A stretch of 64,000 nt of DNA from a virus. The stretch lies in the IMG/VR virus record IMGVR_UViG_3300031539_000002; one strand, given 5' to 3'. Below the pieces are notes generated by a model. That model did no database searches. It saw only the letters and a program-made list of their open reading frames with translations, and was not told where the DNA came from. The translations under genes and the position numbers were made by a program. How positions within the stretch are numbered: position 1 is the stretch's first letter; each line of letters starts with the position of its first letter. Below, piece after piece: positions 1 to 64,000 of the stretch.

Positions 1-131
1 GTGTCCAGGACCAATTCGAGATGAACGAACACATGGACTGGTCCACGCAAGTCGGACCCCATACGCAGCACGGTCGAGGGCCGTCTCCTCTGCGCGTGGC
101 CTCGGCTTGGATGGAGGCTCAAGACGCGTGA
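1..131 (+). CDS. 3' end of an upstream hypothetical (probable virion) protein, partial
   Basis: Open frame from base 3 reads ...GPSPLRVASAWMEAQDA* and ends in TGA 129-131, overlapping GTG 128 of the next gene. It carries the RVAxxW motif seen in other head-region proteins. Confidence 0.6.
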   Translation, partial: VQDQFEMNEHMDWSTQVGPHTQHGRGPSPLRVASAWMEAQDA

Positions 132-3100
132 GACTCTTGGCGCATTCTCATCGGGTAGCACTTCGTCGTCCCGAGTCCCTTGCGGCGATCCGACCCCTCT
201 TGATCGAGGCGGCTGTGTTGTTGCGCGTGGGCAAGGAGCCCGGGGTCAGCACGGACCCGGAGTTTGCGCAGTGGGTCGAGAAGCAGAAGTTCCGGTCGCA
301 GGCTGGGAATGATGTGCAGTTCAAAAGCCTCCCCGTAGAGGAGCAGGCCAAGATCCGTGCGCGATGGCAGCAGGCTAAGCAGGAGCAAGGGCAACAGCAA
401 GAACCGAAGAGTCAAAAATGGGACGGACTTGCGCGAGAAGAGTCCAAGGCATTCGGAAAATGGCTCGGCCAACAGGGAGCTGACTCGGAATCTCTCTGGA
501 GTTCCCCCGGCAATCGGCCGGCGAAAAAGGAGATCTGGCGCAATTTCCAAAAAGACCGAAATCGGACACCCACCGTCTCCGAACAAATGGCAGAGCAGCG
601 CAAACGGGAGGAAAACAAGACCCCCGAGGAGCGTGAAAAGGAAAAGGCTCAAGGTGAAAAGAAGGAGCAAGAAGGTGCCGCCAAACGCAAAAAGCTCCAA
701 GAAATGTCCCCGAACGATCGCCCTCAAAAGTGGGTGAGCGTCGATAACGGAAACTCGATGTGGCATCGAGGAGAGATCGGCGACGACGCGAAAGTCAAAG
801 ACTCTAAAATCGTGGGCACCATTGACGGGTCAGCAACCGTTGAGACGTCCCGAGTGGGCGCTCGAGCCCGTGTCGGCGGGGAAGCGCAGGTTCGCGGGTC
901 CGACATCGACAGCGGCGTCGTTGAAGACAATGCCAGAGTCACCGGCTGTGAGGTTGGAGGGGGGGCCCGTGTCCGAGGTGACAGTGACATCAGCGATGCC
1001 AAGATTCGTGGAGGAACTTGGGATGGAGTTCAACTCAAGGGGCGCGGAGGCATCTACCACGACTCCTACGACCCGAAGACGCTGGAAACCCTCAGCGGGG
1101 TTCGTGGCAACCCGAGCCCCGGCGATGGGCCTCTTCGCGCAATGGAGCGCTACTTTGCGGACGGTGGTCGTACGAAGGGGTGGCTCGGAGGAGACTACGA
1201 CCGCAAAAAGCTCCAGCGGAAGATTCAGGAGCACACTTACGATCGGTACGATCGCAAAGACCCGTGGCTTGGTCGCGGGGCGAGTTTCATCGATCAGCTC
1301 GACGATGAAGGGTTCGACCATCTCATGGGGGTGGCGCAACGCAGGGCCGACGAGAGCCAAACTAAGAAGAGAAGGAAAAAAGCAATGCTGTACCAACTGA
1401 CCAAGACGGCGCTTGAGCATCCCGAATTTCGTGAAGGCCTCTTGCCCCTTGTGAAGCTTGGCAAAGATGTGCGAACGGCTTCGGGAGGAGCCAACCTGCG
1501 CCAGGCCGTCATCCGAACTGCTTTTGAAGCAACCGATCCCGAGTTCAAAACTCTCCTCGTCCGCTGTGTGATGGCGGCTGACCGGGCCCCTGAGCCGTCC
1601 AAGAAGGTGGCTCAAACAACTGCCCTGTCGGCTGCGGAGCGCAAGCGTCTTGTGCGGGTGGCCTACGAGTCCAAGGACTCCGCAGCACGCAAAGAAATCC
1701 TCGAGCAGATCAAAACTGCGGATGCCCGTCATGACGAGCTGATCGAGGCGAACCTGGTCGAGAACGACTCCTGGGAAGGCCCTCTGGCCATCGAAGCGTC
1801 CGAGTACAAAACTCTCGTTCGTGTCGCCTACAGCACCAAGGATCTCGGCCGTCGTCGAGAGATTCTCGGACTCCTCAAGGAGGCCAAGTACAGCCCTGGC
1901 TTCATGAAGTACGTCGAGAAGCAGCAGTGGAAACACCCCGAGACGGGCAACATGGTCCAGTTCGTTTCGCTGCCTCCCAAGGAGCAGAAGAAGATCCACG
2001 AACAGTGGAAGGCGGGCAAGAAGGACTGGGCCCAGAAGTTCAAGCCCGACGGTCTCGGTGAGGAGACGGAGTTGAGTCCCGAGAAGTTCGATGACCTCAA
2101 GCCCGGCGACCGTCTGTGGATCTCTTGGGCCCCGCACGTCGAACACAAGGTCACTGGCTTCAACAAGACCAAGACGGGCAAACCCGTCCTCGAGATGGTC
2201 ATGGTGAACCCGGAGACGGGTGAGGAAGGCGAGGAGCGATACATGCACCGTTCCTCCGCTGGCAACCCGAAGCACGACATCCACATCCTGCCCGAAGGCG
2301 CCAAGCCCAAGGACCCCGCCAAAACCGAAGATGCTAAGGCTGAGGCGCCCAAGGAAGAGCCCAAGGCCGAAACTCCAAAGTCTGCGATTCCGGCCGCGGC
2401 AAAAGAGAGCCTCGAGATCATGCACGCGAATGCAGGGTCGTGGATGAATGCGCCCGGAATGCCGGGGTACGGGGCTAGCTTCAGTGCCGAGGATGCTCCT
2501 TTCTCGGAGGGGGACATCATTGAAATTGAAGAGGGCGGCTATCCCCCCATCAAGTACAAGGTCCAGGCTGGCAAACTCGTGGTCGGACCCAACGGCAGCG
2601 CCATGATGGCCACACCTCTGCCTGGGCAAAAGGTCGAAGGGACCACACTCATCCCGATCGGCGGTAAATATGAGCCCCAGAAGATGAAGGGATTTGATGA
2701 ATCTGGGAAACCTAAACCCGCAAAGATTCCTTCGAGTGCCAAGCCCATGAAGAGTGCGGAGATCGGCCCCGGGGATACTGTCTACCTGAACGGCAAACCC
2801 TACGAAGTTCTGACCTCGAAACCCAACCCCAATGCTCACGGTGACATTTTTGAGCTCAAAAACGGCCCTGACTCCGCGAGCATCTTGGCTCTCGATGGCC
2901 CCAAGGACTCAAAAGGATCGGCTTTCGTCACCCAAGGCAAAAAGCCAGAGAAGGTCAAGGAGCCAGAGAAGGCCAAGGAGCCCGAGAAGACCGAGGCCCC
3001 CAAGGCCATGAAGCACAAGGACCGCAAGGAGCTCCGTGGGGTTCCCAAGCCGGATTCCGACAAGGTCAAGCTCACCGCGAAGGTCAAGCAGGGGTTCACC

Positions 3101-3565
3101 CCTGATGGGCTCAGCGACGAGGCCAAGAAGGCCACCGAGGCTGGCTTCAAGGGTCTCACCTACGGCGGCCTCAAGCAGCTTGCTACCAACGTCCAAGCGG
3201 CTGTGGACGACCCCGAGGGAGCCTACGCGAAGGCGCTCGCCGGAAGCGGCTACTCCCCCGGTGACCTGTCCGAGATGCACAAGACCATCAAGACCCTCAT
3301 GCGAGGGGCTGAAGGTCGCAAGTACACGCAGCCGGTGCTCGACATCGCCAACAAGTACGACCTTGAGTCCGAGGATGCGGACGAGCTGTACGATTTCAAA
3401 GACGACAAGCCGGGGCGCGGCAAGAAGCTGACGGACCAACAACTGTTCGACAAGTTCCTTGCCAAGGCCAAGCCAGAAACTCGGGAGCGCATGCAAGGCA
3501 TGAACCTGAAAGACTTCATGATCATGTACGCCTCGATCATGGATGAGGAAGACGAAGAGGTTTGA
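128..3565 (+). CDS. Large modular putative internal virion protein (helical LxRxA repeats, 2 NPxTGN-type modules, hexapeptide-repeat beta-helix, C-terminal domain paralogous to next gene)
   Basis: 1152-aa ORF; probable start GTG 128 (GTGA overlap). Hexapeptide-like repeats at ~776-1017 (IGDDAKVKDSKI...VEDNARVTG). Modules shared with 3562-6003 and 48920-58297. Confidence 0.75.
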   Translation: MRLLAHSHRVALRRPESLAAIRPLLIEAAVLLRVGKEPGVSTDPEFAQWVEKQKFRSQAGNDVQFKSLPVEEQAKIRARWQQAKQEQGQQQEPKSQKWDGLAREESKAFGKWLGQQGADSESLWSSPGNRPAKKEIWRNFQKDRNRTPTVSEQMAEQRKREENKTPEEREKEKAQGEKKEQEGAAKRKKLQEMSPNDRPQKWVSVDNGNSMWHRGEIGDDAKVKDSKIVGTIDGSATVETSRVGARARVGGEAQVRGSDIDSGVVEDNARVTGCEVGGGARVRGDSDISDAKIRGGTWDGVQLKGRGGIYHDSYDPKTLETLSGVRGNPSPGDGPLRAMERYFADGGRTKGWLGGDYDRKKLQRKIQEHTYDRYDRKDPWLGRGASFIDQLDDEGFDHLMGVAQRRADESQTKKRRKKAMLYQLTKTALEHPEFREGLLPLVKLGKDVRTASGGANLRQAVIRTAFEATDPEFKTLLVRCVMAADRAPEPSKKVAQTTALSAAERKRLVRVAYESKDSAARKEILEQIKTADARHDELIEANLVENDSWEGPLAIEASEYKTLVRVAYSTKDLGRRREILGLLKEAKYSPGFMKYVEKQQWKHPETGNMVQFVSLPPKEQKKIHEQWKAGKKDWAQKFKPDGLGEETELSPEKFDDLKPGDRLWISWAPHVEHKVTGFNKTKTGKPVLEMVMVNPETGEEGEERYMHRSSAGNPKHDIHILPEGAKPKDPAKTEDAKAEAPKEEPKAETPKSAIPAAAKESLEIMHANAGSWMNAPGMPGYGASFSAEDAPFSEGDIIEIEEGGYPPIKYKVQAGKLVVGPNGSAMMATPLPGQKVEGTTLIPIGGKYEPQKMKGFDESGKPKPAKIPSSAKPMKSAEIGPGDTVYLNGKPYEVLTSKPNPNAHGDIFELKNGPDSASILALDGPKDSKGSAFVTQGKKPEKVKEPEKAKEPEKTEAPKAMKHKDRKELRGVPKPDSDKVKLTAKVKQGFTPDGLSDEAKKATEAGFKGLTYGGLKQLATNVQAAVDDPEGAYAKALAGSGYSPGDLSEMHKTIKTLMRGAEGRKYTQPVLDIANKYDLESEDADELYDFKDDKPGRGKKLTDQQLFDKFLAKAKPETRERMQGMNLKDFMIMYASIMDEEDEEV

Positions 3566-6003
3566 TCATGGCCTTGACCCCCGCACAGCGAGAACTCGTC
3601 AGGATTGCTGCCCGGACTTCGGACCCCGAGCGGCGTCGGGGACTGTTGATGCGTCTTGTGGATGCCCTTCCGAGAACCCCTCTTGTCCGTGGGGCTGGGG
3701 AAAAGGTGCTTGCTCGGAGTCTGGACCAGTTCTCGCGCGGCGGTGAGGTGCCCATGACCCCATTTGCCAAGCGAATGGTCCGTCTCGCTTACGCGACGAC
3801 AGACAAAGTGCTTCGCCAAGGGATCCTCGAGTCGGTTCGCGTTGCGGCTTACCCGAAGGAGTTTCTGGAGGCGGTCAAGCAACAGAAATTCCGCAACCCA
3901 GTCACAAACAATCAAGTGAAGTTCGTCTCTCTGCCTGGCACGATGCAGACGCAGATCTACGAGCAGTGGAGGCAAAAGAACCAGCCCCCTACTGGTCTTG
4001 AGAATGTGCAGGTGCCTCAGGAGGTCCTGACGGAGGCCCGTGAAACTATTTACGGTCACCTGCCGCAAGCTGTCTCGTCTATGGAAGAGGCGATGAAGCT
4101 GCAGGAGCAGGGCAAACCTTGGCGCACCACGATGATTGCGAAGGGGGCGAAGGGGGGCATGAAGTTCTGGGAGGCGTCGAGCGACGGGAAGACGATTCTG
4201 GCGCGGTGGGGCCCCATGGGGCCCGCGGGCGACTGGAAACAGAGCAAGGAGATGAAGAGCGTCAAGGACGCTTTCAAACGGCGCGACTCCAAAGAGAAAA
4301 AGGGCTACATGAGCGCCGGCTTCAACATCGCCATGGCGGTTACGGACGGCCCAGTTGGGCTGACGACGGACGGTGTGTGGGCTCAGCTCGAAGAGAAATT
4401 CGGCAGCGATCCTGAAAAAATGGGGCAGGCGGTCAAAGGTGCTTTGGCCAGCCTCACGCAGCTCGATGCCTGGAATCCCGGTGGCTGGGACTCCGTGCAT
4501 GACACGGCGAACGGGCTCGTGCAGAAGTGGAAAGAGCACCAAGCCGGGGCCGACTCTTCGACCGCAGAGGTCCTGAAGGAAGCCCCCAAGCCGAAGAAGG
4601 ACAAGCCGAAGCCGAAGAAAACGAAGGCCCCTGAGATGGTCGACATGACGGCCGACGTCATGGATTTTCTCAAGCAGATGGGGACCAGTCCCTCGAAACT
4701 GCCGGATCTCGACAGCGGGCTCGTCTCGTTGGTGTCCGAGTGGGAAGGTTCCGATGCAGATTTCGACAAAATCGACGAGCTCGGGAAAGAGGTCTTCGGC
4801 AACAACTTCGATGACACTCGGCGCGTTGAAATGATGCGTGCTGTTGCGGATGGTCTTGAGAATCAGGTGAAGCAGGCGGAGGCCGAAGGTAACAAGGAGC
4901 ACGCGGCGAATCTCGAGGAGATGATCGGCATCGCTCGCAAGAGAGCCGACTTCCTTGAGCATGATGTCAAGACGAAGAAGAAGAAGAAGAAGACCCAGGC
5001 CCCTCCGATGGTTGACATGACGGGCGACGTCATGGAGAAACTCAAGCAGATTGGCGAGGAGTTCGACGAGAAAGGTGAGGCGGCTAAGAAGAAGCTGGAA
5101 AAGGCCAAGGCCAAGCCCAAGCCGAAGAAAACCGAAGCACCGAAGCCTGAGAAGACCGAGGCCCCCAAGGGCAAGCACAAGGATCGCAAAGAACTTCGTG
5201 CCAAGCCGAAAAAGAAGATGGCTGATTCGGTCAAAGTCAGTGATGAGCTCTCAGGGATTCTGATTCCCGACAGCATGAGCGATGCGAAGAAGGCTCAGGC
5301 CAAGCAACAGCTCAAATCCGCGAACTTCCAACTCCTCTCAACCCTTCGGGAAAACGCCCAACACGCTCTGGACAGCCCTGGGGGTGCCTATGCCAAGGCC
5401 CTCAAGAAGGCCGGTTACACCCCGGAGGGCATCCGAGACATGCACACGGCCCTGTCCAAGGCCCTCGTGCCCGCGCTCGGCAAGAAATACCACCCCGACG
5501 TGCTCCAGGTTGCCAACCTGCACGACCTTGAGTCGGAAGATGCTGACCAACTCGCAGCTTTCAAGGGCGACAAGCCTGCTCGAGGCAAGAAACTCACGCC
5601 ACAAGAACTGTTCAACAAGTTCATGGCGAAAGCCAAGCCGGAGACGAAGGAGCGCATGCAGGGTATGCCTCTCAACGATTTCATGGCCATGTACGCCGCG
5701 ATCATGTCCGAGGAAGACGAAGGGTTTGACGCTCCGGGCAAGACAGCCGGCCGTCTCCCACAAGAACCTCACAGCGTCGTCCAAGATGCGTTCGAGGAAG
5801 GCGTCCTTGCGATGGATGACACCGTGAACGACATCCTTGCAGGTGAGGATGAAGACGCTGGCGGCATCACCATCTTCGACTCCCCCGAAGAGGCGAGGAC
5901 AGCGAAGTTGTCCGATGAGGATCGACAAATCGTCCGGCTGGCCCACTCCACGGGCAATGTGAATCTTCGGCGACGCCTGCTCGCCATGTTCCGAGCTTCG
6001 TAA
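3562..6003 (+). CDS. Modular putative internal virion protein with WGR-like domain; C-terminal paralog of upstream gene
   Basis: 813-aa ORF. WGR-like motif KFW...RWGPMG...KEKKGY (~4162-4310). Shares the C-terminal DLESEDAD...KAKPET.ERMQGM domain with the upstream gene. Internal repeat APxMVDMTxDVM occurs twice. Confidence 0.75.
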   Translation: MIMALTPAQRELVRIAARTSDPERRRGLLMRLVDALPRTPLVRGAGEKVLARSLDQFSRGGEVPMTPFAKRMVRLAYATTDKVLRQGILESVRVAAYPKEFLEAVKQQKFRNPVTNNQVKFVSLPGTMQTQIYEQWRQKNQPPTGLENVQVPQEVLTEARETIYGHLPQAVSSMEEAMKLQEQGKPWRTTMIAKGAKGGMKFWEASSDGKTILARWGPMGPAGDWKQSKEMKSVKDAFKRRDSKEKKGYMSAGFNIAMAVTDGPVGLTTDGVWAQLEEKFGSDPEKMGQAVKGALASLTQLDAWNPGGWDSVHDTANGLVQKWKEHQAGADSSTAEVLKEAPKPKKDKPKPKKTKAPEMVDMTADVMDFLKQMGTSPSKLPDLDSGLVSLVSEWEGSDADFDKIDELGKEVFGNNFDDTRRVEMMRAVADGLENQVKQAEAEGNKEHAANLEEMIGIARKRADFLEHDVKTKKKKKKTQAPPMVDMTGDVMEKLKQIGEEFDEKGEAAKKKLEKAKAKPKPKKTEAPKPEKTEAPKGKHKDRKELRAKPKKKMADSVKVSDELSGILIPDSMSDAKKAQAKQQLKSANFQLLSTLRENAQHALDSPGGAYAKALKKAGYTPEGIRDMHTALSKALVPALGKKYHPDVLQVANLHDLESEDADQLAAFKGDKPARGKKLTPQELFNKFMAKAKPETKERMQGMPLNDFMAMYAAIMSEEDEGFDAPGKTAGRLPQEPHSVVQDAFEEGVLAMDDTVNDILAGEDEDAGGITIFDSPEEARTAKLSDEDRQIVRLAHSTGNVNLRRRLLAMFRAS

Positions 6004-6005
6004 AA

Positions 6006-6188
6006 ATGCGACTGCGAGGAGACATCGAGCTCCACCTCGGGATCGACCGCAGGTGGTACGTCGTCGAGCGCCGAACCTTCAATCCAGAGGGCCGGATCAT
6101 CGGGCGCCCCGAGGGCTACAGCTCCCATCATGAAGCCAGACGGTGGAGAACCCTGTACCGCGCTGTCCGCGAACTCCAAGTCGCCTAG
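6006..6188 (+). CDS. Small hypothetical protein
   Basis: 60-aa ORF with ATG 2 nt after the upstream stop; fills the gap. Confidence 0.45.
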   Translation: MRLRGDIELHLGIDRRWYVVERRTFNPEGRIIGRPEGYSSHHEARRWRTLYRAVRELQVA

Positions 6189-6211
6189 GGAGAGTAAAAC
6201 CTCTGCTAGGG

Positions 6212-6790
6212 ATGATTTCTCGACCTGAAAACCTCCAAGAGCGGTTCATCCGAGTTTCTAGGGAGCAAAAAGCTACCTTGGTAGTGTCTCCTGACGACTT
6301 CCGAACTGACGACCAGGGCATCTACGAACAGGTAGGGGACATGGGACTCATTGGCTGGAGCATGGCTACACGCGTGTTTCAGGAGCTTTTGCCGACCGTG
6401 GATGAGGTCCGGGTCCTCGCGGGGGCGCCCGGTTCTGGCAAGACTACGTGGCTCGAGCAGCATGGTGTTGCCGGTGTTCTCTACTTCGACAGCACGGGAA
6501 GCGCGAGGAAGAGCCGACGAGAACTGTGCAGGATGGCGGCCGACGCCGGCAGGGAGATCTCTTGCGTGTTCCTCGACGTGGAGCTCGCGGTGTGCCTTGC
6601 GCGCAACGCCACTCGACCTGAGCATCGACGTGTGCCTGAGGAGGTCCTCCGCGGTATCCACCACAGGCTTGCTGAGTGCCCTCCAGACGTGGATGAAGGG
6701 TGGCATCGCGTGCTCAGGGTGGGGGCCGACCCGAGGGCTCTCGGGGGCCTCTGCGGCCGCGTGCTTGACAGCCCGGGTGACGACCCCTAG
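6212..6790 (+). CDS. P-loop kinase, polynucleotide-kinase-like (AAA_33 type)
   Basis: Walker A GAPGSGKTT, YFDST, lid CLARNATR...RRVPEEV and terminal EGW. Start placed at in-frame ATG 6212. Confidence 0.7.
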   Translation: MISRPENLQERFIRVSREQKATLVVSPDDFRTDDQGIYEQVGDMGLIGWSMATRVFQELLPTVDEVRVLAGAPGSGKTTWLEQHGVAGVLYFDSTGSARKSRRELCRMAADAGREISCVFLDVELAVCLARNATRPEHRRVPEEVLRGIHHRLAECPPDVDEGWHRVLRVGADPRALGGLCGRVLDSPGDDP

Positions 6791-7560
6791 CCTCGTTCGG
6801 CTGTCTTCCCTCCGTCCTCGACGGAGGCGAACCCCGCAGGTGGGGAGACCATACGCAAGATGGTCAACCCTGGGGTCGAGCGGAACGCTCGGGCGCGCCT
6901 AACGCTGGGCATCCAGGTCTCCCGACGAAAACCTCGACGGGGACTCTCAGTATCGACGCGCTCGTAGTGGGGAAGCTGGGGAAACCCAGGAGGGACAACG
7001 AAGCCTCCAAGACAGCCCCTCAATGCCGCCTACGCAAGAGGCCAACAGGCGAGGGAAAAGGTTGCACGCGAACGGGCTGATCCTAGCCACGCAGGGTCTT
7101 CGGGATGACTCGACTTCAACACACAGCACAGCAAACAGGACGGGACCAACAGGTCTTGTCCTCCGTGTCGTTGTCGGGACACTCCTCCGTTTTCTATTCG
7201 CTCCGACGAGAGAGCCTGAACCCTGAGTCTGCTTCCCTGGATGGAAACAGCTCAGGGTTTCTCTCGTCGCCCCTCTCCCGGGGTTAAGAGTTAAGAGAAT
7301 AGAGATGGTTGTTTGAAGTAGTAGTCCAACAAATCAAAATCCAAATCCTCCTTCAGCTTCTGATCCAGATCCTCATCATCCTCGTCATCCAACTACTACC
7401 AACCGACAATCGAAGAAGACTCCGGGTTTCCGTCTTGGAAACCTCCTAAACGGGGTCAAAACACTACCTGGGGGCAGTTTCCCTGTTTGCTGGGAAGTCA
7501 GACCCTGTTTGAGATCTTTCTTGAGCCGGTGCTTCGCCTATGGGGAGACCTGTTTGAAGG
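6791..7560. other. Largest non-coding gap, with hairpins and a low-G tract (candidate origin or regulatory region)
   Basis: No convincing ORF. Hairpins CCTCCGTC/GACGGAGG (~6809-6827), CCCTGAG/CTCAGGG (~7221-7257) and GGTTTCC/GGAAACC (7425-7443). A/C/T-rich tract ~7325-7410. Confidence 0.35.
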
Positions 7561-7971
7561 ATGTCCGACAAACGCAGAGCAAGGCAGGGGAGTAAGGGAG
7601 GCAACTTCACCCCCACGCAGGCGAAAAAGCTCCTTGCGCTGCCGGTTTACGCAGTGCTGCGAGGTCAGGCTGTCCCTATTTTTCCGGGAACCTCCCTGGC
7701 TGCACCTTCGGGCCTGGTGGGGATCTTCATGAAACCGGGCAGCTCCTGTCGAGGGCTGCCCGGAGGGAGGGGCATAGTTCTCCCTGTTTGGTTGAACGAC
7801 CGACAGTGGGAGCGCGCTGTCCTGCCTGTTCTCCAAGACCCCCGGTGGTCAAACAGCAACCCGACCTTCGTTCAAACCGCTTCGGTCAACTTCCCCTCTG
7901 TGGTGGACATGATCGGCAACGAGCTCGCGGCTAGTTTCCACGCTGCGGGCTACGGGCCCTTGCCGACGTAG
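7561..7971 (+). CDS. Hypothetical protein
   Basis: 136-aa ORF with GAAGG upstream; first gene of the replication block. Confidence 0.55.
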   Translation: MSDKRRARQGSKGGNFTPTQAKKLLALPVYAVLRGQAVPIFPGTSLAAPSGLVGIFMKPGSSCRGLPGGRGIVLPVWLNDRQWERAVLPVLQDPRWSNSNPTFVQTASVNFPSVVDMIGNELAASFHAAGYGPLPT

Positions 7972-7980
7972 AGTGACAAG

Positions 7981-8187
7981 ATGCCGAGCAATGTGAAGCC
8001 ACCATCGAAGCAGCCCACCGGAATCGTGCGCCCTGAGGACGAGATCGTGTGGACGAAGTGTCGCGGTTCTTCAAAGTGCGAAGGCAATCGCGCGCAGGTG
8101 CTTTTGAAGAAAAACGAAGGCCTTCGTGGAACTTGGATTCAGTACGTCTGCATGACGTGCAAGCGCACCTTTTCCATTCACTTGTAG
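7981..8187 (+). CDS. Small zinc-ribbon protein
   Basis: CRGSSKC ... YVCMTCKRTF cysteine pairs. Confidence 0.6.
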   Translation: MPSNVKPPSKQPTGIVRPEDEIVWTKCRGSSKCEGNRAQVLLKKNEGLRGTWIQYVCMTCKRTFSIHL

Positions 8188-8201
8188 GGCGTATAAGGGA
8201 G

Positions 8202-8804
8202 GTGCCCCCGTACTCGTCCGCGATTCTCTTCCATGGACCCGGTGCCCGTGCTGCTGCCATGCGGGCTGCCAGCGGCCTCGGAAGGCTGCTTCATTCCCCT
8301 TTTGGGGAGGCTGGGCTCAAGATTGCGGAGAGCCGAGAGATCATCAGCATCATGAACAACACCCCGGTCGGCGACCGTGCGGGTGTCCTCGTGATCGGAC
8401 CTGTGGATCGAGCGGCCCCGGCCTCCACGGATGTTCTCCTCAAAAGCATCGAGGAGTTCAACCCCAACATCGTGCGCCCTGTCCTGTGGGCCCATGACGA
8501 GACCGAGGTGAGTTCCACGATTCGCTCAAGATGCCTGCGACGATGGTGTCCTGGTGAGCGACTCGTGGATGAGGATGTGATGGAGGCCGCGCGACAGCTC
8601 GTCTCCGAGAGTTTGGGTGGGCACCGGGCGTCCGTAGTGGAACTCCTGAACGATCGAGACCCTCGAGATATCCTGGTCGGCGCTGCACAAGCTCTCCATG
8701 AGCGCGGGATCGACAAAGAGACCCAATACCTTTGGGAAGGCGTCCGTGCGGCGCTTCGTTTTCGCAACCCGACCGAGACGGAAGCTCTCTCGGCGTTCTT
8801 GTAG
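8202..8804 (+). CDS. holB: DNA polymerase III delta-prime-like clamp-loader subunit
   Basis: VLLKSIEE and STIRSRC (SRC arginine-finger motif) with a degenerate P-loop. Adjacent to a delta-like gene. Start uncertain. Confidence 0.65.
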   Translation: MPPYSSAILFHGPGARAAAMRAASGLGRLLHSPFGEAGLKIAESREIISIMNNTPVGDRAGVLVIGPVDRAAPASTDVLLKSIEEFNPNIVRPVLWAHDETEVSSTIRSRCLRRWCPGERLVDEDVMEAARQLVSESLGGHRASVVELLNDRDPRDILVGAAQALHERGIDKETQYLWEGVRAALRFRNPTETEALSAFL

Positions 8805-8806
8805 CC

Positions 8807-9817
8807 ATGAGTCAGTGGAGTAGCCCACCTCCCGTGGTGGTCTTGTCGGGGGACGAGGAGTTTTTGCGAGTGCGAGAACTCCGCGAAGCCATTGCTGTGG
8901 CGGATGAGGCAGGGCGCTCCGTCGAGTACGTCAATGGTGACGATCGAGAAGAACTGTCGCGAGTGCTCTCGAGCGCGGGGATCTTTTTCCAAGATGACAT
9001 CTTGGTGGTCATCGAAAACCCTGAGAACGTGGATGACGGTCTTGTTCTTCGTCACCATGAAGCTGGCAACAGCAGTGTTGTCATCCTTCTCTCGCAGAAG
9101 GGAGCCATCAAAAAGAAGTCGAATTTGTCGAAGATAGCTGCGGGGCTTCCGAAGAACCTCGTGGCCAATTTCGAGAAGCCGAAACCGTGGGACGAAGCTG
9201 ATCGAGCTGTGCAGTTTTGCGTGTCTGAGGCACGCAAACGCGGCGTAGGGCTTGAAGACAAGTTCGCAGACGCACTCGTGAAAAACGTAGGTCTCGACCT
9301 TGGAATTCTCACCTTCGAGATCGACAAGCTCGCACGCTACACAAAGATCGAAGGAGCGCGGGACGTAGGTGTGATGCACCTCAAGGCCACCATTGGCGCG
9401 TTCTCCGAATTGGGCCCAAAGCCCGTTGTGGAGGCCCTGGAGCGCTTCGACGCGAAGGGCGTGTCCAACGCATTGGCAAACATGCGACGAACTCATGCGG
9501 GAGCGCTTGGCGGCGCAACACTGCGAGCATGTGCGTTCGTGAGCAGGTCAGCTACGAAGTGGCTGCACATTGCAGCCCTTCTCAACGAAGGTGCAAGTCA
9601 GGATGAAATCGCCTCGCGAACTGGTTTGCATCCCTTTGTGCTCCGCAAAACCCTCCTTCCCGTTGCAAAACGGTGGGGCGAGGGAAGGTTAGTGACCCTT
9701 CTAAAGTCGTTGGCCCGCGTAGAGCGGTCTGTAAGGAGCGGTCATCTTAATTCTTGGGTCCAGCTTGAGTGTGCTTTGCTGGACTCGTTCACCGTCGAGG
9801 CGTCTCGTGTCGGGTAA
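8807..9817 (+). CDS. holA: DNA polymerase III delta-like clamp-loader subunit
   Basis: VVLSGDEEFL N-terminus, GIFF clamp-wrench-like motif, LVKNVGLDLGILTFEIDKLARY, GLHPFVLRK; typical HolA length. Confidence 0.75.
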   Translation: MSQWSSPPPVVVLSGDEEFLRVRELREAIAVADEAGRSVEYVNGDDREELSRVLSSAGIFFQDDILVVIENPENVDDGLVLRHHEAGNSSVVILLSQKGAIKKKSNLSKIAAGLPKNLVANFEKPKPWDEADRAVQFCVSEARKRGVGLEDKFADALVKNVGLDLGILTFEIDKLARYTKIEGARDVGVMHLKATIGAFSELGPKPVVEALERFDAKGVSNALANMRRTHAGALGGATLRACAFVSRSATKWLHIAALLNEGASQDEIASRTGLHPFVLRKTLLPVAKRWGEGRLVTLLKSLARVERSVRSGHLNSWVQLECALLDSFTVEASRVG

Positions 9818-9938
9818 GATCAAATCCCGTCCCGGTAGGTGGCCTATACGACGACCACCTATGCGCGCTGCGTCGAAACGACCACACGCCGCCTTCTCGT
9901 AGACAATCGAACCCCGCAAGGACAGGTCGAGGCACCTC

Positions 9939-12557
9939 ATGCTCCAGACGACTCCACAGGACGTTGCCGTCACAATTCCACAATCCGACTCCAAGAAGAA
10001 AAAGGAGTCGACCCCCAAAATCTCGACCATCACTGTTGATGAGGGAGGAGACCTATCGGTGAAACGACAGAGCTACTCGTACGAGGAACTCTACGGGGCG
10101 ACTCTCAAATACTTCGACGGCGACGAGTTGGCGGCGAATGTGTGGGCGACCAAGTACGCACTCAAGAACCACGAGGGGGAGTTCCTCGAGAAGACGCCGG
10201 CCGACATGCACCGGCGTCTTGCGCGTGAGTTCGCCAGGATCGAAGCGAAGTACCCGAACCCGATGAGTGAAGATGAGATCTTCACCCTCCTCGACAGGTT
10301 TCGGTACATCGTGCCGCAGGGTTCACCGATGAGCGGCATCGGGAATCCCTACAAATTCCAGAGCATTTCCAACTGCTTCGTGATCGAGAGCCCCGCGGAC
10401 AGCTACGGAGGCATCCTCGCCACGGACCAGGAGCAGGTCCAGATCATGAAACGTCGTGGAGGGGTCGGGTTCGACCTCTCTACAATTCGGCCCAAGGGAT
10501 TGCCGACGGCCAACGCCGCGCAGACCACTGACGGCATCGAGATCTTCATGGACCGGTTCAGCAATAGCTGCCGGGAAGTTGCACAAGGAGGGCGCCGAGG
10601 CGCTCTCATGTTGTCTCTGGATGTGCATCACCCTCAAGTTCGAGACTTCGCGAAGATCAAGCGTGACAAGACCCGCGTGACGGGAGCCAACATCTCGATC
10701 CGCCTCTCAGACGAGTTCATGGAAGCCGTCGAGAAGGGCGAGAAGGTGCACCTCCGCTGGCCATGTGAGCCTGGTGTCAAGCACACCGTCGAACAGTGGG
10801 AAGATGCTCGAGAGATCTGGAACGAGATCATCGAGAGCGCTCACGGATGCGCCGAGCCCGGACTCCTGTTCTGGGGCAACGCGAAGAAGTACTCGCCCGC
10901 GGACATCTACGAGGATGAGGGCTTCGGCTCAGTTTCCACAAACCCTTGTGGCGAAATCATCCTGAGTCCCAACGACTCGTGCCGTTTGATGGTCGTGAAC
11001 TTGGCGAACTTCGTGACCGACGCGTTCACTCCCGAAGCTGATTTCGATTGGATCAAGTACCACGACGTCGTCATCAAAGCGCAGCGGCTCATGGATGACA
11101 TGATCGATCTCGAGCTGGAGCAGGTCGATAAGATCATCGCCAAGATCAAAGCAGACCCGGAGCCCGAGCACGTTAAGGTCCACGAGCTCAACCTGTGGAA
11201 GAAGATCCGAGACGCAGCCGTTCGTGGTCGTCGTACAGGTCTCGGAGTGACCGCCGTTGGCGACACCACGGCCATGATGAATCTTCGTTACGGCTCCGAC
11301 GAAAGCATCGAGTTCGTGGAGAAGATGTACCGCGCGCTCGCGGTGGGGTCCTACGACTCCTCCATTACGATGGCGCAGGAGCGCGGGTGTTTCCCCGTCT
11401 ACAACTTCCGCAAGGAACACGACCACCCCTTCATCCAGCGCATCCTCGACGCCGGCGGTGAGGACATGCGTGAGCGATACGAGGCCCATGGTCGTCGCAA
11501 CATCGCCAACACCACCACAGCCCCGTGCGGCTCCGTGTCACTTCTGACGCAGACCACAAGCGGCATCGAGCCCGCTTACCTGGTGGTCTACAAGCGCCGC
11601 AAGAAGATTAACCCCAACGACGAAGACGTGTCCGTGGATTTCACGGATCTCATGGGGGACCGGTGGACGGAGTTCACCGTTCGGCATCACGGCTTTGCTC
11701 AGTGGCAGGCAGCCAACGGAAAAACGGACAAGGACCTCGAGGAGAGCCCCTACTGGAAAGCCACGTCCAACGATGTGGACTGGGTTCAGAAGGTGAAGAT
11801 GCAGGGAGCTGCGCAGAAGTGGATCTGCCATGCCATCTCAAATACGACGAACCTGCCGGCCGACGTGGACATCGAGACCGTCAAGAGTGTCTACGAGGCA
11901 GGGTGGAAAGCTGGCTGCAAAGGGCTCACGGTTTACCGCGATGGGTCGCGCTCAAACGTCCTCGGGGACAACCACCTGTTCGTGCAGCATGACGCACCAA
12001 AACGACCGGACCGTCTTCCATGTGAAGTTCAGCGCAGCAGCGTCAAGGTGGGCCACGACGCCAAAGGGAACCCCATCATGGAGGACTGGCTGTTCTTCGT
12101 AGGGTTGTTTGAGGGCAAGCCTTTTGAGATTTTCGGTGGCACGACTGAGAACATCGAGCTCCCCAAGAAGGTCGAGAAGGGCGTCATCGTCAAGCGGACG
12201 TTCAAGAACGGCGGCAAGTACGACTTCTACTACGGTGAAGGCGACGATCCGACGAAGATCAAGAACATCGTGCGGCAGTTCGACAATCCCGACCAAGGGT
12301 GGGCGACGCGCATGATCTCACTGTCTCTGCGGCACGGTTCGCCGATCCAGTACATCGTCGAACAGCTCGGACGAGACAAGGAGGCGGACATGTTCGCGTT
12401 CTCCAAGTGCATCGCTCGAGTGCTCAAGAAGTACATTCCCGACGGCACTCCTGCGACCGCCGAGAAAGTATGCCCCGGCTGTGGCGCTGAGGAGAGTTTC
12501 ATCTACGAGGAAGGCTGCTCCAAGTGCCTCTCGTGTGGCGACAGCAAGTGCGGGTAG
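9939..12557 (+). CDS. nrdJ: Class II (adenosylcobalamin-dependent) ribonucleotide reductase
   Basis: SNCFV, RRGGVG, GGRRGALM, TNPCGE, TTAPCGSVS, GCKGLTVYRDGSR, and C-terminal CPGC...EEGCSKCLSCG. No beta-subunit gene adjacent. Alternative start GTG 10059 after GGAG. Confidence 0.92.
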   Translation: MLQTTPQDVAVTIPQSDSKKKKESTPKISTITVDEGGDLSVKRQSYSYEELYGATLKYFDGDELAANVWATKYALKNHEGEFLEKTPADMHRRLAREFARIEAKYPNPMSEDEIFTLLDRFRYIVPQGSPMSGIGNPYKFQSISNCFVIESPADSYGGILATDQEQVQIMKRRGGVGFDLSTIRPKGLPTANAAQTTDGIEIFMDRFSNSCREVAQGGRRGALMLSLDVHHPQVRDFAKIKRDKTRVTGANISIRLSDEFMEAVEKGEKVHLRWPCEPGVKHTVEQWEDAREIWNEIIESAHGCAEPGLLFWGNAKKYSPADIYEDEGFGSVSTNPCGEIILSPNDSCRLMVVNLANFVTDAFTPEADFDWIKYHDVVIKAQRLMDDMIDLELEQVDKIIAKIKADPEPEHVKVHELNLWKKIRDAAVRGRRTGLGVTAVGDTTAMMNLRYGSDESIEFVEKMYRALAVGSYDSSITMAQERGCFPVYNFRKEHDHPFIQRILDAGGEDMRERYEAHGRRNIANTTTAPCGSVSLLTQTTSGIEPAYLVVYKRRKKINPNDEDVSVDFTDLMGDRWTEFTVRHHGFAQWQAANGKTDKDLEESPYWKATSNDVDWVQKVKMQGAAQKWICHAISNTTNLPADVDIETVKSVYEAGWKAGCKGLTVYRDGSRSNVLGDNHLFVQHDAPKRPDRLPCEVQRSSVKVGHDAKGNPIMEDWLFFVGLFEGKPFEIFGGTTENIELPKKVEKGVIVKRTFKNGGKYDFYYGEGDDPTKIKNIVRQFDNPDQGWATRMISLSLRHGSPIQYIVEQLGRDKEADMFAFSKCIARVLKKYIPDGTPATAEKVCPGCGAEESFIYEEGCSKCLSCGDSKCG

Positions 12558-12563
12558 CGCCGA

Positions 12564-12737
12564 TCAGATGAAGAAGTCGATGACGGCGATCCCGCGCTCA
12601 GGGATCTCTTTCTCGGCTTCTTCATCTTCTCCATCCTCGGAACGGTGACGACGCGGCAGATCGATCTCAAGCTCAAGGCGAGGTCGAGGTTGCGGGCGTT
12701 GGCGCTCGGGGAGGCGTCTGAGATGTCGGCGTTCCAT
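12564..12737 (-). CDS. Small hypothetical protein (57 aa, below the ORF-track cutoff)
   Basis: Minus-strand ATG 12737 to TGA 12564 encodes MERRHLRRLPERQRPQPRPRLELEIDLP...PERGIAVIDFFI and fills an otherwise empty gap. Confidence 0.45.
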   Translation of the reverse strand: MERRHLRRLPERQRPQPRPRLELEIDLPRRHRSEDGEDEEAEKEIPERGIAVIDFFI

Positions 12738-12821
12738 GTTCAATGAACGGGATCGAGTTAAGTCTTACACGGTTTGGGTCTCTTTTCACGTTTAGCAAGC
12801 CCCAGGTGGGTAAATTCCTTG

Positions 12822-13370
12822 ATGGCCGAGACATTCACAGGACTCAAGGTGAAGGACTTCCTTGGGGTCTTCTACCGCGAAGATCGCCGCCTGATGCTCG
12901 CAGATGAGTTCGATGGCGTGCGGGACGTGGACGCTGAACTGGCCTCATACGAGGGTCAGGAGATCCGACTGCTGGCGCACCATCGCCCACTGGAGCCGGC
13001 AGACAACAACCGGTGGGGAGGTGGGTGCTGCATGTTGGAAAACTCTGGGCACTGCCACTTCGGTCATCACGAAGATCCACGAAGAGCCTTCACGTTCAAT
13101 TCCAAGGGCGTACTACGAAGGAGGGAAGACCGTTGGTATCTCGAACACGAAGAAGACGAAACCGAATGCTTGGTCGACTGCCTCGTCGGGCACCGCTCGC
13201 AGATCATCATCACGACGGTTCCCGATCTCGAGGGCCTCGAAGAGAAGGTGAAATCCTTCGACCCCTCCACAACACAACCCGAGACCCTCGACGAGATGGC
13301 TGAGCAGATCAAGAATTTGCGCGACACCCTCGCCGAAATTAATCACCTGAAGAACGATATTGATGTCTGA
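12822..13370 (+). CDS. Hypothetical protein with Cys/His cluster and C-terminal coiled coil
   Basis: WGGGCC...CHFGHH. ATG 12822 preceded by GGGTAAATT-N5. Confidence 0.65.
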   Translation: MAETFTGLKVKDFLGVFYREDRRLMLADEFDGVRDVDAELASYEGQEIRLLAHHRPLEPADNNRWGGGCCMLENSGHCHFGHHEDPRRAFTFNSKGVLRRREDRWYLEHEEDETECLVDCLVGHRSQIIITTVPDLEGLEEKVKSFDPSTTQPETLDEMAEQIKNLRDTLAEINHLKNDIDV

Positions 13371-15732
13371 GTATCATGCAGGCCGAGTCAGGGCCGTCAT
13401 TTTTGAGAACGCCGCGCAGTCGTTCTACATCATCGAGATGGTGCTCGATGGCCAAGCGACCGTAGATTCCACGGAGGCCAAAGGGACCACCGTGCGGGGC
13501 AGCGTTCCAGGCCTCGATGTGAAACCCGGATGTTGGTTTGGGTTTGAGGGGCACTGGGTCGATCACGACAAGTACGGGCGCCAACTCCTCATTGACCGCG
13601 CTCCTGTCATCGAGGGTTCGTGGGACTCCGAGAAGGCGCTCAAGATGTTGCAGAGCCACGGCGTCGGAGCGCGCACCTGCGACAGCTTGCACGAGCAGTT
13701 CGGCGACGACTTGCTCGACGCGCTTTCGGACGCCACGAAGCTCCAAACGGTGCCAGGGATCTCCGAGTTCTCCGCACAGCACATCGTCAGTCGATGGCGC
13801 GCTGTCCGGGCCATGTTTCAGAGTCTTGAGTTCCTCGGTGAACTTGAACTCCCCAAGCAGCGCATCGAACAGATCTACGCGCACTTTGGAGACGAAGCCG
13901 AAGAGATGCTGTCCGAAAACCCTTGGGCTCTCGTTGAGATCGACGGCATCAACTTCGACCAGGCCGATGAGGTTGCCCGTAAACTCAGTCTCGATCTCTC
14001 CAGCGAAAGCCGTATTCGAGGCGCCGCGCTCTACACCTGCAAAGCCAAGCGGGGCATGGGGCACCTCTACTTGAGCTCAGGCGAACTCGTGAAGGGCATC
14101 ACCCACTACGCCCCTGAGATCGACAAGAGCAAGATCGCCCAAACCCTCAAAGACCTCCACGACGAGAACCTTCTGCTCATCGACAACAAGACTCGTGAAG
14201 GGGTCACTGCGATTTACGAGCCATGGTTCTACCAGCTCGAGCTTGAGTCAGCCCGACTGTTGGCCGAACGAAAGGTGAGGGCCAGGATCACGGAAGAAGA
14301 CCAAGCCGAGTACCTCGAACGCTTGGGGACTGTGGGACCCAAAAGCGAGAAGGCTGCCAAGCGCAAAGACGCCAAGATCAAAACGGTTGCGAAAGCTGCC
14401 ATCAAAGAGTTCGCCGAAGGCGGCACTACCTCCCTGTCCGAGGCTCAGCTTGATGGTGCCGTCAACGCCATCACAGAGTCCCTGTCGGTTCTGACCGGGC
14501 TGCCCGGCACCGGCAAGACAACGACGCTCAGAGTCGTTGTGAAGGTGCTCCAAGACGCCGGTATCCCTTTCCTTTTGGCGGCTCCCACGGGCATTGCCGC
14601 CAAGCGCCTCACAGCCGTCACAGGGGCCGAGGCGTCCACCATCCACCGAGCCTTCGGAGCCAAGGGAAAAGACCGTGACGATGGTCGTGAGGCCACCTAC
14701 GCGGGCATCGTGGGCTTCGGGGACCGGGAGGTGGATACCGACGGTTCACGGGAGTTCTGGGAGTTCTCCGCGCACCAACCGCACCCGGCCAAAGTCGCCA
14801 TCATCGACGAGAGTTCGATGGTCGATCAGCACTTGCTGTTTCGAGTGCTGACCTGCACCGCGAAGGATTGTCGCATCGTGTTCGTGGGGGATGCCGCACA
14901 GCTCCCCTCAGTCGGTCCCGGCAATGTCCTGCGGGACCTGATCGACAGCGGCAAGATCCCCGTGACCGACCTACGGGAGATCTTCCGGCAGCACGAGGCC
15001 AGCGATATCGTCATCGCGGCCCATGCCATCAACCGTGGGGATGTGCCCGAGTTTGAGCACAAGAGTCGGGACTTTTCGGTGGTGGAAGTCCGTGACGAGA
15101 ACAAGATCCTGGCGACGATCACGGCCACGGTCCAGAAGCTCTACGACCTCAGGGTCAACTTCCAAGTACTCAGCCCGCGCCATGGGGGGACGCTCGGGGT
15201 CACGAGTCTCAATCTCCGCATCCGAGAGTTGCTCAATCCCAAGGCCCCCGGTCTCCGTGAAATGCGTCTCGGCTCCGAGATGATTCGCGAAGGGGATCGA
15301 GTCATGGTGGCGAAGAACAACTACCGGTTCGAGATTTTCAATGGTGATGTGGGGAAGGTCGTACGTCTGGACCCGAAGGCAAAGATCGTGGAAATCAAGA
15401 TCCACGGACCGCCGGTGATGCACGTCCAGATGCCTTTCAAGGAGGCACCCTCACACCTGCGGATGGCGTACTGCACGACTGTCCATAAGAGTCAGGGGCA
15501 GGAGTACGACATGATCCTGATGCCCTGGACGAACTCGTTCCGGCATCAGTTACAGCGGAACTTGCTGTACACGGCCATCACCCGAGCCCGTAAAAAGGTC
15601 ATTTTGGTAGGGCATCCCGAGGCGATGGCAAAGGCCATCGACAACAACAAGGTCGATGCTCGCAACACGCTTTTTCCCGATCGGCTTCGGCATTTTATCG
15701 ATCAGGGGTTGGTGCCCCGATCGAAGGGGTAA
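13360..15732 (+). CDS. recD2: RecD2-like SF1B DNA helicase
   Basis: N-terminal OB-like and HhH region, Walker A GLPGTGKTT, IIDESSM, VGDAAQLPSVGPG, YCTTVHKSQGQE, LLYTAITRARK. Confidence 0.93.
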   Translation: MMSEYHAGRVRAVIFENAAQSFYIIEMVLDGQATVDSTEAKGTTVRGSVPGLDVKPGCWFGFEGHWVDHDKYGRQLLIDRAPVIEGSWDSEKALKMLQSHGVGARTCDSLHEQFGDDLLDALSDATKLQTVPGISEFSAQHIVSRWRAVRAMFQSLEFLGELELPKQRIEQIYAHFGDEAEEMLSENPWALVEIDGINFDQADEVARKLSLDLSSESRIRGAALYTCKAKRGMGHLYLSSGELVKGITHYAPEIDKSKIAQTLKDLHDENLLLIDNKTREGVTAIYEPWFYQLELESARLLAERKVRARITEEDQAEYLERLGTVGPKSEKAAKRKDAKIKTVAKAAIKEFAEGGTTSLSEAQLDGAVNAITESLSVLTGLPGTGKTTTLRVVVKVLQDAGIPFLLAAPTGIAAKRLTAVTGAEASTIHRAFGAKGKDRDDGREATYAGIVGFGDREVDTDGSREFWEFSAHQPHPAKVAIIDESSMVDQHLLFRVLTCTAKDCRIVFVGDAAQLPSVGPGNVLRDLIDSGKIPVTDLREIFRQHEASDIVIAAHAINRGDVPEFEHKSRDFSVVEVRDENKILATITATVQKLYDLRVNFQVLSPRHGGTLGVTSLNLRIRELLNPKAPGLREMRLGSEMIREGDRVMVAKNNYRFEIFNGDVGKVVRLDPKAKIVEIKIHGPPVMHVQMPFKEAPSHLRMAYCTTVHKSQGQEYDMILMPWTNSFRHQLQRNLLYTAITRARKKVILVGHPEAMAKAIDNNKVDARNTLFPDRLRHFIDQGLVPRSKG

Positions 15733-15749
15733 ACCGAGGGAGGACAGTC

Positions 15750-16187
15750 ATGGCCGAAGACGGACCGCAAGAGATAGACAAACGCCAGATCAAGGAGCGT
15801 CTTCGTCGCATCCGCGATGGGATTCGCATCACAAAGATCACCTGCAGCCGGGCAGTGAAAGGGCGCAATGGGGATTCGTTCGTAGCGTTCTCTGCGGCGT
15901 ACCAGTCGGTGCAGGATGACAAGGGAGGGATGGGGGGAGACACGCATGCCACCCCTGAGGAGGACGGGGCCTACGCGGCACAAGGCATCAAGATGAAGGA
16001 CGCGAAACTCGCTCGGTACATGTTGTCGATGGAGTGCGACCTAGCGGCCCTTGAGTCGGCCGCAGCGAACGGCAGCATCAGTCCTCAGATGTTCCAAGAC
16101 TCCGTCCGAGGGGTTCGAGAGACCTACAACCGACTCGTTCTGCGAGAGATGGGAGCGACCAATGGGAACGCCAGCGACCAAGCCTAA
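15750..16187 (+). CDS. Hypothetical protein
   Basis: 145-aa ORF with GGAGG RBS. Confidence 0.7.
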   Translation: MAEDGPQEIDKRQIKERLRRIRDGIRITKITCSRAVKGRNGDSFVAFSAAYQSVQDDKGGMGGDTHATPEEDGAYAAQGIKMKDAKLARYMLSMECDLAALESAAANGSISPQMFQDSVRGVRETYNRLVLREMGATNGNASDQA

Positions 16188-17184
16188 GCCAGAGCCTCTC
16201 GCTATCCCCGTTGTGGATCTTGACCGTATCCGGGAGACCTACGCGGAACTCAAAGGGATGCAGGTCAAGCTTGACCCCAATCCCATTCTGTACGGGCCGA
16301 AACGGTTCAACAACCGAATCGCTTCCGTGCGGGCCATGCTCAACCGGGTCGATCAGATCTTCCTCCAAGTCTCCGAGGACCTGCATCTCTTCAAGCGCAT
16401 CATCAACGCCAAGCGCACACTCTACGATTTTGAGAAGCGCGAACTCATGGTGAACGACACCCGGGTTCGGGTGGGTCGATCACAGGCCGAGCGCGAAGCC
16501 CTGGCCGATGTGCAGCTCAGAGACACCCTCGAGGACTTGGCCGAGCTCGAGCGGGCCGCTCACGACCTTGAGACCATGATGATCTCCATCAAGTCCAAGC
16601 GCACGGACCTCAAGGACGCGCAGGGACGGATGCGAGACCAGATGAAGATGATTGAGCACGACCTCGGAATGGGGGCTCGATGGGGCTCCAACGCGGGGCC
16701 CTCTTTAGAGGCAGCGAGTGTCACTGACATCGACAGCATGCTCGCAGACGTGGATGCCAGCCTCGGTATTGTGGATGGCGACGACGAAGAAGAGGACGAA
16801 GAAGAGGACGAGGACGACGAAGAAGAGGAGAGCGAGGACGAAGAGGTCGTCGTGGACGATGCGGGCCAAGACCCCTCTCCTCATGCAGAGGAGCCCGTTC
16901 TGGTCTTCGGCGAAGAAGCCGAAGAGGACGAAGAAACCGAGACCGAGGACGAAGAAGCCGAAGAGGACGAAGAAGCCGAAGAGGACGACATCGAAAAACT
17001 CTTGCCCGACGAAAAGGACGATGGGGATCTACCCGACGACGACAACACGCCATCCGACGTGAGTTCGTTCCTCGATTCGATTGGCTCGAGTGACGAAGAA
17101 GATTCCGAAAGTGACGACGAAGACGACGCCGACGAGGTGATGGGCATTGAAAGCCTGATCGCTAGCCTCGCCGACGATGATTGA
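16162..17184 (+). CDS. Coiled-coil protein with long acidic C-terminal tail (possible recombination mediator)
   Basis: Helical N-terminal half and ~130-aa D/E-rich tail. Lies next to SSB, RuvC and RecA. Confidence 0.65.
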   Translation: MGTPATKPKPEPLAIPVVDLDRIRETYAELKGMQVKLDPNPILYGPKRFNNRIASVRAMLNRVDQIFLQVSEDLHLFKRIINAKRTLYDFEKRELMVNDTRVRVGRSQAEREALADVQLRDTLEDLAELERAAHDLETMMISIKSKRTDLKDAQGRMRDQMKMIEHDLGMGARWGSNAGPSLEAASVTDIDSMLADVDASLGIVDGDDEEEDEEEDEDDEEEESEDEEVVVDDAGQDPSPHAEEPVLVFGEEAEEDEETETEDEEAEEDEEAEEDDIEKLLPDEKDDGDLPDDDNTPSDVSSFLDSIGSSDEEDSESDDEDDADEVMGIESLIASLADDD

Positions 17185-17272
17185 AAAGTTTCCGTCGTTT
17201 TTTGCGCGTAGAAGAAATGAACAGGCAACGTCTAACCGACACTGCCCCTCACCAACGAAAGAGAACAAGACA

Positions 17273-18034
17273 ATGAGTGCATCAACTTTTGGATTCGGAC
17301 AGAACGACGCCGGTATCGGCGGCAAAACCAAGAAGTTCAAGGCGGACGAGGGCAAGACCTACCGTCTCGGCTTCGTCTGGTGGCCCGGCATGGAAGAAGG
17401 CAAGAAGGTCACGACTGCGACCCTGACGCCTCCTGAGGGTGAGGACGATGAGAAGCTCACCCCCCACTTCATCGGAGCTCGCCAGTTCTACGTGGAGGGC
17501 GTCGGCTATGTCATCGACACCGGCCCTGAAATCGGACAGCTCTTGGGGCAGCAGTCCAAGCCCAAGATCGCCACCATCGTGGTCTCGTGGGCGCTTGGGA
17601 AGAAAGGACAGCCGACCAAGGAGTCGCTGTTCGAGGACCTTCCCGAGGTCATGCCGTGGATCTTCTCGGGCGACAAGTACGAGAAGCTCAAGAAGATGCA
17701 CCTCTCGGGCTACCCCATGCACGAGTGGGATGTCCAAGCGGACGTGGAGAAGGGCGGGGCTCAGTTCCAGAAGCTGACCTTCCTTCCTGCCAAGCAGTGC
17801 ATCTTCAAGGAGATGCTCAAGAACGACAACGAGCGTGCGCAGGAGATCGCCAATCACATCATCGCGCAGGTCCGGGCTCTGGCCCCGAACCTCGAGGGTG
17901 AGATCGGTCGAAAGTACACGCTCGACCAGCTCAAGGAGAAGCTCGGTCACGAGGTCTCCTCACCGGTCGGCAATGCGGTGGCCGGCGGCGATGTCGAGGT
18001 GGACAACCTGCTCGGCTCGATGCTGGACGACTAG
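17273..18034 (+). CDS. Putative single-stranded DNA-binding protein
   Basis: Phage-SSB-like layout (KFKADEGKTYRL...WIFSGDKY...DVQ) with acidic/hydrophobic C-terminus DVEVDNLLGSMLDD. Recombination context. Confidence 0.55.
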   Translation: MSASTFGFGQNDAGIGGKTKKFKADEGKTYRLGFVWWPGMEEGKKVTTATLTPPEGEDDEKLTPHFIGARQFYVEGVGYVIDTGPEIGQLLGQQSKPKIATIVVSWALGKKGQPTKESLFEDLPEVMPWIFSGDKYEKLKKMHLSGYPMHEWDVQADVEKGGAQFQKLTFLPAKQCIFKEMLKNDNERAQEIANHIIAQVRALAPNLEGEIGRKYTLDQLKEKLGHEVSSPVGNAVAGGDVEVDNLLGSMLDD

Positions 18035-18052
18035 GTCTCGGTAGGGTTCCAG

Positions 18053-18697
18053 ATGCGGATTTTAGGTCTGGACCCGTCACTGAGGAACTACGGATGGGCA
18101 CTCCATGACACGGAGGCAAGCGGCCCCGACCGATGTATCGATCGGGGCCGCTTTCAAACGGAGAAGAAACAGTTCTCAGACGAGATCGGTCGCTACATGC
18201 ACCTGCGAGAGTGCCTCCGAGCGAAGATCCAAGAGCTTGAGCCCGACAACATGGGCCTCGAGCATCCCGTCATGAATGAGGACTACTCCGAGGGCATGTA
18301 CGGACTGTTTTTGTTCACCATGGAAGCCATCAAAACCGAAGCCCAGAATCTGGTGCTTGTGGGACCCCCGCAGATCAAGAAGTGGGCGTTCGATTTCATG
18401 GACCGCCCCAAGGGTTGGAAGATGGGGAAAATGGACATGTGCATGACCGCGTCCGAACACACGGGCGGCGGTAACTGGGACCACAACGAGGCCGATGCGT
18501 ACATCGTCTCGATCTTCGCGGGTCGGTTCTGGAATTTCTACGTGGGCAATCTGAACGAAGACGAGCTCACACCGTACGAGTTGAAGACGTTCACCAGCAT
18601 CAGGACCATCACGAAAGGCAAACGCGCCGGACAGCAAGAGGCCAAAGGTTTCTTGCACCGCGAGGGCGATCGCTTTTTCCTGTGGTCCGTGGAGTAG
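18053..18697 (+). CDS. ruvC: RuvC-like Holliday junction resolvase
   Basis: ILGLDPSL...GWA, GLEHP and DHNEADA acidic residues of the RNase H fold. Confidence 0.8.
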   Translation: MRILGLDPSLRNYGWALHDTEASGPDRCIDRGRFQTEKKQFSDEIGRYMHLRECLRAKIQELEPDNMGLEHPVMNEDYSEGMYGLFLFTMEAIKTEAQNLVLVGPPQIKKWAFDFMDRPKGWKMGKMDMCMTASEHTGGGNWDHNEADAYIVSIFAGRFWNFYVGNLNEDELTPYELKTFTSIRTITKGKRAGQQEAKGFLHREGDRFFLWSVE

Positions 18698-18707
18698 AAG
18701 GCTAGCC

Positions 18708-20057
18708 ATGGCGACAACAAAAAAGACCACGAAGAAGAAAGCAGCGACCAAGAAGAAGGCAGCCAAGAAAGCTCCTGCTCCCGCTGCTGCCCCCAAAAAG
18801 ACGGCGAAGAAAACCACAGGGAAGACGAAGACCTCCGGGAAGGGAGGGAAAGCCTCGTCTCCCCTTCTCCAGGGCAAGGCGATGCTCAAGGACGCCCTCA
18901 AGTCGATGGACTGGAAAACAGACCTCGACCCGAAGCAGGCGAGAAAGTCCTTGCCGGTTCTCTCCACCGGTTCGACCGTCATCAACATCCTCATCAGCGG
19001 CAAGGCCAACGAGTACGGGGTGCTCCCCTGTCCGGGATTCCCCAAGGGCCGCATCGTGAACCTCTACGGCAAGGAGGGATCGGGCAAGACCACCATTGCA
19101 CTCCAAACCGCGGTTCAGACGATCAAAGCCGGGGGCACCGTCTGCTACATCGACTGGGAGCACGAGATCGTGCCGGGCTATGCCATGGCCCTCGGGGTGC
19201 CCATCGGTGACGACTCCAAGTTCATGCTGTGTCAGCCCGACACGCTCGATGAGGGTGTGGCGATCATCTGGACGATGGCATCCGCAGGCGTTGACCTGAT
19301 CGTGCTCGACTCTGTGGGAGCCGGCGTTCCGAAAGCGTACTTCGAGAAGGCGATCAAGGAGACCGCCGAGCAAGGGCGTGTGGGGATGAACGCTGCGGTG
19401 TGGTCGGCCTTCTTGCCAAAGCTCAAGGGGCGCATCAGCAAGACCAGCACGACCATCATCGGGATCTCGCAGATCCGCGACTCCATCAACACGATGGGCT
19501 ACGGCGACAACTTCACAGTGCAGGGAGGCAAGGCATGGAAGTTCTACTCCGCGCTTCGCATTCGTCTCCAGCCGATGGGGGTTGAGAAGACCTCCGAGTA
19601 CTCCTCCGTGGTCAACAAGACCGCCGATCAAGTCGTGGGGGTCAAGGTCAAGGTCAAGCTCGACAAGTGCAAGGTCTCTGCGCAGCAGAACAACGAGACC
19701 ATGTTCTACATCCGCTACGGCGAGGGCATCGACGACCTTCGATCCCTGATCGAAATCGGCATCGCCCACAAGGTCATCAAGAAGGCAGGGGCGTGGTTTG
19801 AGTGGCTTGACCCTGAGGGTGTCTCCTACAAATTTCAGGGTATGGAGAACTTCCGCGGGGCGTTCGCCAAGGATGCAAGGCTCGCCAAGCTCCTTGAGAA
19901 ACAGGTTCTTCCCTACCTCGGTTCCTCGAGCAGCAGTGTCGGGGAGGACGAGGAGGACGAGGAGGAGTTGTTCGGGAGCGATTCGTTCCAGAACGATGAG
20001 GAACTCAAGCAGATCCTGTCGTCCATCAGTTCCGAACCGGATGACGAGCCCGCCTGA
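18708..20057 (+). CDS. recA: RecA recombinase with Lys/Ala-rich N-terminal tail
   Basis: GFPKGRIVNLYGKEGSGKTT, YIDWEH, IVLDSV, SQIR, GGKAWKFYSALRI, KAGAWF. Confidence 0.93.
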   Translation: MATTKKTTKKKAATKKKAAKKAPAPAAAPKKTAKKTTGKTKTSGKGGKASSPLLQGKAMLKDALKSMDWKTDLDPKQARKSLPVLSTGSTVINILISGKANEYGVLPCPGFPKGRIVNLYGKEGSGKTTIALQTAVQTIKAGGTVCYIDWEHEIVPGYAMALGVPIGDDSKFMLCQPDTLDEGVAIIWTMASAGVDLIVLDSVGAGVPKAYFEKAIKETAEQGRVGMNAAVWSAFLPKLKGRISKTSTTIIGISQIRDSINTMGYGDNFTVQGGKAWKFYSALRIRLQPMGVEKTSEYSSVVNKTADQVVGVKVKVKLDKCKVSAQQNNETMFYIRYGEGIDDLRSLIEIGIAHKVIKKAGAWFEWLDPEGVSYKFQGMENFRGAFAKDARLAKLLEKQVLPYLGSSSSSVGEDEEDEEELFGSDSFQNDEELKQILSSISSEPDDEPA

Positions 20058-21301
20058 TGCCTATCAAAGTTCGTGTCCGTGACTTCCAGTCCATCGAAGA
20101 CGCCACCATCGTCATCGACGGCTTGACTGTGGTGACGGGCACGAACAATGCCGGCAAGTCTGCTTTCTTCCGTGCCCTTCGGGGAGCCCTGACGAACGCC
20201 AGGGGTTACGACTTCGTTCGCTACGGGGCCAAGTTCTGCACCGTCGATATCGAAGACGTTCCTACAGGGCGCACCCTCACCTGGCAGAAAGGGAAGGGCG
20301 TCAACACTTACATCATCGACGGTAAGGAACTCCCGAAGGTTGGGCATGGTGTCCCCCCCGAGGCGCAGATCTTCGGCGTCGAGTCCATCAAGGCCGGCAA
20401 CTCGGAGCTGTGGCCTCAGATTGCCGCGCAGATTACGGGCGTCAGCTTCCTGCTCCACGAGTCGGGGTCCGTGGTGGCCGAAGCCGTGGCCGATGTTGAC
20501 CGTGTGAACCAACTCAGCCGGGCACTCAAGGACTGTGAGTCCGACAAACGCAGCACCCGAGCCAACCTCAAGGTGCGCCGCAAAGACTCCAAGACCCTGG
20601 CAGAGCGCATGGAAGGGTTTGCGGGTTTGGACGCCGCGGTGGAGGCTGTCGACGCGCTCGATACGCGCCACAAGAAGGCAGAGAAGATCGCCAAGGCCAA
20701 CGCCAACCTCGTGCGTCTCGGGGACCGTGTGACTCGCGCACGTACCGAGGTCCGGGCTCTTGATGGGCTTGAAGAGGCGGCCAAGCGAGTTCCTCCCTCT
20801 GAGCGCATCAGGGGGGTCCGAGAGACCGGCCGGGAGTGGGCTGCTGCGACACACCTCAGCACCCGCCTGGGCACCGCACGAAGCGACGTGCGCACGCTGG
20901 CGGGGCTTGAGGACGTGGAGGGCCTGCTGCCTTCCACAAAGCGTATGGGCTACGTTCAGCAGTTCAGGAAGGCCATCGGAGTGACCGTTGGGCTTGCCAT
21001 GCGCTACGAGGAGGCCAAAACCGAATTGGCCCGTGCGGAGGCTGCGCAGAAAGCTCTGAAAGGCATCACCCTCGACGACAAGAAAGTCGTCCGCATCGGG
21101 AAGTTCAGGAAGGCCCTCGACAACGCGAAGCGGATGCGCAAGAGATACGTGGAGCATCGAGACTCCGTGACGACCCTGGATCACCAGATCAAGGTGATGG
21201 AGGCCGAACTCGCGAAGCTCACAGAACGCGCCGCAGAGGTACTTGGCACCTACCAGGAGTGCCCTACGTGTGGCGGCGGTCTCGACCACGTTCACCAGTA
21301 G
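20057..21301 (+). CDS. SbcC/Rad50-like ATPase, N-terminal half (Walker A, coiled coil, zinc hook)
   Basis: VRDFQSIED, GTNNAGKS, a long coiled coil and terminal CPTCG. No Walker B. Confidence 0.8.
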   Translation: MPIKVRVRDFQSIEDATIVIDGLTVVTGTNNAGKSAFFRALRGALTNARGYDFVRYGAKFCTVDIEDVPTGRTLTWQKGKGVNTYIIDGKELPKVGHGVPPEAQIFGVESIKAGNSELWPQIAAQITGVSFLLHESGSVVAEAVADVDRVNQLSRALKDCESDKRSTRANLKVRRKDSKTLAERMEGFAGLDAAVEAVDALDTRHKKAEKIAKANANLVRLGDRVTRARTEVRALDGLEEAAKRVPPSERIRGVRETGREWAAATHLSTRLGTARSDVRTLAGLEDVEGLLPSTKRMGYVQQFRKAIGVTVGLAMRYEEAKTELARAEAAQKALKGITLDDKKVVRIGKFRKALDNAKRMRKRYVEHRDSVTTLDHQIKVMEAELAKLTERAAEVLGTYQECPTCGGGLDHVHQ

Positions 21302-21318
21302 GCGTAAAAGGGACGGCC

Positions 21319-21540
21319 ATGCCGTCGATCAACCTCAGGAAGTACAACCGAGTCGCGCTCGAGGCAGAGCTCGCAGGGAAGTCCAACTACGAGGGGCCCC
21401 CTTGCAAGGCTTTTTCCAAGCATGTGGGCTCGGCTGGTACGACGACACGCGACACTGTGCGCCGCACTTGCAACCTCTGTGAGAGGCAGAAAGTGAAGGC
21501 GTGGCAGGAAAGACAGACAGAACGATGCACTTCGACGTAG
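21319..21540 (+). CDS. Small putative zinc-binding protein
   Basis: GPPC...H...CNLC pattern; AAGGGA upstream of ATG 21319. Confidence 0.5.
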   Translation: MPSINLRKYNRVALEAELAGKSNYEGPPCKAFSKHVGSAGTTTRDTVRRTCNLCERQKVKAWQERQTERCTST

Positions 21541-22679
21541 ACAGTCACACCATCTTCCTCGCCGTCACGGGTTCCCATGCCTATGGGATGGCACGACCCA
21601 CATCCGACGTGGACATTCGAGGCGCTGCCGTTGTGCCTCGTGATGTGCGGGATAGCTTCTACTTGAATTTCGACCAGTTTACGGCCGCGACTCAGCAGGG
21701 GCCATGGGGGCCGAACTCAGAGTTCGCCCTCAAGCAGATGGAGCACCACGAGACTGCGGGCCCTTGCTACCGGGGCGAGACGGACCTGTGCGTCTACTCG
21801 CTGACGAAGATGATTGCGTTGGCGGCGAACAACAACCCCAACGTGCTTGAGCTACTGTTCATGGACAACCGGGACGTGTTGTTCGCCACCGGGAAGTGGG
21901 AAGAGATCCTCGAGGGACGCGATCTGTTCCTCTCCAAGAAGTGCCGCCACTCCTACACGGGGTATGCGATGTCGCAGCTAAAGCGCATCCAAGGGCACCG
22001 GGCTTGGCTACTCAACCCGCCTTCGGCACCCCCGACACGGGAAGAGTACGGACTGCCCAACGAGTCTGTACTCCCGGCCGACGTGCGCAATCAGATCGAT
22101 GAAGCCGTCAAAAAGATCATTGCGCAGTGGCAGCTCACCGATGGATTTGAGGATTTGCTCGTGGGCGGTGCGCTCGACTCACTTGTGAATCGCATGAGGG
22201 ATTTCCACTCGACGATGTTGCAGTGCGAAGACGGCATGCTCGATGAGAAGGTGTACGAGCTCGCGGGGGCGAGCATCGGTTTGTCGAAGGACATGCTCTA
22301 CGCCATCAAGCAGGAGCGGAAGTACCGGGCCGCGCTCAAGCACTGGCAGCAGTTCAAGACGTGGAAAACGGAACGCAACGAGAAGCGAGCCGAACTCGAG
22401 GCCGAACATGGCTACGACACGAAGCATGCGTCGCATCTCATTCGCCTTCTGCGGACAGGGCTTGAGATTCTGACCGAGCACACGGTCAAGGTGCGTCGCC
22501 CCGATGCCGAGGAACTCATGGCGATCCGGGATGGGCGCTGGAGCTACGACGAGTTGATGGAACAGGCCGAGAATCTCCAAGCGGAGATCTCCGAAGCCTA
22601 CAAGACGAGTACGTTGCGCAAAGCTCCCGAAGTGGCCAAGATTGACGAACTTCTTCTGTCGGTTCTGAGCGGGGTGTAG
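21525..22679 (+). CDS. Pol-beta superfamily nucleotidyltransferase (RlaP/YcgL-like)
   Basis: GSHAYG...[37 protein letters not shown]. Confidence 0.82.
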
Positions 22680-22689
22680 AACCGATACG

Positions 22690-23643
22690 ATGGACAACTT
22701 CGCCGACGACCCTTACCTCGACATCCTCAAAGCTCTCCTGACGGAGGGCATCCGCAAGGGAGACCGCACCAAGACAGGGATGCGGGAGATCTTCGGTGCC
22801 CCGCAGATGGTGTTTGATCTCAACACAGGCAAGTTCCCGCTGTTGACGACCAAGAAGATGTTCACGAAGGGGATTTTGGTTGAGCTGCTTTGGTTCCTGC
22901 GTGGCGACACCAACATCAAGTTCCTGCACGACCACGATGTTCACATCTGGGACGAATGGGCTGACGAGAATGGAGACCTCGGCCCGGTCTACGGTGCGCA
23001 GTGGAGGTCATGGTCGACAGCGCCAGATGACGGCAACAACAACGACGTGCCACCGGTCATTGATCAGATCGCGGACCTCATTGAGGAGATCAAGACGAAG
23101 CCGGATTCGCGCCGCATGATGGTGACGGCTTGGAACCCCTCTGAGATCCCGAACATGCGTCTTCCTCCGTGCCACTGCATGTTCCAGACGAATTCGCAGC
23201 CCATGTCGCATGAGCGTCGGGCTCAGTGGGCCACTTCGCAGGGCTGGTACGACCCGTCGAGTCTCAACTCGGACACCTCCAAGGCGTCGTTGGACGCATG
23301 GGGAGCCCCCACACGCGAGCTGCACCTCAAGCTCTACCAGCGGAGTGCAGACTGGTTCCTCGGAGTGCCCTTCAACATGGCCAGCTACGCGATGCTGACC
23401 ATGATGCTTGCCAAACTCTGCGGCATGGCCCCTGGCCGATTCATCCACACATTCGGCTCAGCCCACCTGTACGAGAACCACCTCGAGCAGGCCAAGATGC
23501 AGCTTGAGCGCACTCCGTTCGCGGCTCCGACCATGAAGATCCTTCCCAATGAAGTGAGCAGCATCGACGGGTTCCGCCTTGAGGACTTCGCGCTCGAAGG
23601 CTACGAACATCACCCGGCGATCAAGGCTCCGATCGCCGTCTGA
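22690..23643 (+). CDS. thyA: Thymidylate synthase
   Basis: [57 protein letters not shown]. Confidence 0.96.
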
Positions 23644-23660
23644 GCAGGGTAAGATGGGGC

Positions 23661-23906
23661 ATGTCCTGTCACGACGACCGGGTCTCGGCGCATAAGGCCG
23701 TGGCCAAAGAGGTGTTCCCTCAACTAACCGAGGCACAGCTTGAGGGAGTCTGGGCTCTGTGGGCGTACCACAGTCCTAAGGCGTATCGACAGGACCACGA
23801 CGATGCTTTGTGCGGCTACTTGACGACGGAGTGTGGAGTCCCACACATCGAAGAAGCCCGGAAGCTCATTCGGGCTCTTCACAAATACGACCTGTGTTTG
23901 TTTTGA
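23661..23906 (+). CDS. Small hypothetical protein
   Basis: 81-aa ORF preceded by GGGTAAGAT-N5. Confidence 0.55.
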   Translation: MSCHDDRVSAHKAVAKEVFPQLTEAQLEGVWALWAYHSPKAYRQDHDDALCGYLTTECGVPHIEEARKLIRALHKYDLCLF

Positions 23907-24129
23907 GGCGCGGGGCGAGCTCGTCGTAGTTCGTCCACTTGACGTAGGGGTGGCCGCATGGGCAATGCGCCCCTGAGTAAGTGGGAGGGAGCCTGCCGTC
24001 GGCACGCATCCGGGACCGTTCGGCCAAGTTCTCTCCCCATTTGCGGCCGCACCTAAGACACTCGTAGAGCGCGATCGGGTCCCCTTGGTCCTTCTTCCGA
24101 CCGGGCTTTTTTCGTTTCCATCGAGCCAC
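23866..24129 (-). CDS. Possible small zinc-ribbon protein on the minus strand
   Basis: YECLRCGRKW...HCPCGHPYVKW; occupies the gap between plus-strand genes. Confidence 0.4.
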   Translation of the reverse strand: MARWKRKKPGRKKDQGDPIALYECLRCGRKWGENLAERSRMRADGRLPPTYSGAHCPCGHPYVKWTNYDELAPRLKTNTGRICEEPE

Positions 24130-24198
24130 GCCAAGGAACCTTACCGAACACAGAAGGTAGTTTTACGAAGCCGGGGAACTCGTCGGGTAGAATCCCTG

Positions 24199-25182
24199 AT
24201 GATTCGTCTCCTCTGGCGCACAGACGTGCACACCCGAGACTCGGGCCCTGAGTCTCGTACGGACGATTGGGCCGACACGGTGATGGGCAAGCTCACCGAA
24301 GTCGGGCAGATCGCGCGTAAGCACGAATGTCACGCCGTAATCGATGGCGGCGACTTTTTCGATGACAAGACCCCCATCAGGACGACGCACCGTCTCGTGA
24401 GCCGCGTGGCCCGTGTTCACCAGGGCTACCCGTGTCCGGTGTTCGCCAACGTCGGAAACCATGACGTGCGCCTGGCACAGCTCGGCAACCTCCATGAGAA
24501 CCCACTTGAGGTTCTGTACGCCACGGGAGTGTTCTACCGCCTGTACGACGAGCACGAGTGTGTGATCGACAAGGAGGGCGTGAAGGTCCGCGTGGTGGGC
24601 ATCCCCTACCACGGCCCTCGCTACGACCTTGAGCGGTTCAAGGCCATCGAGCGCGGGGACGAGGACTATCTGATCTGCAACGCTCATGTCCTCGCGTCGC
24701 CTCAGGGTGGCGAGATGTTCAAGGGCGAGGACATTCTGCGCTACTCCGATCTGCCGAGCCTCAACCCAAACGTGGATGTTTGGTGTTTTGGCCACTGGCA
24801 TAAGAACCAAGGCATCACGCAGATCGCCGATGACAAGTGGGTGGTCAACACCGGGAGCCTCACTCGAGGAGCCCTGACCGAGGACAACGTGGAGCGCGAG
24901 CCCGGTGTCGTCGTCATGGGATTCTGGCCGAGGGATCGCAACATGCCCCCCACCCTGGAGTTCGTGAAAATCGGGGTGAAGCCCGCGAAGGAGGTATTTG
25001 ACATGGAAAAACGCGTCCGAGAAGAGGCCCGAGCCGTGACTGTCGATGCCTTCGTGGAGTCCGTGAAGAAGGAATTGCAGACCTCCTCCGACAAGCCCTT
25101 TCCCGAACTCATTCGCGAGCTCGACATGCCCTCCAAGGTCAAGGAACGAGCACTTGAGTACCTCGACAAGGCCCGTAGGTAG
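24199..25182 (+). CDS. SbcD/Mre11-like metallophosphoesterase nuclease
   Basis: DVH, GGDFFD, GNHD and FGHWH calcineurin-like motifs plus NTGSLTR. Lies between the two SbcC halves. Confidence 0.85.
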   Translation: MIRLLWRTDVHTRDSGPESRTDDWADTVMGKLTEVGQIARKHECHAVIDGGDFFDDKTPIRTTHRLVSRVARVHQGYPCPVFANVGNHDVRLAQLGNLHENPLEVLYATGVFYRLYDEHECVIDKEGVKVRVVGIPYHGPRYDLERFKAIERGDEDYLICNAHVLASPQGGEMFKGEDILRYSDLPSLNPNVDVWCFGHWHKNQGITQIADDKWVVNTGSLTRGALTEDNVEREPGVVVMGFWPRDRNMPPTLEFVKIGVKPAKEVFDMEKRVREEARAVTVDAFVESVKKELQTSSDKPFPELIRELDMPSKVKERALEYLDKARR

Positions 25183-25191
25183 AGTGATTTC

Positions 25192-26118
25192 GTGACGGTG
25201 AAGCATCTCAGGACCCTGTACTGGTCGCATCTCCAGGCTTACGAGGAGTGCCCTCAGAAGTGCTTCTGGCAATACGGATGGGGCGACATCGATCAAGGAC
25301 GAGGCCCCGGCAAGGGGCGTCCTAAGCCCGAGGACAAGTCCATGCACCATGCGGTCATGGGCATCGTCATCCAGGCCGTCCTCGAGGATCTCTACAACAA
25401 GGAGATGTGGAAGCAGCCGCAGGAGCTCAAAAAGCGCCTGATCGAACTGACGAAGGAGAAGCTCACATCGTCGTTGCCACGTTTCTACATCGACTGGGAC
25501 CAGACTTCGTTCTCCGAGATGGAGGAAGTCTGCATGGATGGCGTCTTGGGCTATCTCAAGACGATGAAGGCCCACAACCTGCTGGGGGTCTATGCGCGCA
25601 GTGAGGTCGAGCTCTACGGGTTTGCCGCCAACTGGCTCCCGCTCGGGGGCCGGGCTGACTTCGTGATTCGCCGGGATGACACGGGCATCACTTTGCTCGA
25701 TGGCAAGAACAGCGGAACCAAGCTCAAGTACGTCGATCCCGACCAGCTCCGGTGGTACGCCCTGTGCTTCTCACTGGCCTACAGGAAGCTTCCTGACCGT
25801 TTGGGGTTTGCGTGGTTCCGCTATCCGACGGACGCCGAGGCGGGGGAGCCGGGGATCGATTGGGTGGATTTCACGAAGCGGGATCTCGTCGCCCTGGTGG
25901 ATCGGGCCAAGAAAGTACGCCGGGGTCAAGAGGCCGGGAAGTTCAAGGCAACGCCCTCCTACAAGGTCTGTCGCTTCTGTGACTACGAGTCTGTGTGCGA
26001 GGAGAGGCAACAGGCCAAAGCTGAGAACTCGGCCAAACGACAACGTAAAGTTAAGAGCCTCCCAATTATTGACGAAGCTGAGGGCGGCGTCATCCAGTTC
26101 GGGTTCGGTAGCGAGTAG
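25192..26118 (+). CDS. PD-(D/E)XK exonuclease (RecB/AddB/Cas4-like, putative Fe-S)
   Basis: N-terminal ECP, GRADF...LDGK, QLRWYA, and C-terminal CRFCDYESVC. Confidence 0.8.
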   Translation: MTVKHLRTLYWSHLQAYEECPQKCFWQYGWGDIDQGRGPGKGRPKPEDKSMHHAVMGIVIQAVLEDLYNKEMWKQPQELKKRLIELTKEKLTSSLPRFYIDWDQTSFSEMEEVCMDGVLGYLKTMKAHNLLGVYARSEVELYGFAANWLPLGGRADFVIRRDDTGITLLDGKNSGTKLKYVDPDQLRWYALCFSLAYRKLPDRLGFAWFRYPTDAEAGEPGIDWVDFTKRDLVALVDRAKKVRRGQEAGKFKATPSYKVCRFCDYESVCEERQQAKAENSAKRQRKVKSLPIIDEAEGGVIQFGFGSE

Positions 26119-26129
26119 AAGGAGGGAGC

Positions 26130-26411
26130 ATGTCGGAGAACCTCGACCAAGAGCTCGACCAAGTTGTCGAGCGTCGCAAAAAGGTGGCCGAGGCCATCGA
26201 GCGACTCAAGGGCCGCAAAGAGCAGGCCGAAACCAATCTCGCAGCCGTCGAAGAGGAGTGCCGGGCGAAGAACATCGACCCGGACAAGATCGACGACATC
26301 ATCGCCCAGCTCGACGGAAAGTACCGCGAGCAAATCGAAGAACTGAAGAATGACACCGAAGAAGCAGAACGGGCTCTTGCGCCGTTCATCGGAGGAGAAG
26401 CAACCCCATGA
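26130..26411 (+). CDS. Small coiled-coil protein
   Basis: 93 aa, heptad-like throughout; AGGAGG RBS. Confidence 0.7.
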   Translation: MSENLDQELDQVVERRKKVAEAIERLKGRKEQAETNLAAVEEECRAKNIDPDKIDDIIAQLDGKYREQIEELKNDTEEAERALAPFIGGEATP

Positions 26412-27556
26412 AAATCGAAGTCGCGAAGCCTGATCTTGAGGCGGCCCTCCAAGTGGTGTCTATTGGCACCGCCTCGACGGGGTCGGACCTCACCACCCAC
26501 TTTGTCTTCCGCCGTCGTGACGGCGTGGTCGAAGTGCTCTCCAACAACAACCGCCTTGGGTGCTCGATGCCCATCGCCGGCTGCAACGTCGAAGAAGGCG
26601 GCGCCGATGCGTTCACAGTAGAGTCCTCTCGTCTCAACAAGTGGATCTCTGCCGTCGAAGACGCATCCCTCACCCTCGAACTCGAAGACGGCACCGTCAG
26701 GGCGACGAGCCCCAAAGGTTCGGTCAAGTTCCAATCCCTCGACCCGGCGCAGTTCCCCTACTGGGACGAGACACTGGGGGACACTGCCGACGGCATCTCC
26801 CTCAACGCCAAGCGTCTTCAAAGTGCCCTGCGGCATGTCAAGCTCTTCATCTCCGACAAGGACACCACGACTCCTAAGCTCGCGGTGACGGAGATCTCCA
26901 ACGGGTCCTTGCAAGCCACGGACAAGGGGGCTTTGGCGGTCGTCACCATCAAAGAACTCGCCAAGAGCAATCTCCGCATCCACGGCAAGGACCTTGCGCA
27001 AGTGCTGGCCTTCCTCGGCTCGTGCGGAGAGGATGCTGTTGAGATCAAAGAGCACGAACGCTGCTTGTTCCTGGTGCGCCAGGACGGCGGTGTTTTGTCC
27101 GTGGGCCGTCCACACCACGCGTTCCCTGACATCCAGCTCGACAAGAAGCCAGGCGACCCGCATTGGTGGTCCCTCAAGGCCGATGACTTGCAGTCGGCCA
27201 TCAACGCATTGTCGGCATCGGCATCAAAGGAAGACACGCGTCTCACCTTCAGTCTTGAAGGGGGCACCGTGGGGCTTTCCATGACGAGCGCCCCCGGAGA
27301 CAAGGTCACTCTTCATCTCGAAGCCATCGAACACGGCGCCGCAGAGGACGCCAAGATCGACATGCCCGAGAAGGGCTTCGACATCGCGTATCCGTACTTG
27401 CTCAAGCTCCTCGGCCAGCATCGAGGAGAGACGATCAAGTTCGGGCTCAACCCGCAGCTCGACAAGAAGACAAAAAAGCCGGGCGGTGGTTGGGTGCGGT
27501 TCCGTGAGGACCGTGACGGCGACGATTACCTCACCCTCCTCGTCTGGCTCCTGTGA
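26408..27556 (+). CDS. dnaN: DNA polymerase III beta-like sliding clamp
   Basis: 382 aa with a three-domain pattern (MKIEVAK.DL..AL, QFPY, QATD, AFPD); co-located with clamp-loader genes. Confidence 0.75.
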   Translation: MKIEVAKPDLEAALQVVSIGTASTGSDLTTHFVFRRRDGVVEVLSNNNRLGCSMPIAGCNVEEGGADAFTVESSRLNKWISAVEDASLTLELEDGTVRATSPKGSVKFQSLDPAQFPYWDETLGDTADGISLNAKRLQSALRHVKLFISDKDTTTPKLAVTEISNGSLQATDKGALAVVTIKELAKSNLRIHGKDLAQVLAFLGSCGEDAVEIKEHERCLFLVRQDGGVLSVGRPHHAFPDIQLDKKPGDPHWWSLKADDLQSAINALSASASKEDTRLTFSLEGGTVGLSMTSAPGDKVTLHLEAIEHGAAEDAKIDMPEKGFDIAYPYLLKLLGQHRGETIKFGLNPQLDKKTKKPGGGWVRFREDRDGDDYLTLLVWLL

Positions 27557-27560
27557 GGCG

Positions 27561-28232
27561 ATGTCGCTTCCTGAGCTTCCAGACTTGACTCGAGTGAGGG
27601 CCAAGGCCACCAAGGCTTTGGCTCTCCGCTCGGCGTTGGAGGCTCAGATTGCGGAGAACGACGCAGAGGTTAGCGACCTCGAGAACGAGGATGAACTGCT
27701 CGAACTCGTGGGCAGTCTGATCCGTCGGCTCATCGACGCAGAGGTGACCGATGGGGTCAAGGCTGTGGAGAAGCTCCAGACCGAAGGGTTGCAGGAGATT
27801 TTCCACGACCAAAACCTTTCGGTGCGTGCGGAGGTCGAGGAGTCTCGAGGAAAGGTGTCCGTTACCTTCTTCACTGCGCGCGAACGCAAGGATGGGTCTG
27901 TAGTGGAGGGGGTGGCCGACCAGTCCTTCGGGGGCTCCATCCTGACGATGCAGAGTGTCCTGATGCGTATCACCGTCATCTTCCGCCGGGGTATGCGCCC
28001 ATTGCTCCTGCTGGACGAAACACTTGCGGCGGTGGCCAATCGCTATGTCGACAGGGCTGCAAAGTTCCTGTCCACGCTTTCCAAACGCCTGGATCTCGAC
28101 ATCTTGCTCATCTCGCACGATGAAGCCCTTGTGGGGGCTGCGACCAACGCGTACTACGTCACCTATGTCAAAGACCGAGCCCGCTTCCGTAAGGTGACGG
28201 CTGAGGATCTGAAGAAAGATGGTGTGCGGTGA
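27561..28232 (+). CDS. SbcC/Rad50-like ATPase, C-terminal half (signature, Walker B, H-loop)
   Basis: Short coiled coil, SFGGS signature-like motif, LLLLDE and LLISHD. No Walker A. Confidence 0.78.
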   Translation: MSLPELPDLTRVRAKATKALALRSALEAQIAENDAEVSDLENEDELLELVGSLIRRLIDAEVTDGVKAVEKLQTEGLQEIFHDQNLSVRAEVEESRGKVSVTFFTARERKDGSVVEGVADQSFGGSILTMQSVLMRITVIFRRGMRPLLLLDETLAAVANRYVDRAAKFLSTLSKRLDLDILLISHDEALVGAATNAYYVTYVKDRARFRKVTAEDLKKDGVR

Positions 28233-28750
28233 AAAGCGAGGGTCAAGTCAAGCAGAAGCTCAAGCAGGTGATCTACCGTCACCGGAAGAGCCATGTCGAG
28301 CGAGGCATGACGCGCATCCCAGAGAACTGCACGCACAACAGGGCTGTGCGTCTGCCAGTGCATACAGGCAACCGTGCCGTCATCCATGTGTGCGCCTACT
28401 TGGTCTCTGAGACGGAGCCCAACGACGTGGTGTGCGATTCGACGATGGCGGGGGAAGTGCAGGCTCGTGAGTGCCCGTATTTCGAGGGATGCCATTCGGC
28501 CGAGGATCTCAAGGACGAGTTCACCCGGAACCTTGGGCTTGACGGGAGCCCCGTCAACATCGGGGTCATCGCCAAGGAATACCCGGACGTGGCCGCGCTC
28601 ATGTGGGCACTCGGCCCGGATAAGAAGATGGACACGAAGGCCCCTGCGGAACCCGGCGACTCGGGCATCCTTGCGTTCTTCGGTGAATCACTCGAGGAAC
28701 CTGACGTGGTTCCTGAACGCCCGCTCGTGGAGGATTCCGATGACCGCTAG
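28229..28750 (+). CDS. Cys-containing hypothetical protein
   Basis: 173 aa, GTGA overlap with upstream gene, several Cys/His. Confidence 0.65.
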   Translation: MKSEGQVKQKLKQVIYRHRKSHVERGMTRIPENCTHNRAVRLPVHTGNRAVIHVCAYLVSETEPNDVVCDSTMAGEVQARECPYFEGCHSAEDLKDEFTRNLGLDGSPVNIGVIAKEYPDVAALMWALGPDKKMDTKAPAEPGDSGILAFFGESLEEPDVVPERPLVEDSDDR

Positions 28751-29360
28751 CCTTCTTGAAATCGTCAATTTCGACAGCACGGTGAAGCAAACTCGCCGAG
28801 GAGCCGCAGCCCCTCTCATGATGGAGTTCCAAGTCAACGCCGAGCTCGCCCCGTTTTTGGTCTCGAGTACCAGGTCGGTCCAGTGGGTGAACAGCACGTC
28901 GGAGACGGGAACCATTCGAGCCGCCATACGCAAGCGACACGGCATCGAGTCCGAAATCATCGCCGCCATTGTCGATGCCGGGCAGCAAGCCGGGTGGGGC
29001 AACGTCCACGATCTCACCTCCGAGGGTGTGCTCAAATGTCTTGAGCACGTCGCGTCCTACGAGCTGGCTCCTTTGGAGATTCTCGTGGCTGAGGATACGA
29101 ACCTTGAGGGTGTCGAGATCCCCAAGGATGTCGGTGTTGTGACGGCCTCGTGGATGCCTCAGAACGCTCTGGCCGTCGTCCCTGTAGACCGCGGCTTCGT
29201 GGGAACACTCGGAACCATCGGCAAACACAAAGCCGTCTGTGTCCTTCACAACCCAAGCCGCGGCATCGCAGTGGCTGCTCGTCTTGAGGAAACTTCGGTG
29301 ACTTCCGCGGAGAAGCCGCCAGAGTCCGCAGGACATGAGACCGCGGAGGTCGAGGCATAG
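28740..29360 (+). CDS. Hypothetical protein
   Basis: In-frame ATG 28740 after GGAGG; abuts the primase gene. Confidence 0.65.
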   Translation: MTASLLEIVNFDSTVKQTRRGAAAPLMMEFQVNAELAPFLVSSTRSVQWVNSTSETGTIRAAIRKRHGIESEIIAAIVDAGQQAGWGNVHDLTSEGVLKCLEHVASYELAPLEILVAEDTNLEGVEIPKDVGVVTASWMPQNALAVVPVDRGFVGTLGTIGKHKAVCVLHNPSRGIAVAARLEETSVTSAEKPPESAGHETAEVEA

Positions 29361-30055
29361 TGGCAGCAAGTGCCCTGTCCGCGTGGCTCGCTGCCGCGCT
29401 CCAGTTGTGCTCCCTCTCAGAGGACGCACGCGACTACCTGATGGGTCGCGGAGCTACCCCCGAGGTCATCGAGCAGTGGAAGCTCGTGACCTTTGAGGCG
29501 CCTCCTGAGCCCTGTCCTGACGAGCGCCTCCACAAGCATTACGGGACGAACTTCGACCGGTTCGAGGGCAAGGTCATCTACCCGCTCTACAGCCCCCGAG
29601 GACGACTCCTGGGTTTTGACAGCCGCACGCCCTACGCCAAGGACGACGACCGTTACCTGCTGCCTGAGAGCCGCTGGAATCCCGTGTGGATCGGCATGCC
29701 GGCGGCGATGCCCGCCATCTGGAAAGGCGCCGACATCATCGTGGTCGAAGGACGGTTCGACGTGTGGGCGATGCTGCACGCCACCACCCGAGGCCAAGCG
29801 GTGCTTGGATCAGGGCCAGCTCACCTGTCCTACAAGCAGACTGAGTTTCTGCGGCGATGGGCTCAGAGCGATGTCTACATGGGATACGACAATGATGCCG
29901 CCGGCAAGAAGGGGATTGCCGACGCGCTCAAGCACCTGGAGATGAAGCGGGTATCGTGCAATGAGCTTCGCTACGGGCGTACTGGAGACGACCCGGGAGC
30001 TATCTGGGATCGTGGCGGCGTTGAGGCTCTTCAGGAAGCATTCCCCCACCTGTAA
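29360..30055 (+). CDS. dnaG: DnaG-type primase catalytic core (TOPRIM), no zinc-binding domain
   Basis: YLMGRG, IYPLY...LLGFDSR, VVEGRFD, YDNDAAGKKG, DDPG. Confidence 0.82.
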   Translation: MAASALSAWLAAALQLCSLSEDARDYLMGRGATPEVIEQWKLVTFEAPPEPCPDERLHKHYGTNFDRFEGKVIYPLYSPRGRLLGFDSRTPYAKDDDRYLLPESRWNPVWIGMPAAMPAIWKGADIIVVEGRFDVWAMLHATTRGQAVLGSGPAHLSYKQTEFLRRWAQSDVYMGYDNDAAGKKGIADALKHLEMKRVSCNELRYGRTGDDPGAIWDRGGVEALQEAFPHL

Positions 30056-30066
30056 AGGAAATCACC

Positions 30067-30633
30067 GTGGATTTTTGGAAAGCCGGCAAAGAAGTCATGA
30101 GCATCGTGCAGAAGCTCATCGCAGATCACCATCCCCATCTCGCGCTCATCGAGAAGGACATCACCGTCGTCTTCAAGGACAAGGCTACGGAGAAGTGCGG
30201 TCTGATCATCCCGGGCAACACGAAGAAGGCGCCTCCGCTGATGCGTGTGCTGACGGACAAGAAGTTCGACTACAAGTTCATCATCGAGCTTGGAGCAGAT
30301 GCTTGGAACGAGCTCGACGACAAGCAACGTGTTGCGCTGCTCGACCATCACATGTGCGCGATGAAGGTCGAAGAGGACGAGAAGGGCGGCGGCGTCAAGT
30401 GCTCGATCCGACCCCCGGACTTCGTCGGCTACAAGGAAGAGGTCGAGCGTCACGGCATGTGGCGCCCGATGGACGACGAGACCCTCTCCATCATCGAGGA
30501 CATGTTCGGCAAGAAGGCCGACGAGCATTCAGCCGAAGTGCGCAAGCGAGTGGCAGATGAGGATGGCCTGAGCGGTGTCCTTGAGGCCCTCAACGATAAC
30601 GAGGAGGGGGATGACGACGACGATGCCGCCTAG
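30067..30633 (+). CDS. Phage metallopeptidase-like protein with degenerate HExxH
   Basis: DYKFIIEL...W..L...QRVALLDHHMCA...PDF..Y.EEVERHG.W resembles phage metallopeptidase-like families. Confidence 0.55.
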   Translation: MDFWKAGKEVMSIVQKLIADHHPHLALIEKDITVVFKDKATEKCGLIIPGNTKKAPPLMRVLTDKKFDYKFIIELGADAWNELDDKQRVALLDHHMCAMKVEEDEKGGGVKCSIRPPDFVGYKEEVERHGMWRPMDDETLSIIEDMFGKKADEHSAEVRKRVADEDGLSGVLEALNDNEEGDDDDDAA

Positions 30634-30685
30634 CGCGCATCGTGAAACTCAGCGATCCCCCAGACTCGCGTAGAACAAGAGCCCC

Positions 30686-32188
30686 GTGAGTCTCGATACC
30701 AAGTACCGCCCTCTCCGCTACGCGGATGTCCTCGGCCAAGATGCGACCATCAAGGTCTGCAAGGAGTATGTGCGCAGTGGGCATGGCTTCCGGCAGTCCT
30801 ACGTCTTCGCAGGCGCTCACGGTGGAGGCAAGACGACGTGCGGCCGCATCCTTGCGCGAGCTCTGTTGTGTGCGGACCCCAAAGAGGGGGAGCCGTGCGA
30901 CGAGTGCCCGTCATGCTTGACGATGCTGGCCGACAAGTCCGAGAACTTCGTAGAGGTTGACGCCGCCACGAACTCAGGCAAGGACGATGTCCGTCGCATT
31001 ACGGAGGAGGCCCAGTTCGGGAGCTTCTCAGGCAAGCGGAAGGTCTACCTGTTCGACGAGTGCCATGAGCTGTCGCGTCAAGCCATGGACGCGATGCTCA
31101 AGCCCCTCGAGGACAATCTCCGGGGTACGCAGGACAAGCAGCTCGTCTGCATCTTCTGTACGACGGAGCCTGAGAAGATGCGGAGCGCTATCCTGTCCAG
31201 GTGCGCGCCCTTGTTCCGTATTCGTCAGAACACCCCTGACGAGATCGCCATCAGGCTCGCGTACATCTGCGAGCATGAGAAGATCGAGCACGACCCGGCA
31301 GTTCTCCCCCTCATCGCAGAAGTGGTGGAGTGCCATGTGCGCGATGCCATCAAAGCGGTCGAGGGGGTGTCGATGCTCGGGCTCGTCAGCCGGGAGAACG
31401 TCACGACGTATCTCCACATGGATGCGAACGCGCTCTATCTCGACGTGCTCGAAAAGATCGGGTTCGACCTGCCTGGCCTGATCCAGACGCTTGAGGAACT
31501 CGATCAGAAAGTTTCGCCAGCCACTTGTTACGAACGCATGGCCGACGTGTGCATGCTTGCGTATCGGCTTGCGAACTTCGGGGCTGCTGCGGTGCCGTCG
31601 TACTGGGAACGGGATCGACTCAAAGCGGCAGGAGATCTCCATCGGGAATTTCTGGTGACGTTTGCGAGGAGATTCGCGGAGCGCCCTGCGCACTCCTCCG
31701 CGGCCATGTTCGCCTGCGATGTTTCGACCCTTCACCAGGAGCGTGCGGGCATCGTTGTGGTCGCACAGCGCAGTGAGGTGGCCGTACCGACGGCCGTAGC
31801 CCCTCCAGCCGCGCCTGCGAGTCAGCCAGTCTCGGCTCCGGCATCCGAAGTTTCACGAAGGGATCCTCCTCCCGCCGCGGAGCCGCCTTCCGCGCCTATC
31901 GAACCATCACCGAGCCCGACGCAAGAAAAGGCGTCGGTAGTTGAAATTCAAACGCCGAGTCCGGGTAGGGTGCATGCGGACCCGGTCGTGACCAAGATGG
32001 GAGTCCACATCAACCCGCTCGCGCAAAACACCCATCGAGGCCGTGAAGTTCGGCCGCAGATGGGAGAACTTCCTACTCTTGCGGTAGACGAGTTCGCCAG
32101 GATTCTACAGCGCCGGGTCATTGAGCTGACGGGAGAACAGTCATCCAGTGGCAGACCGGCGAGACTCAACAACGTGGGTAGCTCTTGA
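30686..32188 (+). CDS. dnaX: DNA polymerase III gamma/tau clamp-loader ATPase
   Basis: KYRP..YADVLGQ, GAHGGGKTT, C..PCDECPSC zinc module, EVDAATN, FDECH, ILSRC, Pro/Ala-rich linker. Confidence 0.92.
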   Translation: MSLDTKYRPLRYADVLGQDATIKVCKEYVRSGHGFRQSYVFAGAHGGGKTTCGRILARALLCADPKEGEPCDECPSCLTMLADKSENFVEVDAATNSGKDDVRRITEEAQFGSFSGKRKVYLFDECHELSRQAMDAMLKPLEDNLRGTQDKQLVCIFCTTEPEKMRSAILSRCAPLFRIRQNTPDEIAIRLAYICEHEKIEHDPAVLPLIAEVVECHVRDAIKAVEGVSMLGLVSRENVTTYLHMDANALYLDVLEKIGFDLPGLIQTLEELDQKVSPATCYERMADVCMLAYRLANFGAAAVPSYWERDRLKAAGDLHREFLVTFARRFAERPAHSSAAMFACDVSTLHQERAGIVVVAQRSEVAVPTAVAPPAAPASQPVSAPASEVSRRDPPPAAEPPSAPIEPSPSPTQEKASVVEIQTPSPGRVHADPVVTKMGVHINPLAQNTHRGREVRPQMGELPTLAVDEFARILQRRVIELTGEQSSSGRPARLNNVGSS

Positions 32189-32681
32189 GCTAACGCGAAA
32201 TGGCGAGAAACTCGTCGAAGAAGGCACTCTCGCTCGAGACCTGCGAAGGGCTCTTGATGTCGAGGAGACGTGGCCCGTCTTCATCCCTGCGCGCATCTAC
32301 GAGAAAAAGGGCCGCAGCGTCACCATCCATTTGATGGAGGGCTACGCCTTCGTGGCCACCGGCCTCGATGAGGTGCGCTATTTCCGTCTCGAGTACTCGA
32401 AACTCGTGACTCAGGTGCTCTCTGAGAAGAAGGGGTCGCAGGCGATACGGGTGTTGTCCACCATCTCCGACGCCCGAATTACCGAACTTCGCCGCCAGCT
32501 CAACGAAGAGGTTGCCTCTGACATTGTGCCGGGCATGGAGGTTTTGGTAACTGACGGAATTTACAGTAAGCTCGAGGGCACTGTTCTCGACGTTGAGGGC
32601 GATTATGCGATCGTCCGCTTTGAGCTACGTTCCCTCAAGGTCCTGTCCAAGGTCCCTAAGGTCTTTTTGGACACCGTGTGA
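32148..32681 (+). CDS. nusG: NusG-family transcription elongation/antitermination factor
   Basis: NGN domain (WVAL...VFIP...LMEGYAFV) plus KOW domain (PGMEVLVTDGIYSKLEGTV). Confidence 0.8.
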   Translation: MADRRDSTTWVALELTRNGEKLVEEGTLARDLRRALDVEETWPVFIPARIYEKKGRSVTIHLMEGYAFVATGLDEVRYFRLEYSKLVTQVLSEKKGSQAIRVLSTISDARITELRRQLNEEVASDIVPGMEVLVTDGIYSKLEGTVLDVEGDYAIVRFELRSLKVLSKVPKVFLDTV

Positions 32682-32687
32682 GATTCA

Positions 32688-33299
32688 ATGTCAAGTGTAT
32701 GGGCTGATTGCCGTTCTGTAGATCCCTCCGAACTCGAAAGCCGCGTAAGCGTGGCTGACAACATGGAGTTCCTTGGACAGATTCTGTCTGAGGAGCCCAC
32801 CGAAGAATCCATTCGGAATTTGGAACGGGTTCGCGACATCATGTTGGAGCTGCCCCTTCGGGAAGCGGACTTCGTCGAACTCTACTTCTTCAACCACAAG
32901 ACGCAGACCGACATCGCGGAGATCTTCCGAGTCAGCCAGCCGACCGTTTGCTACCGGCTCCAGCGAGCTACGGCTCGCATCCGGTTTGTTCTCAGTTTGC
33001 CGGACATCTCCGAAGCTGAGATGGAGATCGCGCTCCGCGGCTTCTTGGGTGACGAGGAGGATGTGGAGATCATGATGCGGATGTACGAGACGACCTGTCA
33101 GAGTGCCGTCGCCAAGGCGATGGAGATCACTCAGGGCAAGGTGCGTCATCGGTTCATGCGGTCAACGAAGCGGATGCTCGAAAACCCGCAGATGCAGCAA
33201 TATGCGAAGATTTTCCAAGCCATTGCGGAAAACTTGAACATCATGCGGGAAGTGGATCGGCCGAAGTGGGACGAGAAGGTCCATTTCGTCGTGGACTGA
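32688..33299 (+). CDS. Sigma-70 region-4-like tandem HTH transcription factor
   Basis: LPLREADFVELYFFNHKTQTDIAEIFRVSQPTVCYRL and a second HTH QSAVAKAMEITQGKVRHRF. Confidence 0.72.
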   Translation: MSSVWADCRSVDPSELESRVSVADNMEFLGQILSEEPTEESIRNLERVRDIMLELPLREADFVELYFFNHKTQTDIAEIFRVSQPTVCYRLQRATARIRFVLSLPDISEAEMEIALRGFLGDEEDVEIMMRMYETTCQSAVAKAMEITQGKVRHRFMRSTKRMLENPQMQQYAKIFQAIAENLNIMREVDRPKWDEKVHFVVD

Positions 33300-33310
33300 C
33301 GTTGGAGGCC

Positions 33311-33334
33311 GGTTTTCGTCCTATCTCAGCCCTT
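33311..33334 (+). promoter_or_regulatory. Putative late promoter motif GGTTTTCG-N3-TAT...CCCTT
   Basis: GGTTTTCGTCCTATCTCAGCCCTT; recurs at 37169 and 46760. Confidence 0.55.
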
Positions 33335-33354
33335 GAGGTAGGAGCCATCCATCC

Positions 33355-34137
33355 ATGTCTCGTTTCGGAAAAATAGCAGCAAGCGCGCTTATCGTCCTTC
33401 CGATCGCCCTCGGCGGGTGCAGGCCCACAAAAGGCACCGCCAATCCCGAGGACTACTTCCCCCTGATCCAGGTGGCCCTTGCCGGTGGCGAGACGGCCGC
33501 CATGATTGGCCGAAACGAGGCATTCAAGGCCAAGAACTTCGAGGGATGTGTGGCCGCCGAGTCCCTGGTCTCGGCGTTCGACAGTGCCAACCAAGTCTTG
33601 GCCGGCCGGCTTTCGGATCAGATTGTGATCCCCGCTGTTGAGATTGACGTGTCGGATTGTCTCGCTCTTCGTGAGTCCTCCGATGTGGAGGAAGCGGCCA
33701 AGGTGACCACGTATTCCACGATGGTCGCGGGCTATGTTGCCCCGGTGAGCGACGCCAACCCCGAGGGTGCTGACCCGGCCCCGACGGAAGAGACCACGAC
33801 CGAGGAAGCTCTGGCCGAAGAAGCGGCTCCCGTGGAGGAGGCTCCGGCCGAAGAAGCGGCTCCTGTGGAGGAAGCTCCGGCCGAGCCCGAAGCCCTCAAA
33901 GGGAACCCGGACGCCGCCATGCTCGTCGAAACCATCGGTGGCATCACCATCATGGCTGTCCTGCATTACGCCACGAGGCTGCAGACCGCGAACTGTAAGA
34001 AGGGCACTGCTGCAATCGGTGCCATCAACTACGTCGGAGGAATGATCAAGCCGATCGCCGATGAGATCGCCGATCCCGACGGAAAGGTGTCGGTCCCTGC
34101 CGTCGCCATCGACCTGAGTGAATGTCAGGGGGGCTAG
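33355..34137 (+). CDS. Putative lipoprotein
   Basis: Basic N-terminus, hydrophobic stretch and lipobox-like LGGC; AGGAG upstream. Confidence 0.7.
   Translation: MSRFGKIAASALIVLPIALGGCRPTKGTANPEDYFPLIQVALAGGETAAMIGRNEAFKAKNFEGCVAAESLVSAFDSANQVLAGRLSDQIVIPAVEIDVSDCLALRESSDVEEAAKVTTYSTMVAGYVAPVSDANPEGADPAPTEETTTEEALAEEAAPVEEAPAEEAAPVEEAPAEPEALKGNPDAAMLVETIGGITIMAVLHYATRLQTANCKKGTAAIGAINYVGGMIKPIADEIADPDGKVSVPAVAIDLSECQGG
33802..33885 (+). repeat. 33-bp tandem repeat (about 2.5 copies) encoding EEA(L/P)AEEAAPV
   Basis: Units at 33802, 33835 and a partial copy at 33868. Confidence 0.85.
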
Positions 34138-34166
34138 CCGACCAACCAACAGGCTACGGGAACACC

Positions 34167-34472
34167 ATGTCCGATAAACCATCAGCGCGCCGGGTCGTCA
34201 TGACCAAGAAGGTGGCCCGGCAGTGGCTGCTTGCTCAGGCGAAGCCAGAGTACCGCTTTCGGGTGTTCAATCCGAACGCGAAGGATTATCCCTCGGTGCT
34301 CCGTTCTTTTCGTGACGGTAAGCTCAGACTTGCTTCCGTCGAACCCCTTCCCGACCTCGGAGTCAGTGAAGACTTCGAGGGCTTTTACGTCTGGTCCTCC
34401 GATCGCGACTCCTTGAAGACCTTGGAGCGTTGGTTCGTGAGACGCGGGCTGGAGACGAACTGGATTTGGTGA
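34167..34472 (+). CDS. Hypothetical protein
   Basis: ATG 34167; N-terminal KKVARQWLL motif. Confidence 0.65.
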   Translation: MSDKPSARRVVMTKKVARQWLLAQAKPEYRFRVFNPNAKDYPSVLRSFRDGKLRLASVEPLPDLGVSEDFEGFYVWSSDRDSLKTLERWFVRRGLETNWIW

Positions 34473-34473
34473 G

Positions 34474-34917
34474 ATGTCGGGTGTTCGAACGCGCATCAAG
34501 AGTTGCTTCACGTACATGGTGCGGATCAATGATCCGTGCAACCCGTCGTGGATGTTCACCATTGACGTCAACCAAGATGGCACTTGCGGCGTCAGCAGCA
34601 TCAAGTCACCCAACGGCAGCATTTGCGATTCAAACACGCAAATTCCCGGGTGCGTCCTCGACGAGATTAACGCCGCGAAGGCGGATGTGGAGAACATCTT
34701 GGCACAGTCGAGCGCAGTAAACGGAACCCTGACTTTCACTGACGAGACGACGCAGTCGATCGTCTTTGCCACGCCGTTCGCCAACACGAACTATCGCGTG
34801 TACGTGACGCTCGAGGACTTCTTCGACTGGAGGATCGTCAACAAGACCACCGTCGGCTTCGACATCGAACTCAACATCACCTACACGGGAACGGTTCAGT
34901 ACGACGTGTTCGTCTAG
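34474..34917 (+). CDS. Putative virion protein with C-terminal beta domain shared with next gene
   Basis: IVFATPF...YRVYV...KTTVGFDI resembles the C-terminus of 34927-36537. Confidence 0.6.
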   Translation: MSGVRTRIKSCFTYMVRINDPCNPSWMFTIDVNQDGTCGVSSIKSPNGSICDSNTQIPGCVLDEINAAKADVENILAQSSAVNGTLTFTDETTQSIVFATPFANTNYRVYVTLEDFFDWRIVNKTTVGFDIELNITYTGTVQYDVFV

Positions 34918-34926
34918 GAGCAAGCC

Positions 34927-36537
34927 ATGGCCGTCCAACCTCCATTCAGAAGCGACGCGTTCCAAGTCGAGAACGCAGACGCCCCCGTCGGCCCCCGCCT
35001 GCTCGAGGCAGACCTCAGCGACGGTTCGTTGCGGTTCACAGACCCGCGCATTCCGACCGGCATCAACCTCTCCGAGCTCGCAGGACTCCAGCAGCTCAAC
35101 AGCACCATCGTCGTCTCCCAGACGGGCGTAGGCGCCTCAAAGGACGCTAGCGGCGATCCCATCACCACCATCCAAGGTGGCCTGGATGCGGTGCCCGACA
35201 GCGCTGATGTTGACGATCCTTGGACCGTGTTCGTGGCCCCAGGCCTGTACGTCGAGGATGTGTATTTCCTCAAGGATGGCGTCACCCTACAAGGTCTCGG
35301 CACTGTTCGCCTGACCAACGCTTCGGGCGTTTCCACTCTCAGGATGCGTGCGGGGGTTTCGACCGTTCCGCGGCGCGTCATGGTCCGCTCGATGCGGATT
35401 GAAAACACGACTGCGGCGCAGGCGTGCATCGACATTGGGAGTGCGACCTTCGCTTCGGGAACCATCACGATTGCGTCGGTCCCGACCATCGGGGACATCG
35501 CTGGGACGGGGGGCGTCAACCTTACGGCCGTGGCCAACGGCGCGGTCCCTGCTCCTGGTGAATTTGAGCTGGGCACCGACACGGCGACCACGGCGACGAA
35601 CTTGGCTGCGGCCCTCAACGATCCGGTCAACGGCCTCACGGGCATCGTGGTGGCTACCGTGGTGGGTTCTGTCGTCACCATTCGCGCACTCGCGGACGGT
35701 GTGGCAGGCAACGCCATCACGCTCTCGAGCACGGTGGCCCTGGTCATCGTGGTTTCGGGGCCGACTCTCACGGGTGGGGCTGCGAGCTCGGCAGGTTCGA
35801 CTGTTGGCAACAATCTGATCCAGGTCATCGACTGCGATCTGGTGCCTACGGTGGGCGCGAGTTTCACATTGCGTGCTGCGGCCATCAACAATCTCTACGT
35901 CGAAGGTGGCAACTGGACTGAGGCTGCGACCGGTTCCGTGTTCAGCGTGACCGATTGCGCGGCCTGCAACTTGAACAACGTCGAGATCGAAGGAGCGGCT
36001 CTCAACTACGACAGCGCCAATCCTGATCTTCCTTTCCTCGGCACGTCTGCCTACGAGATGAACGACGTGTCGATCGGCGGCACGGGACTCCTTGCGGGCT
36101 ATTCGGGTGTTGGGAGTCTGACTTTGACGGAGTGTGACGTGGTCGGAGCCACGACATACAGTGGAGGCGCCCCGGCACAGAGTTTCACAGCTCGACGGTG
36201 CTCTTTCGGTGCGATGGTCGTTGGCGGGGTTGCCCCGGCAATGGTCCTCAGCAGTTGCACTCGAGGAACCCTTGCGGGAGGCGGCACCGGTACCCTGGCT
36301 GAAACGACGGTGTTCGGGTCGGCTGTTTTCGCTGCGGTTCCTGTGGTGACAGTGCCTTTTGCGGAGCCTCAGCCCGACCTTGCTTACACGGTGCTGTTGG
36401 AGCCTGAGGGGCCCCCCGCAGCCATCACGGATCTTGCTTTCGTGCCGAGCCCCGCGAAGACGGCCACAGGCTTTGACATTGCGTTCGGAGCCCCGCAGGC
36501 ATTGACCATCAACTTCGTCGTCAAGCGCGACATCTAG
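34927..36537 (+). CDS. Virion structural / fibre-like protein (beta-helix-like)
   Basis: G/A/T/V-rich; TTIQGGLDA..VFVAPGLYVE beta-helix entry motif; TATNLAAALN...VVTIRA insertion; AGGAG RBS. Confidence 0.65.
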   Translation: MAVQPPFRSDAFQVENADAPVGPRLLEADLSDGSLRFTDPRIPTGINLSELAGLQQLNSTIVVSQTGVGASKDASGDPITTIQGGLDAVPDSADVDDPWTVFVAPGLYVEDVYFLKDGVTLQGLGTVRLTNASGVSTLRMRAGVSTVPRRVMVRSMRIENTTAAQACIDIGSATFASGTITIASVPTIGDIAGTGGVNLTAVANGAVPAPGEFELGTDTATTATNLAAALNDPVNGLTGIVVATVVGSVVTIRALADGVAGNAITLSSTVALVIVVSGPTLTGGAASSAGSTVGNNLIQVIDCDLVPTVGASFTLRAAAINNLYVEGGNWTEAATGSVFSVTDCAACNLNNVEIEGAALNYDSANPDLPFLGTSAYEMNDVSIGGTGLLAGYSGVGSLTLTECDVVGATTYSGGAPAQSFTARRCSFGAMVVGGVAPAMVLSSCTRGTLAGGGTGTLAETTVFGSAVFAAVPVVTVPFAEPQPDLAYTVLLEPEGPPAAITDLAFVPSPAKTATGFDIAFGAPQALTINFVVKRDI

Positions 36538-36548
36538 GAGAAGACGCC

Positions 36549-37124
36549 ATGTCCCACGATGATGACTTTTGGACACAACTGACCCTCGGGCAGCAGAGCA
36601 ACACCGCGTCTGCGCTCGATGACTACCTGTCGGGCCGTGAGGCCGACGCACAGAACGCGGGGCTCCGTGCCCTCACCGACAAGGGGCGAGCAGCAAACGC
36701 TCTCCTGTTGCCGGCAGAGGCTGGCACGAGGGTGTCGTTCGTGACCAACATCGGCAGTGTCTTGTCGTATCCCGATCCTCCGGCCCCGGATGCCGAAGGC
36801 ACCATCGTCATGGTCCGTACGGCGGAAGGAGACCAGACAAGTTTGGGGGGGATGGCTTTCGTGAAGTTTGACGAAGGCCAGTTCATGGTGATCCACCCGG
36901 AGCATCTGCGTCGAGCGGCTCCGAACACGAAGCGCGCCAACAGTTTTGCGAGGCGTGTGTCAAATCTGGGGGACCTGGGCGGGTTTTTGCGGTGGGGCAC
37001 CGAGGACGACAACGAGCTCGTCCACAAGGCCACGAAGGACCTGTGGTCCTTTGAGAGCACCGATGGCGGGGACTTCGTGATCTCTCGTTTGTTTGACGAT
37101 ACGGGCTCCCCACTCAAGGTCTAA
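36549..37124 (+). CDS. Hypothetical (probable virion) protein
   Basis: 191 aa; AGGAG RBS. Confidence 0.7.
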   Translation: MSHDDDFWTQLTLGQQSNTASALDDYLSGREADAQNAGLRALTDKGRAANALLLPAEAGTRVSFVTNIGSVLSYPDPPAPDAEGTIVMVRTAEGDQTSLGGMAFVKFDEGQFMVIHPEHLRRAAPNTKRANSFARRVSNLGDLGGFLRWGTEDDNELVHKATKDLWSFESTDGGDFVISRLFDDTGSPLKV

Positions 37125-37168
37125 CAGGGGCGCCACTTGCGCCCGCCTCCAATCGCCTCAACGGGCGT

Positions 37169-37193
37169 GGTTTTCGCCTTATAGGCATCCCTT
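37169..37193 (+). promoter_or_regulatory. Putative late promoter motif
   Basis: GGTTTTCGCCTTATAGGCATCCCTT in an intergenic gap. Confidence 0.55.
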
Positions 37194-37208
37194 GACAGGA
37201 AGTTCGCT

Positions 37209-38003
37209 GTGCCCACACCCGACCCTAAACGCGTCGCCGCGACGTATCTGGCCCATCAGCAAATCAAAACTGCTGGCGAGGTCATTTTCAAGAAGGACCG
37301 GAGTGGGGATGTTGATTCGTGGGCCTACACCGATGTCCCGCCTTCGATGCGGGAGATCCCTCGAGACTTCAACTACGCGCCCAAGCATCAGAAGCCGTTG
37401 GCTCAGGTCTTGAGGTCCACGCTGGCCGCGCTCGGCTACGTGCTGATGGCCTACAACCGGTTCGCCAAGCTCAAGTCTTCCCGTCTCAGCCCCGATGGAA
37501 ACCTCGGAGGCCGTGGCTACATTCAGAAGATCCAAGACATGCGCAAGCAGTACATGAACTGTGTTGAGGCGCTGTCTGCTCTTTCCGACACGGTGCATGA
37601 CGAGATCAACGCTCCGCACTGGGCCCTCATGTCGCGTCAAGAAGATGATGAGGGGAAGAACGAAGTGTCGCAGCTCATTGAGGAAGCACAGGTCATCCGC
37701 GAGGACCCCCAAGAATGGGCCGAGCAGGAGACCGGTGAGTCGGTCGCTGACGAAGAGAACAAAGACGACGAGGAAGAAGAAGTCGTCGTGGAGGAGGGAT
37801 TCGGTGAGTCGATGGCCGGAGGTAAGGACGAGCGCACCAAGAAGAACGAGTCCAACCCCGCCGCGTGGATGAATCCTCCCGCACCCTCCGGGAACAAGAT
37901 GGCTTCCCACAAATCGGCCCGAGACATTCGCCTCGCTCTCGCAGTGGGTCGCATTGCCCAAAAGTGGGCTACCAACCAAGAGATCGAGGGAGGGCAAAAC
38001 TGA
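37209..38003 (+). CDS. Hypothetical head-region protein with RVA/KTA leader
   Basis: N-terminal PKRVAATYLAHQQIKTA and C-terminal GRIAQKW. Confidence 0.7.
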   Translation: MPTPDPKRVAATYLAHQQIKTAGEVIFKKDRSGDVDSWAYTDVPPSMREIPRDFNYAPKHQKPLAQVLRSTLAALGYVLMAYNRFAKLKSSRLSPDGNLGGRGYIQKIQDMRKQYMNCVEALSALSDTVHDEINAPHWALMSRQEDDEGKNEVSQLIEEAQVIREDPQEWAEQETGESVADEENKDDEEEEVVVEEGFGESMAGGKDERTKKNESNPAAWMNPPAPSGNKMASHKSARDIRLALAVGRIAQKWATNQEIEGGQN

Positions 38004-40282
38004 TGTCCAAGAAGTCCGAATCCAAGCTCCCCGGCGAGCTCAACGAAAACTGGGGCTCCAACTACATGATGGACGGCTTCTGGCACGACATGGAGTACGA
38101 GCATGGTCTCAAAGAGAACCCTGGCGCGAACCCTGTCCCGCAGCCCTCCACGTCTGGCATGAGCCATCTCCCCGACGGCATGATCATGGCTCTCCAAGCC
38201 GAACTCGAGATTGAGACTCAAGAAGAGGAAGGCGGTCTCGATCTTGAGGCGCTCGGCATTGTCGCCGCGATTTCTGGTGTTGACCCTGAGCAAGACTTCG
38301 ACGTTGATCGTGCAGACGCGGGCATCGTGGACTATACGTGGCTCTCCGAGGCGTACCAGGACCCCACTCGCCTCCCCAACAAGCCCGTCGATAACGGCAT
38401 CCCTGAACTGCAAGAGGCATGGGGCAACCGCACGGATGGCATTGCTCGCATCGACCTCACTGACCGTGACGCCGTGCGTTACCAGGATGCGTTTCAAGGC
38501 CAAGAGGACGACGACATACTGCATCCTGAGAAGCTCGCTTCTTTCGTGCAGTCGGCCATGCGTCGGTCTGCTGCGGGGGAGTCGATGGTTTCCATCAAGC
38601 GCCGTCTTGCATCGCATCTCAACCTCGCGTCGGCTCGGAAGATTCTCAACCCCGTCAAAGCCATCGAGGCCGAGCACGGGCTCGTGGGCAACGTCTACGT
38701 CCGTGCCTCCGCGTACCCTGGTCTTGAGCAAGGCAAGTGGCGCAACGACTTGATCAAGGCAGCCAAGGGCGCCCGGTACCTGATCGCTCAGTGTGGTCAG
38801 GATTGTTCGGGATGCGCGTGTTCCCTCGGCCTCACGGTTGTCAACCACCCTGATCAGATCGACTGGAACGACGCCTACGATCACTACTCGCCCAGGCTCG
38901 CGGCCACGGGTCGCCTCGACCGCATGGCTACGGTGATGGACAAGCGCTTGGCTCTCAAGCACGCGTTCGTCGCTGAGGAGAAGGCACCGAAGACTCACAT
39001 CGAGAACTCCAGGGTGCGTCACACGACGCCATCTGATCGAGTGTCTCGTCACGAAGCCGTGCAGGCCATCACGTCGCACAAAGAGACGCGTGAGCGCCTG
39101 GACCTGTCGGGCAAGGAGTTGCAGATCCAGCGGACGCAGCTCGCCAAAAAGCTCGGCGCGATGGCCAAGGCCAATCTCATCAGCATGGAGGAAGCCAAGA
39201 CGTTGATGGGTTCGGACCAGCCGATTCAGACGCGCATTCGCATGGCCAACCTCTTGGCAGCTCGTACCAAGAAGGCCGAGTTCAGCGGTGCTCTGATCGG
39301 GGATGCTCGCGTCTCCATCACGGCTGAGGAGTTCGCAGCCGCAGGCGAGCGTGGGAAGGCTGCTCAGCACAACGCTCGGACGGCCTCCGCATCTGAGGAT
39401 GCGGAGCGCAACCGTCTGCTCGAGGGATTCAATCGCCTCGAGGCTCGCTACCAGGCTGCGCGCGCGAAGGTCGGCAAGGTTCTTGAGGTCGTCGTCAACA
39501 AGAAGATGGCGGGCGCGAAACTCCGGGAGTGGGTTGACGGTCTGTTCGACGCCAACGAGCGTCAGATGGTCAAGGCAGCGCTCGACCCGGTGCTCGTCAA
39601 TGGCGGGTACTACGAGGACGAGAATGCAGGCAAGCCCCGTGCGTACGAGGGCAACGCGATGCACGAAGCCGAGTACAAGCGCCCCGAGCACATCGTCTCT
39701 GCCGGTGAGATCGCCAAGACGGTTCGGTGGGCTCGACAGCAAATGAGCGAAGGGTTCGCTTCTCGTGACCTCGACCAGCTCATCGACCATCGTGTCGAGG
39801 CTCGTGTGAAGAAGGCCGCATCCGAGCAGCTCGTTCAGATTCGCATGAAGCACGAGGGTCTGTCAGGCCACCTGTATGTGGATGCCGAAGCCTACGCCAC
39901 TCCCAAGACGGCCAAGGGCTGTGAAGAGGGGGCACTCAAGCATCGTACGAACGGCCTGCCTTACGTGCTCGCTATGAGCCAGTGCGGAAGCTGTGTCTTC
40001 AAGAACGCGGATGGTGTTTGCCAGAAGTACAACAAGACACTCGTGGATGAAGTGCCGACGGAGAACCTTGAAGAGTTCCGTCGTCAGGCACTCGCGTCTC
40101 ACGACATGAGCGACGCCGAGGAGACGGCATCCATGTTCCATGGGAACGATCTCCGTATGGCCGACAACCCCAATATCGTGGACGAGTTCGGGCTCCACAA
40201 CGCTACGCTCGATGACCTCGAAACAGAGGACACCACGATTGGAACTCTCGACGGGATCTTCTTCGGAGGGTTTGAGCTGTGA
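38003..40282 (+). CDS. Large hypothetical head-region protein with duplicated Cys-containing domain
   Basis: Start ATG 38003 (TGATG overlap). EHGLVGNVYVRASAY...CGQDCSGCAC and HEGLSGHLYVDAEAY...CGSCVF..C are internal repeats. Confidence 0.72.
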   Translation: MSKKSESKLPGELNENWGSNYMMDGFWHDMEYEHGLKENPGANPVPQPSTSGMSHLPDGMIMALQAELEIETQEEEGGLDLEALGIVAAISGVDPEQDFDVDRADAGIVDYTWLSEAYQDPTRLPNKPVDNGIPELQEAWGNRTDGIARIDLTDRDAVRYQDAFQGQEDDDILHPEKLASFVQSAMRRSAAGESMVSIKRRLASHLNLASARKILNPVKAIEAEHGLVGNVYVRASAYPGLEQGKWRNDLIKAAKGARYLIAQCGQDCSGCACSLGLTVVNHPDQIDWNDAYDHYSPRLAATGRLDRMATVMDKRLALKHAFVAEEKAPKTHIENSRVRHTTPSDRVSRHEAVQAITSHKETRERLDLSGKELQIQRTQLAKKLGAMAKANLISMEEAKTLMGSDQPIQTRIRMANLLAARTKKAEFSGALIGDARVSITAEEFAAAGERGKAAQHNARTASASEDAERNRLLEGFNRLEARYQAARAKVGKVLEVVVNKKMAGAKLREWVDGLFDANERQMVKAALDPVLVNGGYYEDENAGKPRAYEGNAMHEAEYKRPEHIVSAGEIAKTVRWARQQMSEGFASRDLDQLIDHRVEARVKKAASEQLVQIRMKHEGLSGHLYVDAEAYATPKTAKGCEEGALKHRTNGLPYVLAMSQCGSCVFKNADGVCQKYNKTLVDEVPTENLEEFRRQALASHDMSDAEETASMFHGNDLRMADNPNIVDEFGLHNATLDDLETEDTTIGTLDGIFFGGFEL

Positions 40283-40746
40283 GCAAGACGGCAAATGGCA
40301 GGGCGACTGCGGTCGACCTGCTCCAGCACCTGCTGGGTCTCATGCGGGCTCAGTATTGGAGCTACCAAGAAGCTCATTGGAAGGTGAAGGGCGCAAGCTT
40401 CTACGGCAACCATCTTCTGTTTCAACGTCTCTATGAGAGCCTCGTGGAGCAGGTGGACACGCTTGCTGAGAAAATGGTGGGCAAGTACGGCCCTGAGGCT
40501 GTGTGCAGTTCGGCCCTCGTTCCGCGATTCGAGAGTTTCCTTGGGCGCTGGCAGGTGGTGGGTTGTCTGCACAAGCGGGGTCTCTTGTCTGAGGCTGATT
40601 TTCATGCCGTGGTCCAAAAGGTCTACAACGAACTCAAAGCACTGGGTGAACTTAGCCTCGGGATGGACGACTTCCTGATGGCCATCGCAAGTGAGCACGA
40701 GACCAACCAGTACCTTCTTCGCCAGGTGCTTCGATCCAAGGGGTAG
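40279..40746 (+). CDS. Dps/ferritin-like protein
   Basis: HWKVKGASFYGNHLLFQRLYE...DTLAEK matches the Dps ferroxidase-centre pattern; 155 aa. Confidence 0.8.
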   Translation: MSKTANGRATAVDLLQHLLGLMRAQYWSYQEAHWKVKGASFYGNHLLFQRLYESLVEQVDTLAEKMVGKYGPEAVCSSALVPRFESFLGRWQVVGCLHKRGLLSEADFHAVVQKVYNELKALGELSLGMDDFLMAIASEHETNQYLLRQVLRSKG

Positions 40747-40749
40747 ACC

Positions 40750-41373
40750 ATGCCAACCGTCGCACAACCGCCATACCAACTGCTTGTCGCGAACTTCTCG
40801 CGCCCGACGCAGAGCTCCATTGAGGGTTCTGACACGTCTCACATGGCACCGACGAAGACGCGCACGGGGTTCATTTTCCAGCACGTCCAGAACCTCGGGT
40901 TCGCTTCAGACCACGTCAGCGGCACGTCCTCTCCAGCGCGTTCGGTTGTCACGAACACGATCAACGCAACTTTCGATCCTTTCGGAGGAACTCCTCCTCC
41001 CACAGGGGATGTGGTTGTGGCCAGTGATGTGTTCGTGGGGCAGTCCGCAAGCCTATTCATTGGCCCCTACGAGCTCGTGTCCAACCGAGACTTCGTGACC
41101 GGAGGTGGCACCGCAGCCACGGCCACAGCCATTGCAACGGCTGTCAGTGCGTTGCCTGGCTACACCGGCACTCCAGCCGGGTCCACCGTGACCGTGGAGG
41201 GTCCTGACGGACAAAGCGGGCTTCGTTTCGATGCTGCCTATCGGGGCGGCGATCTGAACTTCACGTTCACCTACGTGGCTGAGGACGGCGTTTTGAGCCA
41301 GGGCATCGGTGGAGGCCCGATCGAGCCGCCGGACATTTTGCCCCCGGGTACGCCCAATGGTGTGGCGCCCTAG
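40750..41373 (+). CDS. Putative virion structural protein
   Basis: G/T/A-rich; ATATAIATAV...GSTVTV resembles the insertion in 34927-36537. Confidence 0.6.
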   Translation: MPTVAQPPYQLLVANFSRPTQSSIEGSDTSHMAPTKTRTGFIFQHVQNLGFASDHVSGTSSPARSVVTNTINATFDPFGGTPPPTGDVVVASDVFVGQSASLFIGPYELVSNRDFVTGGGTAATATAIATAVSALPGYTGTPAGSTVTVEGPDGQSGLRFDAAYRGGDLNFTFTYVAEDGVLSQGIGGGPIEPPDILPPGTPNGVAP

Positions 41374-41382
41374 TAGCCGAAT

Positions 41383-42084
41383 GTGAATTTTATGAGTGCA
41401 GCAGAGCAGACACGAGATGAGTTAATCGCTTTGATTCCGACTGACGCAAAGCGCGTCAAGGTCATCGACGAGAAAGGCCAGGAGCGTTGGCGCGATCTTG
41501 AGGCCGATGGGTTCGATGCCATTTTGGATTCGGACGAGATCGTCTTGGTGTCTGGACGTCCGCACATCATGACTGAGAAGCCCGGTCGTCGGAAGAAGGC
41601 GCCGGCGCCCAAGCCCCCTGCTCCGACGAGCCAAACGGTTGCGCAGCTCATGGCTGCGAAGGCGTATTTCTTCGACAACGACCCTCTCTTGCTTCAGCTC
41701 GAGCGCGGTCTCGATTCGGAAGATGTCCTGCACCTTGTGATGCAGGGGTTCGCTCAAGAAGCTGCCTCTCTCAACTTTGAGCGCGTCGAGGCGGAGCGAA
41801 CTGGCAAGGAGACGAGCCAGCTTTCCATCCGTCGCATCAACGCCCTCAAGGCCCTTGGTGAAACGTGGATCAAGCGCAAGGAGCAACTTTCGGGTCGCAT
41901 GATCGACCTCGAGAGCCCCGCGTTTCGCCAGCTCTTTGAGTTCATGCTCGAGTGTTTCCGCGAGTCCATGCGCAATGGCGGGATCTCCCGAGACCAAGCC
42001 GAGACGGTCTTCGTCGCGCTCTCAGAGCGCATGACGGAGGAGACGTGGGAGGAAGAAGCGCGCAAGAAGATGAGGGGAGCGTGA
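41383..42084 (+). CDS. Hypothetical protein, candidate terminase small subunit
   Basis: Helical 233-aa protein immediately upstream of TerL; function inferred from position only. Confidence 0.45.
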   Translation: MNFMSAAEQTRDELIALIPTDAKRVKVIDEKGQERWRDLEADGFDAILDSDEIVLVSGRPHIMTEKPGRRKKAPAPKPPAPTSQTVAQLMAAKAYFFDNDPLLLQLERGLDSEDVLHLVMQGFAQEAASLNFERVEAERTGKETSQLSIRRINALKALGETWIKRKEQLSGRMIDLESPAFRQLFEFMLECFRESMRNGGISRDQAETVFVALSERMTEETWEEEARKKMRGA

Positions 42085-42088
42085 ACCC

Positions 42089-43993
42089 GTGGCAGGCAAA
42101 GCTTCCAGCAACCTCGCCCGGATCGCTCTCAACGCCGGGCGCCTCAAGATTGAGGGAGGCAGACGTGAAGTTGTTGACATCATCACCTTCATCGAAGCCG
42201 ACTGGGGTCTGAAGTTCAAGCTCTGGCCCGTCCAGAGAGTCATTCTCAAGGCGCACTACGGCATCGAGCTCGACGACAATCCTGCCAACAAGTTCAAGAT
42301 CACGGACTGGAAGCGGGAGAACGAGCAGTGGTTCACTGAGGCGGAGTACCTGCGGTGGAAGCACGAACGCGGCGAGTGCAACATCGCTGAGGTCGTCCCG
42401 GGGCATGAGCGTCGCAACCTGATTCTGCCCATTGGGCGCCGGTCGGGTAAGACGACGATCTCTGCGTGCATCGCTGCCTACGAGACGTACAAGCTGATCA
42501 ACAAGGGCAACCCGCAGAGCTATTACGGGCTCGCCCCTTCCAACCCGATCCGTCTCATCTCAGTTGCGACTGGCAAGGACCAGGCCGGTCTCCTCTACGA
42601 AGAGGTCAGCCACCACTTCGCCAAGTGCAACTTCTTCAAGCGCTACACAGCGAACAACACGCTGTCCTACGCGCGTTTCCAGACTCCTCACGACATCGAT
42701 GAGTTTGGCGCCTACTCGGAGAACCCCCGAGCTCGTGCAAGCGTCCGCGTCTCCTTCGCAGCTTGTAACGCCAAGAGCCTCCGCGGGTCTGGCAACGTCG
42801 TCATCATCCTCGATGAGGTTGCCCACTTCCTCGAGCAGGGCGGCAGCTCGGCCGAGGAGGTCTACACAGCGCTGTCTCCGTCAAACAAGGCGTTCACACC
42901 GAAGGATGAGTACGGAGAGAACATCTACGGAGAGGCCACTGAATCTGAGGGTCGGATCATCATGATCTCGTCGCCCCTCGGCAGGCAGGGGCTGTTCTAC
43001 GAGAAGTTCAAACAGGCGATGGGTGGCGGCGAGTCCACCACGAACATGCTCGCTGTGCAGGCGCCTACGTGGGAGGTCAACCCGACCATGTCCGCGGCGG
43101 CGTTCAAAGAGGAGTACGCCTTCGACCCCCGTAAGTTCGCGGTCGAGTTCGGGGCGGAGTTTTCCGACCGGACCCTCGGTTGGCTTGAGGACGACCAAGA
43201 CTTGTGGGCCTGCGTCGACAAGAGCCTACGAGCTCGTCATCGAGGACAACCTCGCTTGGCCTATTTCGTTGGATTCGACCTTGGTCTCGTCAACGATGCG
43301 TCTTCGATCGCCATCACGCACATCGATCCTGATGGCCGCATCATCCTCGATTACATCGGCAAGATGCAGGCCGGGGAGGGCGAGTACGCCGACTACGACC
43401 GCCTTGAGTTCGAGGACGTGGCCAACTGGATTCACCTTCTCTCGCGTCGATTCCGTTTCTACAAGGGTCTGTTCGATCAATGGGGAGCGATCCCTCTTGA
43501 GCAGGCACTCGCCAAGAAGGGGCTCACGATGCTCGAGGGCAAGCTGTTCACGGCGCCCGAGAAGAGCCAGATCTGGCAGAACTTCAAGTCGATGATGTGG
43601 GACCGCATTGGCGGCAAGCCCCGCCTCGGGTTCTACGACATCACGGACCGCGAGAAGCAGGAGTACATCCGGCGCGAAGAGAAGCCTCCTGAGCACCTTG
43701 AGTACCTTGAGGAGCTGCGGTCTCTCCAAGCCACCTTCAAGAGCAAGTACATCATCCACGTCGAAGCCCCGCAGTCGGATGGGAAACACGACGACATGGC
43801 AGACGCCTTGGCGCGTTCGATCTACTTGGCGAGTCAGCATCTCGGGAAGCTCAAGCACATCGCGGGTTCAAGGACGAACGCGGACCCCAATCAGCCACAA
43901 GTGTCTGCGAAGGTCCGTCGTTTGAACCATCGGAAACGTCTCGCCGGGGGCTCCGATCCAAAGCGGATGGTCCCCAGGAAGCGGAGGCGATAG
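42089..43993 (+). CDS. terL: Terminase large subunit
   Basis: LWPVQ Q-motif, Walker A GRRSGKT, Walker B IILDE, ISSP coupling motif, EFGAEF, nuclease GFDLG and HDDMADA. Confidence 0.92.
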   Translation: MAGKASSNLARIALNAGRLKIEGGRREVVDIITFIEADWGLKFKLWPVQRVILKAHYGIELDDNPANKFKITDWKRENEQWFTEAEYLRWKHERGECNIAEVVPGHERRNLILPIGRRSGKTTISACIAAYETYKLINKGNPQSYYGLAPSNPIRLISVATGKDQAGLLYEEVSHHFAKCNFFKRYTANNTLSYARFQTPHDIDEFGAYSENPRARASVRVSFAACNAKSLRGSGNVVIILDEVAHFLEQGGSSAEEVYTALSPSNKAFTPKDEYGENIYGEATESEGRIIMISSPLGRQGLFYEKFKQAMGGGESTTNMLAVQAPTWEVNPTMSAAAFKEEYAFDPRKFAVEFGAEFSDRTLGWLEDDQDLWACVDKSLRARHRGQPRLAYFVGFDLGLVNDASSIAITHIDPDGRIILDYIGKMQAGEGEYADYDRLEFEDVANWIHLLSRRFRFYKGLFDQWGAIPLEQALAKKGLTMLEGKLFTAPEKSQIWQNFKSMMWDRIGGKPRLGFYDITDREKQEYIRREEKPPEHLEYLEELRSLQATFKSKYIIHVEAPQSDGKHDDMADALARSIYLASQHLGKLKHIAGSRTNADPNQPQVSAKVRRLNHRKRLAGGSDPKRMVPRKRRR

Positions 43994-43996
43994 CCG

Positions 43997-44257
43997 ATGT
44001 CCGACAAAGGGATCATGCCGGGCGATCCCAACCGGGCCGACCACCGGTTCATCGCCTATTCGCTCGATAACTTCATGAAGCCGAAGTGCCTTCATTTTCC
44101 GAAGGAGTTCGACAGAGTGGCGAAGGTTTTCAAACGTGCGGGAGGTTCTTGGGAACGCATCTTCACGGGTTCTGCCCGGGATGTGGTGCTCCTGCGCCGT
44201 ATTCTAAAGCTCGCAATCAAGAAGGGCTTCATCACCAAGGAGCCGACCTTTCGGTAG
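43997..44257 (+). CDS. Small hypothetical protein
   Basis: 86-aa ORF with GGAGG upstream. Confidence 0.6.
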   Translation: MSDKGIMPGDPNRADHRFIAYSLDNFMKPKCLHFPKEFDRVAKVFKRAGGSWERIFTGSARDVVLLRRILKLAIKKGFITKEPTFR

Positions 44258-44266
44258 GGTGTCGAG

Positions 44267-44719
44267 ATGTCCGAGCACGAGGATAGCGAAGAGCAGGAAA
44301 GGTTCGTGCCGGCGGAACGGCAGACCATTCGGGACGCCATTCTTGCCCAGGCTGAGGAGCGCCGCCGTGAAGAAGCGGAGCGTGAGCATGCGGAGCGTCG
44401 ACAGGCTCGGGAAGACCGTATCCAAAAACGACGCACCACGGATCTCAAGAAGGCTCGAGACCGCAAAGCGAAGAATCTGAGGGCCGTCAACGAGTCAAAT
44501 GCCCGGACGCGGGCGCACCTCTCGGACGCTGCTCGATCCCTCAAGGCTGCTCTCAAAGCCGCCACTGGGGTCAAACTGTCCCGGCACAGCGACGAGGGAC
44601 GGCAACAACAGCGCGATGTTCGTTCGATCCAGGCCTCGATGGCCTCGCTTCGTGGCGTCGGCGCAGGCGATTTTGACGAAGCCAACTTCGAGGTCGATCT
44701 TGACTTGGACGTTGGATAA
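44267..44719 (+). CDS. Charged coiled-coil hypothetical protein
   Basis: 150 aa, R/E-rich helix. Confidence 0.6.
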   Translation: MSEHEDSEEQERFVPAERQTIRDAILAQAEERRREEAEREHAERRQAREDRIQKRRTTDLKKARDRKAKNLRAVNESNARTRAHLSDAARSLKAALKAATGVKLSRHSDEGRQQQRDVRSIQASMASLRGVGAGDFDEANFEVDLDLDVG

Positions 44720-44772
44720 CCACCACACCACCACAGAACTACAGAACACAGAACTACAGGAGATGAGCAGCC

Positions 44773-46758
44773 ATGCCAGCGGAAGGATCAGGTAAAGCAA
44801 TCGCCGGACCAGCGTCAACGACGGTTCGGACAAACGAGGGCGCACGCGTCGTGGCTGAGGTGCCGAACCATCGGACTCAGGTTCGCATTGGCAAGCCGTC
44901 CCGGGTGGTCGTTGGATCGATGCGCTCGCAAAACAAGTCGAGCTTCCGAGCAAGGGTGGCCGCTTCTTGCGGCCCCGGCAGCGGTGGCTTTGGCGGGACC
45001 GGTGGCGCATACGGCGGTGGCGGTGGCGGTGGTGGTGGCGGCGGGTTCGGAGGCAACGGGGGTGGTGGCGCAGTTGCCCAAGCATCCGCGGGCAACTTCT
45101 ATTCGCCCGAGCTGTCGACGGACTTCCTTGAGCTTCCGCAGTCTCTCAACGAGCAGTGGAACTACTACCGATTCTTCTACAACAACGAGCCGTTCGTCGG
45201 GCAGGCCCTTGACCTGCACACTGAGCTGCCGTTGTCGAAGGTCCGCCTTGCTCGCCCCAAGGCCAAAAGCAAGGCGCTTGCAGACCGGGCACTCCGTTTC
45301 TGCGAGAAGTGGGTCGAGGGCATCGGACTGCTGCAACGGCTGCTGGAGATCGTCCACGACTACTTCCTCATCGGGGAGGTCTACATCTTCTGCGAGGATG
45401 CCAACCCCGACATGCCTCGGGAGGTTCGGCAGAAGGTCGTCCGTCGCGTGGAGCACGACGGCACTCTCACAGAGCAGTGGATCGACCGCGAAGAGGCCGA
45501 TGACCTCGCTGTTGAATGGCTCAAGCAGAACTACAAGGGGCTCACGAACGTCCGCATCCTACCTCCTGAGCAGGTGCACATCCAGACGTTCCCGTTCACG
45601 GATGAAGTGATCATCGAGCTTATCCCTGACTCCAAGACGAAGCACGTCCTCGAGATGGCTGAGCAGGGGGACCGCAACGCACAACGCGTGGCAGATTCTA
45701 TGGACCCTGTGGTCATCGAGGCTCTTCGTCGCGGTGACAACATCCCGCTGTCCACGGACCCTGATGGGGGCTCGTTCGTCCACTACATGGCGAACAAGAA
45801 GTCGCAGTACGAGCCGCGCGGCCACAGCATCCTCCAGCGATGCCTCCGTACGCTCGTGTACTTCGACAAACTCCGTCAGGCGCAGACGAGTATCGCTTCG
45901 CGCCACATGACTCCTGTGCGTCTCGTCTACGCCGAGGACATGAGCGAGGCCGACACGGAGAACCTGCGCGACCAGATTGACCTCGCGCTCCAAGACCCCG
46001 ACTACTCGATCGTCACGAACTTCCAGGTCACCTGGGAGGAGATGAACTCAAACGGCCGTCTCCTTGAGCTCACGGGAGAGTACGACCTCATCAGCCGTCA
46101 GCTCTACGCGGGCCTTGGTGTGACTGAGACGTTGCTCAACGGTGAGTCGAGCTACTCGGGTGACCGCATCAACCTCGAGGTCATCAACACGCGCTACATG
46201 CTGCTTCGTGAAAACGTGCAGCGCCTCGTCGAGCAGTACTTCTTCAAGCCGATGTGTCGACGCATGGGCTTCGTGGAGGAGGACGAGGACGGCGAGATGG
46301 TGGTCATCTACCCGAAGCTGAGCTTCACCAGGCTCGCGCTCCGGGACAATCAGGACACCTTCGATGCCCTGTTCCAGCTCTACCAGAAGGGCAGCCTGGA
46401 CATCGAGACGATCCTCGACCTGCTCAACATCGACCCGGTCATGGTCAAGGAGCGCCTCGAGCGAGACTTCGCCACGTTCAACGATGCGCAGTTCAACGAA
46501 GTCCTTCGTTCGGTCTACGGCCGGTCGGGCGACCAACTCGCCGAGAACTCCAACATCGTCAACAAGATCGCGGAACAGCTCGGGCTCGAGTACAGCAAGC
46601 CCGAAGAGCCTGGCATGGGCCGATTCGCGTCCCTCAAGACCGCATCAGAGGGGGGTCTCCAAATTGGTGACGACATGGTTTCCAAGATCGCTGATGCAGT
46701 GGTCGAACGGCTCATGGGGACGCGGAAGGCGCCCGGAGAGCCCTCTGACGAGTCTTAG
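44773..46758 (+). CDS. Portal protein
   Basis: Downstream of TerL. YRFFY..EPFVGQALDLH..LPLS, YFLIGEVY and YEPRGHSILQRC are portal-like; Gly-rich N-terminal extension. Confidence 0.78.
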   Translation: MPAEGSGKAIAGPASTTVRTNEGARVVAEVPNHRTQVRIGKPSRVVVGSMRSQNKSSFRARVAASCGPGSGGFGGTGGAYGGGGGGGGGGGFGGNGGGGAVAQASAGNFYSPELSTDFLELPQSLNEQWNYYRFFYNNEPFVGQALDLHTELPLSKVRLARPKAKSKALADRALRFCEKWVEGIGLLQRLLEIVHDYFLIGEVYIFCEDANPDMPREVRQKVVRRVEHDGTLTEQWIDREEADDLAVEWLKQNYKGLTNVRILPPEQVHIQTFPFTDEVIIELIPDSKTKHVLEMAEQGDRNAQRVADSMDPVVIEALRRGDNIPLSTDPDGGSFVHYMANKKSQYEPRGHSILQRCLRTLVYFDKLRQAQTSIASRHMTPVRLVYAEDMSEADTENLRDQIDLALQDPDYSIVTNFQVTWEEMNSNGRLLELTGEYDLISRQLYAGLGVTETLLNGESSYSGDRINLEVINTRYMLLRENVQRLVEQYFFKPMCRRMGFVEEDEDGEMVVIYPKLSFTRLALRDNQDTFDALFQLYQKGSLDIETILDLLNIDPVMVKERLERDFATFNDAQFNEVLRSVYGRSGDQLAENSNIVNKIAEQLGLEYSKPEEPGMGRFASLKTASEGGLQIGDDMVSKIADAVVERLMGTRKAPGEPSDES

Positions 46759-46759
46759 C

Positions 46760-46783
46760 GGTTTTCGGTCTATCGCGGCCCTT
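46760..46783 (+). promoter_or_regulatory. Putative late promoter motif
   Basis: GGTTTTCGGTCTATCGCGGCCCTT directly before the 2H-CCA gene. Confidence 0.55.
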
Positions 46784-46799
46784 CTAGCGGAGGGTTCGC

Positions 46800-48923
46800 G
46801 TGCCCCAGCCTGCGCCACAGAACTTCACGAAAATCGCTAACCGCGTCGTCCAGAGATGGATGCGGCGAAGTGTGCGTGTGGCCAAAGCGACGGGGACCAA
46901 GACCGGCCAAGGCGAATCGGTCGGGCTGTTCATCCCGCTCCCGAAGGACCTGGCCAAGCAGTTCCCAGACTTGGGGAAGAACGACTCTTCCCCCTCTCAT
47001 GTCACCTTCCTCTACATCGGGGATTTCAAGGACAAGGAGCAGCAAGAAAAACTCGTCGAGGTCCTCCGCGAGACGATGCGGAAGTGGTGGCCCGGAGCCA
47101 AGGCCACCCTCAATGGCCTTGAGTACTTCGACCACCACGACAAGGACCGTCGTGTCCCCCACGTCGCCGTCGATTTCGACAAGGACCTGAGCGGGTTCAA
47201 ACACCGCGTCAAGCAGGAACTCAGCGACGAAGGCATCGAGGTCGGTGACAAGTTCCCTGAGTTCAAGCCTCACGTCACCCTCTCGTACATGCCCGGCATG
47301 GACTCGGAGTGGGAAGGGGAGGTGCCCGAAGGGTCCTGGAACTTCGATGAGATGGAGGTCTGGGGGCTCCCCGAGCTCCACACCATCAAACTCGGACCCT
47401 CGGAGAAGAAGGTCGCCGCATCCTGGCTCCGAGGCAAGGTGGCCGGCTGGTGGGCCATCTCCCCCGGCAACCCAGGGATCAACCCGCCTCCCGTGGACAA
47501 GGGCGGCCTACTGAATGCACTCCCTGGCACAGACCCCGATAGCGCCCGCTACAACGGAGACGGGCCGGCTGACATCATGGGCAATGCGCTCGCTGCCGTG
47601 AACCAGGAGTATATTGACGCGTGGAAGCGTCCTGCGACTCCCGAGGAGATGCAGGCAGTCTTCGACTTCGTCTACGGAGGATTCGAGCGAGCACCCGAGC
47701 ACTACCTCCCCAAAGGCGATTCTGTCAGCCTCCGGGTAGCGGCTCGTTACATGCAGTCTTCCGTCCATCGCAAAAACATCTCCCTCATGAAGTGGCTCTC
47801 GCAACTGACCCGTCGATTGGGGGTTGGCCGGGACACGTACGTCGTGGGTGGTGCTGTGCGGAACTTTTTGATCGATCAGCCGATCAAGGACATCGACATT
47901 GTCATCGATACCACGAAGGCTGGCCGTGACTCTGACTGGCTCGCCAAGCAGATCGCTCGCAACATCCCAGCTCCCACGAACGTCACCACGAATCAATATG
48001 GCGTCGCCATCCTGACCGTGAAGGGGACGTGGATGATCGGAGGGGACGACCTCAACGGCGAAGTCCTTGAGATCGCCAACGCTCGCAAGGAAAGCTATGG
48101 GGGCCAGGGCGGCAAGGGCTACAAGCCTCACGCAGTCGCCCCTGCCACAATCGATGAGGACGTGCTTCGACGCGAGTTCACGTTCAACACGCTGCTATGG
48201 CGCATGATGGACTTGGCCCATGGTCCTGACAAAGCCGAGATCATCGACCTCACTGGCTGCGGTCGTCGTGACCTCGATCAGCGTGTGGTTCGTTGTCCGC
48301 AAGACCCCGACAAGGTGTTTTCGGATGACCCGACTCGGATGCTCCGGGCCATCAAGTTCACCGGCAAGTACGGCTTCAAGATTCCTCCCGATGTGGTGCG
48401 CTCCATCAAGCGCAACGTCTCCAAGCTCAAGCGCATGCCGTGGGAGGCTGTGGCGTCGATTCTCGTGAACGACGTGATGAGTCAGCCGACTGCTCGCAAG
48501 TCTCTCAAGCAGATGAAGGACCTTGGGTTGCTCGACACTGTGTCGGAGATGATCCAGGAGCAGAAGCCGTTCGCCACGTACATGAGCAACCAGCTCCGTC
48601 GCAACCGCAAGGTCCAGTTCTTGCTCGACCTCCTCGAGCTGGGCGTCCCCGCATCGACGCCGATCTCGTTTCTCGACCGCGCAGGCCAGCAGCGGTTGCG
48701 AGACCTGACTGTTTCGATGCCTGAGAAGGAGGCCGTCGCCTTCGTCGAGAATCTCATCAAGCCTCCTGTGGACAACAAGCGCATCATCGACGTGCTCAAG
48801 TTGGAGGGCCCCGATCGCCGTCACATCACCCCGACTGCTCGGCATCTGATCCTGCAAAATCCCGAGCTCGCGTCCAAGGGACAGCATCTCACTGACGCTG
48901 TCATCAAGGGATTGAGGAAGTGA
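46800..48923 (+). CDS. Fusion of a 2H phosphoesterase, a small unknown domain and a class II CCA-type tRNA nucleotidyltransferase
   Basis: HVTF (46998) and HVTL (47271) HxT pair; VVGGAVRN...KDIDI, EDVLRREFTFN, DDPTRMLRAIKF. Confidence 0.85.
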   Translation: MPQPAPQNFTKIANRVVQRWMRRSVRVAKATGTKTGQGESVGLFIPLPKDLAKQFPDLGKNDSSPSHVTFLYIGDFKDKEQQEKLVEVLRETMRKWWPGAKATLNGLEYFDHHDKDRRVPHVAVDFDKDLSGFKHRVKQELSDEGIEVGDKFPEFKPHVTLSYMPGMDSEWEGEVPEGSWNFDEMEVWGLPELHTIKLGPSEKKVAASWLRGKVAGWWAISPGNPGINPPPVDKGGLLNALPGTDPDSARYNGDGPADIMGNALAAVNQEYIDAWKRPATPEEMQAVFDFVYGGFERAPEHYLPKGDSVSLRVAARYMQSSVHRKNISLMKWLSQLTRRLGVGRDTYVVGGAVRNFLIDQPIKDIDIVIDTTKAGRDSDWLAKQIARNIPAPTNVTTNQYGVAILTVKGTWMIGGDDLNGEVLEIANARKESYGGQGGKGYKPHAVAPATIDEDVLRREFTFNTLLWRMMDLAHGPDKAEIIDLTGCGRRDLDQRVVRCPQDPDKVFSDDPTRMLRAIKFTGKYGFKIPPDVVRSIKRNVSKLKRMPWEAVASILVNDVMSQPTARKSLKQMKDLGLLDTVSEMIQEQKPFATYMSNQLRRNRKVQFLLDLLELGVPASTPISFLDRAGQQRLRDLTVSMPEKEAVAFVENLIKPPVDNKRIIDVLKLEGPDRRHITPTARHLILQNPELASKGQHLTDAVIKGLRK

Positions 48924-51900
48924 ACGCTCTCGTCGCACGCGTGGCTGCACGCCACATGGCTGCTCAGGATGATTTCTCCGTGGGCGACGAGGTGCTGTTT
49001 GGCAAGTACAAGAACAAGCGCGGCAAGATCGTGCGTCTGTTTGAGGATGAACGCGGCATCCCATCCGTCGAGATTGAGCCCATCCCCAAGGGTCGCAAAC
49101 AGAACCGTGTGATCGGCCTCTACAAGATCTGGAAGGGCGACCATCGCAAGCAGGCCGCGTACTCCAAGGAGTTTTTGGAGTTCGTTCAGGGACGCCGTTT
49201 CCAAAACCCCGACACCGGCAACCAAGTCTTGTTCCAGAGCCTTGAGGTTCCTGAGCAGGTCAAGATTTACCAGCAGTGGGGTGCCGCACAGAACGCCCAA
49301 GAAGAGAAGCCTGAGGGCCGAGAGCGCCACGAGCCCGGAAGGCTCCCGCCTGCGTGGAACCGTGACTCGGACATGGCACGTAAGGTAGAGAAACTCGCGG
49401 AAGAGTACGCGACGGAGTACGAGGATTTCTTTGACGGAATGCGACAAGTGTCCGTGGAGGACGAGCGCTATCGAGGGGCCGAATTCGCGGGCGAGGCGGT
49501 TATGCTCCGCGAGTGGGACCGTCACATCCCTGGGTACGTGCGGTTGCCCCCCTCTTCCACTTTGGAGGCTATGAGCGACGAAGATCGGCGCATCGCGCTG
49601 ACTTCATGGGACGCCGGTGTCAAGTTCATGGACGAGGTGCTTGGGGATGGTGAACGTCTTTCCCTTTTAGAGACCATGAAGCCTTCGGGAGAAGGAGGGT
49701 CGCTGGGGTCCCCCGGAGAAGGCTGGATCGACTCGACCCACAGCCCTGGAGCCCAACGTCTGCAAGGAGCTCTCCGAGAGTTGGGTATCGAGACACACCT
49801 GCCGTCTCGAGGCATCGAAGACCATGCAAAATGGCGTGACGAAGGGGCATCGAACGACCTACTCAAGAGTGCGTTGACGAAGGCGATGGCATGGCAACGC
49901 GCCTACTTCGCTGCGATGGGTGTTGAGGATGTGATGCTTTTCCGGGGAGCCAGTCTCGGTGACGAGGTGGCACGTCAACAGGAGCCCCACCCAACCGACA
50001 AACAGCAGAAATATCTTCCTCAAGGGATTCCGGTCACGTTGCAGAGTCGCCAGGAACTCTCGAGTTTCACGATGGACCCTTACGTTGCCTACAACTTCAC
50101 TCATCGAAATCGGAGTCCGGGAGAGAGTGACGAGAGCTACGAGAGTCGGGCGGGGAATTCCCTTCGCGGAGCAGTGGCGTACCGGGTTCCTGTTGACCGG
50201 ATTGTTTTGTCCCCAGCCGCAATCCCACAGCTCGGGCCTGCAACTCCGAAAATCAAGGAGGGCTACCGAGAGGTCGAGTTCATTGTGGGGGGCATTGGGG
50301 AACTTGAAGGGCGCACGCTGCCTTCACTGGATGCGGGATACGGAGCGGGCCGGTACGACCCCGAGAAGATGAAGCTCGCGACCAAGATCACCATCGAGAT
50401 GTCCGACGAAGACGAGGATGCGTGGCATAAGAGCGTGCGACGCGAGAACAAGGGCGACCGCCGCAAACAGGCCGCGTACTCCAAGGAGTTTTTGGACTCT
50501 GTGCAGGGGCAGCGGTTCCGCAACCCCGACACAGGCAACAAGGTCGTTTTCAAGTCGCTCTCCGAAGCAGAGCAACGGAAGATCCACGAGCGATGGGAGG
50601 CCCGTCATCGTAGCCAAGACGCGTCGGGGCCCACGGTGACAGAGCGCGGCCGTACCTTCGAGACAGGCAAGCCCGTTGCGTTTGAGTTCCTCCGCAACAC
50701 TGAGAAGGCTCCCAAGGCCCCTTCGGATTCGGACCCGTACCAGCAGAAGATCGAGCCCGCAGGGTTCTATGTGACCCACAAGGACACGGACGGGGACCCA
50801 CTCCCGGGCTACGACACGGGCACCATCAGTTTTCAGAACCCGCTCGTGCTCGCGGTCAACACCAACCCTGATGGCCCGATCTACGACGAGAACTCTTGGA
50901 AGGCGCAACTCGAGCGTCAGTACGGCAAGCGTGGAAAGGCCCTCACCAAGGCCCTCCAAGCTGACGGATACGACGGCATCGTGACCGTCACCCAAGTTCG
51001 TGGAAAGCCCTACACGTCCGAGATTGTTGTGCTCGACTCCGAAAAGTCTGTGCAGAAGGGCGACGACCGTAAGCGCAGGGCACAAGAGATCGCGGGCATG
51101 GGGTACGAGGCGGCGGCGCAGCTCGACAACGATGAACTTGATAGTGTGGCGTTTGGCGTGAAGCAGGGGGTCCAAGACCTTCGCATCGACCAGCTCAAGG
51201 TCAAGTACGACGCGGATCTTGAGCAGGCTGAGCATGCGGTGTCTCGAGAGCCCGACCGCTGGAAGGAACACCTTGATGAGCCTATTGAGGTCCGTTTCAA
51301 GGATGGGGAGTTCCACATCGAGGACGGCCACCATCGGTACGTGACGGCCCAGCGCATGGGCCGCGACAGCGTGAAGGTGGACCTGACTATCGATGACAAC
51401 CCTGTGAAGAAGATCTTTGAAATGGCCGGCAAGAAAATGGCTTCCTTCCATCGTGAAGCGTGCATCATCGCCGGCCGTCGGTTCGGAGACAGTCTGTGTC
51501 TCATCAAGAACCGCGACCGTGCCTACGACGCAGAGCTCGAGATCGTGCACCTGGAGAAGGACGGCACCGAGATGGCTGTCATCCTCGATACCGTGACCGG
51601 GTACATGGAGGGCGTCAACGAGCACGGGATCGCGGTCGTCAACACAACTCTGATGGTTGTGCGCGACGAAGCCGAGGGCAAGAAGAAGTCCCCCAACGGA
51701 GACAAGGGCAAGAAGCCCCTCACGTCCAAGGACGGCCCCAAGATCTACCGCGCCCTGGCGTGTGACAACATTGAGGATGCCCTTGAGTCCTTGCGCACGG
51801 ACGACAACGGTATTCGGGGCCATACCTTCGTGGCCGACGGCAACAAGTTGTTCTCCATTGAGTGCAGCAAGACGCACCCAGCTCGCGTAACGGAACTCGA

Positions 51901-54900
51901 CCCAGACCGCGTCAACACTCGAACGAACCACGGCGTCTCGTACCCCGATGCCGGGTACACGCACGGCGAGGACTACGTTAGTTCCGTCGTGCGTCGGTGG
52001 GAGGCACAGAAACGTCTGCAGGACATCAAGCGTCCTGAGGCGGCAGCCGTGGCCCTCATTGAGGCGATCGATGAGGCTGACAGCCCGTTCAATCCGGTCC
52101 GCACCACGGACAAGATGCGAACGACGAGCCAGCTTACCATCGACACGACCAACCCGAGGTTGCTGCTCTATCTGATCCCTGGCCACGCCAAGGTCGTCAA
52201 GCGTCGCAACACGCTGCCGGATGGGCGCAAGCCCAAGATCCCTGTCCGTGTCTTCAAATACCGCAACAAGATGGAAGACCGGAAGAAGCCGGTCAACAAA
52301 GACGCCGCCTTGATCGAACGCGTCGCAGCCCGATCATTGGACAAGCTCCCCGGTGGGTTGGCCGATGAGAAGAAGCCTGAGGATTTCGATCCCGAACAGA
52401 TCGCCAAGGGCACTAAGGTCGAGCTTGAGCATACGGATGACCGTGCAGTGGCCCGTGAAGTGGCGATGGATCATCTCACTGAGGACCCGAAGTACTACGA
52501 CAAGCTTGAGACCATCGAGAAGCACGGCGCCCGCTACAAGTCCAAGAAGAAGGTCAAGACCAAGGACGGCGACGAGATGACGGTCTACGAGTACAGCGAC
52601 CGTCAAATCGCTGATCGGAACCGGGGCAAAGCAGAACGCATCGAGAAACTGCGCAAGCAGATGAAGAAGCTCCAGACCAAGGTCCGCAAGGACGTGAACT
52701 CCAAGGACGAGAAGACTCGTGACCTCGCGCTGGCAGTCGGCTTGATGGACGAGACCTTTGAGCGTGTTGGCAACGACGGGAGCGCCAAGGAAGGCCACTT
52801 CGGCGTCACCACCTGGCGGGTGAAGCACATGACCTTCGGTAAGGGCGGCGTCACGATCACGTACGTCGGCAAGTCGGGGGTTGACCAGAAGAAGAAGGTC
52901 ACGAACCCGCGCATCGTTTCGGGTCTCAAGGACGCCTGCAAAGACAAGGAGCCCAACGCTTGCGTCCTGAGCGTCACGGCTTCCGAAGTCAACGAATACC
53001 TCAAGCCGCTCGACATCACCGCCAAGGACATCCGAGGGTTCCACGCGAACCAGAAGATGAAAGAGGAACTCCGAAAGGTCCGCAAGGGGAAGCTCCCCGA
53101 AGACCCCAAGGAGAAAGAGAAGAAGCTCAAGGACGAGTTCAAGAGTGCCCTCGAGGCCACTGCTGACGCGGTAGGCCACGAGGCATCAACCTTGCGCAGC
53201 CAATACCTCGTCCCAGGCCTGGAGGATGACTACATGAGAGACGGGACCGTCAATGAGAGTCACACCAAAAAGGGCTCTACCCTCCACACCGCGGCGTTGG
53301 ACGGAACCCCAACAGAGCGCCACATCCTTGCCCATGCCCAACTCGCTCCGGTCCTGGTAACCGCCAACCGACGTTGGTGGATTCAAAAAGCTCCGAACCT
53401 GTACCGAATCGCGCGTGAAGACGAGAGGCCGCGCCCCCATATCGAGGGTGTTCGTTTCCCGCCAGAGGTCTTCACAGTGCTCTGGTACGAGGACGACGAC
53501 GGCAATCGCTATGAGATGCCCGAGGATGGTCCCGAGCATCCCGAAGGCGCCAAGTACCAACTCAGCCAGTTCCCGAACTACCTGCACGACAGCATGTTGC
53601 AGCTCAACGAGGATGGCACCTCTACGGAGATCATGAGCGGTCAGCGAGGGTTCCCTGAGGACCTTGTGACCTCCATGGTGCGCAGCGGCGAGTGGGACGT
53701 GGGCGACGCCATCATGGTCGGCGGCACGAGCTGCGAGCGCTGCATGAACGTCTTGTGCAATCGCTACTTGGGCCCGGAGGAAGGCTACCCCTACGACTCG
53801 GAAGAGTATTGGCAGTGCGGGACCCGATGCGCCATGTGTGGGCACGTCGACAACACCAACGAGCGGGTGGTCCGACAGCCCCGCTATGCGTCTCCGAGCT
53901 ACGACAGTTACGTCCAGCGCAAGCGCAGAGAAGGCGGCCCTGTGCTGTCCCGTGATGAATGGGAAGCCAAGGTCATGGGCGTCGAAGATGACGCTGACGA
54001 GACCCCTGAGGCTACCCGTGAAGACTGGGAGGCCCGTCGCAATGCTCTCATGGAGGAGCACGGCCTCGACAAGTTCCATTCGTCGTACCGTCCTGACGAG
54101 AAGCACATGACGATTGACCTCATCTCCGTTCCCAAGGAGAACAAGGGTCAAGGCAGTGCTTCAAAGGCCATGAAAGAGACGCTGGCGTGGGCTGACTCCA
54201 ACGGCGTCACGGTCACGTTGTCGCCAACTTCTGAGTTCGGTGCCTCCAAGAAGCGCCTTGAGAAGTGGTATCGCAGCATGGGCTTCGTGCCGAACAAGGG
54301 GCGCAACAAAGACTTCCGGTTCACAGACGCGATGCTCCGCGAGCCGCAGGCCAAAACGGCCACGAAATCCGATGCGGAGAACGAAGATGAGGCGGTGGCG
54401 AAGATGCTCCGCAAGGAGCCCAAACTCAAGCCTCCGCGCTACGACCTTCGTGACAACCGTACTCTCGACGACGACGACCCTGAGGACGATCTTGGCGGTG
54501 GCGATGACGGCGACCGCGACATGTCCATGAAGTGGAACAAGGTGGCGAGCCGCGTGGCTTTCCGTTGGACAGCGATTGGGCCTCGAGTCCCACGACCTGA
54601 ACGCGTTGCTCGACTGTTCTTGGCGGAGGCGCCCCCAAAGGACAAAGCCCAGCCCAAGAGCGGTCCGAGCTTCGAGGAGTGGGTCAAGAACCAGAAATTC
54701 AAGCACCCTGAGACCAGCAACGATGTTGGGTTCTCATCGCTCCCCTCTGACGAGCAGGCCAAGATCCGCGAGAAGTGGAAGGGTCAGCAACAGCCTGAGG
54801 ATGAGAGCGGCAAGGACAAGGGGAAGGGTGATGAGGATGCGAAGCGCACCAAAGAAGACGTGCAGGTCGACCTCAATAACGCGCGCGACGAGATGCGGGA

Positions 54901-57900
54901 CCTAGAGTCCCAGATGGGCGACATCGAGAACGAGATCAAAGACCTCGAGGCCAAACTTAAAGGGTTCAAGCAGTACGAAAATCTCTCAGGCGATGCCAAG
55001 AAGCAGATAGACGAGCATGTTCGGGACACCCAACGTGCCATTGGCCGCAAGAAGGATGAACTTGAGGACAAGAAGGAAGAGTTCGACGAAGCGAAGGAGA
55101 AGGTCAAAGAGCTCAGGGCTGAGCGAAAGGACCCCGGCTTCGCTCAAGCCAAGCGCAAGGAGCAGGCTCGCAAGCAGCGAGCCGAACGGGTGAGCCGTGC
55201 TGTCCTCAAGGCGCAAGGAGACATGCAGAAACTCCTCGGTAACGAGGATACCCAGATCCCAGGGGTCCTTGCCAAGCAGATTGCCAAGGCACTCAACAAC
55301 CTCGATGAGTCTGAGGTGGAGTCCTTTTCGATTGATTTTCAGGACACGCTCCAAAAGTTGATGGGGATGGACTCGAGTTCGGATGAGGCACTTGAGTTGG
55401 CGTCTCAAGCCGCCAAGTTTGGTGACCTCCATGGCCTTACTGATCCGGGGGAGTTGGCCGTGCGAATGGCTCAGCTCAGCTATGCGCAGAACGTCGTCGC
55501 CAATCCGATGAACATCGGGGGAAAGCCGGTCGGCGTCACGGAGATGGACAGTGACAAGTACGCCGAACGTGCTCGCGCATCCTACGACCAGTTTCAGAAC
55601 CTGCCGTCCTCTTTGCGTACGCAGGCTGCGAGGCAAGTGACGGAGGCGCTCGAGGGTCTGGACCCTGAGACGCACCGCTCACAGGAACTCAATGCCATTT
55701 TGACGGGCATGAACCTTGCTCAGGTGGCGGCGACGGGGGACTCCCTCCCAGGGCGCCCTCAACCGAGCAAAGGGATGGCGTCAGTCATCCAAGCGATGGC
55801 TGAAAAGGGCGATGTTGATGCCCTCTTCACTACTTCGGAGGACTACTTTGCAGAGCAAGCTCGCGGGAAGATGGAGAAGAGTCTTGATGACATGACGCCA
55901 CTTGAGGTGGCTCAGTTGGCCACACAAGGGGATTCCAATCACGGCTACGCGGGGATGGTCAAATTGATTGAGGAGGAGTCTACGCCTGATGTCATGAGAG
56001 CCATGATGAAAGACTATCTTATCCAAGACATCCTCAACGATCAGTGGGGCGACCGAGCCATCCGCGACACGATGCAGGCTGCGGGTCTTGTGGATGCTGA
56101 TGACCCCGAGGTACGCGCAGGAGTGGTGGGTGAAGCTAACGAGCGCATGAAGCCTCGGATGGAGCAGATGCTTGAGGCGCGGGAGCGTATTGCTCAAGCC
56201 GAGAAAGAAGGCAAAAAACCGGATCCCGAAGACGAGGCCATTGTTGCAGGCGTCTTGGACAAGGAAAAGGGTACCGGTCTACGTGAGAAGGCGAAGGCTG
56301 TTCTCGATACGATCAAGGACAAGTTCAAGAAGGTCGTCATCTCCCCGGCGAGCGCGGTGCTCCAGCACTTCGTCAACACGGGTGACCGAAAAGTGCTCGA
56401 GCAAGAGACGCTGCCACATCCTGATGAGAAGGCCAAAGCACCTCGTCCCAAGGAAGAGCGTGATGAGGCTCGTGGAGGCGAGAGCACGGCACCGAAGTCG
56501 AAGCGCGAGCGCATGATCGAACGTGTGCGTCTCAAGGCTGAGAGGGTCAAGCTCAAGGCACAGCGCGACAAGGTGAAGGGCGACGAGAAGGGCAAGTACG
56601 ACGAGAAGATCAAGGACCTCGATGGGAAGATCGAGGGCCTGTCGAAAGAGCCTGAGAGCGACGAGTCCGAGAGCGAGCAGCCCAAATCCCGCGAGGATTA
56701 CCGAGCGAAGTTCGATGGCTCGACGTGGGGTGACGACGACGCGGGCACCGAGTACCACGTCGGGGATCTCATCCATAAGGCTGAGTCCAAGGAGGTCGAA
56801 GAGGTTCCGATCGCGGACATCGAGGAGAGCCTCAAGAATATCTCGGCAGACGAGCCGGTGGGTTCGCCCGAGTTCAAAGAGCGAGCTGACAAGGCCGACC
56901 TCAAGTATCCCGTCGTTCTCATGCGACAGGAAGACGGCTCCCTCGAGATCGTGGATGGCTCCCATCGAGCTTGGAAGGCACGCGAGACGAAGCAGCCGTT
57001 GAAGGCTCGGATTCTGGAGCCCGCCGATCTTGAAGATCTTGAGCAGGTCTCCGACGCTGATCGTGAAAAGTGGGACGAAAACGTCGAGTCTCAGGACGAC
57101 GAGGAGCACGGCCCCGGCGACGTTTGGGAGACCGAGCAGGGCAACTGGCGCGCCAAGAACCCGGACGGCGTCCCCAAATCATTCAAGGACAAGGACAAGG
57201 CTGAGATCTACGCCAAGGGCCCAGACGAGAAGGAGTCCGAGGGGAGCGCTGAGAAGCCCAAGGGAGCGCCCGACGAGGCTGAGGGGAAAGGCCAAGCCGA
57301 GAAGGACGAAACGGCTGAGGGAGCGTCTGAGGGAGCGTCTGAGGGCGCCTCTGAGAAGCCCAAACAGCAGCGCCGGGCCGTCAAGGACGAGCACTTCGAC
57401 CGCACGCAGGATGCTGTGGACTCCGTAGGAGCACCCATCCAGGAGAGCTTTACGAAGCTGGCGGACGACCCTGCTTTCCTCAAGATGAGCCCGCAAGAGC
57501 GATACACGCGTCTCGGAGAGACGCTCAAGGAGGCCATTCCTGGTGCTCGAGCGATCCAAGTGCCTGGGGCCGGTTCTAACGCTCCCATCAGCATCACGGT
57601 GCCCGAGGAACACCGAGCTCCCGGCGTGACCTCCCGGCAGAAGATTCGCTTGCAGCCCAACAGCACGGGTGGCGAGGCGTCGGGTAAGGGCGGCCATCTG
57701 GGGCTCGGTGTGAAGGACCTGCTTGAGGCCAAGACGCCCGAGGAGATCAAGAATGCGACTGCGCGGGTCATGGGCACGATGGTGCATGAGATGACCCACA
57801 TTTACGGGCATCATGGGACCAACCCCGATGAGTTTGACGATGAGGACAAGAAGGTGCGCCACATCCGATACATCTCGGACCCGGGGGAGATGCGGGCCCA

Positions 57901-58297
57901 CGCGAAGGAATTCGCGTGGCGTTACGCTCAGGACCACCCCGATGAGGGGGAGGTCGACATCGACAAATTAGAAGAGGCTCACAAGGGAGTGGGTAAGGAT
58001 TGGAAGATCCGGCAGTACTTCCAACAGCTCGGTGACAAGGAAGTCCAAGCCAAGTACGACCCTGAGGTCCAGAAGCTCATGCAGGACACGCATGAGGAGA
58101 TGGGCGACTTGGTGCAGCACTACGTCGACGAGTACCGGAAGCGCAATGGCCAACAGCGCAAGATGGGGAGCCGCGTGGCCCAAGCGTGGCTCGAGAAGGA
58201 ACGTCCCGTTCGCATGGCGAATGACTGGTTGGCACACGTCCGTTCGTTCCATCCAGACGACCCAAAACGTCCGATTGTCGTGCTCGACGCGGCTTGA
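48920..58297 (+). CDS. 3125-aa polyvalent protein: ART x2, ParB-like x2, Ntn hydrolase, DUF5661-like, topoisomerase IB, Cys-rich domain, GNAT, coiled coil, zincin
   Basis: FRG/SSFT/EVE; GFY..NPL..GYDG..EIVV; IEDGHHR and IVDGSHR; CII..KNRDR; ERVG/GKSG/KDIR/VGH/QYL; KGQG...WYRSMGF; HEMTH. Confidence 0.88.
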   Translation: MNALVARVAARHMAAQDDFSVGDEVLFGKYKNKRGKIVRLFEDERGIPSVEIEPIPKGRKQNRVIGLYKIWKGDHRKQAAYSKEFLEFVQGRRFQNPDTGNQVLFQSLEVPEQVKIYQQWGAAQNAQEEKPEGRERHEPGRLPPAWNRDSDMARKVEKLAEEYATEYEDFFDGMRQVSVEDERYRGAEFAGEAVMLREWDRHIPGYVRLPPSSTLEAMSDEDRRIALTSWDAGVKFMDEVLGDGERLSLLETMKPSGEGGSLGSPGEGWIDSTHSPGAQRLQGALRELGIETHLPSRGIEDHAKWRDEGASNDLLKSALTKAMAWQRAYFAAMGVEDVMLFRGASLGDEVARQQEPHPTDKQQKYLPQGIPVTLQSRQELSSFTMDPYVAYNFTHRNRSPGESDESYESRAGNSLRGAVAYRVPVDRIVLSPAAIPQLGPATPKIKEGYREVEFIVGGIGELEGRTLPSLDAGYGAGRYDPEKMKLATKITIEMSDEDEDAWHKSVRRENKGDRRKQAAYSKEFLDSVQGQRFRNPDTGNKVVFKSLSEAEQRKIHERWEARHRSQDASGPTVTERGRTFETGKPVAFEFLRNTEKAPKAPSDSDPYQQKIEPAGFYVTHKDTDGDPLPGYDTGTISFQNPLVLAVNTNPDGPIYDENSWKAQLERQYGKRGKALTKALQADGYDGIVTVTQVRGKPYTSEIVVLDSEKSVQKGDDRKRRAQEIAGMGYEAAAQLDNDELDSVAFGVKQGVQDLRIDQLKVKYDADLEQAEHAVSREPDRWKEHLDEPIEVRFKDGEFHIEDGHHRYVTAQRMGRDSVKVDLTIDDNPVKKIFEMAGKKMASFHREACIIAGRRFGDSLCLIKNRDRAYDAELEIVHLEKDGTEMAVILDTVTGYMEGVNEHGIAVVNTTLMVVRDEAEGKKKSPNGDKGKKPLTSKDGPKIYRALACDNIEDALESLRTDDNGIRGHTFVADGNKLFSIECSKTHPARVTELDPDRVNTRTNHGVSYPDAGYTHGEDYVSSVVRRWEAQKRLQDIKRPEAAAVALIEAIDEADSPFNPVRTTDKMRTTSQLTIDTTNPRLLLYLIPGHAKVVKRRNTLPDGRKPKIPVRVFKYRNKMEDRKKPVNKDAALIERVAARSLDKLPGGLADEKKPEDFDPEQIAKGTKVELEHTDDRAVAREVAMDHLTEDPKYYDKLETIEKHGARYKSKKKVKTKDGDEMTVYEYSDRQIADRNRGKAERIEKLRKQMKKLQTKVRKDVNSKDEKTRDLALAVGLMDETFERVGNDGSAKEGHFGVTTWRVKHMTFGKGGVTITYVGKSGVDQKKKVTNPRIVSGLKDACKDKEPNACVLSVTASEVNEYLKPLDITAKDIRGFHANQKMKEELRKVRKGKLPEDPKEKEKKLKDEFKSALEATADAVGHEASTLRSQYLVPGLEDDYMRDGTVNESHTKKGSTLHTAALDGTPTERHILAHAQLAPVLVTANRRWWIQKAPNLYRIAREDERPRPHIEGVRFPPEVFTVLWYEDDDGNRYEMPEDGPEHPEGAKYQLSQFPNYLHDSMLQLNEDGTSTEIMSGQRGFPEDLVTSMVRSGEWDVGDAIMVGGTSCERCMNVLCNRYLGPEEGYPYDSEEYWQCGTRCAMCGHVDNTNERVVRQPRYASPSYDSYVQRKRREGGPVLSRDEWEAKVMGVEDDADETPEATREDWEARRNALMEEHGLDKFHSSYRPDEKHMTIDLISVPKENKGQGSASKAMKETLAWADSNGVTVTLSPTSEFGASKKRLEKWYRSMGFVPNKGRNKDFRFTDAMLREPQAKTATKSDAENEDEAVAKMLRKEPKLKPPRYDLRDNRTLDDDDPEDDLGGGDDGDRDMSMKWNKVASRVAFRWTAIGPRVPRPERVARLFLAEAPPKDKAQPKSGPSFEEWVKNQKFKHPETSNDVGFSSLPSDEQAKIREKWKGQQQPEDESGKDKGKGDEDAKRTKEDVQVDLNNARDEMRDLESQMGDIENEIKDLEAKLKGFKQYENLSGDAKKQIDEHVRDTQRAIGRKKDELEDKKEEFDEAKEKVKELRAERKDPGFAQAKRKEQARKQRAERVSRAVLKAQGDMQKLLGNEDTQIPGVLAKQIAKALNNLDESEVESFSIDFQDTLQKLMGMDSSSDEALELASQAAKFGDLHGLTDPGELAVRMAQLSYAQNVVANPMNIGGKPVGVTEMDSDKYAERARASYDQFQNLPSSLRTQAARQVTEALEGLDPETHRSQELNAILTGMNLAQVAATGDSLPGRPQPSKGMASVIQAMAEKGDVDALFTTSEDYFAEQARGKMEKSLDDMTPLEVAQLATQGDSNHGYAGMVKLIEEESTPDVMRAMMKDYLIQDILNDQWGDRAIRDTMQAAGLVDADDPEVRAGVVGEANERMKPRMEQMLEARERIAQAEKEGKKPDPEDEAIVAGVLDKEKGTGLREKAKAVLDTIKDKFKKVVISPASAVLQHFVNTGDRKVLEQETLPHPDEKAKAPRPKEERDEARGGESTAPKSKRERMIERVRLKAERVKLKAQRDKVKGDEKGKYDEKIKDLDGKIEGLSKEPESDESESEQPKSREDYRAKFDGSTWGDDDAGTEYHVGDLIHKAESKEVEEVPIADIEESLKNISADEPVGSPEFKERADKADLKYPVVLMRQEDGSLEIVDGSHRAWKARETKQPLKARILEPADLEDLEQVSDADREKWDENVESQDDEEHGPGDVWETEQGNWRAKNPDGVPKSFKDKDKAEIYAKGPDEKESEGSAEKPKGAPDEAEGKGQAEKDETAEGASEGASEGASEKPKQQRRAVKDEHFDRTQDAVDSVGAPIQESFTKLADDPAFLKMSPQERYTRLGETLKEAIPGARAIQVPGAGSNAPISITVPEEHRAPGVTSRQKIRLQPNSTGGEASGKGGHLGLGVKDLLEAKTPEEIKNATARVMGTMVHEMTHIYGHHGTNPDEFDDEDKKVRHIRYISDPGEMRAHAKEFAWRYAQDHPDEGEVDIDKLEEAHKGVGKDWKIRQYFQQLGDKEVQAKYDPEVQKLMQDTHEEMGDLVQHYVDEYRKRNGQQRKMGSRVAQAWLEKERPVRMANDWLAHVRSFHPDDPKRPIVVLDAA

Positions 58298-58309
58298 AGG
58301 TCGAAAAAC

Positions 58310-58491
58310 CTTCCTTAGAAACCTCCTTTGGCCCTCGGTCAAGGTTTCTAAGGAAGCAAACCATCCCTAGCAGGCCCTAAGTAGGTTTTCCGTCCTCAGA
58401 AGGTGCGGTTGAACTTCCTTGGAGGGGTCTAGGTGCTCAGACCTTCCCTGAGAACCTTGGTCGAGGTCTGACCGAGGGTGTCGGGGAAGGT
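58310..58491 (+). other. Structured intergenic element (inverted repeats; terminator or ncRNA candidate)
   Basis: Perfect 15-bp inverted repeat 58310-58324/58342-58356; second stem 58441-58448/58484-58491. Confidence 0.5.
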
Positions 58492-58519
58492 TTGTGAACT
58501 GAAAAGTGCGGATTATTCC

Positions 58520-58535
58520 GTTTTTCACCTTATAG
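58520..58535 (+). promoter_or_regulatory. Putative late promoter motif variant
   Basis: GTTTTTCACCTTATAG resembles GGTTTTCGCCTTATAG at 37169. Confidence 0.4.
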
Positions 58536-58611
58536 CGCGACCCAAATAGACGAAGGGCTGCCCCTCCTCTCGGAGGGTCTCTGTGCGCCCATTTTCGCCA
58601 GGAGAAATTCA

Positions 58612-59121
58612 ATGCCGGATCAGCTCACGAAACAAGGCGCCTTGCAGGTCTCGAGCGACCTCGACCGCCTCGCCACCCTCTTCCAATCTGAAACCGACAC
58701 TCTTGGGGTAACCGAGAAGATCGCCAAGGACTTCGCCCTTCGTTGCGACATCCTGGCCGATCATGTCGAGAAGAAGGCTGGAGTCGAGCGCGACGAGGAC
58801 GGCACCATCAAGGACCCCGACCTCAACAAGTACGCCTCTGCACTCTCCAAGCGGGCCCAGATGGACCCCACGAAGAACATCTCCATCGACCACGGCAGCG
58901 GTTTCAACCCCGCCGAGATCGGTGAGGAGCAGTCCAAGGCCCTTCTGCGCAATCAAGACGAGCCCTACATGGACGTCTTCAAGCAGGACGAGTTCGACCA
59001 GCTTCGTGAAGTTCAGCAGAACGGCATGTTCTCGAACGCGAAGTCGGCAGCCGCCGTCATCGCCAAAATGGCCAAGCTGCTCAGCGACAACAACATCAAG
59101 TTCCCTGTCGCCGTCGGCTAA
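58612..59121 (+). CDS. Hypothetical head-region protein
   Basis: 169 aa; AGGAG RBS. Confidence 0.72.
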   Translation: MPDQLTKQGALQVSSDLDRLATLFQSETDTLGVTEKIAKDFALRCDILADHVEKKAGVERDEDGTIKDPDLNKYASALSKRAQMDPTKNISIDHGSGFNPAEIGEEQSKALLRNQDEPYMDVFKQDEFDQLREVQQNGMFSNAKSAAAVIAKMAKLLSDNNIKFPVAVG

Positions 59122-59175
59122 CACCCCTGGCGGCTTTTCACGTTCCGGTTCTCGGAGCGTCGTCAAGCCGCCTTC

Positions 59176-60186
59176 ATGGGACGCCTCATGCCCAGTCTCT
59201 CCCTACAGCAGACCAGAACGTACATCGACAGGCTCGGTGATCTCGAAAACGAGCTCACCCGATCCTGTCGTGTCGCAGAGGTCATGTCCAAAGGCGCCGA
59301 CAAAGATCAGGCGGCCGCGGGCGGTCGTCTGAAAGACGCCTGCGACTCGGCGCGGGAGCACCTCAAGTACGTCGCGGAGGCGAAGACACGCCTGCTCGAG
59401 TTCGATGGGTTCCTGCATGCGCAAAGCCAGACCATCCGTGAGTCGCTCGATCGACCACACATGGTCTCGTTCATGAACGAGGTGGGCTCCAAACTGGGGC
59501 GCTCCATGGAAAGTCACGTCGAAGCCATCGTCAGCGGTGCCATCGACGCCCTTCGCAGAGTCGCCGGCTCCATCAAGGACATGCGCGATGCGAAGGCTGG
59601 TACCGAGGGCGACGCGTCCGCCAAGGGGAGTGCCAAAGCACTCGACAAGATCTGTGACGCTGCTGAGAAGGCCATTCGAGAAGGGGTCAAGGAGCGCAAA
59701 GCTGCTCCGGCACCTGCTCCTGAGGTCGAAGTTGAAGTCGAAGTCGAACTCGACGAGGAGACCGAAAAAATGGCAGCACATGGTTACAACCTGACAGCAG
59801 GCCTTCCTCCCGAGTTCTTGGAGAATATCCAGAAGAAAAAGGATGAAGCCAAGGGCAAGAAGGACGACGACAAAGAGGACGAGAAAGACGCGGGCAAGAA
59901 AGCCTACGTCCAAGTCCAATACCTGACGGCGGGCCTTCCTCCTGAGTTCCTGGAGAACATCCAGAAGAAAAAGGACGAAGCCAAGGGCAAGAAGGACGAC
60001 GACAAAGAGGACGAGAAAGACGCGGGCAAGAAAGCCCACGGCTACACCCTCACCGCCGACTCCTTGACCCCCGGCAATGAATCCAAAGGCCCCAAGGACG
60101 AGGGCGAAGAAGACGAGGGTTGGGTTCCGGGTCATCGCACCGATGGCAAGGACAAGAAGGCCCACGGCTACACGCTTACTGCGTAG
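59176..60186 (+). CDS. Hypothetical head-region protein with repeated C-terminal peptide units
   Basis: 336 aa; LTAGLPPEFLENIQKKKDEAKGKKDDDKEDEKDAGKKA twice and HGYxLTA three times. Confidence 0.72.
   Translation: MGRLMPSLSLQQTRTYIDRLGDLENELTRSCRVAEVMSKGADKDQAAAGGRLKDACDSAREHLKYVAEAKTRLLEFDGFLHAQSQTIRESLDRPHMVSFMNEVGSKLGRSMESHVEAIVSGAIDALRRVAGSIKDMRDAKAGTEGDASAKGSAKALDKICDAAEKAIREGVKERKAAPAPAPEVEVEVEVELDEETEKMAAHGYNLTAGLPPEFLENIQKKKDEAKGKKDDDKEDEKDAGKKAYVQVQYLTAGLPPEFLENIQKKKDEAKGKKDDDKEDEKDAGKKAHGYTLTADSLTPGNESKGPKDEGEEDEGWVPGHRTDGKDKKAHGYTLTA
59791..60036 (+). repeat. Direct repeat of 114 bp, period 132 bp
   Basis: Copies 59791-59904 and 59923-60036 encode identical peptides with a few synonymous changes. 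Confidence 0.9.
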
Positions 60187-60196
60187 GAGGATCTTG

Positions 60197-60820
60197 ATGG
60201 AGCGACGAGCAGACGAAGGTAACTGGCAAGCCCGTGGACAAGAGTTCCGCGTGGGTCAGACCGTGCAGCTCGTCAACGGGGGCGAGACGGATGTGGGGCG
60301 CGTCGTTGCGGTCTGGCCGGGCATCGGCATGTGTGACGTGCAGTTCCCACACACGAGCTACCGCTTCCCCGTCGAAGACCTCCAGATCATCAATCAAGGG
60401 GACGACCCCTTCATCGCTCCCATGCACGAGGACGTTCCGGGTGGCCCCGGCTCCGAAGGCGACGTGTCCGAAGGCGCTCCTGCCACCAACGTCATCGAGG
60501 GCGAAGTGCCCCGCATCGAACTCGTCCACGAGGTCGGCAAGACCGCCGAGGAAATGACGAGCCGCGTTGCTCAAGCTTTTGTGAAGAAGTCGCTCTACTG
60601 GCACGCCACCGATCGCAAATATCGGGTGAGCCGTGAAGAGCACGCGAACGGTCACTACAAGTGCCCGGCCAAGTCCTGCACAGGCCACCTGCGTCGCGCG
60701 AACTACAAGATGGAGGACGGCCGCATGGTCAAACTCCACGCCTGCCCCGAGTGCCTGTTCATGATCCGAGCTTCGGACATCATGGACGACCATTGCGCTT
60801 CGTCGAAGGGAGCTGCCTGA
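60197..60820 (+). CDS. Hypothetical protein: SH3-like N-domain and C-terminal zinc ribbon
   Basis: AGGAGG RBS; FRVGQTV...GRVVAVW; GKTAEEMTSRVAQAF linker; CPAKSC...CPEC. Confidence 0.7.
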   Translation: MERRADEGNWQARGQEFRVGQTVQLVNGGETDVGRVVAVWPGIGMCDVQFPHTSYRFPVEDLQIINQGDDPFIAPMHEDVPGGPGSEGDVSEGAPATNVIEGEVPRIELVHEVGKTAEEMTSRVAQAFVKKSLYWHATDRKYRVSREEHANGHYKCPAKSCTGHLRRANYKMEDGRMVKLHACPECLFMIRASDIMDDHCASSKGAA

Positions 60821-60821
60821 T

Positions 60822-62330
60822 ATGGCGTTCTCTAAGACCGCTCGAGCAGACGTGACGCAGCCTTCGTGGTCGATGGACCATTGGGGCAACTTCGTGCAGC
60901 AAGCGCGTGGGCGCGTTCGTACTGCTTCAGGTTCCCCGAACCTGGTGTCCCAGGCATCGGAGATCCTCCAAGAGAACTTCTCTCCCGAGAAGTACCTCCT
61001 GACGCACGCGACCATCGTGGCGTCGGTGGATACCGATGACGTGCAGAACGTCAAGCTCGGGAACATCAACGAGCTCGGTCGCAAGGTGAATCGCCGGTGG
61101 GCGAACTACCGCATCAAGCCGGGCTGCGACATCTACATCAACAACAACCACGACGCGTGGGACCGACCGGTGCTCCTCAAGAGCTACCGAACCTTCGTCG
61201 GCGCCCACAACTTCGTGGAGCACGTTCAGATCGAGGACCAGTCGAAGGGCCGCATCATCGATGCTGCTGCCCGCGACATCGGCGACTCGGTCTACGTGGA
61301 CATCCTCATCGCGACCAACCGCCGTCACTCGAGCCTGATTCGGGACATCGAAGCTGGCCGCATGAACACGATGAGCATGGGCTGCTCCGTCACGGAAACG
61401 ATCTGCACGAAGTGCGGGAACGTGGCCGCCGACGAGACGGAGATGTGCGAGCACGTCAAGTACGCCAAGGGGCAGTACGAGTACGACTCGTTGGGACGCA
61501 AGTACCGAGTGGCCGAACTCTGCGGCCATAGTGACATCGACCCCACAGGCGGCGTGACGTTCATCGAAGCGTCATGGGTCGCGGTCCCTGCTTTCCAGGG
61601 TGCCGTGATGCGCAACATCCTTGCGCCAGGCTCCATCAACTTGGATACGCGGAGTCAGATGCAGAAGGTGCTCTCAGAGCCCCCTTCGCAGTGGACTGCC
61701 GACGATGATCAAATGGCCAAGGCCGCTCGCACACTCGAAGTGACGTTCGATGAGAACTCCCTCGATGCTGTGCAGCTCGCCGAGCGCCGTCGCCTCCAGC
61801 GTATTGCTGAGATGCCCGCCATGCCTGAGATGCCCCCAATGGGTGCTCCGGGCGAAGGTGGCGCACCAGGCGGTGAAGAAGCTGACCCGATGAAGGATCT
61901 CGAGGACGAGATCGAGAAGTACGTCCTCGACAAGATCAAGAAGAAGATTCGGGACAAGATGGTTTCGGAGGAGGACGAGGACCAGGTTTCCGAAGAGGAA
62001 CTTGCCACGTCGTCCAACGAGAACATCAACCACCAAGCAGCCAAAGTCGCTGCACTGACGAACGGTACGAAGACCCTTCTTCGCATCGCTCGCTCTGACG
62101 TGGAGTTGCTCGACGGGATGGCCCGTCTCCAGCAAAGCCACGGCATCAAAGTTTCGAGAGAACTGTACAGGACCGCCCTCCGGGTCGGGTCTACCGACGG
62201 GCACCCCTCTCTCGAAAAGTACCTCGTGCAATGTGCCGAGGTGCTTGGTCACAACCCAAACACGGGAGAATCCAAGACCTTGGTGCGTCTTGGGCGAATC
62301 CTTTCAATGCGAAAGAAGACCCGGTTCTAG
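60822..62330 (+). CDS. Putative prohead (capsid maturation) protease with zinc-finger insertion
   Basis: NFVEH...GRIID, TMSMGC, CTKCGN..CEH and FIEASWVAVPA follow the HK97/assemblin-fold His...Ser...ExSxVxxPA pattern. Position between portal and scaffold. Confidence 0.7.
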   Translation: MAFSKTARADVTQPSWSMDHWGNFVQQARGRVRTASGSPNLVSQASEILQENFSPEKYLLTHATIVASVDTDDVQNVKLGNINELGRKVNRRWANYRIKPGCDIYINNNHDAWDRPVLLKSYRTFVGAHNFVEHVQIEDQSKGRIIDAAARDIGDSVYVDILIATNRRHSSLIRDIEAGRMNTMSMGCSVTETICTKCGNVAADETEMCEHVKYAKGQYEYDSLGRKYRVAELCGHSDIDPTGGVTFIEASWVAVPAFQGAVMRNILAPGSINLDTRSQMQKVLSEPPSQWTADDDQMAKAARTLEVTFDENSLDAVQLAERRRLQRIAEMPAMPEMPPMGAPGEGGAPGGEEADPMKDLEDEIEKYVLDKIKKKIRDKMVSEEDEDQVSEEELATSSNENINHQAAKVAALTNGTKTLLRIARSDVELLDGMARLQQSHGIKVSRELYRTALRVGSTDGHPSLEKYLVQCAEVLGHNPNTGESKTLVRLGRILSMRKKTRF

Positions 62331-62361
62331 CCAGAACACCAAGTCTCAGGAGAAAAAAATC

Positions 62362-63807
62362 ATGGCACGTCAACGACTCACCCGTAAGCTGGCCGAGCAA
62401 AGCAAAAAGGCCTCCCCTCCCCCACAGATCCCCGCGGTCGATCGCACTGAGGGCCCGAGCAATCCGGCCTACTACCCCGATCCCGACGCGGACAAGTATC
62501 AGAACGGCGACACCAGCTCGTGGGCAGAAGATCCCCACAAGCCGATGGAGCCCGAGAGCCCGCCCCCGGCCATGCCCGGTAACCTGACCACGGAGAAGCT
62601 GGATCACCCCGGCACCTCCGAGTTCAGCAAGAAGCCCGAAACCCCGGAGCAAGCTGCTGCCGAAGGTGGCGGCGGTGGCAAGTCGGCGTCCCTCAAGGAG
62701 CTCGCCGAGCAGCGCGCTACCCTGTGCGTCCGTCTCGCTTCTGCAATGCTGCCCAAGTCCTCGGCCCTCGAGATCGAGGAGCGCGCTGTCAGGCTCATGG
62801 ACCTTGACGACGCAAAGCTCAAGGCCGCAATGGAGACCTTCAACGTCCTCGCCGGCGAAGAGCCCGACGAGTTCGAAGAGGGCGAAGAGTCCGAAGGGAC
62901 CAAGGAGTTCGACGAAGAGAAGGAAGGCGGCAAGAAGGCTGCTCACGAACTCACCGCGCACTCGGCACGCATCGCGAAGATTGAGGGTGCGCTTGGTCGC
63001 ATCGTCAAGGCCATGGGCCACTTCTTCGGGATGGAAGAGGGCGACGAGGGCATGAGCGACAAGGAGCTCATGGCCTACCTCATGGCCGAGGACATGGACG
63101 GCGACGGCGTCGACCAGAACGAGCCCGACTACGGCTACGGCGGTGGCGGCGAGAAGTCCTCCATGGAAGAGGAAGTGGAAGAGGAAGAGGCCATGCTTCG
63201 CGCCATGCTCGAGGAGATGGACGAGGAAATGGCTGTCATGGCTTCGGCCGCGACCGAGACCACCGAGCCTCTCGCCAAGGGTGCGGACATCCAATCGGGT
63301 GAGGGCGGCAACGTCAATCCCGATCCCGCTCCCCACACTCCCGTCGTCGCTCAGAGCGACGGTGCCGAGAAGAAGGCCAACGAGGACCCCACCGACAACG
63401 ACATCGAGATCAGCGCCTCTGGTGCTGACCCGATGGGTCTGATGGACCTCACCGCTTCGGCCGACGACGAGCTGCTTGCTCTCTACGCCGATCTCGACCT
63501 GCCCAAGACGGCCGGTGAGGAAATGGAAGAGGCCGAGGAAGCCCCGGTCGACGACGAAGCCGGAACCGATGAGAAGGCCGAAGAGGACGACATCGAGTTC
63601 GGTGCCGACGACGAGAAGAAGGGTGGCAAGAAGGCCGCACCCGTCAAGCAACGTCCGCAGCCCAAGGCGGCTTCGGCCGGCGCTCGCACGCTCGGCAATG
63701 TTGCCGGGATGCCCAAGGCTGCACACGACGAGATCGCCGAGCTCGGCAAGATCTGGGACACCGCTCCCGACGTTGCGTCTGTGTTCGGACTCCCCAGCGG
63801 AAGCTGA
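62362..63807 (+). CDS. Putative scaffolding protein
   Basis: Very acidic, low-complexity protein after the protease; AGGAG RBS; many KKA/KTA/KSA motifs. Confidence 0.6.
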   Translation: MARQRLTRKLAEQSKKASPPPQIPAVDRTEGPSNPAYYPDPDADKYQNGDTSSWAEDPHKPMEPESPPPAMPGNLTTEKLDHPGTSEFSKKPETPEQAAAEGGGGGKSASLKELAEQRATLCVRLASAMLPKSSALEIEERAVRLMDLDDAKLKAAMETFNVLAGEEPDEFEEGEESEGTKEFDEEKEGGKKAAHELTAHSARIAKIEGALGRIVKAMGHFFGMEEGDEGMSDKELMAYLMAEDMDGDGVDQNEPDYGYGGGGEKSSMEEEVEEEEAMLRAMLEEMDEEMAVMASAATETTEPLAKGADIQSGEGGNVNPDPAPHTPVVAQSDGAEKKANEDPTDNDIEISASGADPMGLMDLTASADDELLALYADLDLPKTAGEEMEEAEEAPVDDEAGTDEKAEEDDIEFGADDEKKGGKKAAPVKQRPQPKAASAGARTLGNVAGMPKAAHDEIAELGKIWDTAPDVASVFGLPSGS

Positions 63808-63821
63808 TCAGAGAGTTCTCC

Positions 63822-63864
63822 AGGTCGAAGGGGCTTTTAGTTTCCCTATAAGCCCTTTCGACCT
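63822..63864 (+). terminator. Stem-loop after the scaffold gene
   Basis: AGGTCGAAGGGGCTT / AAGCCCTTTCGACCT, a 15-bp stem with one G-U and a 13-nt loop. No clear U-tract. Confidence 0.45.
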
Positions 63865-63997
63865 CGGTAAAGCCCCTATCTGGGGACCATATATGTGAAT
63901 GACGAGGTTTCGGGTCGGTAGCGTGAATTGATCTTATTCCGAGATCAGCCGACACGAACCCCATCACACTCAGCCAGTAAACAAGGAGCACAGCGAT

Positions 63998-64000
63998 ATG
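63998..64000 (+). CDS. Probable start codon of the next gene (candidate capsid or decoration protein)
   Basis: AAGGAG followed by ATG at the window edge; identity inferred from gene order only. Confidence 0.35.

Follow-up and report, generated by a model that had tools for sequence, protein, structure and literature searches.

The window analysed here, a stretch of 64,000 nucleotides from IMG/VR record IMGVR_UViG_3300031539_000002, holds the head-assembly module of a huge phage, in which the genes for terminase and portal are followed by those for a 707-aa protein, a 3125-aa protein, three small proteins, the prohead protease and a scaffold-like protein (Table 1). Downstream of the scaffold-like gene, the relatives encode a decoration-like protein and then a 290-aa major capsid protein (MCP). 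The phage is a huge myophage of the phage G/Tunturi_5/LR745208.1 group, with a portal 64% identical to that of LR745208.1 and 29% to that of phage G. A preliminary description of this DNA had proposed that multi-enzyme proteins are loaded into the prohead and cut at [K/R/H]-x-A motifs lying at their domain boundaries. The ORFs and their order have been confirmed, as have the enzyme domains by Pfam and PHROG searches, and every motif instance quoted in that description is present where it was placed. On the basis of sequence features, we hold it to be slightly more probable than its negation that the prohead protease recognises [KR]-x-A, with Gly tolerated at P1 and a small residue next, and that polyvalent cargo would be packaged and cut at few joints.

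Table 1. Features of the head-assembly module and of the related genes in the window.
Feature	Coordinates	Strand	Evidence or remarks
Further NP domain copies	ORF 2-3565 (2 copies); ORF 3562-6003 (1 copy)		
Three genes upstream of terminase	36549..40282	+	Share the motif enrichment
Portal protein, 661 aa	44773..46758	+	phrog_16240, E 1e-30
Polyvalent protein 1, 707 aa	46800..48923	+	PF13563, PF01743, phrog_2244
Polyvalent protein 2, 3125 aa	48920..58297	+	Pfam and PHROG matches; module indels relative to relatives
NP domain copy 1, ~45 aa, FxNPxTGNxVxFxSL	49145..49279	+	HMM from 3 copies
NP domain copies 2 and 3	50462-50599; 54668-54781	+	
Ntn-hydrolase (AAT/peptidase C45-like) domain, from Cys848	51461..52099	+	PF03417, E 5.6e-8
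Type IB topoisomerase domain, residues 1205-1449	52532..53266	+	PF01028, E 3.9e-24
mod70, charged, ~70 aa, residues 1809-1885	54344..54574	+	KTA-TKS...KPPRxDLR...acidic...KWNKVA-SRVA-FRW
Small head protein g169	58612..59121	+	Motif-rich
Small head protein g336	59176..60186	+	Internal repeats DEKDAGKKA, HGYTLTA
Small Zn-ribbon head protein g247	60197..60820	+	Start set by orthologues; N-terminus MERRA-D
Prohead (head maturation) serine protease with C-terminal scaffold-like extension	60822..62330	+	PHROG match
Scaffold-like acidic protein, 481 aa	62362..63807	+	True start 43 codons inside ORF 62233

The protease is identified by its profile matches (phrog_18299, E 1.2e-11; phrog_2774, E 8e-23), by 43% identity to Tunturi_5 gp331, annotated as 'head maturation protease', and by the position of its gene between those for the portal and the scaffold/major capsid protein, as for head maturation proteases. 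His134 and Ser185 (in TMSMG) are invariant in the protease alignment and are aligned in Tunturi_5 and phage G too. A Pfam search gave no match for this protein, the NCBIfam match is weak (E 0.015), and phmmer found no sequence match in the PDB; the AF2 model, built from four sequences, has a mean pLDDT of 41 and an unusable fold.

Motif counts were compared with those expected from within-protein shuffles, and the reversed motif Ax[KR] served as a control of the same composition. The portal, g169, g336, g247, the protease and the scaffold-like protein together hold 61 [KR]xA motifs against 28.7 expected (z 6.9), with 7 against 2.2 in g169 and 13 against 6.9 in g336. The reversed motif occurs 24 times in the same six proteins against 28.5 expected, i.e., the enrichment is one-directional, and the earlier claim that the motif punctuates portal, protease and scaffold is upheld. 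When short patterns were enumerated without bias, K.A came first among the gapped dipeptides of the small head proteins, and RVA came first among the tripeptides of the head region (13 against 2.1). The comparison with replication proteins that had been suggested separates the enriched head proteins from the replication genes, which show no enrichment (99 against 95.6), but the two polyvalent ORFs also lie at chance, with 43 against 50 expected jointly (7 against 6.9 and 36 against 43 singly). The outlying genes that had been included in the proposal are divided as well: the three upstream of terminase hold 37 motifs against 17.1 (z 5.4) and likely encode further head-internal substrates, whereas those at 2-6003 are not enriched (37 against 33.4). 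The His variant, counted only inside [KRH]xA, has consequently no support of its own.

The signal extends to the relatives, in every one of which, among those examined, the scaffold-like and/or protease proteins are enriched in [KR]xA. This is the case for the scaffold-like orthologues of the relatives L001, L007, L008 and L009 and for Tunturi gp332 (z 3.0-4.8; 20 against 8.1 in gp332), as well as for phage G gp19 (10 against 3.3); the L001 homologue of the 805-aa protein encoded at 36549-40282 holds 19 against 7.1. The MCP, sheath, terminase and replication proteins of the relatives are not enriched. Moreover, the motifs of scaffold, protease and portal hold their alignment columns, Tunturi_5 and phage G included, in orthologues that are 29-76% identical. 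The portal RVA at residues 61-63, column-conserved in six of six orthologues, directly precedes a Gly-rich stretch and the conserved core, and a KTA lies near the C-terminus. In the protease, the motif is conserved at residues 5-7, 33-35 and ~300-302, the last directly after the catalytic domain, and the columns at the N-terminus and at the catalytic-domain end are kept amid divergent sequence. At least six of the 15 sites of the scaffold-like protein are column-conserved within divergent sequence, and where the context is poorly conserved, [KR].A ranks first among the conserved gapped dipeptides. Orthologues of g247 were found in six relatives.

Such an excess could also stem from the Lys/Ala-rich composition of scaffold-type proteins or the periodicity of their helices, together with their repeats; [KR]xA would then be no protease site, and any cutting by the protease would take place elsewhere. 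Helical, charged and partly repetitive sequence makes up the scaffold-like protein, g336 and g169, the repeats GGKKA and DEKDAGKKA inflate the counts, and a literature search found no experimental cleavage data for this clade. However, this explanation is considered very unlikely, given the lack of enrichment of a reversed motif of identical composition and the persistence of the columns while their flanks diverge. In addition, the sites lie at places typical of cutting by such proteases (at the N-terminus of the portal, at short N-terminal peptides and where the catalytic domain ends), and the AT-rich phage G protease carries the same signal.

It is plausible that a prohead protease recognises [KR]-x-A(/G)↓small. 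The site predicted here shares its P1 Ala and small P1' with that of herpesvirus assemblin, which cleaves (V/L)-x-A↓S at its release and maturation sites. In both, the protease continues into a scaffold-like C-terminal part, and the conserved site that follows the catalytic domain here looks like a release site; P3, however, is basic here and hydrophobic there, in what is a comparison of sequence features and not of fold. Among phages, T4 gp21 recognises L/I-x-E and gp245 of phiKZ/SPN3US-like giant phages A-x-E (PMC10052503). Like those, the code predicted here has three residues and is common to the portal, the scaffold, the protease itself and head-internal proteins (PMC10052503), short N-terminal propeptides are predicted to be removed, and the motif is found at many places in scaffold-type proteins. 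Unlike those, it would have a basic P3 and Ala/Gly at P1 instead of Glu, and multi-enzyme proteins (707 and 3125 aa) that bear sites in their interior are among its presumed substrates. If the code is true, it provides a predicted head-protease specificity for the phage G/Tunturi_5/megaphage group, two of them cultured. With [KR]-x-A as its recognition site, Gly tolerated at P1 and a small residue after, the protease would trim the portal N-terminus, remove short N-terminal peptides, free itself from its own C-terminal scaffold-like tail, and chop the scaffold-like protein into pieces.

The multi-enzyme proteins of the head module fit a known class. [quoted passage not shown] 2017, PMC5512222). 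[quoted passage not shown] Both ORFs here are multi-domain and neighbour virion genes, they join unrelated enzymes in one chain, and 2H, Pol-beta-type nucleotidyltransferase and GNAT domains belong to the repertoire described there, in the text of which topoisomerase IB is mentioned once (PMC5512222). They differ from the proteins of that account in that their joints carry the motif of the prohead serine protease's presumed substrates, and in that a bare HEMTH, with no profile match, is the one hint of a zincin (PMC5512222).

Several relatives likewise encode polyvalent proteins between portal and protease, with the same backbone in the same place and differing inserts, and LR745208.1 holds there a stand-alone 508-aa topoisomerase IB-mod70 protein. 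Alternatively, both proteins may be late intracellular enzymes merely located in a head operon, the topoisomerase IB serving replication or packaging of the huge genome, and the 2H and CCA enzymes serving tRNA repair. Uses inside the cell are obvious for these enzymes, a search of the literature turned up nothing on topoisomerase IB associated with phage virions, and packaging, like cleavage, ejection and protease specificity, is something that we infer from sequence. Nevertheless, this possibility appears highly improbable in view of the conserved position between portal and protease, of the g169 homologue that L007 carries as a C-terminal fusion to its polyvalent protein, and of short tags common to other large proteins, together with an architecture and neighbourhood that match polyvalent proteins predicted to be encapsidated (PMC5512222).

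Polyvalent protein 1, whose stop overlaps the start of the next gene by 4 nt, holds a 2H phosphoesterase (~64-165), an unknown region and a class II CCA/poly(A)-type nucleotidyltransferase (~344-586). All seven of its [KR]xA sites fall outside the Pfam/PHROG envelopes, which take up 49% of the protein (hand calculation, 0.51^7 = 0.009). Polyvalent protein 2 holds, after a weak KOW-like N-terminus, an NP domain (three copies in all), an Ntn hydrolase (AAT-like), a DUF5661 domain and the topoisomerase IB, followed by a Cys-rich region, a GNAT, mod70, a coiled coil and a C-terminal region with a HEMTH motif; several further, unassigned folded regions accompany the AAT/Ntn, DUF5661, topoisomerase IB and GNAT domains. 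An AF2 model of residues 1120-1965 has a mean pLDDT of 73.5, and Foldseek matches its GNAT region to GNATs.

Fourteen module joints were drawn in the 3125-aa protein from indels relative to the relatives. [KR]xA lies within 10 residues of eight of these approximate and partly non-independent boundaries, against 3.0 by random placement (P ~0.003), which supports, in a weakened form, the claim that the motif marks domain boundaries. The joint sites lie in coil or low-pLDDT stretches of the model, whereas those within the topoisomerase IB and the GNAT lie in confident helices; seven of the 12 sites of the modelled segment fall in the low-confidence 38% of residues, which is not significant (hand-estimated P ~0.13). 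Conservation in L008 of 13 of the 18 polyvalent-ORF sites is not clearly above that of control motifs. Among 134 mod70-bearing proteins, [KR]xA is neither enriched nor avoided (ratio 1.03), and the reversed motif is at 1.18, as in ordinary proteins.

Some of the linker cuts proposed earlier can be explained otherwise. HREA↓C precedes the putative nucleophile of the Ntn hydrolase and is predicted to be a self-cleavage point of this domain and not a prohead-protease site; the REAC at Cys848 is conserved in L008, and its Cys-(16 residues)-N-x-D spacing is the one seen in choloylglycine hydrolase and acid ceramidase. Both instances of RKQA↓AY, given as separate sites, are the edge of a single 45-aa domain that is repeated. 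With an HMM derived from the three copies of this NP domain, for which the Pfam search gave no match, six copies are detected in the window and two in L008, and copy 3 is modelled with a pLDDT of ~95.

The topoisomerase IB domain has its pentad (R1282, K1318, R1372, H1420, Y1429) in columns that are invariant across 54 homologues, and is modelled with a pLDDT of 90-97. Its best structural match by Foldseek is the topoisomerase of variola (2h7g, E 1.4e-12, TM 0.63 normalised to target), and Deinococcus and human topoisomerase I are matched too. In the 54 homologues, the domain is flanked by RVA-ARYK and KK[GA]-S, the upstream flank in the window being KHGA-RYK in place of RVA-ARYK. The mod70 module has mostly low pLDDT, and the Pfam search gave no family for it. 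A search of 1.84 billion representatives detected the module in 550 protein clusters at E<=1e-3, of which 379 reach E<=1e-10; phage G and Tunturi_5 are without it. Of the best 150 matches, 54 have the module at the N-terminus, 12 at the C-terminus and 84 internally. At both of its edges, P1 is small in ~97-98% of 150 diverse homologues and P3 basic in 64-70%, a pattern that is kept even with the module at residue 3-5 of the protein (MDRFA-TKD). In many instances, RVA lies within a conserved RVAxR[FWY]L helix, the third residue of which is Ala in 51 of 69 cases; this variability suggests a tag or a structural element, and the helices resemble tags more closely than they do sites of cutting.

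It could be that the polyvalent proteins are packaged and left uncut by the prohead protease, the [KR]xA at their joints being addressing or structural elements that travel with the fused modules (RVAxR[FWY]L amphipathic helices, mod70 edges, the NP-domain edge). Processing would then be intrinsic, by self-cleavage between Ala847 and Cys848 and perhaps in the HEMTH region. The chance density of the motif in the polyvalent ORFs agrees with this, as do the placing of RVA within a longer conserved helix of variable third residue, that of RKQA↓AY as the first conserved stretch of a repeated domain, and the Ntn signature at Cys848; N4 virion RNA polymerase, mentioned in the account of polyvalent proteins, is a precedent for packaging uncut (PMC5512222). 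We nonetheless regard it as unlikely, because scaffold, protease and portal show enrichment and conservation of this very three-residue pattern, both edges of mod70 have a small P1 and are predicted to be coil or disordered, and exposed matching sites would be expected to be cut in a prohead full of active protease. The original proposal of a protease-cut cargo polyprotein is partly supported, by the column conservation of the site and by the fit of the multi-enzyme proteins to a known class, but not by the density of the motif in the polyvalent proteins.

In the reading favoured here, of cargo cut at few joints, assembly of the prohead probably takes in the polyvalent proteins as well, and their cutting would be limited to a small number of exposed joints, chiefly those near mod70, the topoisomerase IB and the DUF5661 insert. 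This would yield a few large fragments and not single domains, with one further cut before Cys848 made by the Ntn-hydrolase domain itself. The fragments, with 2H phosphoesterase, CCA-adding enzyme, topoisomerase IB, GNAT and Ntn hydrolase, would exit the capsid with the DNA. If true, the code would provide a rule for where giant polyvalent proteins are cut, and consequently for which enzymes are delivered separately.

A broader and more doubtful proposal, which can be put forward only tentatively, is that of a capsid-cargo platform widespread in huge phages, in which mod70 would be a removable targeting or docking peptide between two prohead-protease sites of the [KR]-x-A/G code. The disordered module would join the topoisomerase IB to a protein of ~640-1000 aa, in at least 550 protein clusters, and the joints flanking it would accept arbitrary enzyme inserts of 0-1449 aa, so that the phage would inject a poxvirus-like topoisomerase and a changeable enzyme set, freed by a previously undescribed protease code. 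The type IB topoisomerase of poxviruses is packaged in the virion. The domain described here resembles it as its best structural match, with an intact pentad and a possible virion association, but lies inside a phage polyvalent protein, its packaging being suggested by gene position. If the code is true, the conserved topoisomerase IB-mod70 backbone would make topoisomerase IB a bacteriophage virion enzyme, as in poxviruses.

Polyvalent protein 2 also bears the bare motifs HEMTH (residues 2956-2960) and DGHHR/DGSHR (~802 and ~2679), in regions for which Pfam, NCBIfam and PDB sequence searches gave no matches. Among the atlas clusters that have a Pfam family, LPD23 lies nearest, at 0.88, and is taken as a lead only.

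Every gene of the window lies on the plus strand, and its right third is a head module in which two large proteins are encoded between the portal and the protease. The closest records are the uncultured 485-kb phage LR745208.1, the Tunturiibacter phage Tunturi_5, and Bacillus phage G, with five IMG/VR contigs as further relatives; the handles L001, L007, L008, and L009 below stand for relatives. Orthologues set the start of the scaffold-like protein at 62362, not 62233. As relatives encode the major capsid protein about 1 kb downstream of the scaffold-like gene, that of this phage is placed beyond the window. In relatives, this protein has about 290 residues and no delta domain. The clade's capsid proteins have a common G-R-x-K-L-A-A-S at residues ~22–29 (L001:22412-23287 and orthologues), whose conserved KLA-AS (residues ~25–29) may be either a cut site or a structural element of the N-arm.

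Features of the head module and associated domains
Feature	Position	Strand	Remarks
Three genes upstream of the terminase	36549-40282	+	include the gene for an 805-aa protein
Large terminase	42089-43993	+	
Portal	44773-46758	+	
Protein 1	46800-48923	+	707 aa
Protein 2	48920-58297	+	3125 aa
NP domain, copy 1	49145-49279	+	within protein 2
NP domain, copy 2	50462-50599	+	within protein 2
Topoisomerase IB domain	52532-53266	+	within protein 2
mod70	54344-54574	+	protein 2 residues 1809-1885; charged, mostly disordered, TKS..EDEA..KPPRxDLR..acidic..NYKRVA
NP domain, copy 3	54668-54781	+	within protein 2
Three small head proteins	between the 3125-aa gene and the protease gene	+	
g336 (small head protein)	59176-60186	+	tandem internal repeats
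Head maturation protease	60822-62330	+	502 aa
Acidic scaffold-like protein	start 62362	+	downstream of the protease

Compared with within-protein shuffles, the motif [KR]xA (lysine or arginine at the putative P3, alanine at the putative P1) is overrepresented in the portal, the small head proteins g169, g336, and g247, the protease, and the scaffold-like protein (61 observed vs 28.7 expected, z 6.9), while the reversed motif Ax[KR] in the same set is found 24 times against 28.5 expected. The replication genes have 99 sites vs 95.6 expected, and ORFs 2-6003 have 37 vs 33.4. The preliminary description had emphasised the two large ORFs, seen as enzyme polyproteins cut by the prohead protease at [K/R]-x-A domain joints, but the density there is at chance (7 vs 6.9 in protein 1; 36 vs 43 in protein 2). 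The excess lies in the head proteins and in the three genes upstream of the terminase (37 vs 17.1), where it is direction-specific. These genes probably code for additional head-internal or ejection proteins; the LR745208.1 homologue of the 805-aa protein is likewise [KR]xA-rich.

Unbiased enumeration leads to the same motif, with K.A as the top gapped dipeptide of the small head proteins and RVA as the top tripeptide of the head region (13 vs 2.1). Among relatives, [KR]xA is enriched in the scaffold-like proteins of L001, L007, L008, L009, and Tunturi_5 (gp332), with z 3.0–4.8, and in the proteases of L001 (z 3.6) and phage G (z 4.1), and it is flat in their capsid, sheath, terminase, and own polyvalent proteins. 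The tandem repeats of g336 comprise DDKEDEKDAGKKA twice and HGYTLTA three times, and their copy number differs in the L008 orthologue.

Several of these sites are also conserved in position. At least six are column-conserved in the scaffold-like protein, whose low-complexity orthologues are otherwise 31–76% identical. The protease holds conserved sites at residues 5–7 (also in Tunturi_5), at residues 33–35, and directly after the catalytic domain, around residue 300 (also in phage G). Assemblin-type enzymes release themselves right after the catalytic domain, a location that the last of these sites matches. All six portals compared, including that of phage G (29% identity), carry the motif immediately ahead of the conserved core, and M-x(2-5)-[KR]-x-A forms the N-terminus of several small proteins. 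With a reduced alphabet, and on small counts, [KR].A is the commonest of the gapped dipeptides that are conserved amid poorly conserved surroundings. This indirect but good computed support, drawn from sequence, makes [KR]-x-A probably the site of the prohead protease.

The processing of internal proteins by prohead proteases is already known from T4, phiKZ, and SPN3US (PMC10052503). The basic-x-Ala code predicted here for this clade is new; the literature searched yielded no published cleavage motif from phage G or related phages. The AF2 model of the protease, built on a 4-sequence alignment, reached a mean pLDDT of only 41, and phmmer against PDB gave nothing meaningful. The protease genes of L008 and L009 hold in-frame insertions of ~490 aa (L008:10658-12136) and ~340 aa (L009:10559-11575) near TKCGN...ETEMCEH, which look like inteins from their LAGLIDADG and weak intein-splicing matches; the gene in the window has no such insertion.

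Proteins 1 and 2 are polyvalent proteins in the sense already described by Iyer et al. 2017 (PMC5512222). Protein 1 combines a 2H phosphoesterase with a CCA/poly(A)-type nucleotidyltransferase; in protein 2, a predicted AAT-type Ntn hydrolase and DUF5661 are accompanied by a type IB topoisomerase and a GNAT domain. The topoisomerase pentad (R1282-K1318-R1372-H1420-Y1429) is intact, its columns being invariant in 54 homologues, and variola topoisomerase is the best structural match of the predicted model. In LR745208.1, this enzyme is a stand-alone 508-aa protein that keeps its location between portal and protease. No paper on a virion topoisomerase IB in phages was found in the literature searched. 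The gene for the 3125-aa protein, whose start codon is GTG, overlaps the stop of the 707-aa gene by 4 nt (GTGA, 48920-48923), an arrangement also seen in L008, and in some metagenomic homologues the 2H/nucleotidyltransferase and topoisomerase IB parts are combined in a single protein.

Whole modules vary between the polyvalent proteins of relatives. L008 lacks residues 129-510, 714-840, 1127-1194, 1885-1900, 2528-2699, and 2773-3076 of protein 2, while in L007 protein parts are split and re-fused, with g169 joined to the end. When module differences with relatives are used to define 14 boundaries in protein 2, [KR]xA lies within 10 residues of eight, vs 3.0 by chance (P ~0.003). This speaks, in weakened form, for the placement of the motif at domain boundaries, and its presence at polyvalent-protein joints is new. 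All seven sites of protein 1 fall outside the 2H and nucleotidyltransferase envelopes (0.009 by hand calculation), and the topoisomerase is flanked family-wide by RVA-ARYKxKK before and KK[GA]-S after. In the AF2 model of protein 2 residues 1120-1965 (mean pLDDT 73.5), the joint sites KKG 1450-52, RYA 1655-57, KTA 1812-14, KVA/RVA 1874-80, and RVA 1895-97 lie in coil or low-confidence stretches, whereas motif sites within the topoisomerase and GNAT lie in helices at pLDDT ~95, although the low-confidence bias is not significant (7/12 sites in 38% of residues). Conservation in L008 does not discriminate either, with 13/18 polyvalent-ORF sites kept (72%) vs 48–69% for control motifs.

Some sites listed in the preliminary description call for other readings. 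HREA|C precedes Cys848 of the predicted Ntn domain and, since enzymes of this superfamily expose their nucleophile through self-cleavage, would be cut without need for the head protease. Both RKQA|AY sites represent a single repeat edge, counted twice, MKLA is HLA in L008, and LHTA finds a counterpart in the R-T-A of some relatives, but its His is unsupported. Many RVA instances fall inside a helix, RVAxR[FWY]L, whose third residue varies (Ala in 51/69) and which looks more like a common tag than a scissile bond.

The clearest case of the motif at a joint is mod70, a module of ~70 residues with no Pfam family, whose profile detects 550 clusters of metagenomic proteins among 1.84 billion representatives. 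Of the best 150 of these, 54 have it at the N-terminus, 12 at the C-terminus, and 84 at an internal position, and topoisomerase IB lies upstream in 61, with inserts of 0 to 1449 aa in between. Within the same 150, the upstream edge [KR]-x-[AGS]-T-K has a small P1 in 98% and a basic P3 in 70%, and the downstream edge N-Y-K-[KR]-V-[AG] has Ala or Gly at P1 in 97%; N-terminal forms start with MDRFA-TKD. Across 134 mod70-bearing proteins, the motif is neither avoided nor enriched (ratio 1.03, reversed motif 1.18, like ordinary proteins). The conserved topoisomerase IB–mod70 backbone within the head module is new.

In the likeliest mechanism, which we infer, prohead assembly would take in the protease together with the scaffold-like protein, the small head proteins, the products of the 36.5–40.3 kb genes, and the polyvalent proteins, after which the protease would cleave exposed [KR]-x-A/G sites. 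The scaffold would thereby be dismantled, the portal and the protease itself trimmed, and the polyvalent proteins opened at a small number of joints, those near topoisomerase IB, DUF5661, and mod70. The Ntn domain would cleave itself, and the fragments would then leave with the DNA on ejection. That the polyvalent proteins are cut at [KR]-x-A has about an even chance of being right.

No profile supports the HEMTH motif or the two DGxHR motifs of protein 2, and phmmer against PDB gave nothing meaningful for the HEMTH region and both ParB-like stretches; matches to CFAP144 were rejected as charged-helix similarity, and NCBIfam profiles yielded nothing useful. A 45-aa "NP" domain (FxNPxTGNxVxFxSL), without Pfam match, was overlooked by BLAST self-comparison of the polyvalent proteins and then detected with an HMM. 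It occurs three times in protein 2, twice within ORF 2-3565, and once within ORF 3562-6003, and copy 3 has an AF2 fold at pLDDT ~95.

Follow-up and report, generated by a model that had tools for sequence, protein, structure and literature searches.

The locus described here lies in a window of 64,000 nucleotides (the whole stretch of DNA that was analysed, IMG/VR virus record IMGVR_UViG_3300031539_000002) and is dominated by a giant ORF on the forward strand that encodes a polyvalent protein, P0001 (Table 1). As claimed by a previous reading of the sequence only, this ORF is a single uninterrupted frame: its 3125 codons, starting from a GTG, are translated without any stop, for which we estimate a chance probability of ~1e-44 (~0.032 stops per codon at ~60% GC), and the GC content of the region is uniform at ~60%. 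The GTG codon is preceded by GAGGAA, shares a 4-nt overlap (GTGA) with the stop codon TGA of the preceding ORF and corresponds to a start residue common to several homologues (P0005, P0019 and P0021). The domain coordinates given by the sequence-only reading were accurate, and at residue level were confirmed for the Ntn nucleophile Cys848 (nt 51461), the HEMTH motif (57785) and the topoisomerase IB (Topo IB) pentad (52760-53215). Its placement of the gene directly behind the portal was inexact, since an ORF of 707 aa separates the portal gene (44773-46758; PHROG portal, 1.2e-30) from the giant ORF. This intervening ORF, which associates 2H phosphoesterase and nucleotidyltransferase domains, would belong to the same cargo unit as the giant ORF; PolyA_pol and Topo IB share one ORF in 8 of 20 relatives. 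A prohead protease is encoded 2.5 kb downstream of the giant ORF. A megablast search of INPHARED for near-identical phage DNA found none, and the PADLOC defence models gave no match.

Table 1. Features of the locus (window positions; residues are those of the giant protein)
Feature	Residues	Position	Strand	Evidence
Upstream ORF, 707 aa, 2H phosphoesterase + PolyA_pol/CCA-type nucleotidyltransferase		46800..48923	+	Pfam 2_5_RNA_ligase2 1e-6, PolyA_pol 6.8e-15
Polyvalent ORF (P0001), 3125 aa		48920..58297	+	ORF listing, translation
Leader (RVAARH) and conserved SH3/KOW-like domain	1-75	48920..49144	+	conservation; weak Pfam KOW match
NP motif copy 1	84-125	49169..49294	+	occurs three times in P0001
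ART1, DRAT-like R-S-ExE ADP-ribosyltransferase candidate	262-475	49703..50344	+	R342, S381-S382, E451/E453; homologue in L043
NP motif copy 2	523-569	50486..50626	+	second of the three copies; modelled
Domain X, ART-fold, no Pfam model	570-713	50627..51058	+	VIA, BFVD fold matches
ParB/sulfiredoxin-like domain 1, DGHHR 802-806	714-840	51059..51439	+	A10 profile
Ntn hydrolase, C45/AAT type, nucleophile Cys848	848-1130	51461..52309	+	Pfam AAT, NCBIfam C45_proenzyme
DUF5661	1159-1201	52394..52522	+	Pfam 8.7e-10
Topoisomerase IB catalytic domain	1203-1455	52526..53284	+	Pfam Topoisom_I; R1282, K1318, R1372, H1420, Y1429
Cys-rich alpha/beta domain, CERC 1605, CAMC 1637	1456-1650	53285..53869	+	conserved in ~20 homologues
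Minimal GNAT acetyltransferase cassette, GQGSA AcCoA motif 1743	1699-1812	54014..54355	+	VIA, Foldseek, PDB profile
NP motif copy 3, after KVASRVAFRW	1915-1960	54662..54799	+	third of the three copies
Coiled coil (1966-2140) and conserved helical core (2141-2530)	1966-2530	54815..56509	+	NCBIfam SMC_prok_B, coiled-coil Pfam matches
ParB/sulfiredoxin-like domain 2, insertion cassette, DGSHR 2679-2683	2607-2705	56738..57034	+	PHROG 17560 4.7e-15
Invariant GPGDVWxTEQGNWRAKN motif module	2727-2775	57098..57244	+	A4 alignment
Zincin-like candidate, insertion cassette, HEMTH 2956-2960	2830-3076	57407..58147	+	motif; kept in P0005
C-terminal tag (SRVAQAWL ... WLAHVRSFHPDDPKRPIVVLDAA)		58148..58294	+	A4 alignment

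Chassis and cassettes of the giant protein

Comparison with homologues divides the protein into a chassis, composed of the SH3/KOW-like, Ntn, DUF5661, Topo IB and Cys-rich domains, the coiled coil with its helical core and the C-terminal tag, and a set of cassettes inserted at short portable linkers: a candidate DRAT-like ADP-ribosyltransferase (ART), domain X, two ParB/sulfiredoxin domains, an AcrVA5-like minimal GNAT and a zincin-like module. Most of the domains that the sequence-only reading had named from motifs were recovered by the searches reported below, namely the R-S-ExE ART, the second ART-like domain, both ParB-like domains, the Ntn hydrolase, DUF5661 with Topo IB (each matched by Pfam) and the GNAT; its SH3-like N-terminus and its zincin remain at the level of motifs.

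The Topo IB domain matches Pfam Topoisom_I (PF01028) at 3.9e-24, with 85.7 bits for a cutoff of 23.7, and the PDB entries 6z01 (4.4e-8) and 2f4q. By sequence it is a type IB topoisomerase whose R-K-R-H-Y pentad is complete and invariant in 21 sequences (alignment A1), the five positions being those that we take to be marked by the motifs ERVGN, VGKSG, KDIRG, VGH and SQYL. The Ntn hydrolase matches Pfam AAT (PF03417) at 1.5e-5 (25.2 bits, cutoff 23.2) and NCBIfam C45_proenzyme (NF040521) at 3.7e-12, with a score of 46.3 that lies below the cutoff of 85 and therefore makes it a superfamily-level member; its profile found none among PDB sequences. All 21 sequences compared have Cys848, the Ala before it varies hardly at all, and 5 of these 21 homologues begin 5-7 residues upstream of the Cys. 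Because an Ntn hydrolase requires a free N-terminal nucleophile, the protein would be expected to cleave itself between Ala847 and Cys848; the NCBIfam name of the C45 family includes the word "autoproteolytic".

At the N-terminus, the SH3/KOW-like module is kept in 19 of 34 long homologues and 35 of 80 loci, with invariant positions G28, K31, N32, G35, D43, G46, P48, P54, P56, G58 and R59 (alignment A11); the Pfam KOW match is weak (E 0.008, 16.4 bits) and falls below its cutoff of 22.3. The Cys-rich domain was modelled mostly with pLDDT 65-93, falling under 55 at model residues 80-110. A fold search with a model spanning this domain and the GNAT returned match lists filled by the GNAT. Further along, the helical core is kept in about 29 of 34 homologues and 24 of 80 loci, and the HPDDPxRP of the C-terminal tag is invariant in 17 sequences.

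Three copies of a repeat that we call the NP motif are spread along the ORF, the second of which was modelled as helix, beta-hairpin and helix (pLDDT 70-88). The first two copies flank the ART1 cassette, whose motifs occur in the order FRG (R342), SSF (S381-S382) and EVE (E451/E453). Nothing homologous to residues 131-470 was found in the family members, and the sole homologue of ART1 that we found is L043:18233-20044 (BLASTP 7e-14, 28% identical), which retains the motifs FRG, SSF[TS]M and ExE and is encoded between the homologues of o60077 and of the protease, in the head module of another huge phage. Pfam DRAT matches this homologue at L043:19550-20044 (2.3e-7, 30.7 bits, cutoff 25). The link of ART1 to DRAT is transitive, because a Pfam search of ART1 of P0001 itself gave no match. 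Protein-atlas features point towards DRAT for ART1 (0.89), which we regard as a candidate ADP-ribosyltransferase of DRAT-like type. No match was found among PDB sequences, and no homologue of residues 131-510 among proteins of 209-665 aa. Scans of viral contigs with a single protein, either the core or ART1, revealed no relatives; a two-sequence ART1 profile recovered, among these contigs, only the one that carries L043. An AF2 model of the ART1 part, built without alignment, had pLDDT under 50.

Domain X, modelled with a pLDDT of ~96, belongs to a widespread family: at E<=1e-10, a 715-aa query (aa 131-845) retrieved representatives of 573 clusters, and of the 150 matches listed nearly all map to X. 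Its VIA matches include SAIP (Z 5.3), NatT (5.2), diphtheria toxin (4.6-4.8), PARPs and tankyrases, and its BFVD matches are ART-PolyVal-like phage proteins (probability 0.95). An ART fold for the model is thus supported at low Z-scores (<=5.3), but recurrently across the VIA and BFVD matches, from which the ART reading derives. Pfam, ART-PolyVal (PF18760) included, gave no match for P0001:560-712 or for four free-standing X homologues, the A3 profile none among PDB sequences, and Foldseek against the PDB nothing at E<=0.001. A Tyr and an Asp are conserved in alignment A3, which shows no conserved His (the active site of ART-PolyVal being H-Y-D), and the position of X differs in P0002 and P0009. 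A match of X to a chain of the cyanophage A4 pre-ejectosome (9k3a_B, VIA Z 4.5) was set aside as too weak; the corresponding paper makes no mention of an ART.

The A10 profile of the first ParB/sulfiredoxin domain (ParB1) retrieves sulfiredoxin and SbnI (both 1.4e-4), then Noc, ParB and a serine kinase; tblastn with this domain gave no match in phage DNA. The second (ParB2) is missing from most homologues and aligns with the ParB1 profile in hhalign (78%, 1.8e-5) over 32 columns only. When both were compared by BLASTP with the ddrB-ParB domain of P0034, the result gave no information.

For the GNAT cassette, the best VIA match is AcrVA5 (6iuf_B; Z 11.0, rmsd 2.6, 94 of 95 residues), followed by a match at Z 8.5, and almost all of the other 49 VIA matches listed are GNAT acetyltransferases. 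Foldseek gives a probability of 1.0 to GCN5/AtaT and all 41 PDB profile matches are GNATs; the Pfam scores remain under their cutoffs. The cassette is an insertion relative to P0017 and P0012 and is homologous to the GNAT beside ART-PolyVal in P0035. The zincin-like cassette is common only to P0005, where it is ~90% identical by eye and HEMTH is kept. Pfam BSP peptidase matches it weakly (0.072), at the motif only, and neither a PDB match nor a phage tblastn match was obtained; two short homologues were found for the C-terminal region, and neither covers the zincin.

A topoisomerase IB family in the head module

The 3125-aa protein, in which about ten enzyme modules are arranged around Topo IB, is the largest member found of a widespread family that apparently has been undescribed so far. 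In IMG/VR, 126 matches were confirmed and 80 loci kept, on contigs of up to 618 kb; no close homologue was found in the cultured phages of INPHARED. Topo IB is present with an intact pentad in all members, and is carried by 32 proteins of 1.7-3.0 kaa, the Topo IB ORF ranging from free-standing versions of ~290 aa up to fusions of 3122 aa. About 60 of the 80 loci share the order TerL, portal, [2H/NTase], [Topo IB protein], o58612, o60077, protease, o62233.

Around this constant element the cassettes change. The GNAT, ParB2 and zincin-like modules are clean insertions relative to relatives, whose own cassettes include InPase, Kinase-PolyVal, 2H and Pol-beta-type nucleotidyltransferases, all of them classes covered by Iyer et al. 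(PMC5512222), as well as NUDIX, RNA ligase and GGACT. The swapping of cassettes at linker motifs, which the sequence-only reading had envisaged, is indeed seen on comparing homologous loci. The tripeptide motif R[VI]A is enriched ~3x (142 observed for an expectation of 45 +/- 7, the counts being non-independent as the sequences are related), and it opens 16 of 33 proteins. The ORF, its domains and conserved catalytic residues, the family, its cassette shuffling and its head-module synteny are what the sequences show.

Proposed capsid cargo and its alternatives

We propose, with a probability of roughly 0.6, that this single gene encodes a capsid-loaded polyvalent cargo of a huge tailed phage, delivered with the DNA. 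Packaging, cleavage, delivery and targets are what we infer from the features above. The position of the gene in the head module is no more than suggestive of packaging; P0072, in which domain X and a Phage_portal domain are fused, counts in favour of a link with virion proteins. A capsid would need room for a protein of ~350 kDa, a point against packaging.

According to this proposal, the giant protein would be made late, together with the coupled 2H/nucleotidyltransferase ORF, and incorporated into the prohead via its conserved terminal modules. Cleavage would take place at least between Ala847 and Cys848, and the prohead protease may also cut at RVAxR[WYH]L junctions. The cargo would then be released into the host along with the DNA; there, Topo IB and the ParB domains could act on DNA, and the ARTs and the GNAT could modify host proteins, defence proteins being the likely targets.

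It is unlikely, in our view, that the protein instead acts as a late cytoplasmic multi-enzyme (for DNA topology, RNA repair and host modification) and is merely an operon-mate of head genes. The window also carries replication and repair genes (RNR, RecD2, RecA, clamp loader and RlaP), in PaBG a distant Topo IB sits among DNA-metabolism genes, and the packaging of the giant protein is itself inferred, all of which suits a cytoplasmic enzyme. Nevertheless, in those ~60 of 80 diverse loci the Topo IB gene has the portal (or TerL) on one side and the protease on the other, the portal fusion of domain X and the conserved, invariant terminal tags of non-enzymatic look speak against such a role, and the architecture fits the class predicted to be packaged by Iyer et al. 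(PMC5512222). Less probable still is a mainly structural protein, in which the coiled coil together with the helical core would build a scaffold or body inside the head (phiKZ inner body- or ejectosome-like) and the enzymes would be dispensable passengers. This would account for the helical core, coiled coil and terminal tags being most widely conserved and the enzyme cassettes variable, and the weak resemblance that VIA finds between domain X and the pre-ejectosome points the same way; however, the Topo IB pentad is intact in all members and the Ntn residues are invariant, which argues for selection on catalysis. Finally, it is very improbable that the ORF, at least in the part around residues 131-510, is chimeric through misassembly or runs adjacent genes together through a sequencing error: the lack of any family homologue for residues 131-470 leaves the two junctions flanking 131-510 unsupported, but all remaining junctions are matched by collinear homologues, the GC content is uniform, the insert has on either side, in frame, a copy of the NP linker motif that belongs to the family itself, and the only homologue of this insert belongs to the head module of another huge phage.

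If the protein is packaged as cargo, a topoisomerase, DNA-acting ParB domains and several protein modifiers would be delivered at DNA entry, as a pre-made kit for counter-defence and take-over. The cassettes are a ready-made collection in which to look for anti-defence enzymes (candidates being the AcrVA5-like GNAT, the DRAT-like ART and domain X), and the linkers may serve as a usable capsid-addressing signal. More tentatively, and as a possibility that we do not favour as a whole, huge phages might load a modular "enzyme kit" built on a Topo IB chassis, with cassettes swapped at NP/RVAxR[WYH]L junction peptides, cut by the Ntn hydrolase and the prohead protease and injected with the DNA; phages would thereby have an equivalent of the poxvirus core enzymes, together with a new capsid-addressing code. 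The cassettes named in that broader reading are ARTs, the AcrVA5-like acetyltransferase, ParB nucleases and RNA-repair enzymes.

Relation to known systems

Vaccinia topoisomerase IB has a role in early transcription. Like the module described here, it is a compact type IB enzyme with an R-K-R-H-Y pentad, and it is a virion enzyme (vaccinia virion proteomics, PMC1540416), carriage in the particle being presumed in our case. The poxvirus enzyme differs in being a free protein of ~314 aa of a eukaryotic virus, whereas here it is a module of a 3125-aa tailed-phage protein; in the literature searched, we met no account of tailed phages that package a type IB topoisomerase.

The sequence-only reading did not recognise this combination of domains. 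The domain set is new, but polyvalent proteins encoded in head modules are a class already known, the polyvalent proteins of phages and conjugative elements having been described by Iyer, Burroughs, Anand, de Souza and Aravind in 2017 (PMC5512222), who predicted packaging for those encoded beside virion genes in phages. As in that class, unrelated effector domains are joined in one polypeptide (here Ntn, Topo IB, GNAT, two ParB and two ART-type domains), the gene lies beside virion genes (TerL, portal, protease) of a phage with a portal-terminase system, the repertoire includes GNAT, ART, ParB and 2H domains, with InPase and Kinase-PolyVal in relatives, and the class and the present protein alike are predicted to be processed and delivered along with the DNA. 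Unlike the described members, the present family is built around Topo IB and an Ntn hydrolase and has its own linker motifs (NP, RVAxR[WYH]L); the text of PMC5512222 contains "topoisomerase" in one reference title only and "NTN" nowhere. MuF and MPTase-PolyVal, typical of the described phage polyvalent proteins, were not detected in the giant ORF by Pfam, a point that we count against the cargo proposal.

Two cassettes can be compared with individual enzymes. AcrVA5 is an anti-CRISPR GNAT that acetylates Cas12a (PDB 6iuf; PMC9114340) and is the best structural match of our minimal GNAT of ~95-110 aa, from which it differs by an identity of 19%, a weak sequence-profile match to 6iuf (E 0.9) and its existence as a free protein rather than a module. 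With DraT (dinitrogenase reductase ADP-ribosyltransferase), ART1 and its homologue share the R, S-x-S-like and ExE positions, but context and likely target differ.

Packaging is known for P1 DdrB, N4 vRNAP and T4 Alt, DdrB being a processed protein with a ParB domain and Alt an R-S-E ART (PMC5512222). Together with the other large or enzymatic proteins of this kind (P1 Dar, which includes DarB and DdrB), they shield the DNA or launch the infection after loading into the head and injection, steps that we also propose for the giant protein. They differ from it in their domain sets and in being proven by experiment, and sequence homology is limited to the GNAT, which matches "DarB-like antirestriction" proteins of phages Skulduggery and Parlo.

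The giant reading frame and its setting

The giant polyvalent protein P0001 is encoded by one uninterrupted frame of 3125 codons with a GTG start, as the sequence-only reading had proposed, and at the GC content of the window (~60%) so long a stretch without a stop is no chance event (probability ~1e-44 by our own estimate). The GTG is preceded by GAGGAA and shares bases with the TGA that ends the ORF before it (GTGA), and the homologues P0005, P0019 and P0021 start at the same residue. The surroundings are those of a phage head module; elsewhere the window carries genes for RNR, RecD2, RecA, a clamp-loader subunit and RlaP, every gene lies on one strand and no tRNA was found in the window. 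The gene had been placed directly behind the portal, which is wrong, as a 707-aa ORF intervenes, in which a 2H phosphoesterase is combined with a PolyA_pol-type nucleotidyltransferase (2H/NTase). Together with the RlaP homologue, this 2H/CCA-type ORF points to a possible RNA-repair theme in the phage.

Features of the window discussed in the text
Feature	Position	Strand	Remarks
Large ORF	2-3565		NP motif at 1928
Large ORF	3562-6003		NP motif at 3889
RlaP homologue	21501-22679		RNA repair pathway, Pol-beta family
TerL	42089-43993		
Portal	44773-46758		PHROG portal, 1.2e-30
2H/NTase ORF	46800-48923		707 aa
P0001	48920-58297	+	3125 codons
Domain X	50627-51058		aa 570-713
Ntn nucleophile Cys848	51461		
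Topoisomerase motifs	52760-53215		
HEMTH	57785		
Inverted repeat	58310-58323 / 58343-58356		perfect, 14 bp
ORF o58612	58612-59121		169 aa
ORF o60077	60077-60820		
Head-maturation-protease-like ORF	60822-62330		

The inverted repeat (CTTCCTTAGAAACC ... GGTTTCTAAGGAAG, 19-nt loop) begins 13 nt past the stop codon of the giant ORF, where a 314-nt intergenic region opens. Directly after the giant ORF, 47 of 80 related loci encode the small acidic helical protein o58612, a possible scaffold or partner. The o60077 ORF, kept in 61 of these 80 loci, contains SRVAQAF, a form of the RVA junction motif described below, and, at its C-terminus, a Cys4 motif resembling a ribbon (CPAKSC ... CPEC).

Domain content of P0001

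Pfam places an AAT/Ntn-C45 domain at residues 890-1048 (above cutoff), DUF5661 at 1159-1201 and Topoisom_I at 1232-1424 (3.9e-24). The NCBIfam model "C45 family autoproteolytic acyltransferase/hydrolase" also matches (3.7e-12), and comparison with PDB sequences returns topoisomerase I entries. The catalytic residues are intact: R1282, K1318, R1372, H1420 and Y1429 of the topoisomerase IB are invariant across 21 aligned family members, and the Ntn hydrolase shows no variation at Cys848, in the KxRDRxY motif or at several Asn/Arg positions, the Ala before Cys848 being nearly invariant (21 homologues). The Cys-rich domain was mostly modelled with confidence.

P0001 itself gives a weak GNAT database match. 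AF2 on a 24-sequence alignment produced a good model of this domain, whose top VIA-align match is the anti-CRISPR acetyltransferase AcrVA5 (6iuf_B; Z 11.0, rmsd 2.6, 94/95 residues), well above the next (Z 8.5) in a list composed almost entirely of other GNATs; Foldseek and ESM Atlas give the same fold, and the sequence profile matches 41 PDB chains, all GNATs, 6iuf included. The two ParB/sulfiredoxin-like domains, ParB1 and ParB2, align by profile (hhalign, 78%) around DGxHR; ParB2 matches PHROG 17560 and has small homologues in EL- and phiKZ-like jumbo phages.

With residues 131-845 as query and a limit of E<=1e-10, 573 cluster representatives were gathered; of the 150 listed, nearly all fall on domain X. 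This very large family consists of ~150-aa proteins that stand alone and of modules within giant phage proteins, and in P0072 one copy is joined to a Phage_portal domain. Pfam has no model for domain X, and alignment A3 contains no conserved His. The domain was modelled at pLDDT ~96; its structural matches are weak (Z <=5.3), yet nearly all are ART folds (SAIP, NatT, diphtheria toxin, PARPs, tankyrases, ParT), and together with the phage "ART-PolyVal-like" proteins found in BFVD (probability 0.95) they suggest an ART-like fold. The preceding domain, ART1 (262-475), is almost an orphan, with a single homologue on another huge phage (L043:18233-20044; 28% identity, 7e-14). We accept ART1, by transitive evidence, as a probable DRAT-like R-S-E ART because this homologue scores above cutoff with Pfam DRAT (2.3e-7) and keeps the FRG, SSF[TS]M and ExE motifs, and because a protein-atlas lead agrees.

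The sequence-only reading located Cys848, HEMTH and the topoisomerase motifs exactly to the residue. Its interpretation is supported except for one position that needed correcting; two domains stay at motif level. These are the zincin candidate (HEMTH, kept in P0005; Pfam BSP 0.072) and the SH3/KOW-like N-terminus (KOW 0.008).

A conserved chassis with exchangeable cassettes

A word-indexed search yielded 32 Topo IB proteins of 1.7-3.0 kaa, and an IMG/VR scan confirmed 126 matches, from which 80 loci were kept (contigs up to 618 kb); in these, the Topo IB frame ranges from ~290 aa, free-standing, to 3122 aa. P0001, at 3125 aa, is the largest of the family found. The head-module synteny (TerL, portal, [2H/NTase], Topo IB protein, o58612, o60077, protease, o62233, the last being a further downstream ORF) is found in ~60 of the 80. 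Twenty diverse members carry PolyA_pol (8), DUF5661 (5), 2H (3), GGACT/AIG2 (3) and inteins (2), as well as InPase, RNA ligase, Kinase-PolyVal, NUDIX and M14-like peptidase domains. Since PolyA_pol and 2H occur among them, the upstream 2H/NTase ORF belongs to the same unit as the giant ORF, split off here by the 4-nt overlap. In two members (alignment A8), intein splicing and LAGLIDADG domains lie inside the giant protein.

By BLAST map, the chassis comprises residues 1-80, 840-1650, 1810-2520, 2720-2780 and 3091-3125, and the variable inserts are 130-840, GNAT, ParB2 and zincin. Cassettes are indeed shuffled among related loci: GNAT, ParB2 and zincin are clean insertions in alignments, and domain X lies ahead of the Ntn domain in P0002 and between DUF5661 and Topo IB in P0009. 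The zincin-like cassette (aa 2830-3076) is ~90% identical to P0005 by eye, versus 47% for the whole BLAST segment containing it (1972-3125), which suggests either recent cassette transfer or strong constraint.

Short motifs accompany these modules. The NP motif (F/W x N/H P x T G/N N x V x F x S L P ... E Q ... W) occurs three times in the giant ORF, each copy preceding a cassette, and in relatives accompanies X or ParB; copy 2 was modelled as helix, beta-hairpin, helix. The RVA(A/F)R(W/Y/H)L consensus opens 16 of 33 family proteins, sits at module junctions and is ~3x enriched (142 observed vs 45 +/- 7), these counts coming from related, non-independent sequences. In P0009 an entire N-terminus recurs internally with its Met (aa 555-575, M..MAQRVAARRL, the form that opens P0019-type proteins), which looks like the scar of a recent gene fusion. 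Finally, an invariant HPDDPxRP tag ends the C-terminus.

Proposed role

For an Ntn hydrolase to act, its nucleophile must first become the N-terminus; activity of the domain in P0001 would therefore imply a cut at Ala847|Cys848, separating a 2278-aa piece from an N-terminal one of 847 aa with SH3, ART1, X and ParB1. Translation starts only 5-7 residues ahead of the Ntn Cys in 5 of 21 homologues. The prohead protease might also cut at RVA motifs, and the targets of the enzyme modules are putative.

As the best reading, we infer that P0001 is polyvalent cargo, which the prohead takes up and which is then delivered together with the DNA. Capsid loading, the central functional claim, would parallel the packaging predicted from the same kind of gene context by Iyer et al. 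2017 (PMC5512222), who defined phage polyvalent proteins; topoisomerase IB and Ntn hydrolase, both present in P0001, are absent from the text of that paper. Iyer et al. 2021 recorded a tyrosine-recombinase-type topoisomerase I in a few jumbo phages and placed it among replication functions. Within the journals covered, literature searches on topoisomerase IB in huge phages or bacteriophage capsids, and on DUF5661, turned up no account of the Topo IB protein family. Two more NP motifs lie in the other large ORFs listed in the table, which have no Pfam match and may be further cargo proteins with the same linker.

Follow-up and report, generated by a model that had tools for sequence, protein, structure and literature searches.

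A viral head-module gene joining a LigT/ThpR-like 2H phosphoesterase domain to a class II nucleotidyltransferase: a candidate phage enzyme for CCA addition and repair

A 707-aa protein, P0001, encoded in a 64-kb stretch of DNA from a large uncultivated phage (64,000 nucleotides, hereafter the window), combines a 2H phosphoesterase domain, a linker domain and a class II nucleotidyltransferase in a single polypeptide. The identities of the domains are supported directly, the catalytic residues are intact, the fusion recurs in relatives, the gene directly follows the portal gene and the transferase belongs to a virus-restricted clade. We lean, if only slightly, towards the view that P0001 is a phage counterpart of the bacterial CCA addition and repair enzyme, with a 2H domain in place of the HD domain. 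From these features we infer that tRNA would be the substrate and CCA the product, that the two activities would be coupled and that the protein would be packaged. Both domain calls of the initial annotation, a 2H phosphoesterase and a class II CCA-type nucleotidyltransferase, were right, as judged by PF13563, PF01743 and the predicted folds.

Results

The gene lies between the portal gene and a polyvalent-protein gene

The reading frame had been placed exactly, with a GTG start at 46800 and a TGA stop at 48921-48923. A Shine-Dalgarno site precedes the start, and the N-terminus aligns with that of the homologue P0136. The gene and its surroundings are as follows.

44773..46758, + strand: portal gene, directly upstream (PHROG 16240 portal, E 1e-30)
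46761..46773, + strand: promoter-like motif GTTTTCGGTCTAT, in the 41-nt gap from the portal gene to the 2H-transferase gene
46789..46794, + strand: Shine-Dalgarno site GGAGGG, 5 nt 5' of the GTG start (from sequence)
46800..48923, + strand: P0001 gene, 2H / linker domain / class II nucleotidyltransferase, 707 aa (ORF and Pfam)
48920..48923, + strand: GTGA overlap of the P0001 stop with the start of the next gene, in the -1 frame (sequence)
48920..58297, + strand: neighbouring 3125-aa polyvalent protein with topoisomerase IB, DUF5661, peptidase C45-like, GNAT and further domains (Pfam)

A JGI contig of 102,757 bp encodes a protein identical to P0001, and homologues number in the hundreds. An exact look-up with P0002 found no identical protein on record, and PADLOC gave no match on the whole P0001 protein. 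The loci of relatives were examined as IMG/VR copies.

The late-promoter-like motif reported ahead of the gene is real. Four copies of GTTTTCRNYYTAT are present in the window (at 33312, 37170, 46761 and 58521), where 0.61 would be expected by chance; all are on the + strand, each shortly 5' of a gene start, and the relative L001 keeps the motif at the equivalent place.

The proposed location in a head module also held, the gene lying between the portal gene and that of the topoisomerase-IB polyvalent protein. L001 and L006 share the order TerL, portal, P0001-type gene and topoisomerase-IB giant protein. In L006 the last two are fused into a 3381-aa protein, and the gene that precedes it is 64% identical to the portal of the window. 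The post-portal position and the fusion to the giant protein are kept across portals that are 64% and transferases that are ~48-71% identical. Stand-alone transferase copies were found outside the portal region in L003 and L004. The gene products fit the description of polyvalent proteins, in that unrelated effectors (ART-PolyVal, topoisomerase IB) are fused in chains of up to 3381 aa and encoded with the portal.

In relatives, the 2H and transferase domains form the N-terminal part of the counterparts of the 3125-aa protein, the P0001 gene and the next gene being a single reading frame there (P0132). This fusion, together with the -1 frame of the next gene, led us to consider a programmed -1 frameshift into that gene; it was rejected, as no slippery site was seen in 48860-48923. 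Since GAGGA also stands directly before the GTG of the next gene, translational coupling is preferred. Judged from sequence, the P0001 gene is best explained as the split-off N-terminal part of a head-module polyvalent protein. This gene context makes delivery of P0001 in the virion plausible.

The 2H domain is closest to LigT/ThpR-type phosphodiesterases

The N-terminal domain and its catalytic motifs were located as follows.

46902..47399, + strand: 2H phosphoesterase domain with LigT/ThpR-like fold, aa ~35-200 (PF13563, model, VIA Z)
46998..47006, + strand: first catalytic motif H67-V-T69, extended HxTxxY (H and T in 117/117 homologous domains)
47271..47279, + strand: second catalytic motif H158-V-T160, extended HxTxxY (H and T in 117/117 homologous domains)

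The claim of an HxT/HxT 2H domain was borne out by both motifs, each invariant among the 117 homologues, and by a match to PF13563 (2_5_RNA_ligase2, aa 64-165, 29.3 bits against a Pfam cut-off of 27). The model has a pLDDT >90 over most of the domain. Membership of the 2H superfamily follows from the two HxT motifs together with the fold, which matched the D. radiodurans CPDase 5h7e with a VIA Z of 15.0 (rmsd 3.6, 160 residues aligned). The Z was 14.6 for YjcG, 13.4 for E. coli LigT, 12.9 for Usb1 and 12.0 for viral 2',5'-phosphodiesterases, about 3 units under the best match. When a profile of the 2H family (37 members) was searched against the PDB, it matched only the LigT/ThpR-type chains 2fyh, 1vdx, 5h7e and 1iuh (E-values 2e-6 to 1e-4) and no Acb1 or viral phosphodiesterase chain.

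The likeness to ThpR/LigT has limits. The extended motifs of these enzymes are HxTxxF and HxTxxR, the Arg contacting the phosphate (PMC4201822). P0001 keeps an aromatic residue after the first HxT (HxTxxY), whereas its second motif is HxTxxY in place of HxTxxR; the tyrosine, Y163, occupies the position of ThpR Arg130 and is kept in 116 of the 117 homologues. TIGR02258 reached 33.5 bits on the domain, under its NCBIfam cut-off of 65.7. Furthermore, ThpR is free-standing whereas the 2H domain of P0001 is fused to a transferase.

The initial annotation had also offered an anti-CBASS role through an Acb1-like activity, and this branch found no support. Acb1 (phage T4 / FBB1) shares the 2H superfamily and the two HxT motifs with P0001, whose 2H domain is larger. 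The Acb1 model (PF23474) scored 14.7 bits on P0001 against a cut-off of 27, over the 16 residues of aa 151-166 around the second HxT motif. In a structure search with the 2H domain, Acb1 7t26 (Z 8.8, rmsd 3.9, 127 residues aligned) ranked under ~38 entries comprising RNA cyclic phosphodiesterases, AKAP18, Usb1 and viral 2',5'-phosphodiesterases. The Acb1 reading of the domain was rejected on the Pfam score, the PDB profile search and the structural Z. On sequence and model, the domain most resembles LigT/ThpR-type RNA 2',3'-cyclic phosphodiesterases and is far less similar to Acb1, and for this reason the anti-CBASS reading is unsupported.

The nucleotidyltransferase belongs to a virus-specific clade

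The C-terminal part of P0001 contains the following features.

47760..48920, + strand: four-part (head, neck, body, tail) class II nucleotidyltransferase of the CCA/poly(A) family, aa ~321-707 (PF01743, model, VIA Z)
47889..47897, + strand: motif A carboxylates D364-I-D366, with GGAVRN at aa 350-355 (D364 and D366 in 285/286 homologues)
48168..48188, + strand: motif B R457-R458-E459-F-T-F-N463 (R458 and N463 in 286/286)
48324..48359, + strand: motif D D509-D510-P-T-R513-MLRAIKF, DDxxR, base-templating (D510, R513 and R516 in 286/286)

Assignment to class II rests on conserved motifs A, B and D, the four-part fold and PF01743 (PolyA_pol head, aa 346-498, 56 bits against a Pfam cut-off of 23). 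The annotated class was thus correct, but the EDxxR motif cited for it was not: motif D reads DDxxR (aa 509-513) and aligns to the EDPxR of the A. aeolicus and P. halocryophilus enzymes, and the literal match, E453-D-V-L-R457, sits directly upstream of motif B (R457-R458-E459). The transferase model (pLDDT 93.7) gave its best Z scores with CCA-adding enzymes (21.9, 21.0 and 20.7), headed by the T. maritima CCA enzyme 3h38 (VIA Z 21.9, rmsd 6.4, 314 residues aligned). The A-adding enzyme 4wby followed at 19.8, the poly(A) polymerase 3aql at 17.8 and CC-adding enzymes at 17.5. In its modelled structure the transferase hence most resembles CCA-adding enzymes, then A-adding enzymes, then poly(A) polymerase. 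A glycine-rich loop of lowered pLDDT (aa ~433-444) sits at the place of the flexible loop between motifs A and B, a correspondence of position and not of single residues. The flexible loop is absent from CC-adding enzymes.

Several departures from cellular enzymes were seen. Motif B reads RRE, where cellular enzymes have RRD (position 459 is E in 267 and D in 19 of the 286 homologues). Motif E of CCA enzymes is ERxxxExxxhh (PMC10673834), whereas the site in P0001 reads E549-A-V-A-S-I in a HMMER alignment to 6ibp; across the 286 homologues the arginine position holds Ala in 190, His in 56 and Arg in 8. No curated NCBIfam equivalog was reached, the scores being 88 bits for TIGR02692 (cut-off 439) and 86 for PRK13299 (cut-off 290). 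The A-adding model NF041569 scored 53 bits against 1440, and the best NCBIfam score, 95 bits against 306, was that of the PcnB model TIGR01942. Because of the changes in motif E, the RRE and DDxxR forms and NCBIfam scores far under the cut-offs, CCA specificity is regarded as putative. The sequence [LIV][LIV]G[RK][RK]F, reportedly described as a poly(A)-polymerase signature by Martin and Keller in 2004, was present in none of 329 proteins.

The transferase belongs to a virus-specific clade without the motif E arginine, a loss that the initial annotation overlooked. The clade occurs at 79 IMG/VR loci, against two MAG contigs among ~185,000 species genomes, and its members are 45-84% identical across phages whose other genes differ widely. 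Among GenBank phages, tblastn matched only the transferase part, at 23-32% identity, and no record covered the 2H part.

A family-less linker and recurrent border helices separate the domains

Between and ahead of the two enzymatic domains, these features were found.

46821..46868, + strand: N-terminal helix, aa 8-23, with border motif RVVQRWM, aa 15-21 (predicted helix, motif scan)
47406..47447, + strand: border helix, aa 203-216, with KVAASWL (aa 204-210) and then KVAGWW (predicted helix 202-212)
47436..47714, + strand: family-less linker domain, aa ~213-305 (two helices after a conserved extended stretch, PPVDKGGLLNALPG..DP..YNGDGPAD)
47733..47759, + strand: border motif RVAARYM (aa 312-320; motif 314-320) at the start of the first transferase helix (predicted helix 308-324)

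The domain of ~90 aa previously described as unknown proved to be a family-less linker: neither the middle segment (aa 200-330) nor aa 1-40 gave a Pfam match even at E 10, and the Protein Atlas yielded no usable match to the linker domain. The model has pLDDT <50 at aa 205-250 and three helices at aa 254-324. The domain is conserved, and in P0049, P0057, P0124 and P0134 it is detached from the 2H domain.

The KVA/RVA helices said to separate the domains are likewise genuine, with RVVQRWM, KVAASWL and RVAARYM all inside predicted helices. In the window, a stricter form of the motif has seven occurrences on the + strand and one on the - strand. Among homologues, a looser form marks the domain border of 76 of the 309 transferase domains and 45 of the 117 2H domains, where ~4% would be expected; its commonest place is five residues ahead of the transferase profile (47 cases). 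Stand-alone transferase copies also have it at their N-termini.

Fusion partners and tRNA genes in related phages

Fusions of the 2H and transferase domains, in either order, are present in about 100 metagenomic proteins: the 2H domain comes first in 63 and after the transferase in 39. When the 2H domain alone was the query, 25 of 55 long matches carried PF01743; about half lack a transferase, and 2H domains of this kind are found beside Fic, SOD or topoisomerase IB. Relatives also carry phosphomonoesterases as partners, namely HAD of the Swiss-Army-Knife RNA-repair type (PF10307), PAP2 and HD, as well as inorganic pyrophosphatase (PF18823), RNA ligase (PF09414) and a Trl1-type domain (PF08302). 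ART-PolyVal is fused in P0010, P0180, P0254 and P0257, and P0330 has a precomputed Acb1 Pfam match. By their sequence families, the partner domains would fit an end-healing toolkit. Together with fusion in both orders and the nearness of the 2H domain to LigT/ThpR, they uphold the link to RNA 3'-end healing that had been drawn for this gene. The transferase is most often accompanied by topoisomerase IB, a pairing for which a CCA-repair model gives no account. The predicted complex of the 2H domain with the transferase domain, each with its alignment, scored 0.00, which has no bearing either way.

tRNA and Rfam scans found no tRNA gene and no Rfam match in the 64-kb window. Related phages have 31, 49 and 70 tRNA genes, and most relatives carry many that lack an encoded CCA; in the closest relative, G001, this applies to 17 of 30. 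No tRNA gene is present in G004, a relative that has the same transferase and whose genome is 81% complete. The large tRNA sets, mostly without CCA, make plain tRNA maturation a serious co-explanation, which the initial annotation did not consider.

Discussion

A 2H domain proposed to stand in for HD

In the reading that we favour, the LigT/ThpR-like 2H domain would open 2',3'-cyclic phosphates of the kind that metal-independent RNases, such as the HEPN toxins that cut CCA tails off tRNAs, leave at RNA 3' ends. The class II nucleotidyltransferase would then add C, C and A untemplated to the tRNA 3' end, and may use the same activity to finish those tRNAs of the phage whose genes do not encode CCA. 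The P0001 gene and the polyvalent-protein gene would be transcribed together from their own promoter-like site. The protein would probably be packed into the virion and enter the cell together with the DNA, making tRNA-end repair available from the first minute of infection.

The closest cellular parallel is bacterial Cca, in which, according to a passage of PMC10673834 that cites Yakunin 2004, the same transferase is joined to an HD domain, which clears 2',3'-cyclic phosphates; the 2H domain would fill the place of this HD domain. Like E. coli Cca and M. tuberculosis Rv3907c, P0001 unites a class II transferase, with motifs A, B and D conserved, and a predicted cyclic-phosphate-opening domain in one polypeptide. 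It differs in that the latter is an N-terminal 2H domain behind a family-less linker domain instead of HD, in a motif E without arginine, in an identity of just ~20-25%, in a PRK10885 score of 60 bits against a cut-off of 451, and in belonging to a viral clade set among head-module and polyvalent proteins. ThpR heals RNA>p ends, and enzymes of its type leave a 2'-phosphate (PMC4201822). P0001 has no evident phosphomonoesterase to remove it, which counts against the repair reading. Furthermore, the fusion is by itself no proof of a shared pathway, as polyvalent proteins string together unrelated effectors.

Two lines of earlier work come near to this arrangement. The CCA-adding enzymes of jumbo phages, which are predicted to restore tRNA 3' ends in tRNA conflict (Iyer et al. 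2021, PMC7824862), are also phage-encoded class II transferases; the P0001 clade differs in its fusion to 2H, in being embedded in topoisomerase-IB polyvalent proteins and in its low identity to the enzymes of GenBank phages. The 2H domains of polyvalent proteins described by Iyer et al. 2017 (PMC5512222) resemble that of P0001 in being part of multidomain proteins encoded in the head module next to the portal. They are predicted to be injected and were read as RNases or degraders of signal nucleotides, with no link to RNA-repair enzymes; here the domain has a CCA-type transferase as a recurring partner, and in some relatives RNA ligase and HAD.

Alternative readings

That P0001 does ordinary housekeeping, completing the phage's own tRNA transcripts as a late, unpackaged enzyme whose place in the head module is accidental, seems unlikely to us. 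The tRNA sets of the relatives, the frequency of CCA-adding enzymes in jumbo phages (PMC7824862) and the stand-alone copies away from the portal region all speak for it. Against this, a cyclic phosphodiesterase would be superfluous for tRNA maturation, the window holds no tRNA gene, the post-portal place and giant-protein fusion are kept despite divergence of the proteins, and the border motif is found even at the N-termini of stand-alone copies. We consider it quite unlikely that the transferase is instead a virus-specific RNA 3'-tailing enzyme (adding poly(A), oligo(C) or other tails) which marks host or phage RNAs, with the 2H domain making cyclic ends extendable or trimming in the manner of Usb1. 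Loss of the motif E arginine throughout the clade, the PcnB model as best NCBIfam score, a poly(A) polymerase just ~4 Z under the CCA enzymes, the Usb1 match of the 2H domain and the lack of tRNA genes in G004 would agree with tailing. The poly(A)-polymerase signature is, however, missing from all 329 proteins, the body and tail align best to tRNA-bound CCA and A-adding enzymes, the Asp and Arg that template C and A are invariant, and CCA-less tRNA genes abound in most relatives.

P0001 might also carry two independent cargo effectors, the 2H domain destroying immune signal nucleotides (cyclic oligonucleotides, 2-5A-like) and the transferase separately tending tRNA ends. The nucleotides meant here are 2'-5' or 3'-5' linked cyclic oligonucleotides, which makes this the Acb1-like, anti-CBASS reading. 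Such a role was proposed for polyvalent-protein 2H domains by Iyer et al. 2017 (PMC5512222), and it would suit both the 2H domains found without a transferase, beside Fic, SOD or topoisomerase IB, and the Acb1 match of P0330; viral 2',5'-phosphodiesterases, too, are just ~3 Z under the best match (12.0 against 15.0). We nevertheless hold it to be distinctly improbable. The Acb1 model stays under its cut-off and touches only residues near the second HxT motif, a PDB search with the 2H family profile retrieves neither Acb1 nor a viral phosphodiesterase, the Z to 7t26 is 8.8 against 13-15 for RNA cyclic phosphodiesterases, and the pairing of 2H with the transferase recurs in both orders.

Significance

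tRNA cutting is now recognised as a common bacterial anti-phage strategy; phages are known to answer it with spare tRNAs and with ligase-based repair enzymes that they make after infection. Cutting of the universal CCA tail was shown only recently: Cas12a3 cuts tRNA CCA tails as an immune response (PMC12851939), and HEPN-MNT systems are described as clipping them (PMC12916289). If the reading of P0001 as a CCA addition and repair enzyme is true, healing and rebuilding of the tRNA 3' end by a single enzyme would add a new layer to counter-defence, above all if the enzyme is virion-borne. Abundant, virus-specific and conserved, and departing in motif E, the transferase clade is also a good candidate for biochemical work on how class II enzymes count and choose nucleotides. 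It is conceivable, if doubtful, that the big uncultivated phages of a large clade (contigs to ~536 kb) preload their capsids with an opener of cyclic phosphates and a rebuilder of CCA, that the R-V-A-x-x-aromatic border helices serve to process or address the enzyme, and that tRNA-CCA-clipping immunity (HEPN toxins, Cas12a3-like nucleases) is so neutralised before phage gene expression. Were such preloading true, it would represent the first case of RNA repair delivered by a virion and would directly counter a recently recognised class of defence.

The P0001 gene lies in the phage head module

The gene for P0001, a 707-aa protein with a 2H domain, a linker and a class II nucleotidyltransferase, was found at exactly the coordinates of the initial annotation. 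The head-operon location claimed for it was likewise borne out by the terminase and portal genes upstream and a prohead-protease-like gene downstream:

42089-43993, large terminase, first in the head module; a 150-aa ORF lies between it and the portal gene
44773-46758, portal, directly before the P0001 gene
46800-48923, + strand, P0001 (GTG start at 46800, TGA stop at 48921-48923, 707 aa)
48920-58297, 3125-aa multidomain protein, directly after the P0001 gene
60822-62330, prohead-protease-like gene, farther downstream

A GGAGGG site lies 5 nt 5' of the GTG, and the N-terminus aligns with that of P0136, a 318-aa homologue. The P0001 stop overlaps the start of the gene for the 3125-aa protein as GTGA. 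This neighbour has Pfam-type matches to topoisomerase IB (aa 1232-1424), DUF5661, peptidase C45/AAT-like and GNAT; it also carries two ParB-like motifs (DGHHRY and DGSHR) and a C-terminal zincin-like motif, HEMTH. A long run of glycines, GGGGGGGGGGFGGNGGGG, lies in an N-terminal extension of the portal protein (window 44773-45100, aa ~60-105). The portal of L006, a related 520-kb contig, is 563 aa long and lacks this extension; its alignment starts at aa 108.

The late-promoter-like motif reported ahead of the P0001 gene, GTTTTCRNYYTAT, was confirmed in the 41-nt gap that follows the portal gene. Four copies were found in the window against a chance expectation of 0.61, all just 5' of a gene and followed by CCCTT-like bases:

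33312-33324, + strand, GTTTTCRNYYTAT
37170-37182, + strand, GTTTTCRNYYTAT
46761-46773, + strand, GTTTTCRNYYTAT, between the portal and P0001 genes
58521-58533, + strand, GTTTTCRNYYTAT

The motif occupies the same spot in L001, a related 230-kb phage contig. The first copy comes straight after a gene for a sigma-70 region 4 domain protein (32688-33299), which might be the factor for GTTTTCRNYYTAT.

L001 encodes, in this order, a terminase, an intein-bearing portal (6510-9959, with a LAGLIDADG_3 match) and an 854-aa 2H-transferase; a pair of small genes separates the last of these from a topoisomerase-IB protein of 2044 aa. The L006 portal is 64% identical to that of the window, and the next gene encodes a single 3381-aa protein with the 2H and transferase domains first, then topoisomerase IB. 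This single protein suggests that the P0001 gene is the split-off N-terminus of a head-module polyvalent protein. Polyvalent proteins have been argued to be packaged and injected (Iyer et al. 2017, PMC5512222), and virion delivery of P0001 may, by analogy, reasonably be inferred.

A border motif, [RK]-[VI]-[AVG]-x-x-aromatic-[LMF] (RVAARYM, KVAASWL, RVAARHM, RVAQAWL, KVARQWL and others), occurs seven times on the + strand of the window (46842, 47409, 47733, 48938, 58172, 34209 and 93) and once on the - strand, always at protein termini or domain borders. A looser form was seen at the borders of 2H and of transferase domains in homologues from other phages, and stand-alone transferases carry it at the N-terminus. 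The motif could serve to target proteins to the capsid or be a site of protease cleavage.

The 2H domain resembles LigT/ThpR-type phosphodiesterases

PF13563 (2_5_RNA_ligase2) matched aa 64-165 of P0001 above the Pfam cut-off (29.3 bits). Both HxT motifs claimed for the domain are present, with H67, T69, H158 and T160 invariant in 117/117 homologous 2H domains. For the AlphaFold model, built on 31 homologues (pLDDT mostly >90 for aa 40-200), LigT/ThpR-type RNA 2',3'-cyclic phosphodiesterases ranked first with both Foldseek and VIA-align. The best scores were for the Deinococcus radiodurans CPDase 5h7e (Z 15.0, rmsd 3.6, 160 aligned), Bacillus subtilis YjcG (Z 14.6), Thermus thermophilus 1iuh (Z 14.2) and Escherichia coli LigT (Z 13.4), followed by AKAP18 and Usb1 (Z about 13) and viral 2',5'-phosphodiesterases (Z 11.5-12.0). 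PDB matches to a profile of 37 family members were archaeal and bacterial LigT/ThpR-type chains only (E 2e-6 to 1e-4). The extended motifs of ThpR are HxTxxF and HxTxxR (PMC4201822), whereas those of P0001 are HxTxxY both times. This difference suggests that the domain, although ThpR-like in its modelled fold, falls outside strict ThpR membership.

The alternative that the domain acts against CBASS in the manner of Acb1, half of the initial interpretation, was left unsupported: Acb1 PF23474 gave only 14.7 bits over 16 residues (Pfam), and Acb1 7t26 reached Z 8.8 (rmsd 3.9, 127 aligned) against 13.4-15.0 for the LigT/ThpR types.

Between the two enzymatic domains, the AlphaFold model has low confidence at aa 205-250 and three helices at aa 254-324. 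This segment has a conserved stretch, PPVDKGGLLNALPG..DP..YNGDGPAD, and other proteins carry the module separately from 2H. No match to it was found in Pfam or Atlas.

The transferase is a class II enzyme with an altered motif E

The C-terminal part of P0001 is labelled tRNA nucleotidyltransferase in PHROGs, and PF01743 (PolyA_pol head) matched aa 346-498 above the Pfam cut-off (56 bits). The model (32 homologues, pLDDT 93.7) matches class II enzymes over head, neck, body and tail: CCA-adding enzymes of Thermotoga maritima (3h38, Z 21.9), P. halocryophilus (6qxn, Z 21.0) and B. stearothermophilus (1miv, Z 20.7), then an A-adding enzyme (4wby, Z 19.8), E. coli poly(A) polymerase (3aql, Z 17.8) and a CC-adding enzyme (3wfq, Z 17.5). 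Among 286 homologues, GGAVR is kept in 283-284, D364 and D366 in 285, and R458, N463, D510, R513 and R516 in all. The class II assignment made earlier thus stood; the EDxxR motif did not, as motif D reads DDxxR. Motif B is RRE, not RRD. The sequence EDVLR at aa 453-457, ahead of motif B, is probably what had been seen.

Motif E, which serves to separate CCA-adding from A-adding enzymes (PMC10673834), reads E549-A-V-A-S-I at its site (HMMER alignment to 6ibp), and of the 286 homologues, 190 have Ala at the arginine position of ERxxxE, 56 have His and 8 have Arg. No curated NCBIfam model came near its cut-off for P0001. The poly(A)-polymerase signature that Martin and Keller reportedly described in 2004 was absent from the 329 proteins scanned. 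The conserved motifs, the model match and the altered motif E together point to a deep-branching transferase of class II whose catalytic residues are intact. Its modelled shape is nearest to CCA-adding enzymes, and CCA is a candidate product only.

Distribution and fusion partners

An exhaustive search retrieved 317 representative homologous proteins at E <1e-30. The transferase module (~390 aa, 45-84% identity across homologues) is stand-alone or fused, most commonly to topoisomerase IB in proteins up to 3381 aa; more than 60 giant relatives carry both on one polypeptide. Other partners are 2H, Trl1-type PF08302, DUF5661, the phosphomonoesterases HAD (Swiss-Army-Knife RNA-repair type), PAP2 and HD, and inorganic pyrophosphatase, RNA ligase, Fic, SOD, Nudix, ART-PolyVal and inteins. 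The 2H domain precedes the transferase in 63 retrieved proteins and follows it in 39; with 2H alone as query, 25/55 long matches had a transferase.

There were 79 loci in IMG/VR, many of them on 200-536-kb contigs. In a set of about 185,000 species genomes, close relatives were confined to two MAG contigs, the rest being cellular enzymes at 25-32% identity, and the fusion was found in no cultivated phage in GenBank. Inteins (LAGLIDADG_3 and Intein_splicing matches) split the transferase domain in P0247, P0122, P0131, P0254 and P0270; inteins here and in the portal point to sequence that is essential and very conserved.

A predicted role in tRNA-end repair

No description of the 2H-transferase architecture was found in the literature searched, one key review lying outside that search. 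It is a new variant on phage CCA enzymes, polyvalent-protein 2H domains and the bacterial Cca repair enzyme. Cca is described as joining the same kind of transferase to an HD domain, which frees tRNA ends of 2',3'-cyclic phosphates (PMC10673834, citing Yakunin 2004); in P0001 a predicted 2H cyclic phosphodiesterase stands in place of HD. The 2H domain would open cyclic-phosphate RNA ends in the role of HD. Relatives contribute phosphomonoesterases as well, and their pyrophosphatase would favour nucleotide transfer. RNA cleavage by HEPN RNases needs no metal and yields cyclic-phosphate ends, the kind that 2H would need to open. HEPN-MNT systems are reported to clip CCA tails (PMC12916289), and Cas12a3 is an immune cutter of tRNA tails (PMC12851939).

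The same phage encodes RlaP (PF10127, E 1e-18; window 21501-22679), a second RNA-repair-type nucleotidyltransferase, and an AAA_33-type P-loop kinase (6143-6790). No RNA ligase was seen among the window ORFs scanned, nor in P0001 a phosphomonoesterase to clear a ThpR-type 2'-phosphate. The altered motif E is a weak point of CCA repair. Furthermore, fusion inside polyvalent proteins, taken alone, is no proof of a common pathway, and topoisomerase IB, the dominant partner, falls outside what tRNA-end repair explains.

tRNA genes were absent from the 64-kb window and from G004, a related contig that is 81% complete and has the transferase. Other related phages have 31, 49 and 70, the latter two on 497-kb and 536-kb records. 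The first of these is the closest syntenic relative, the 230-kb record G001 (with locus L033), whose roughly 31 genes are clustered at 96000-125700; CCA directly follows 13 of the 30 checked, and 17/30 have no encoded CCA, so the transferase would also serve plain maturation of phage tRNAs. The tRNA-end-repair half of the initial interpretation is supported by homology (the LigT/ThpR-like fold and the CCA-like transferase) and by context, and most of the data agree with P0001 being the phage equivalent of bacterial Cca.
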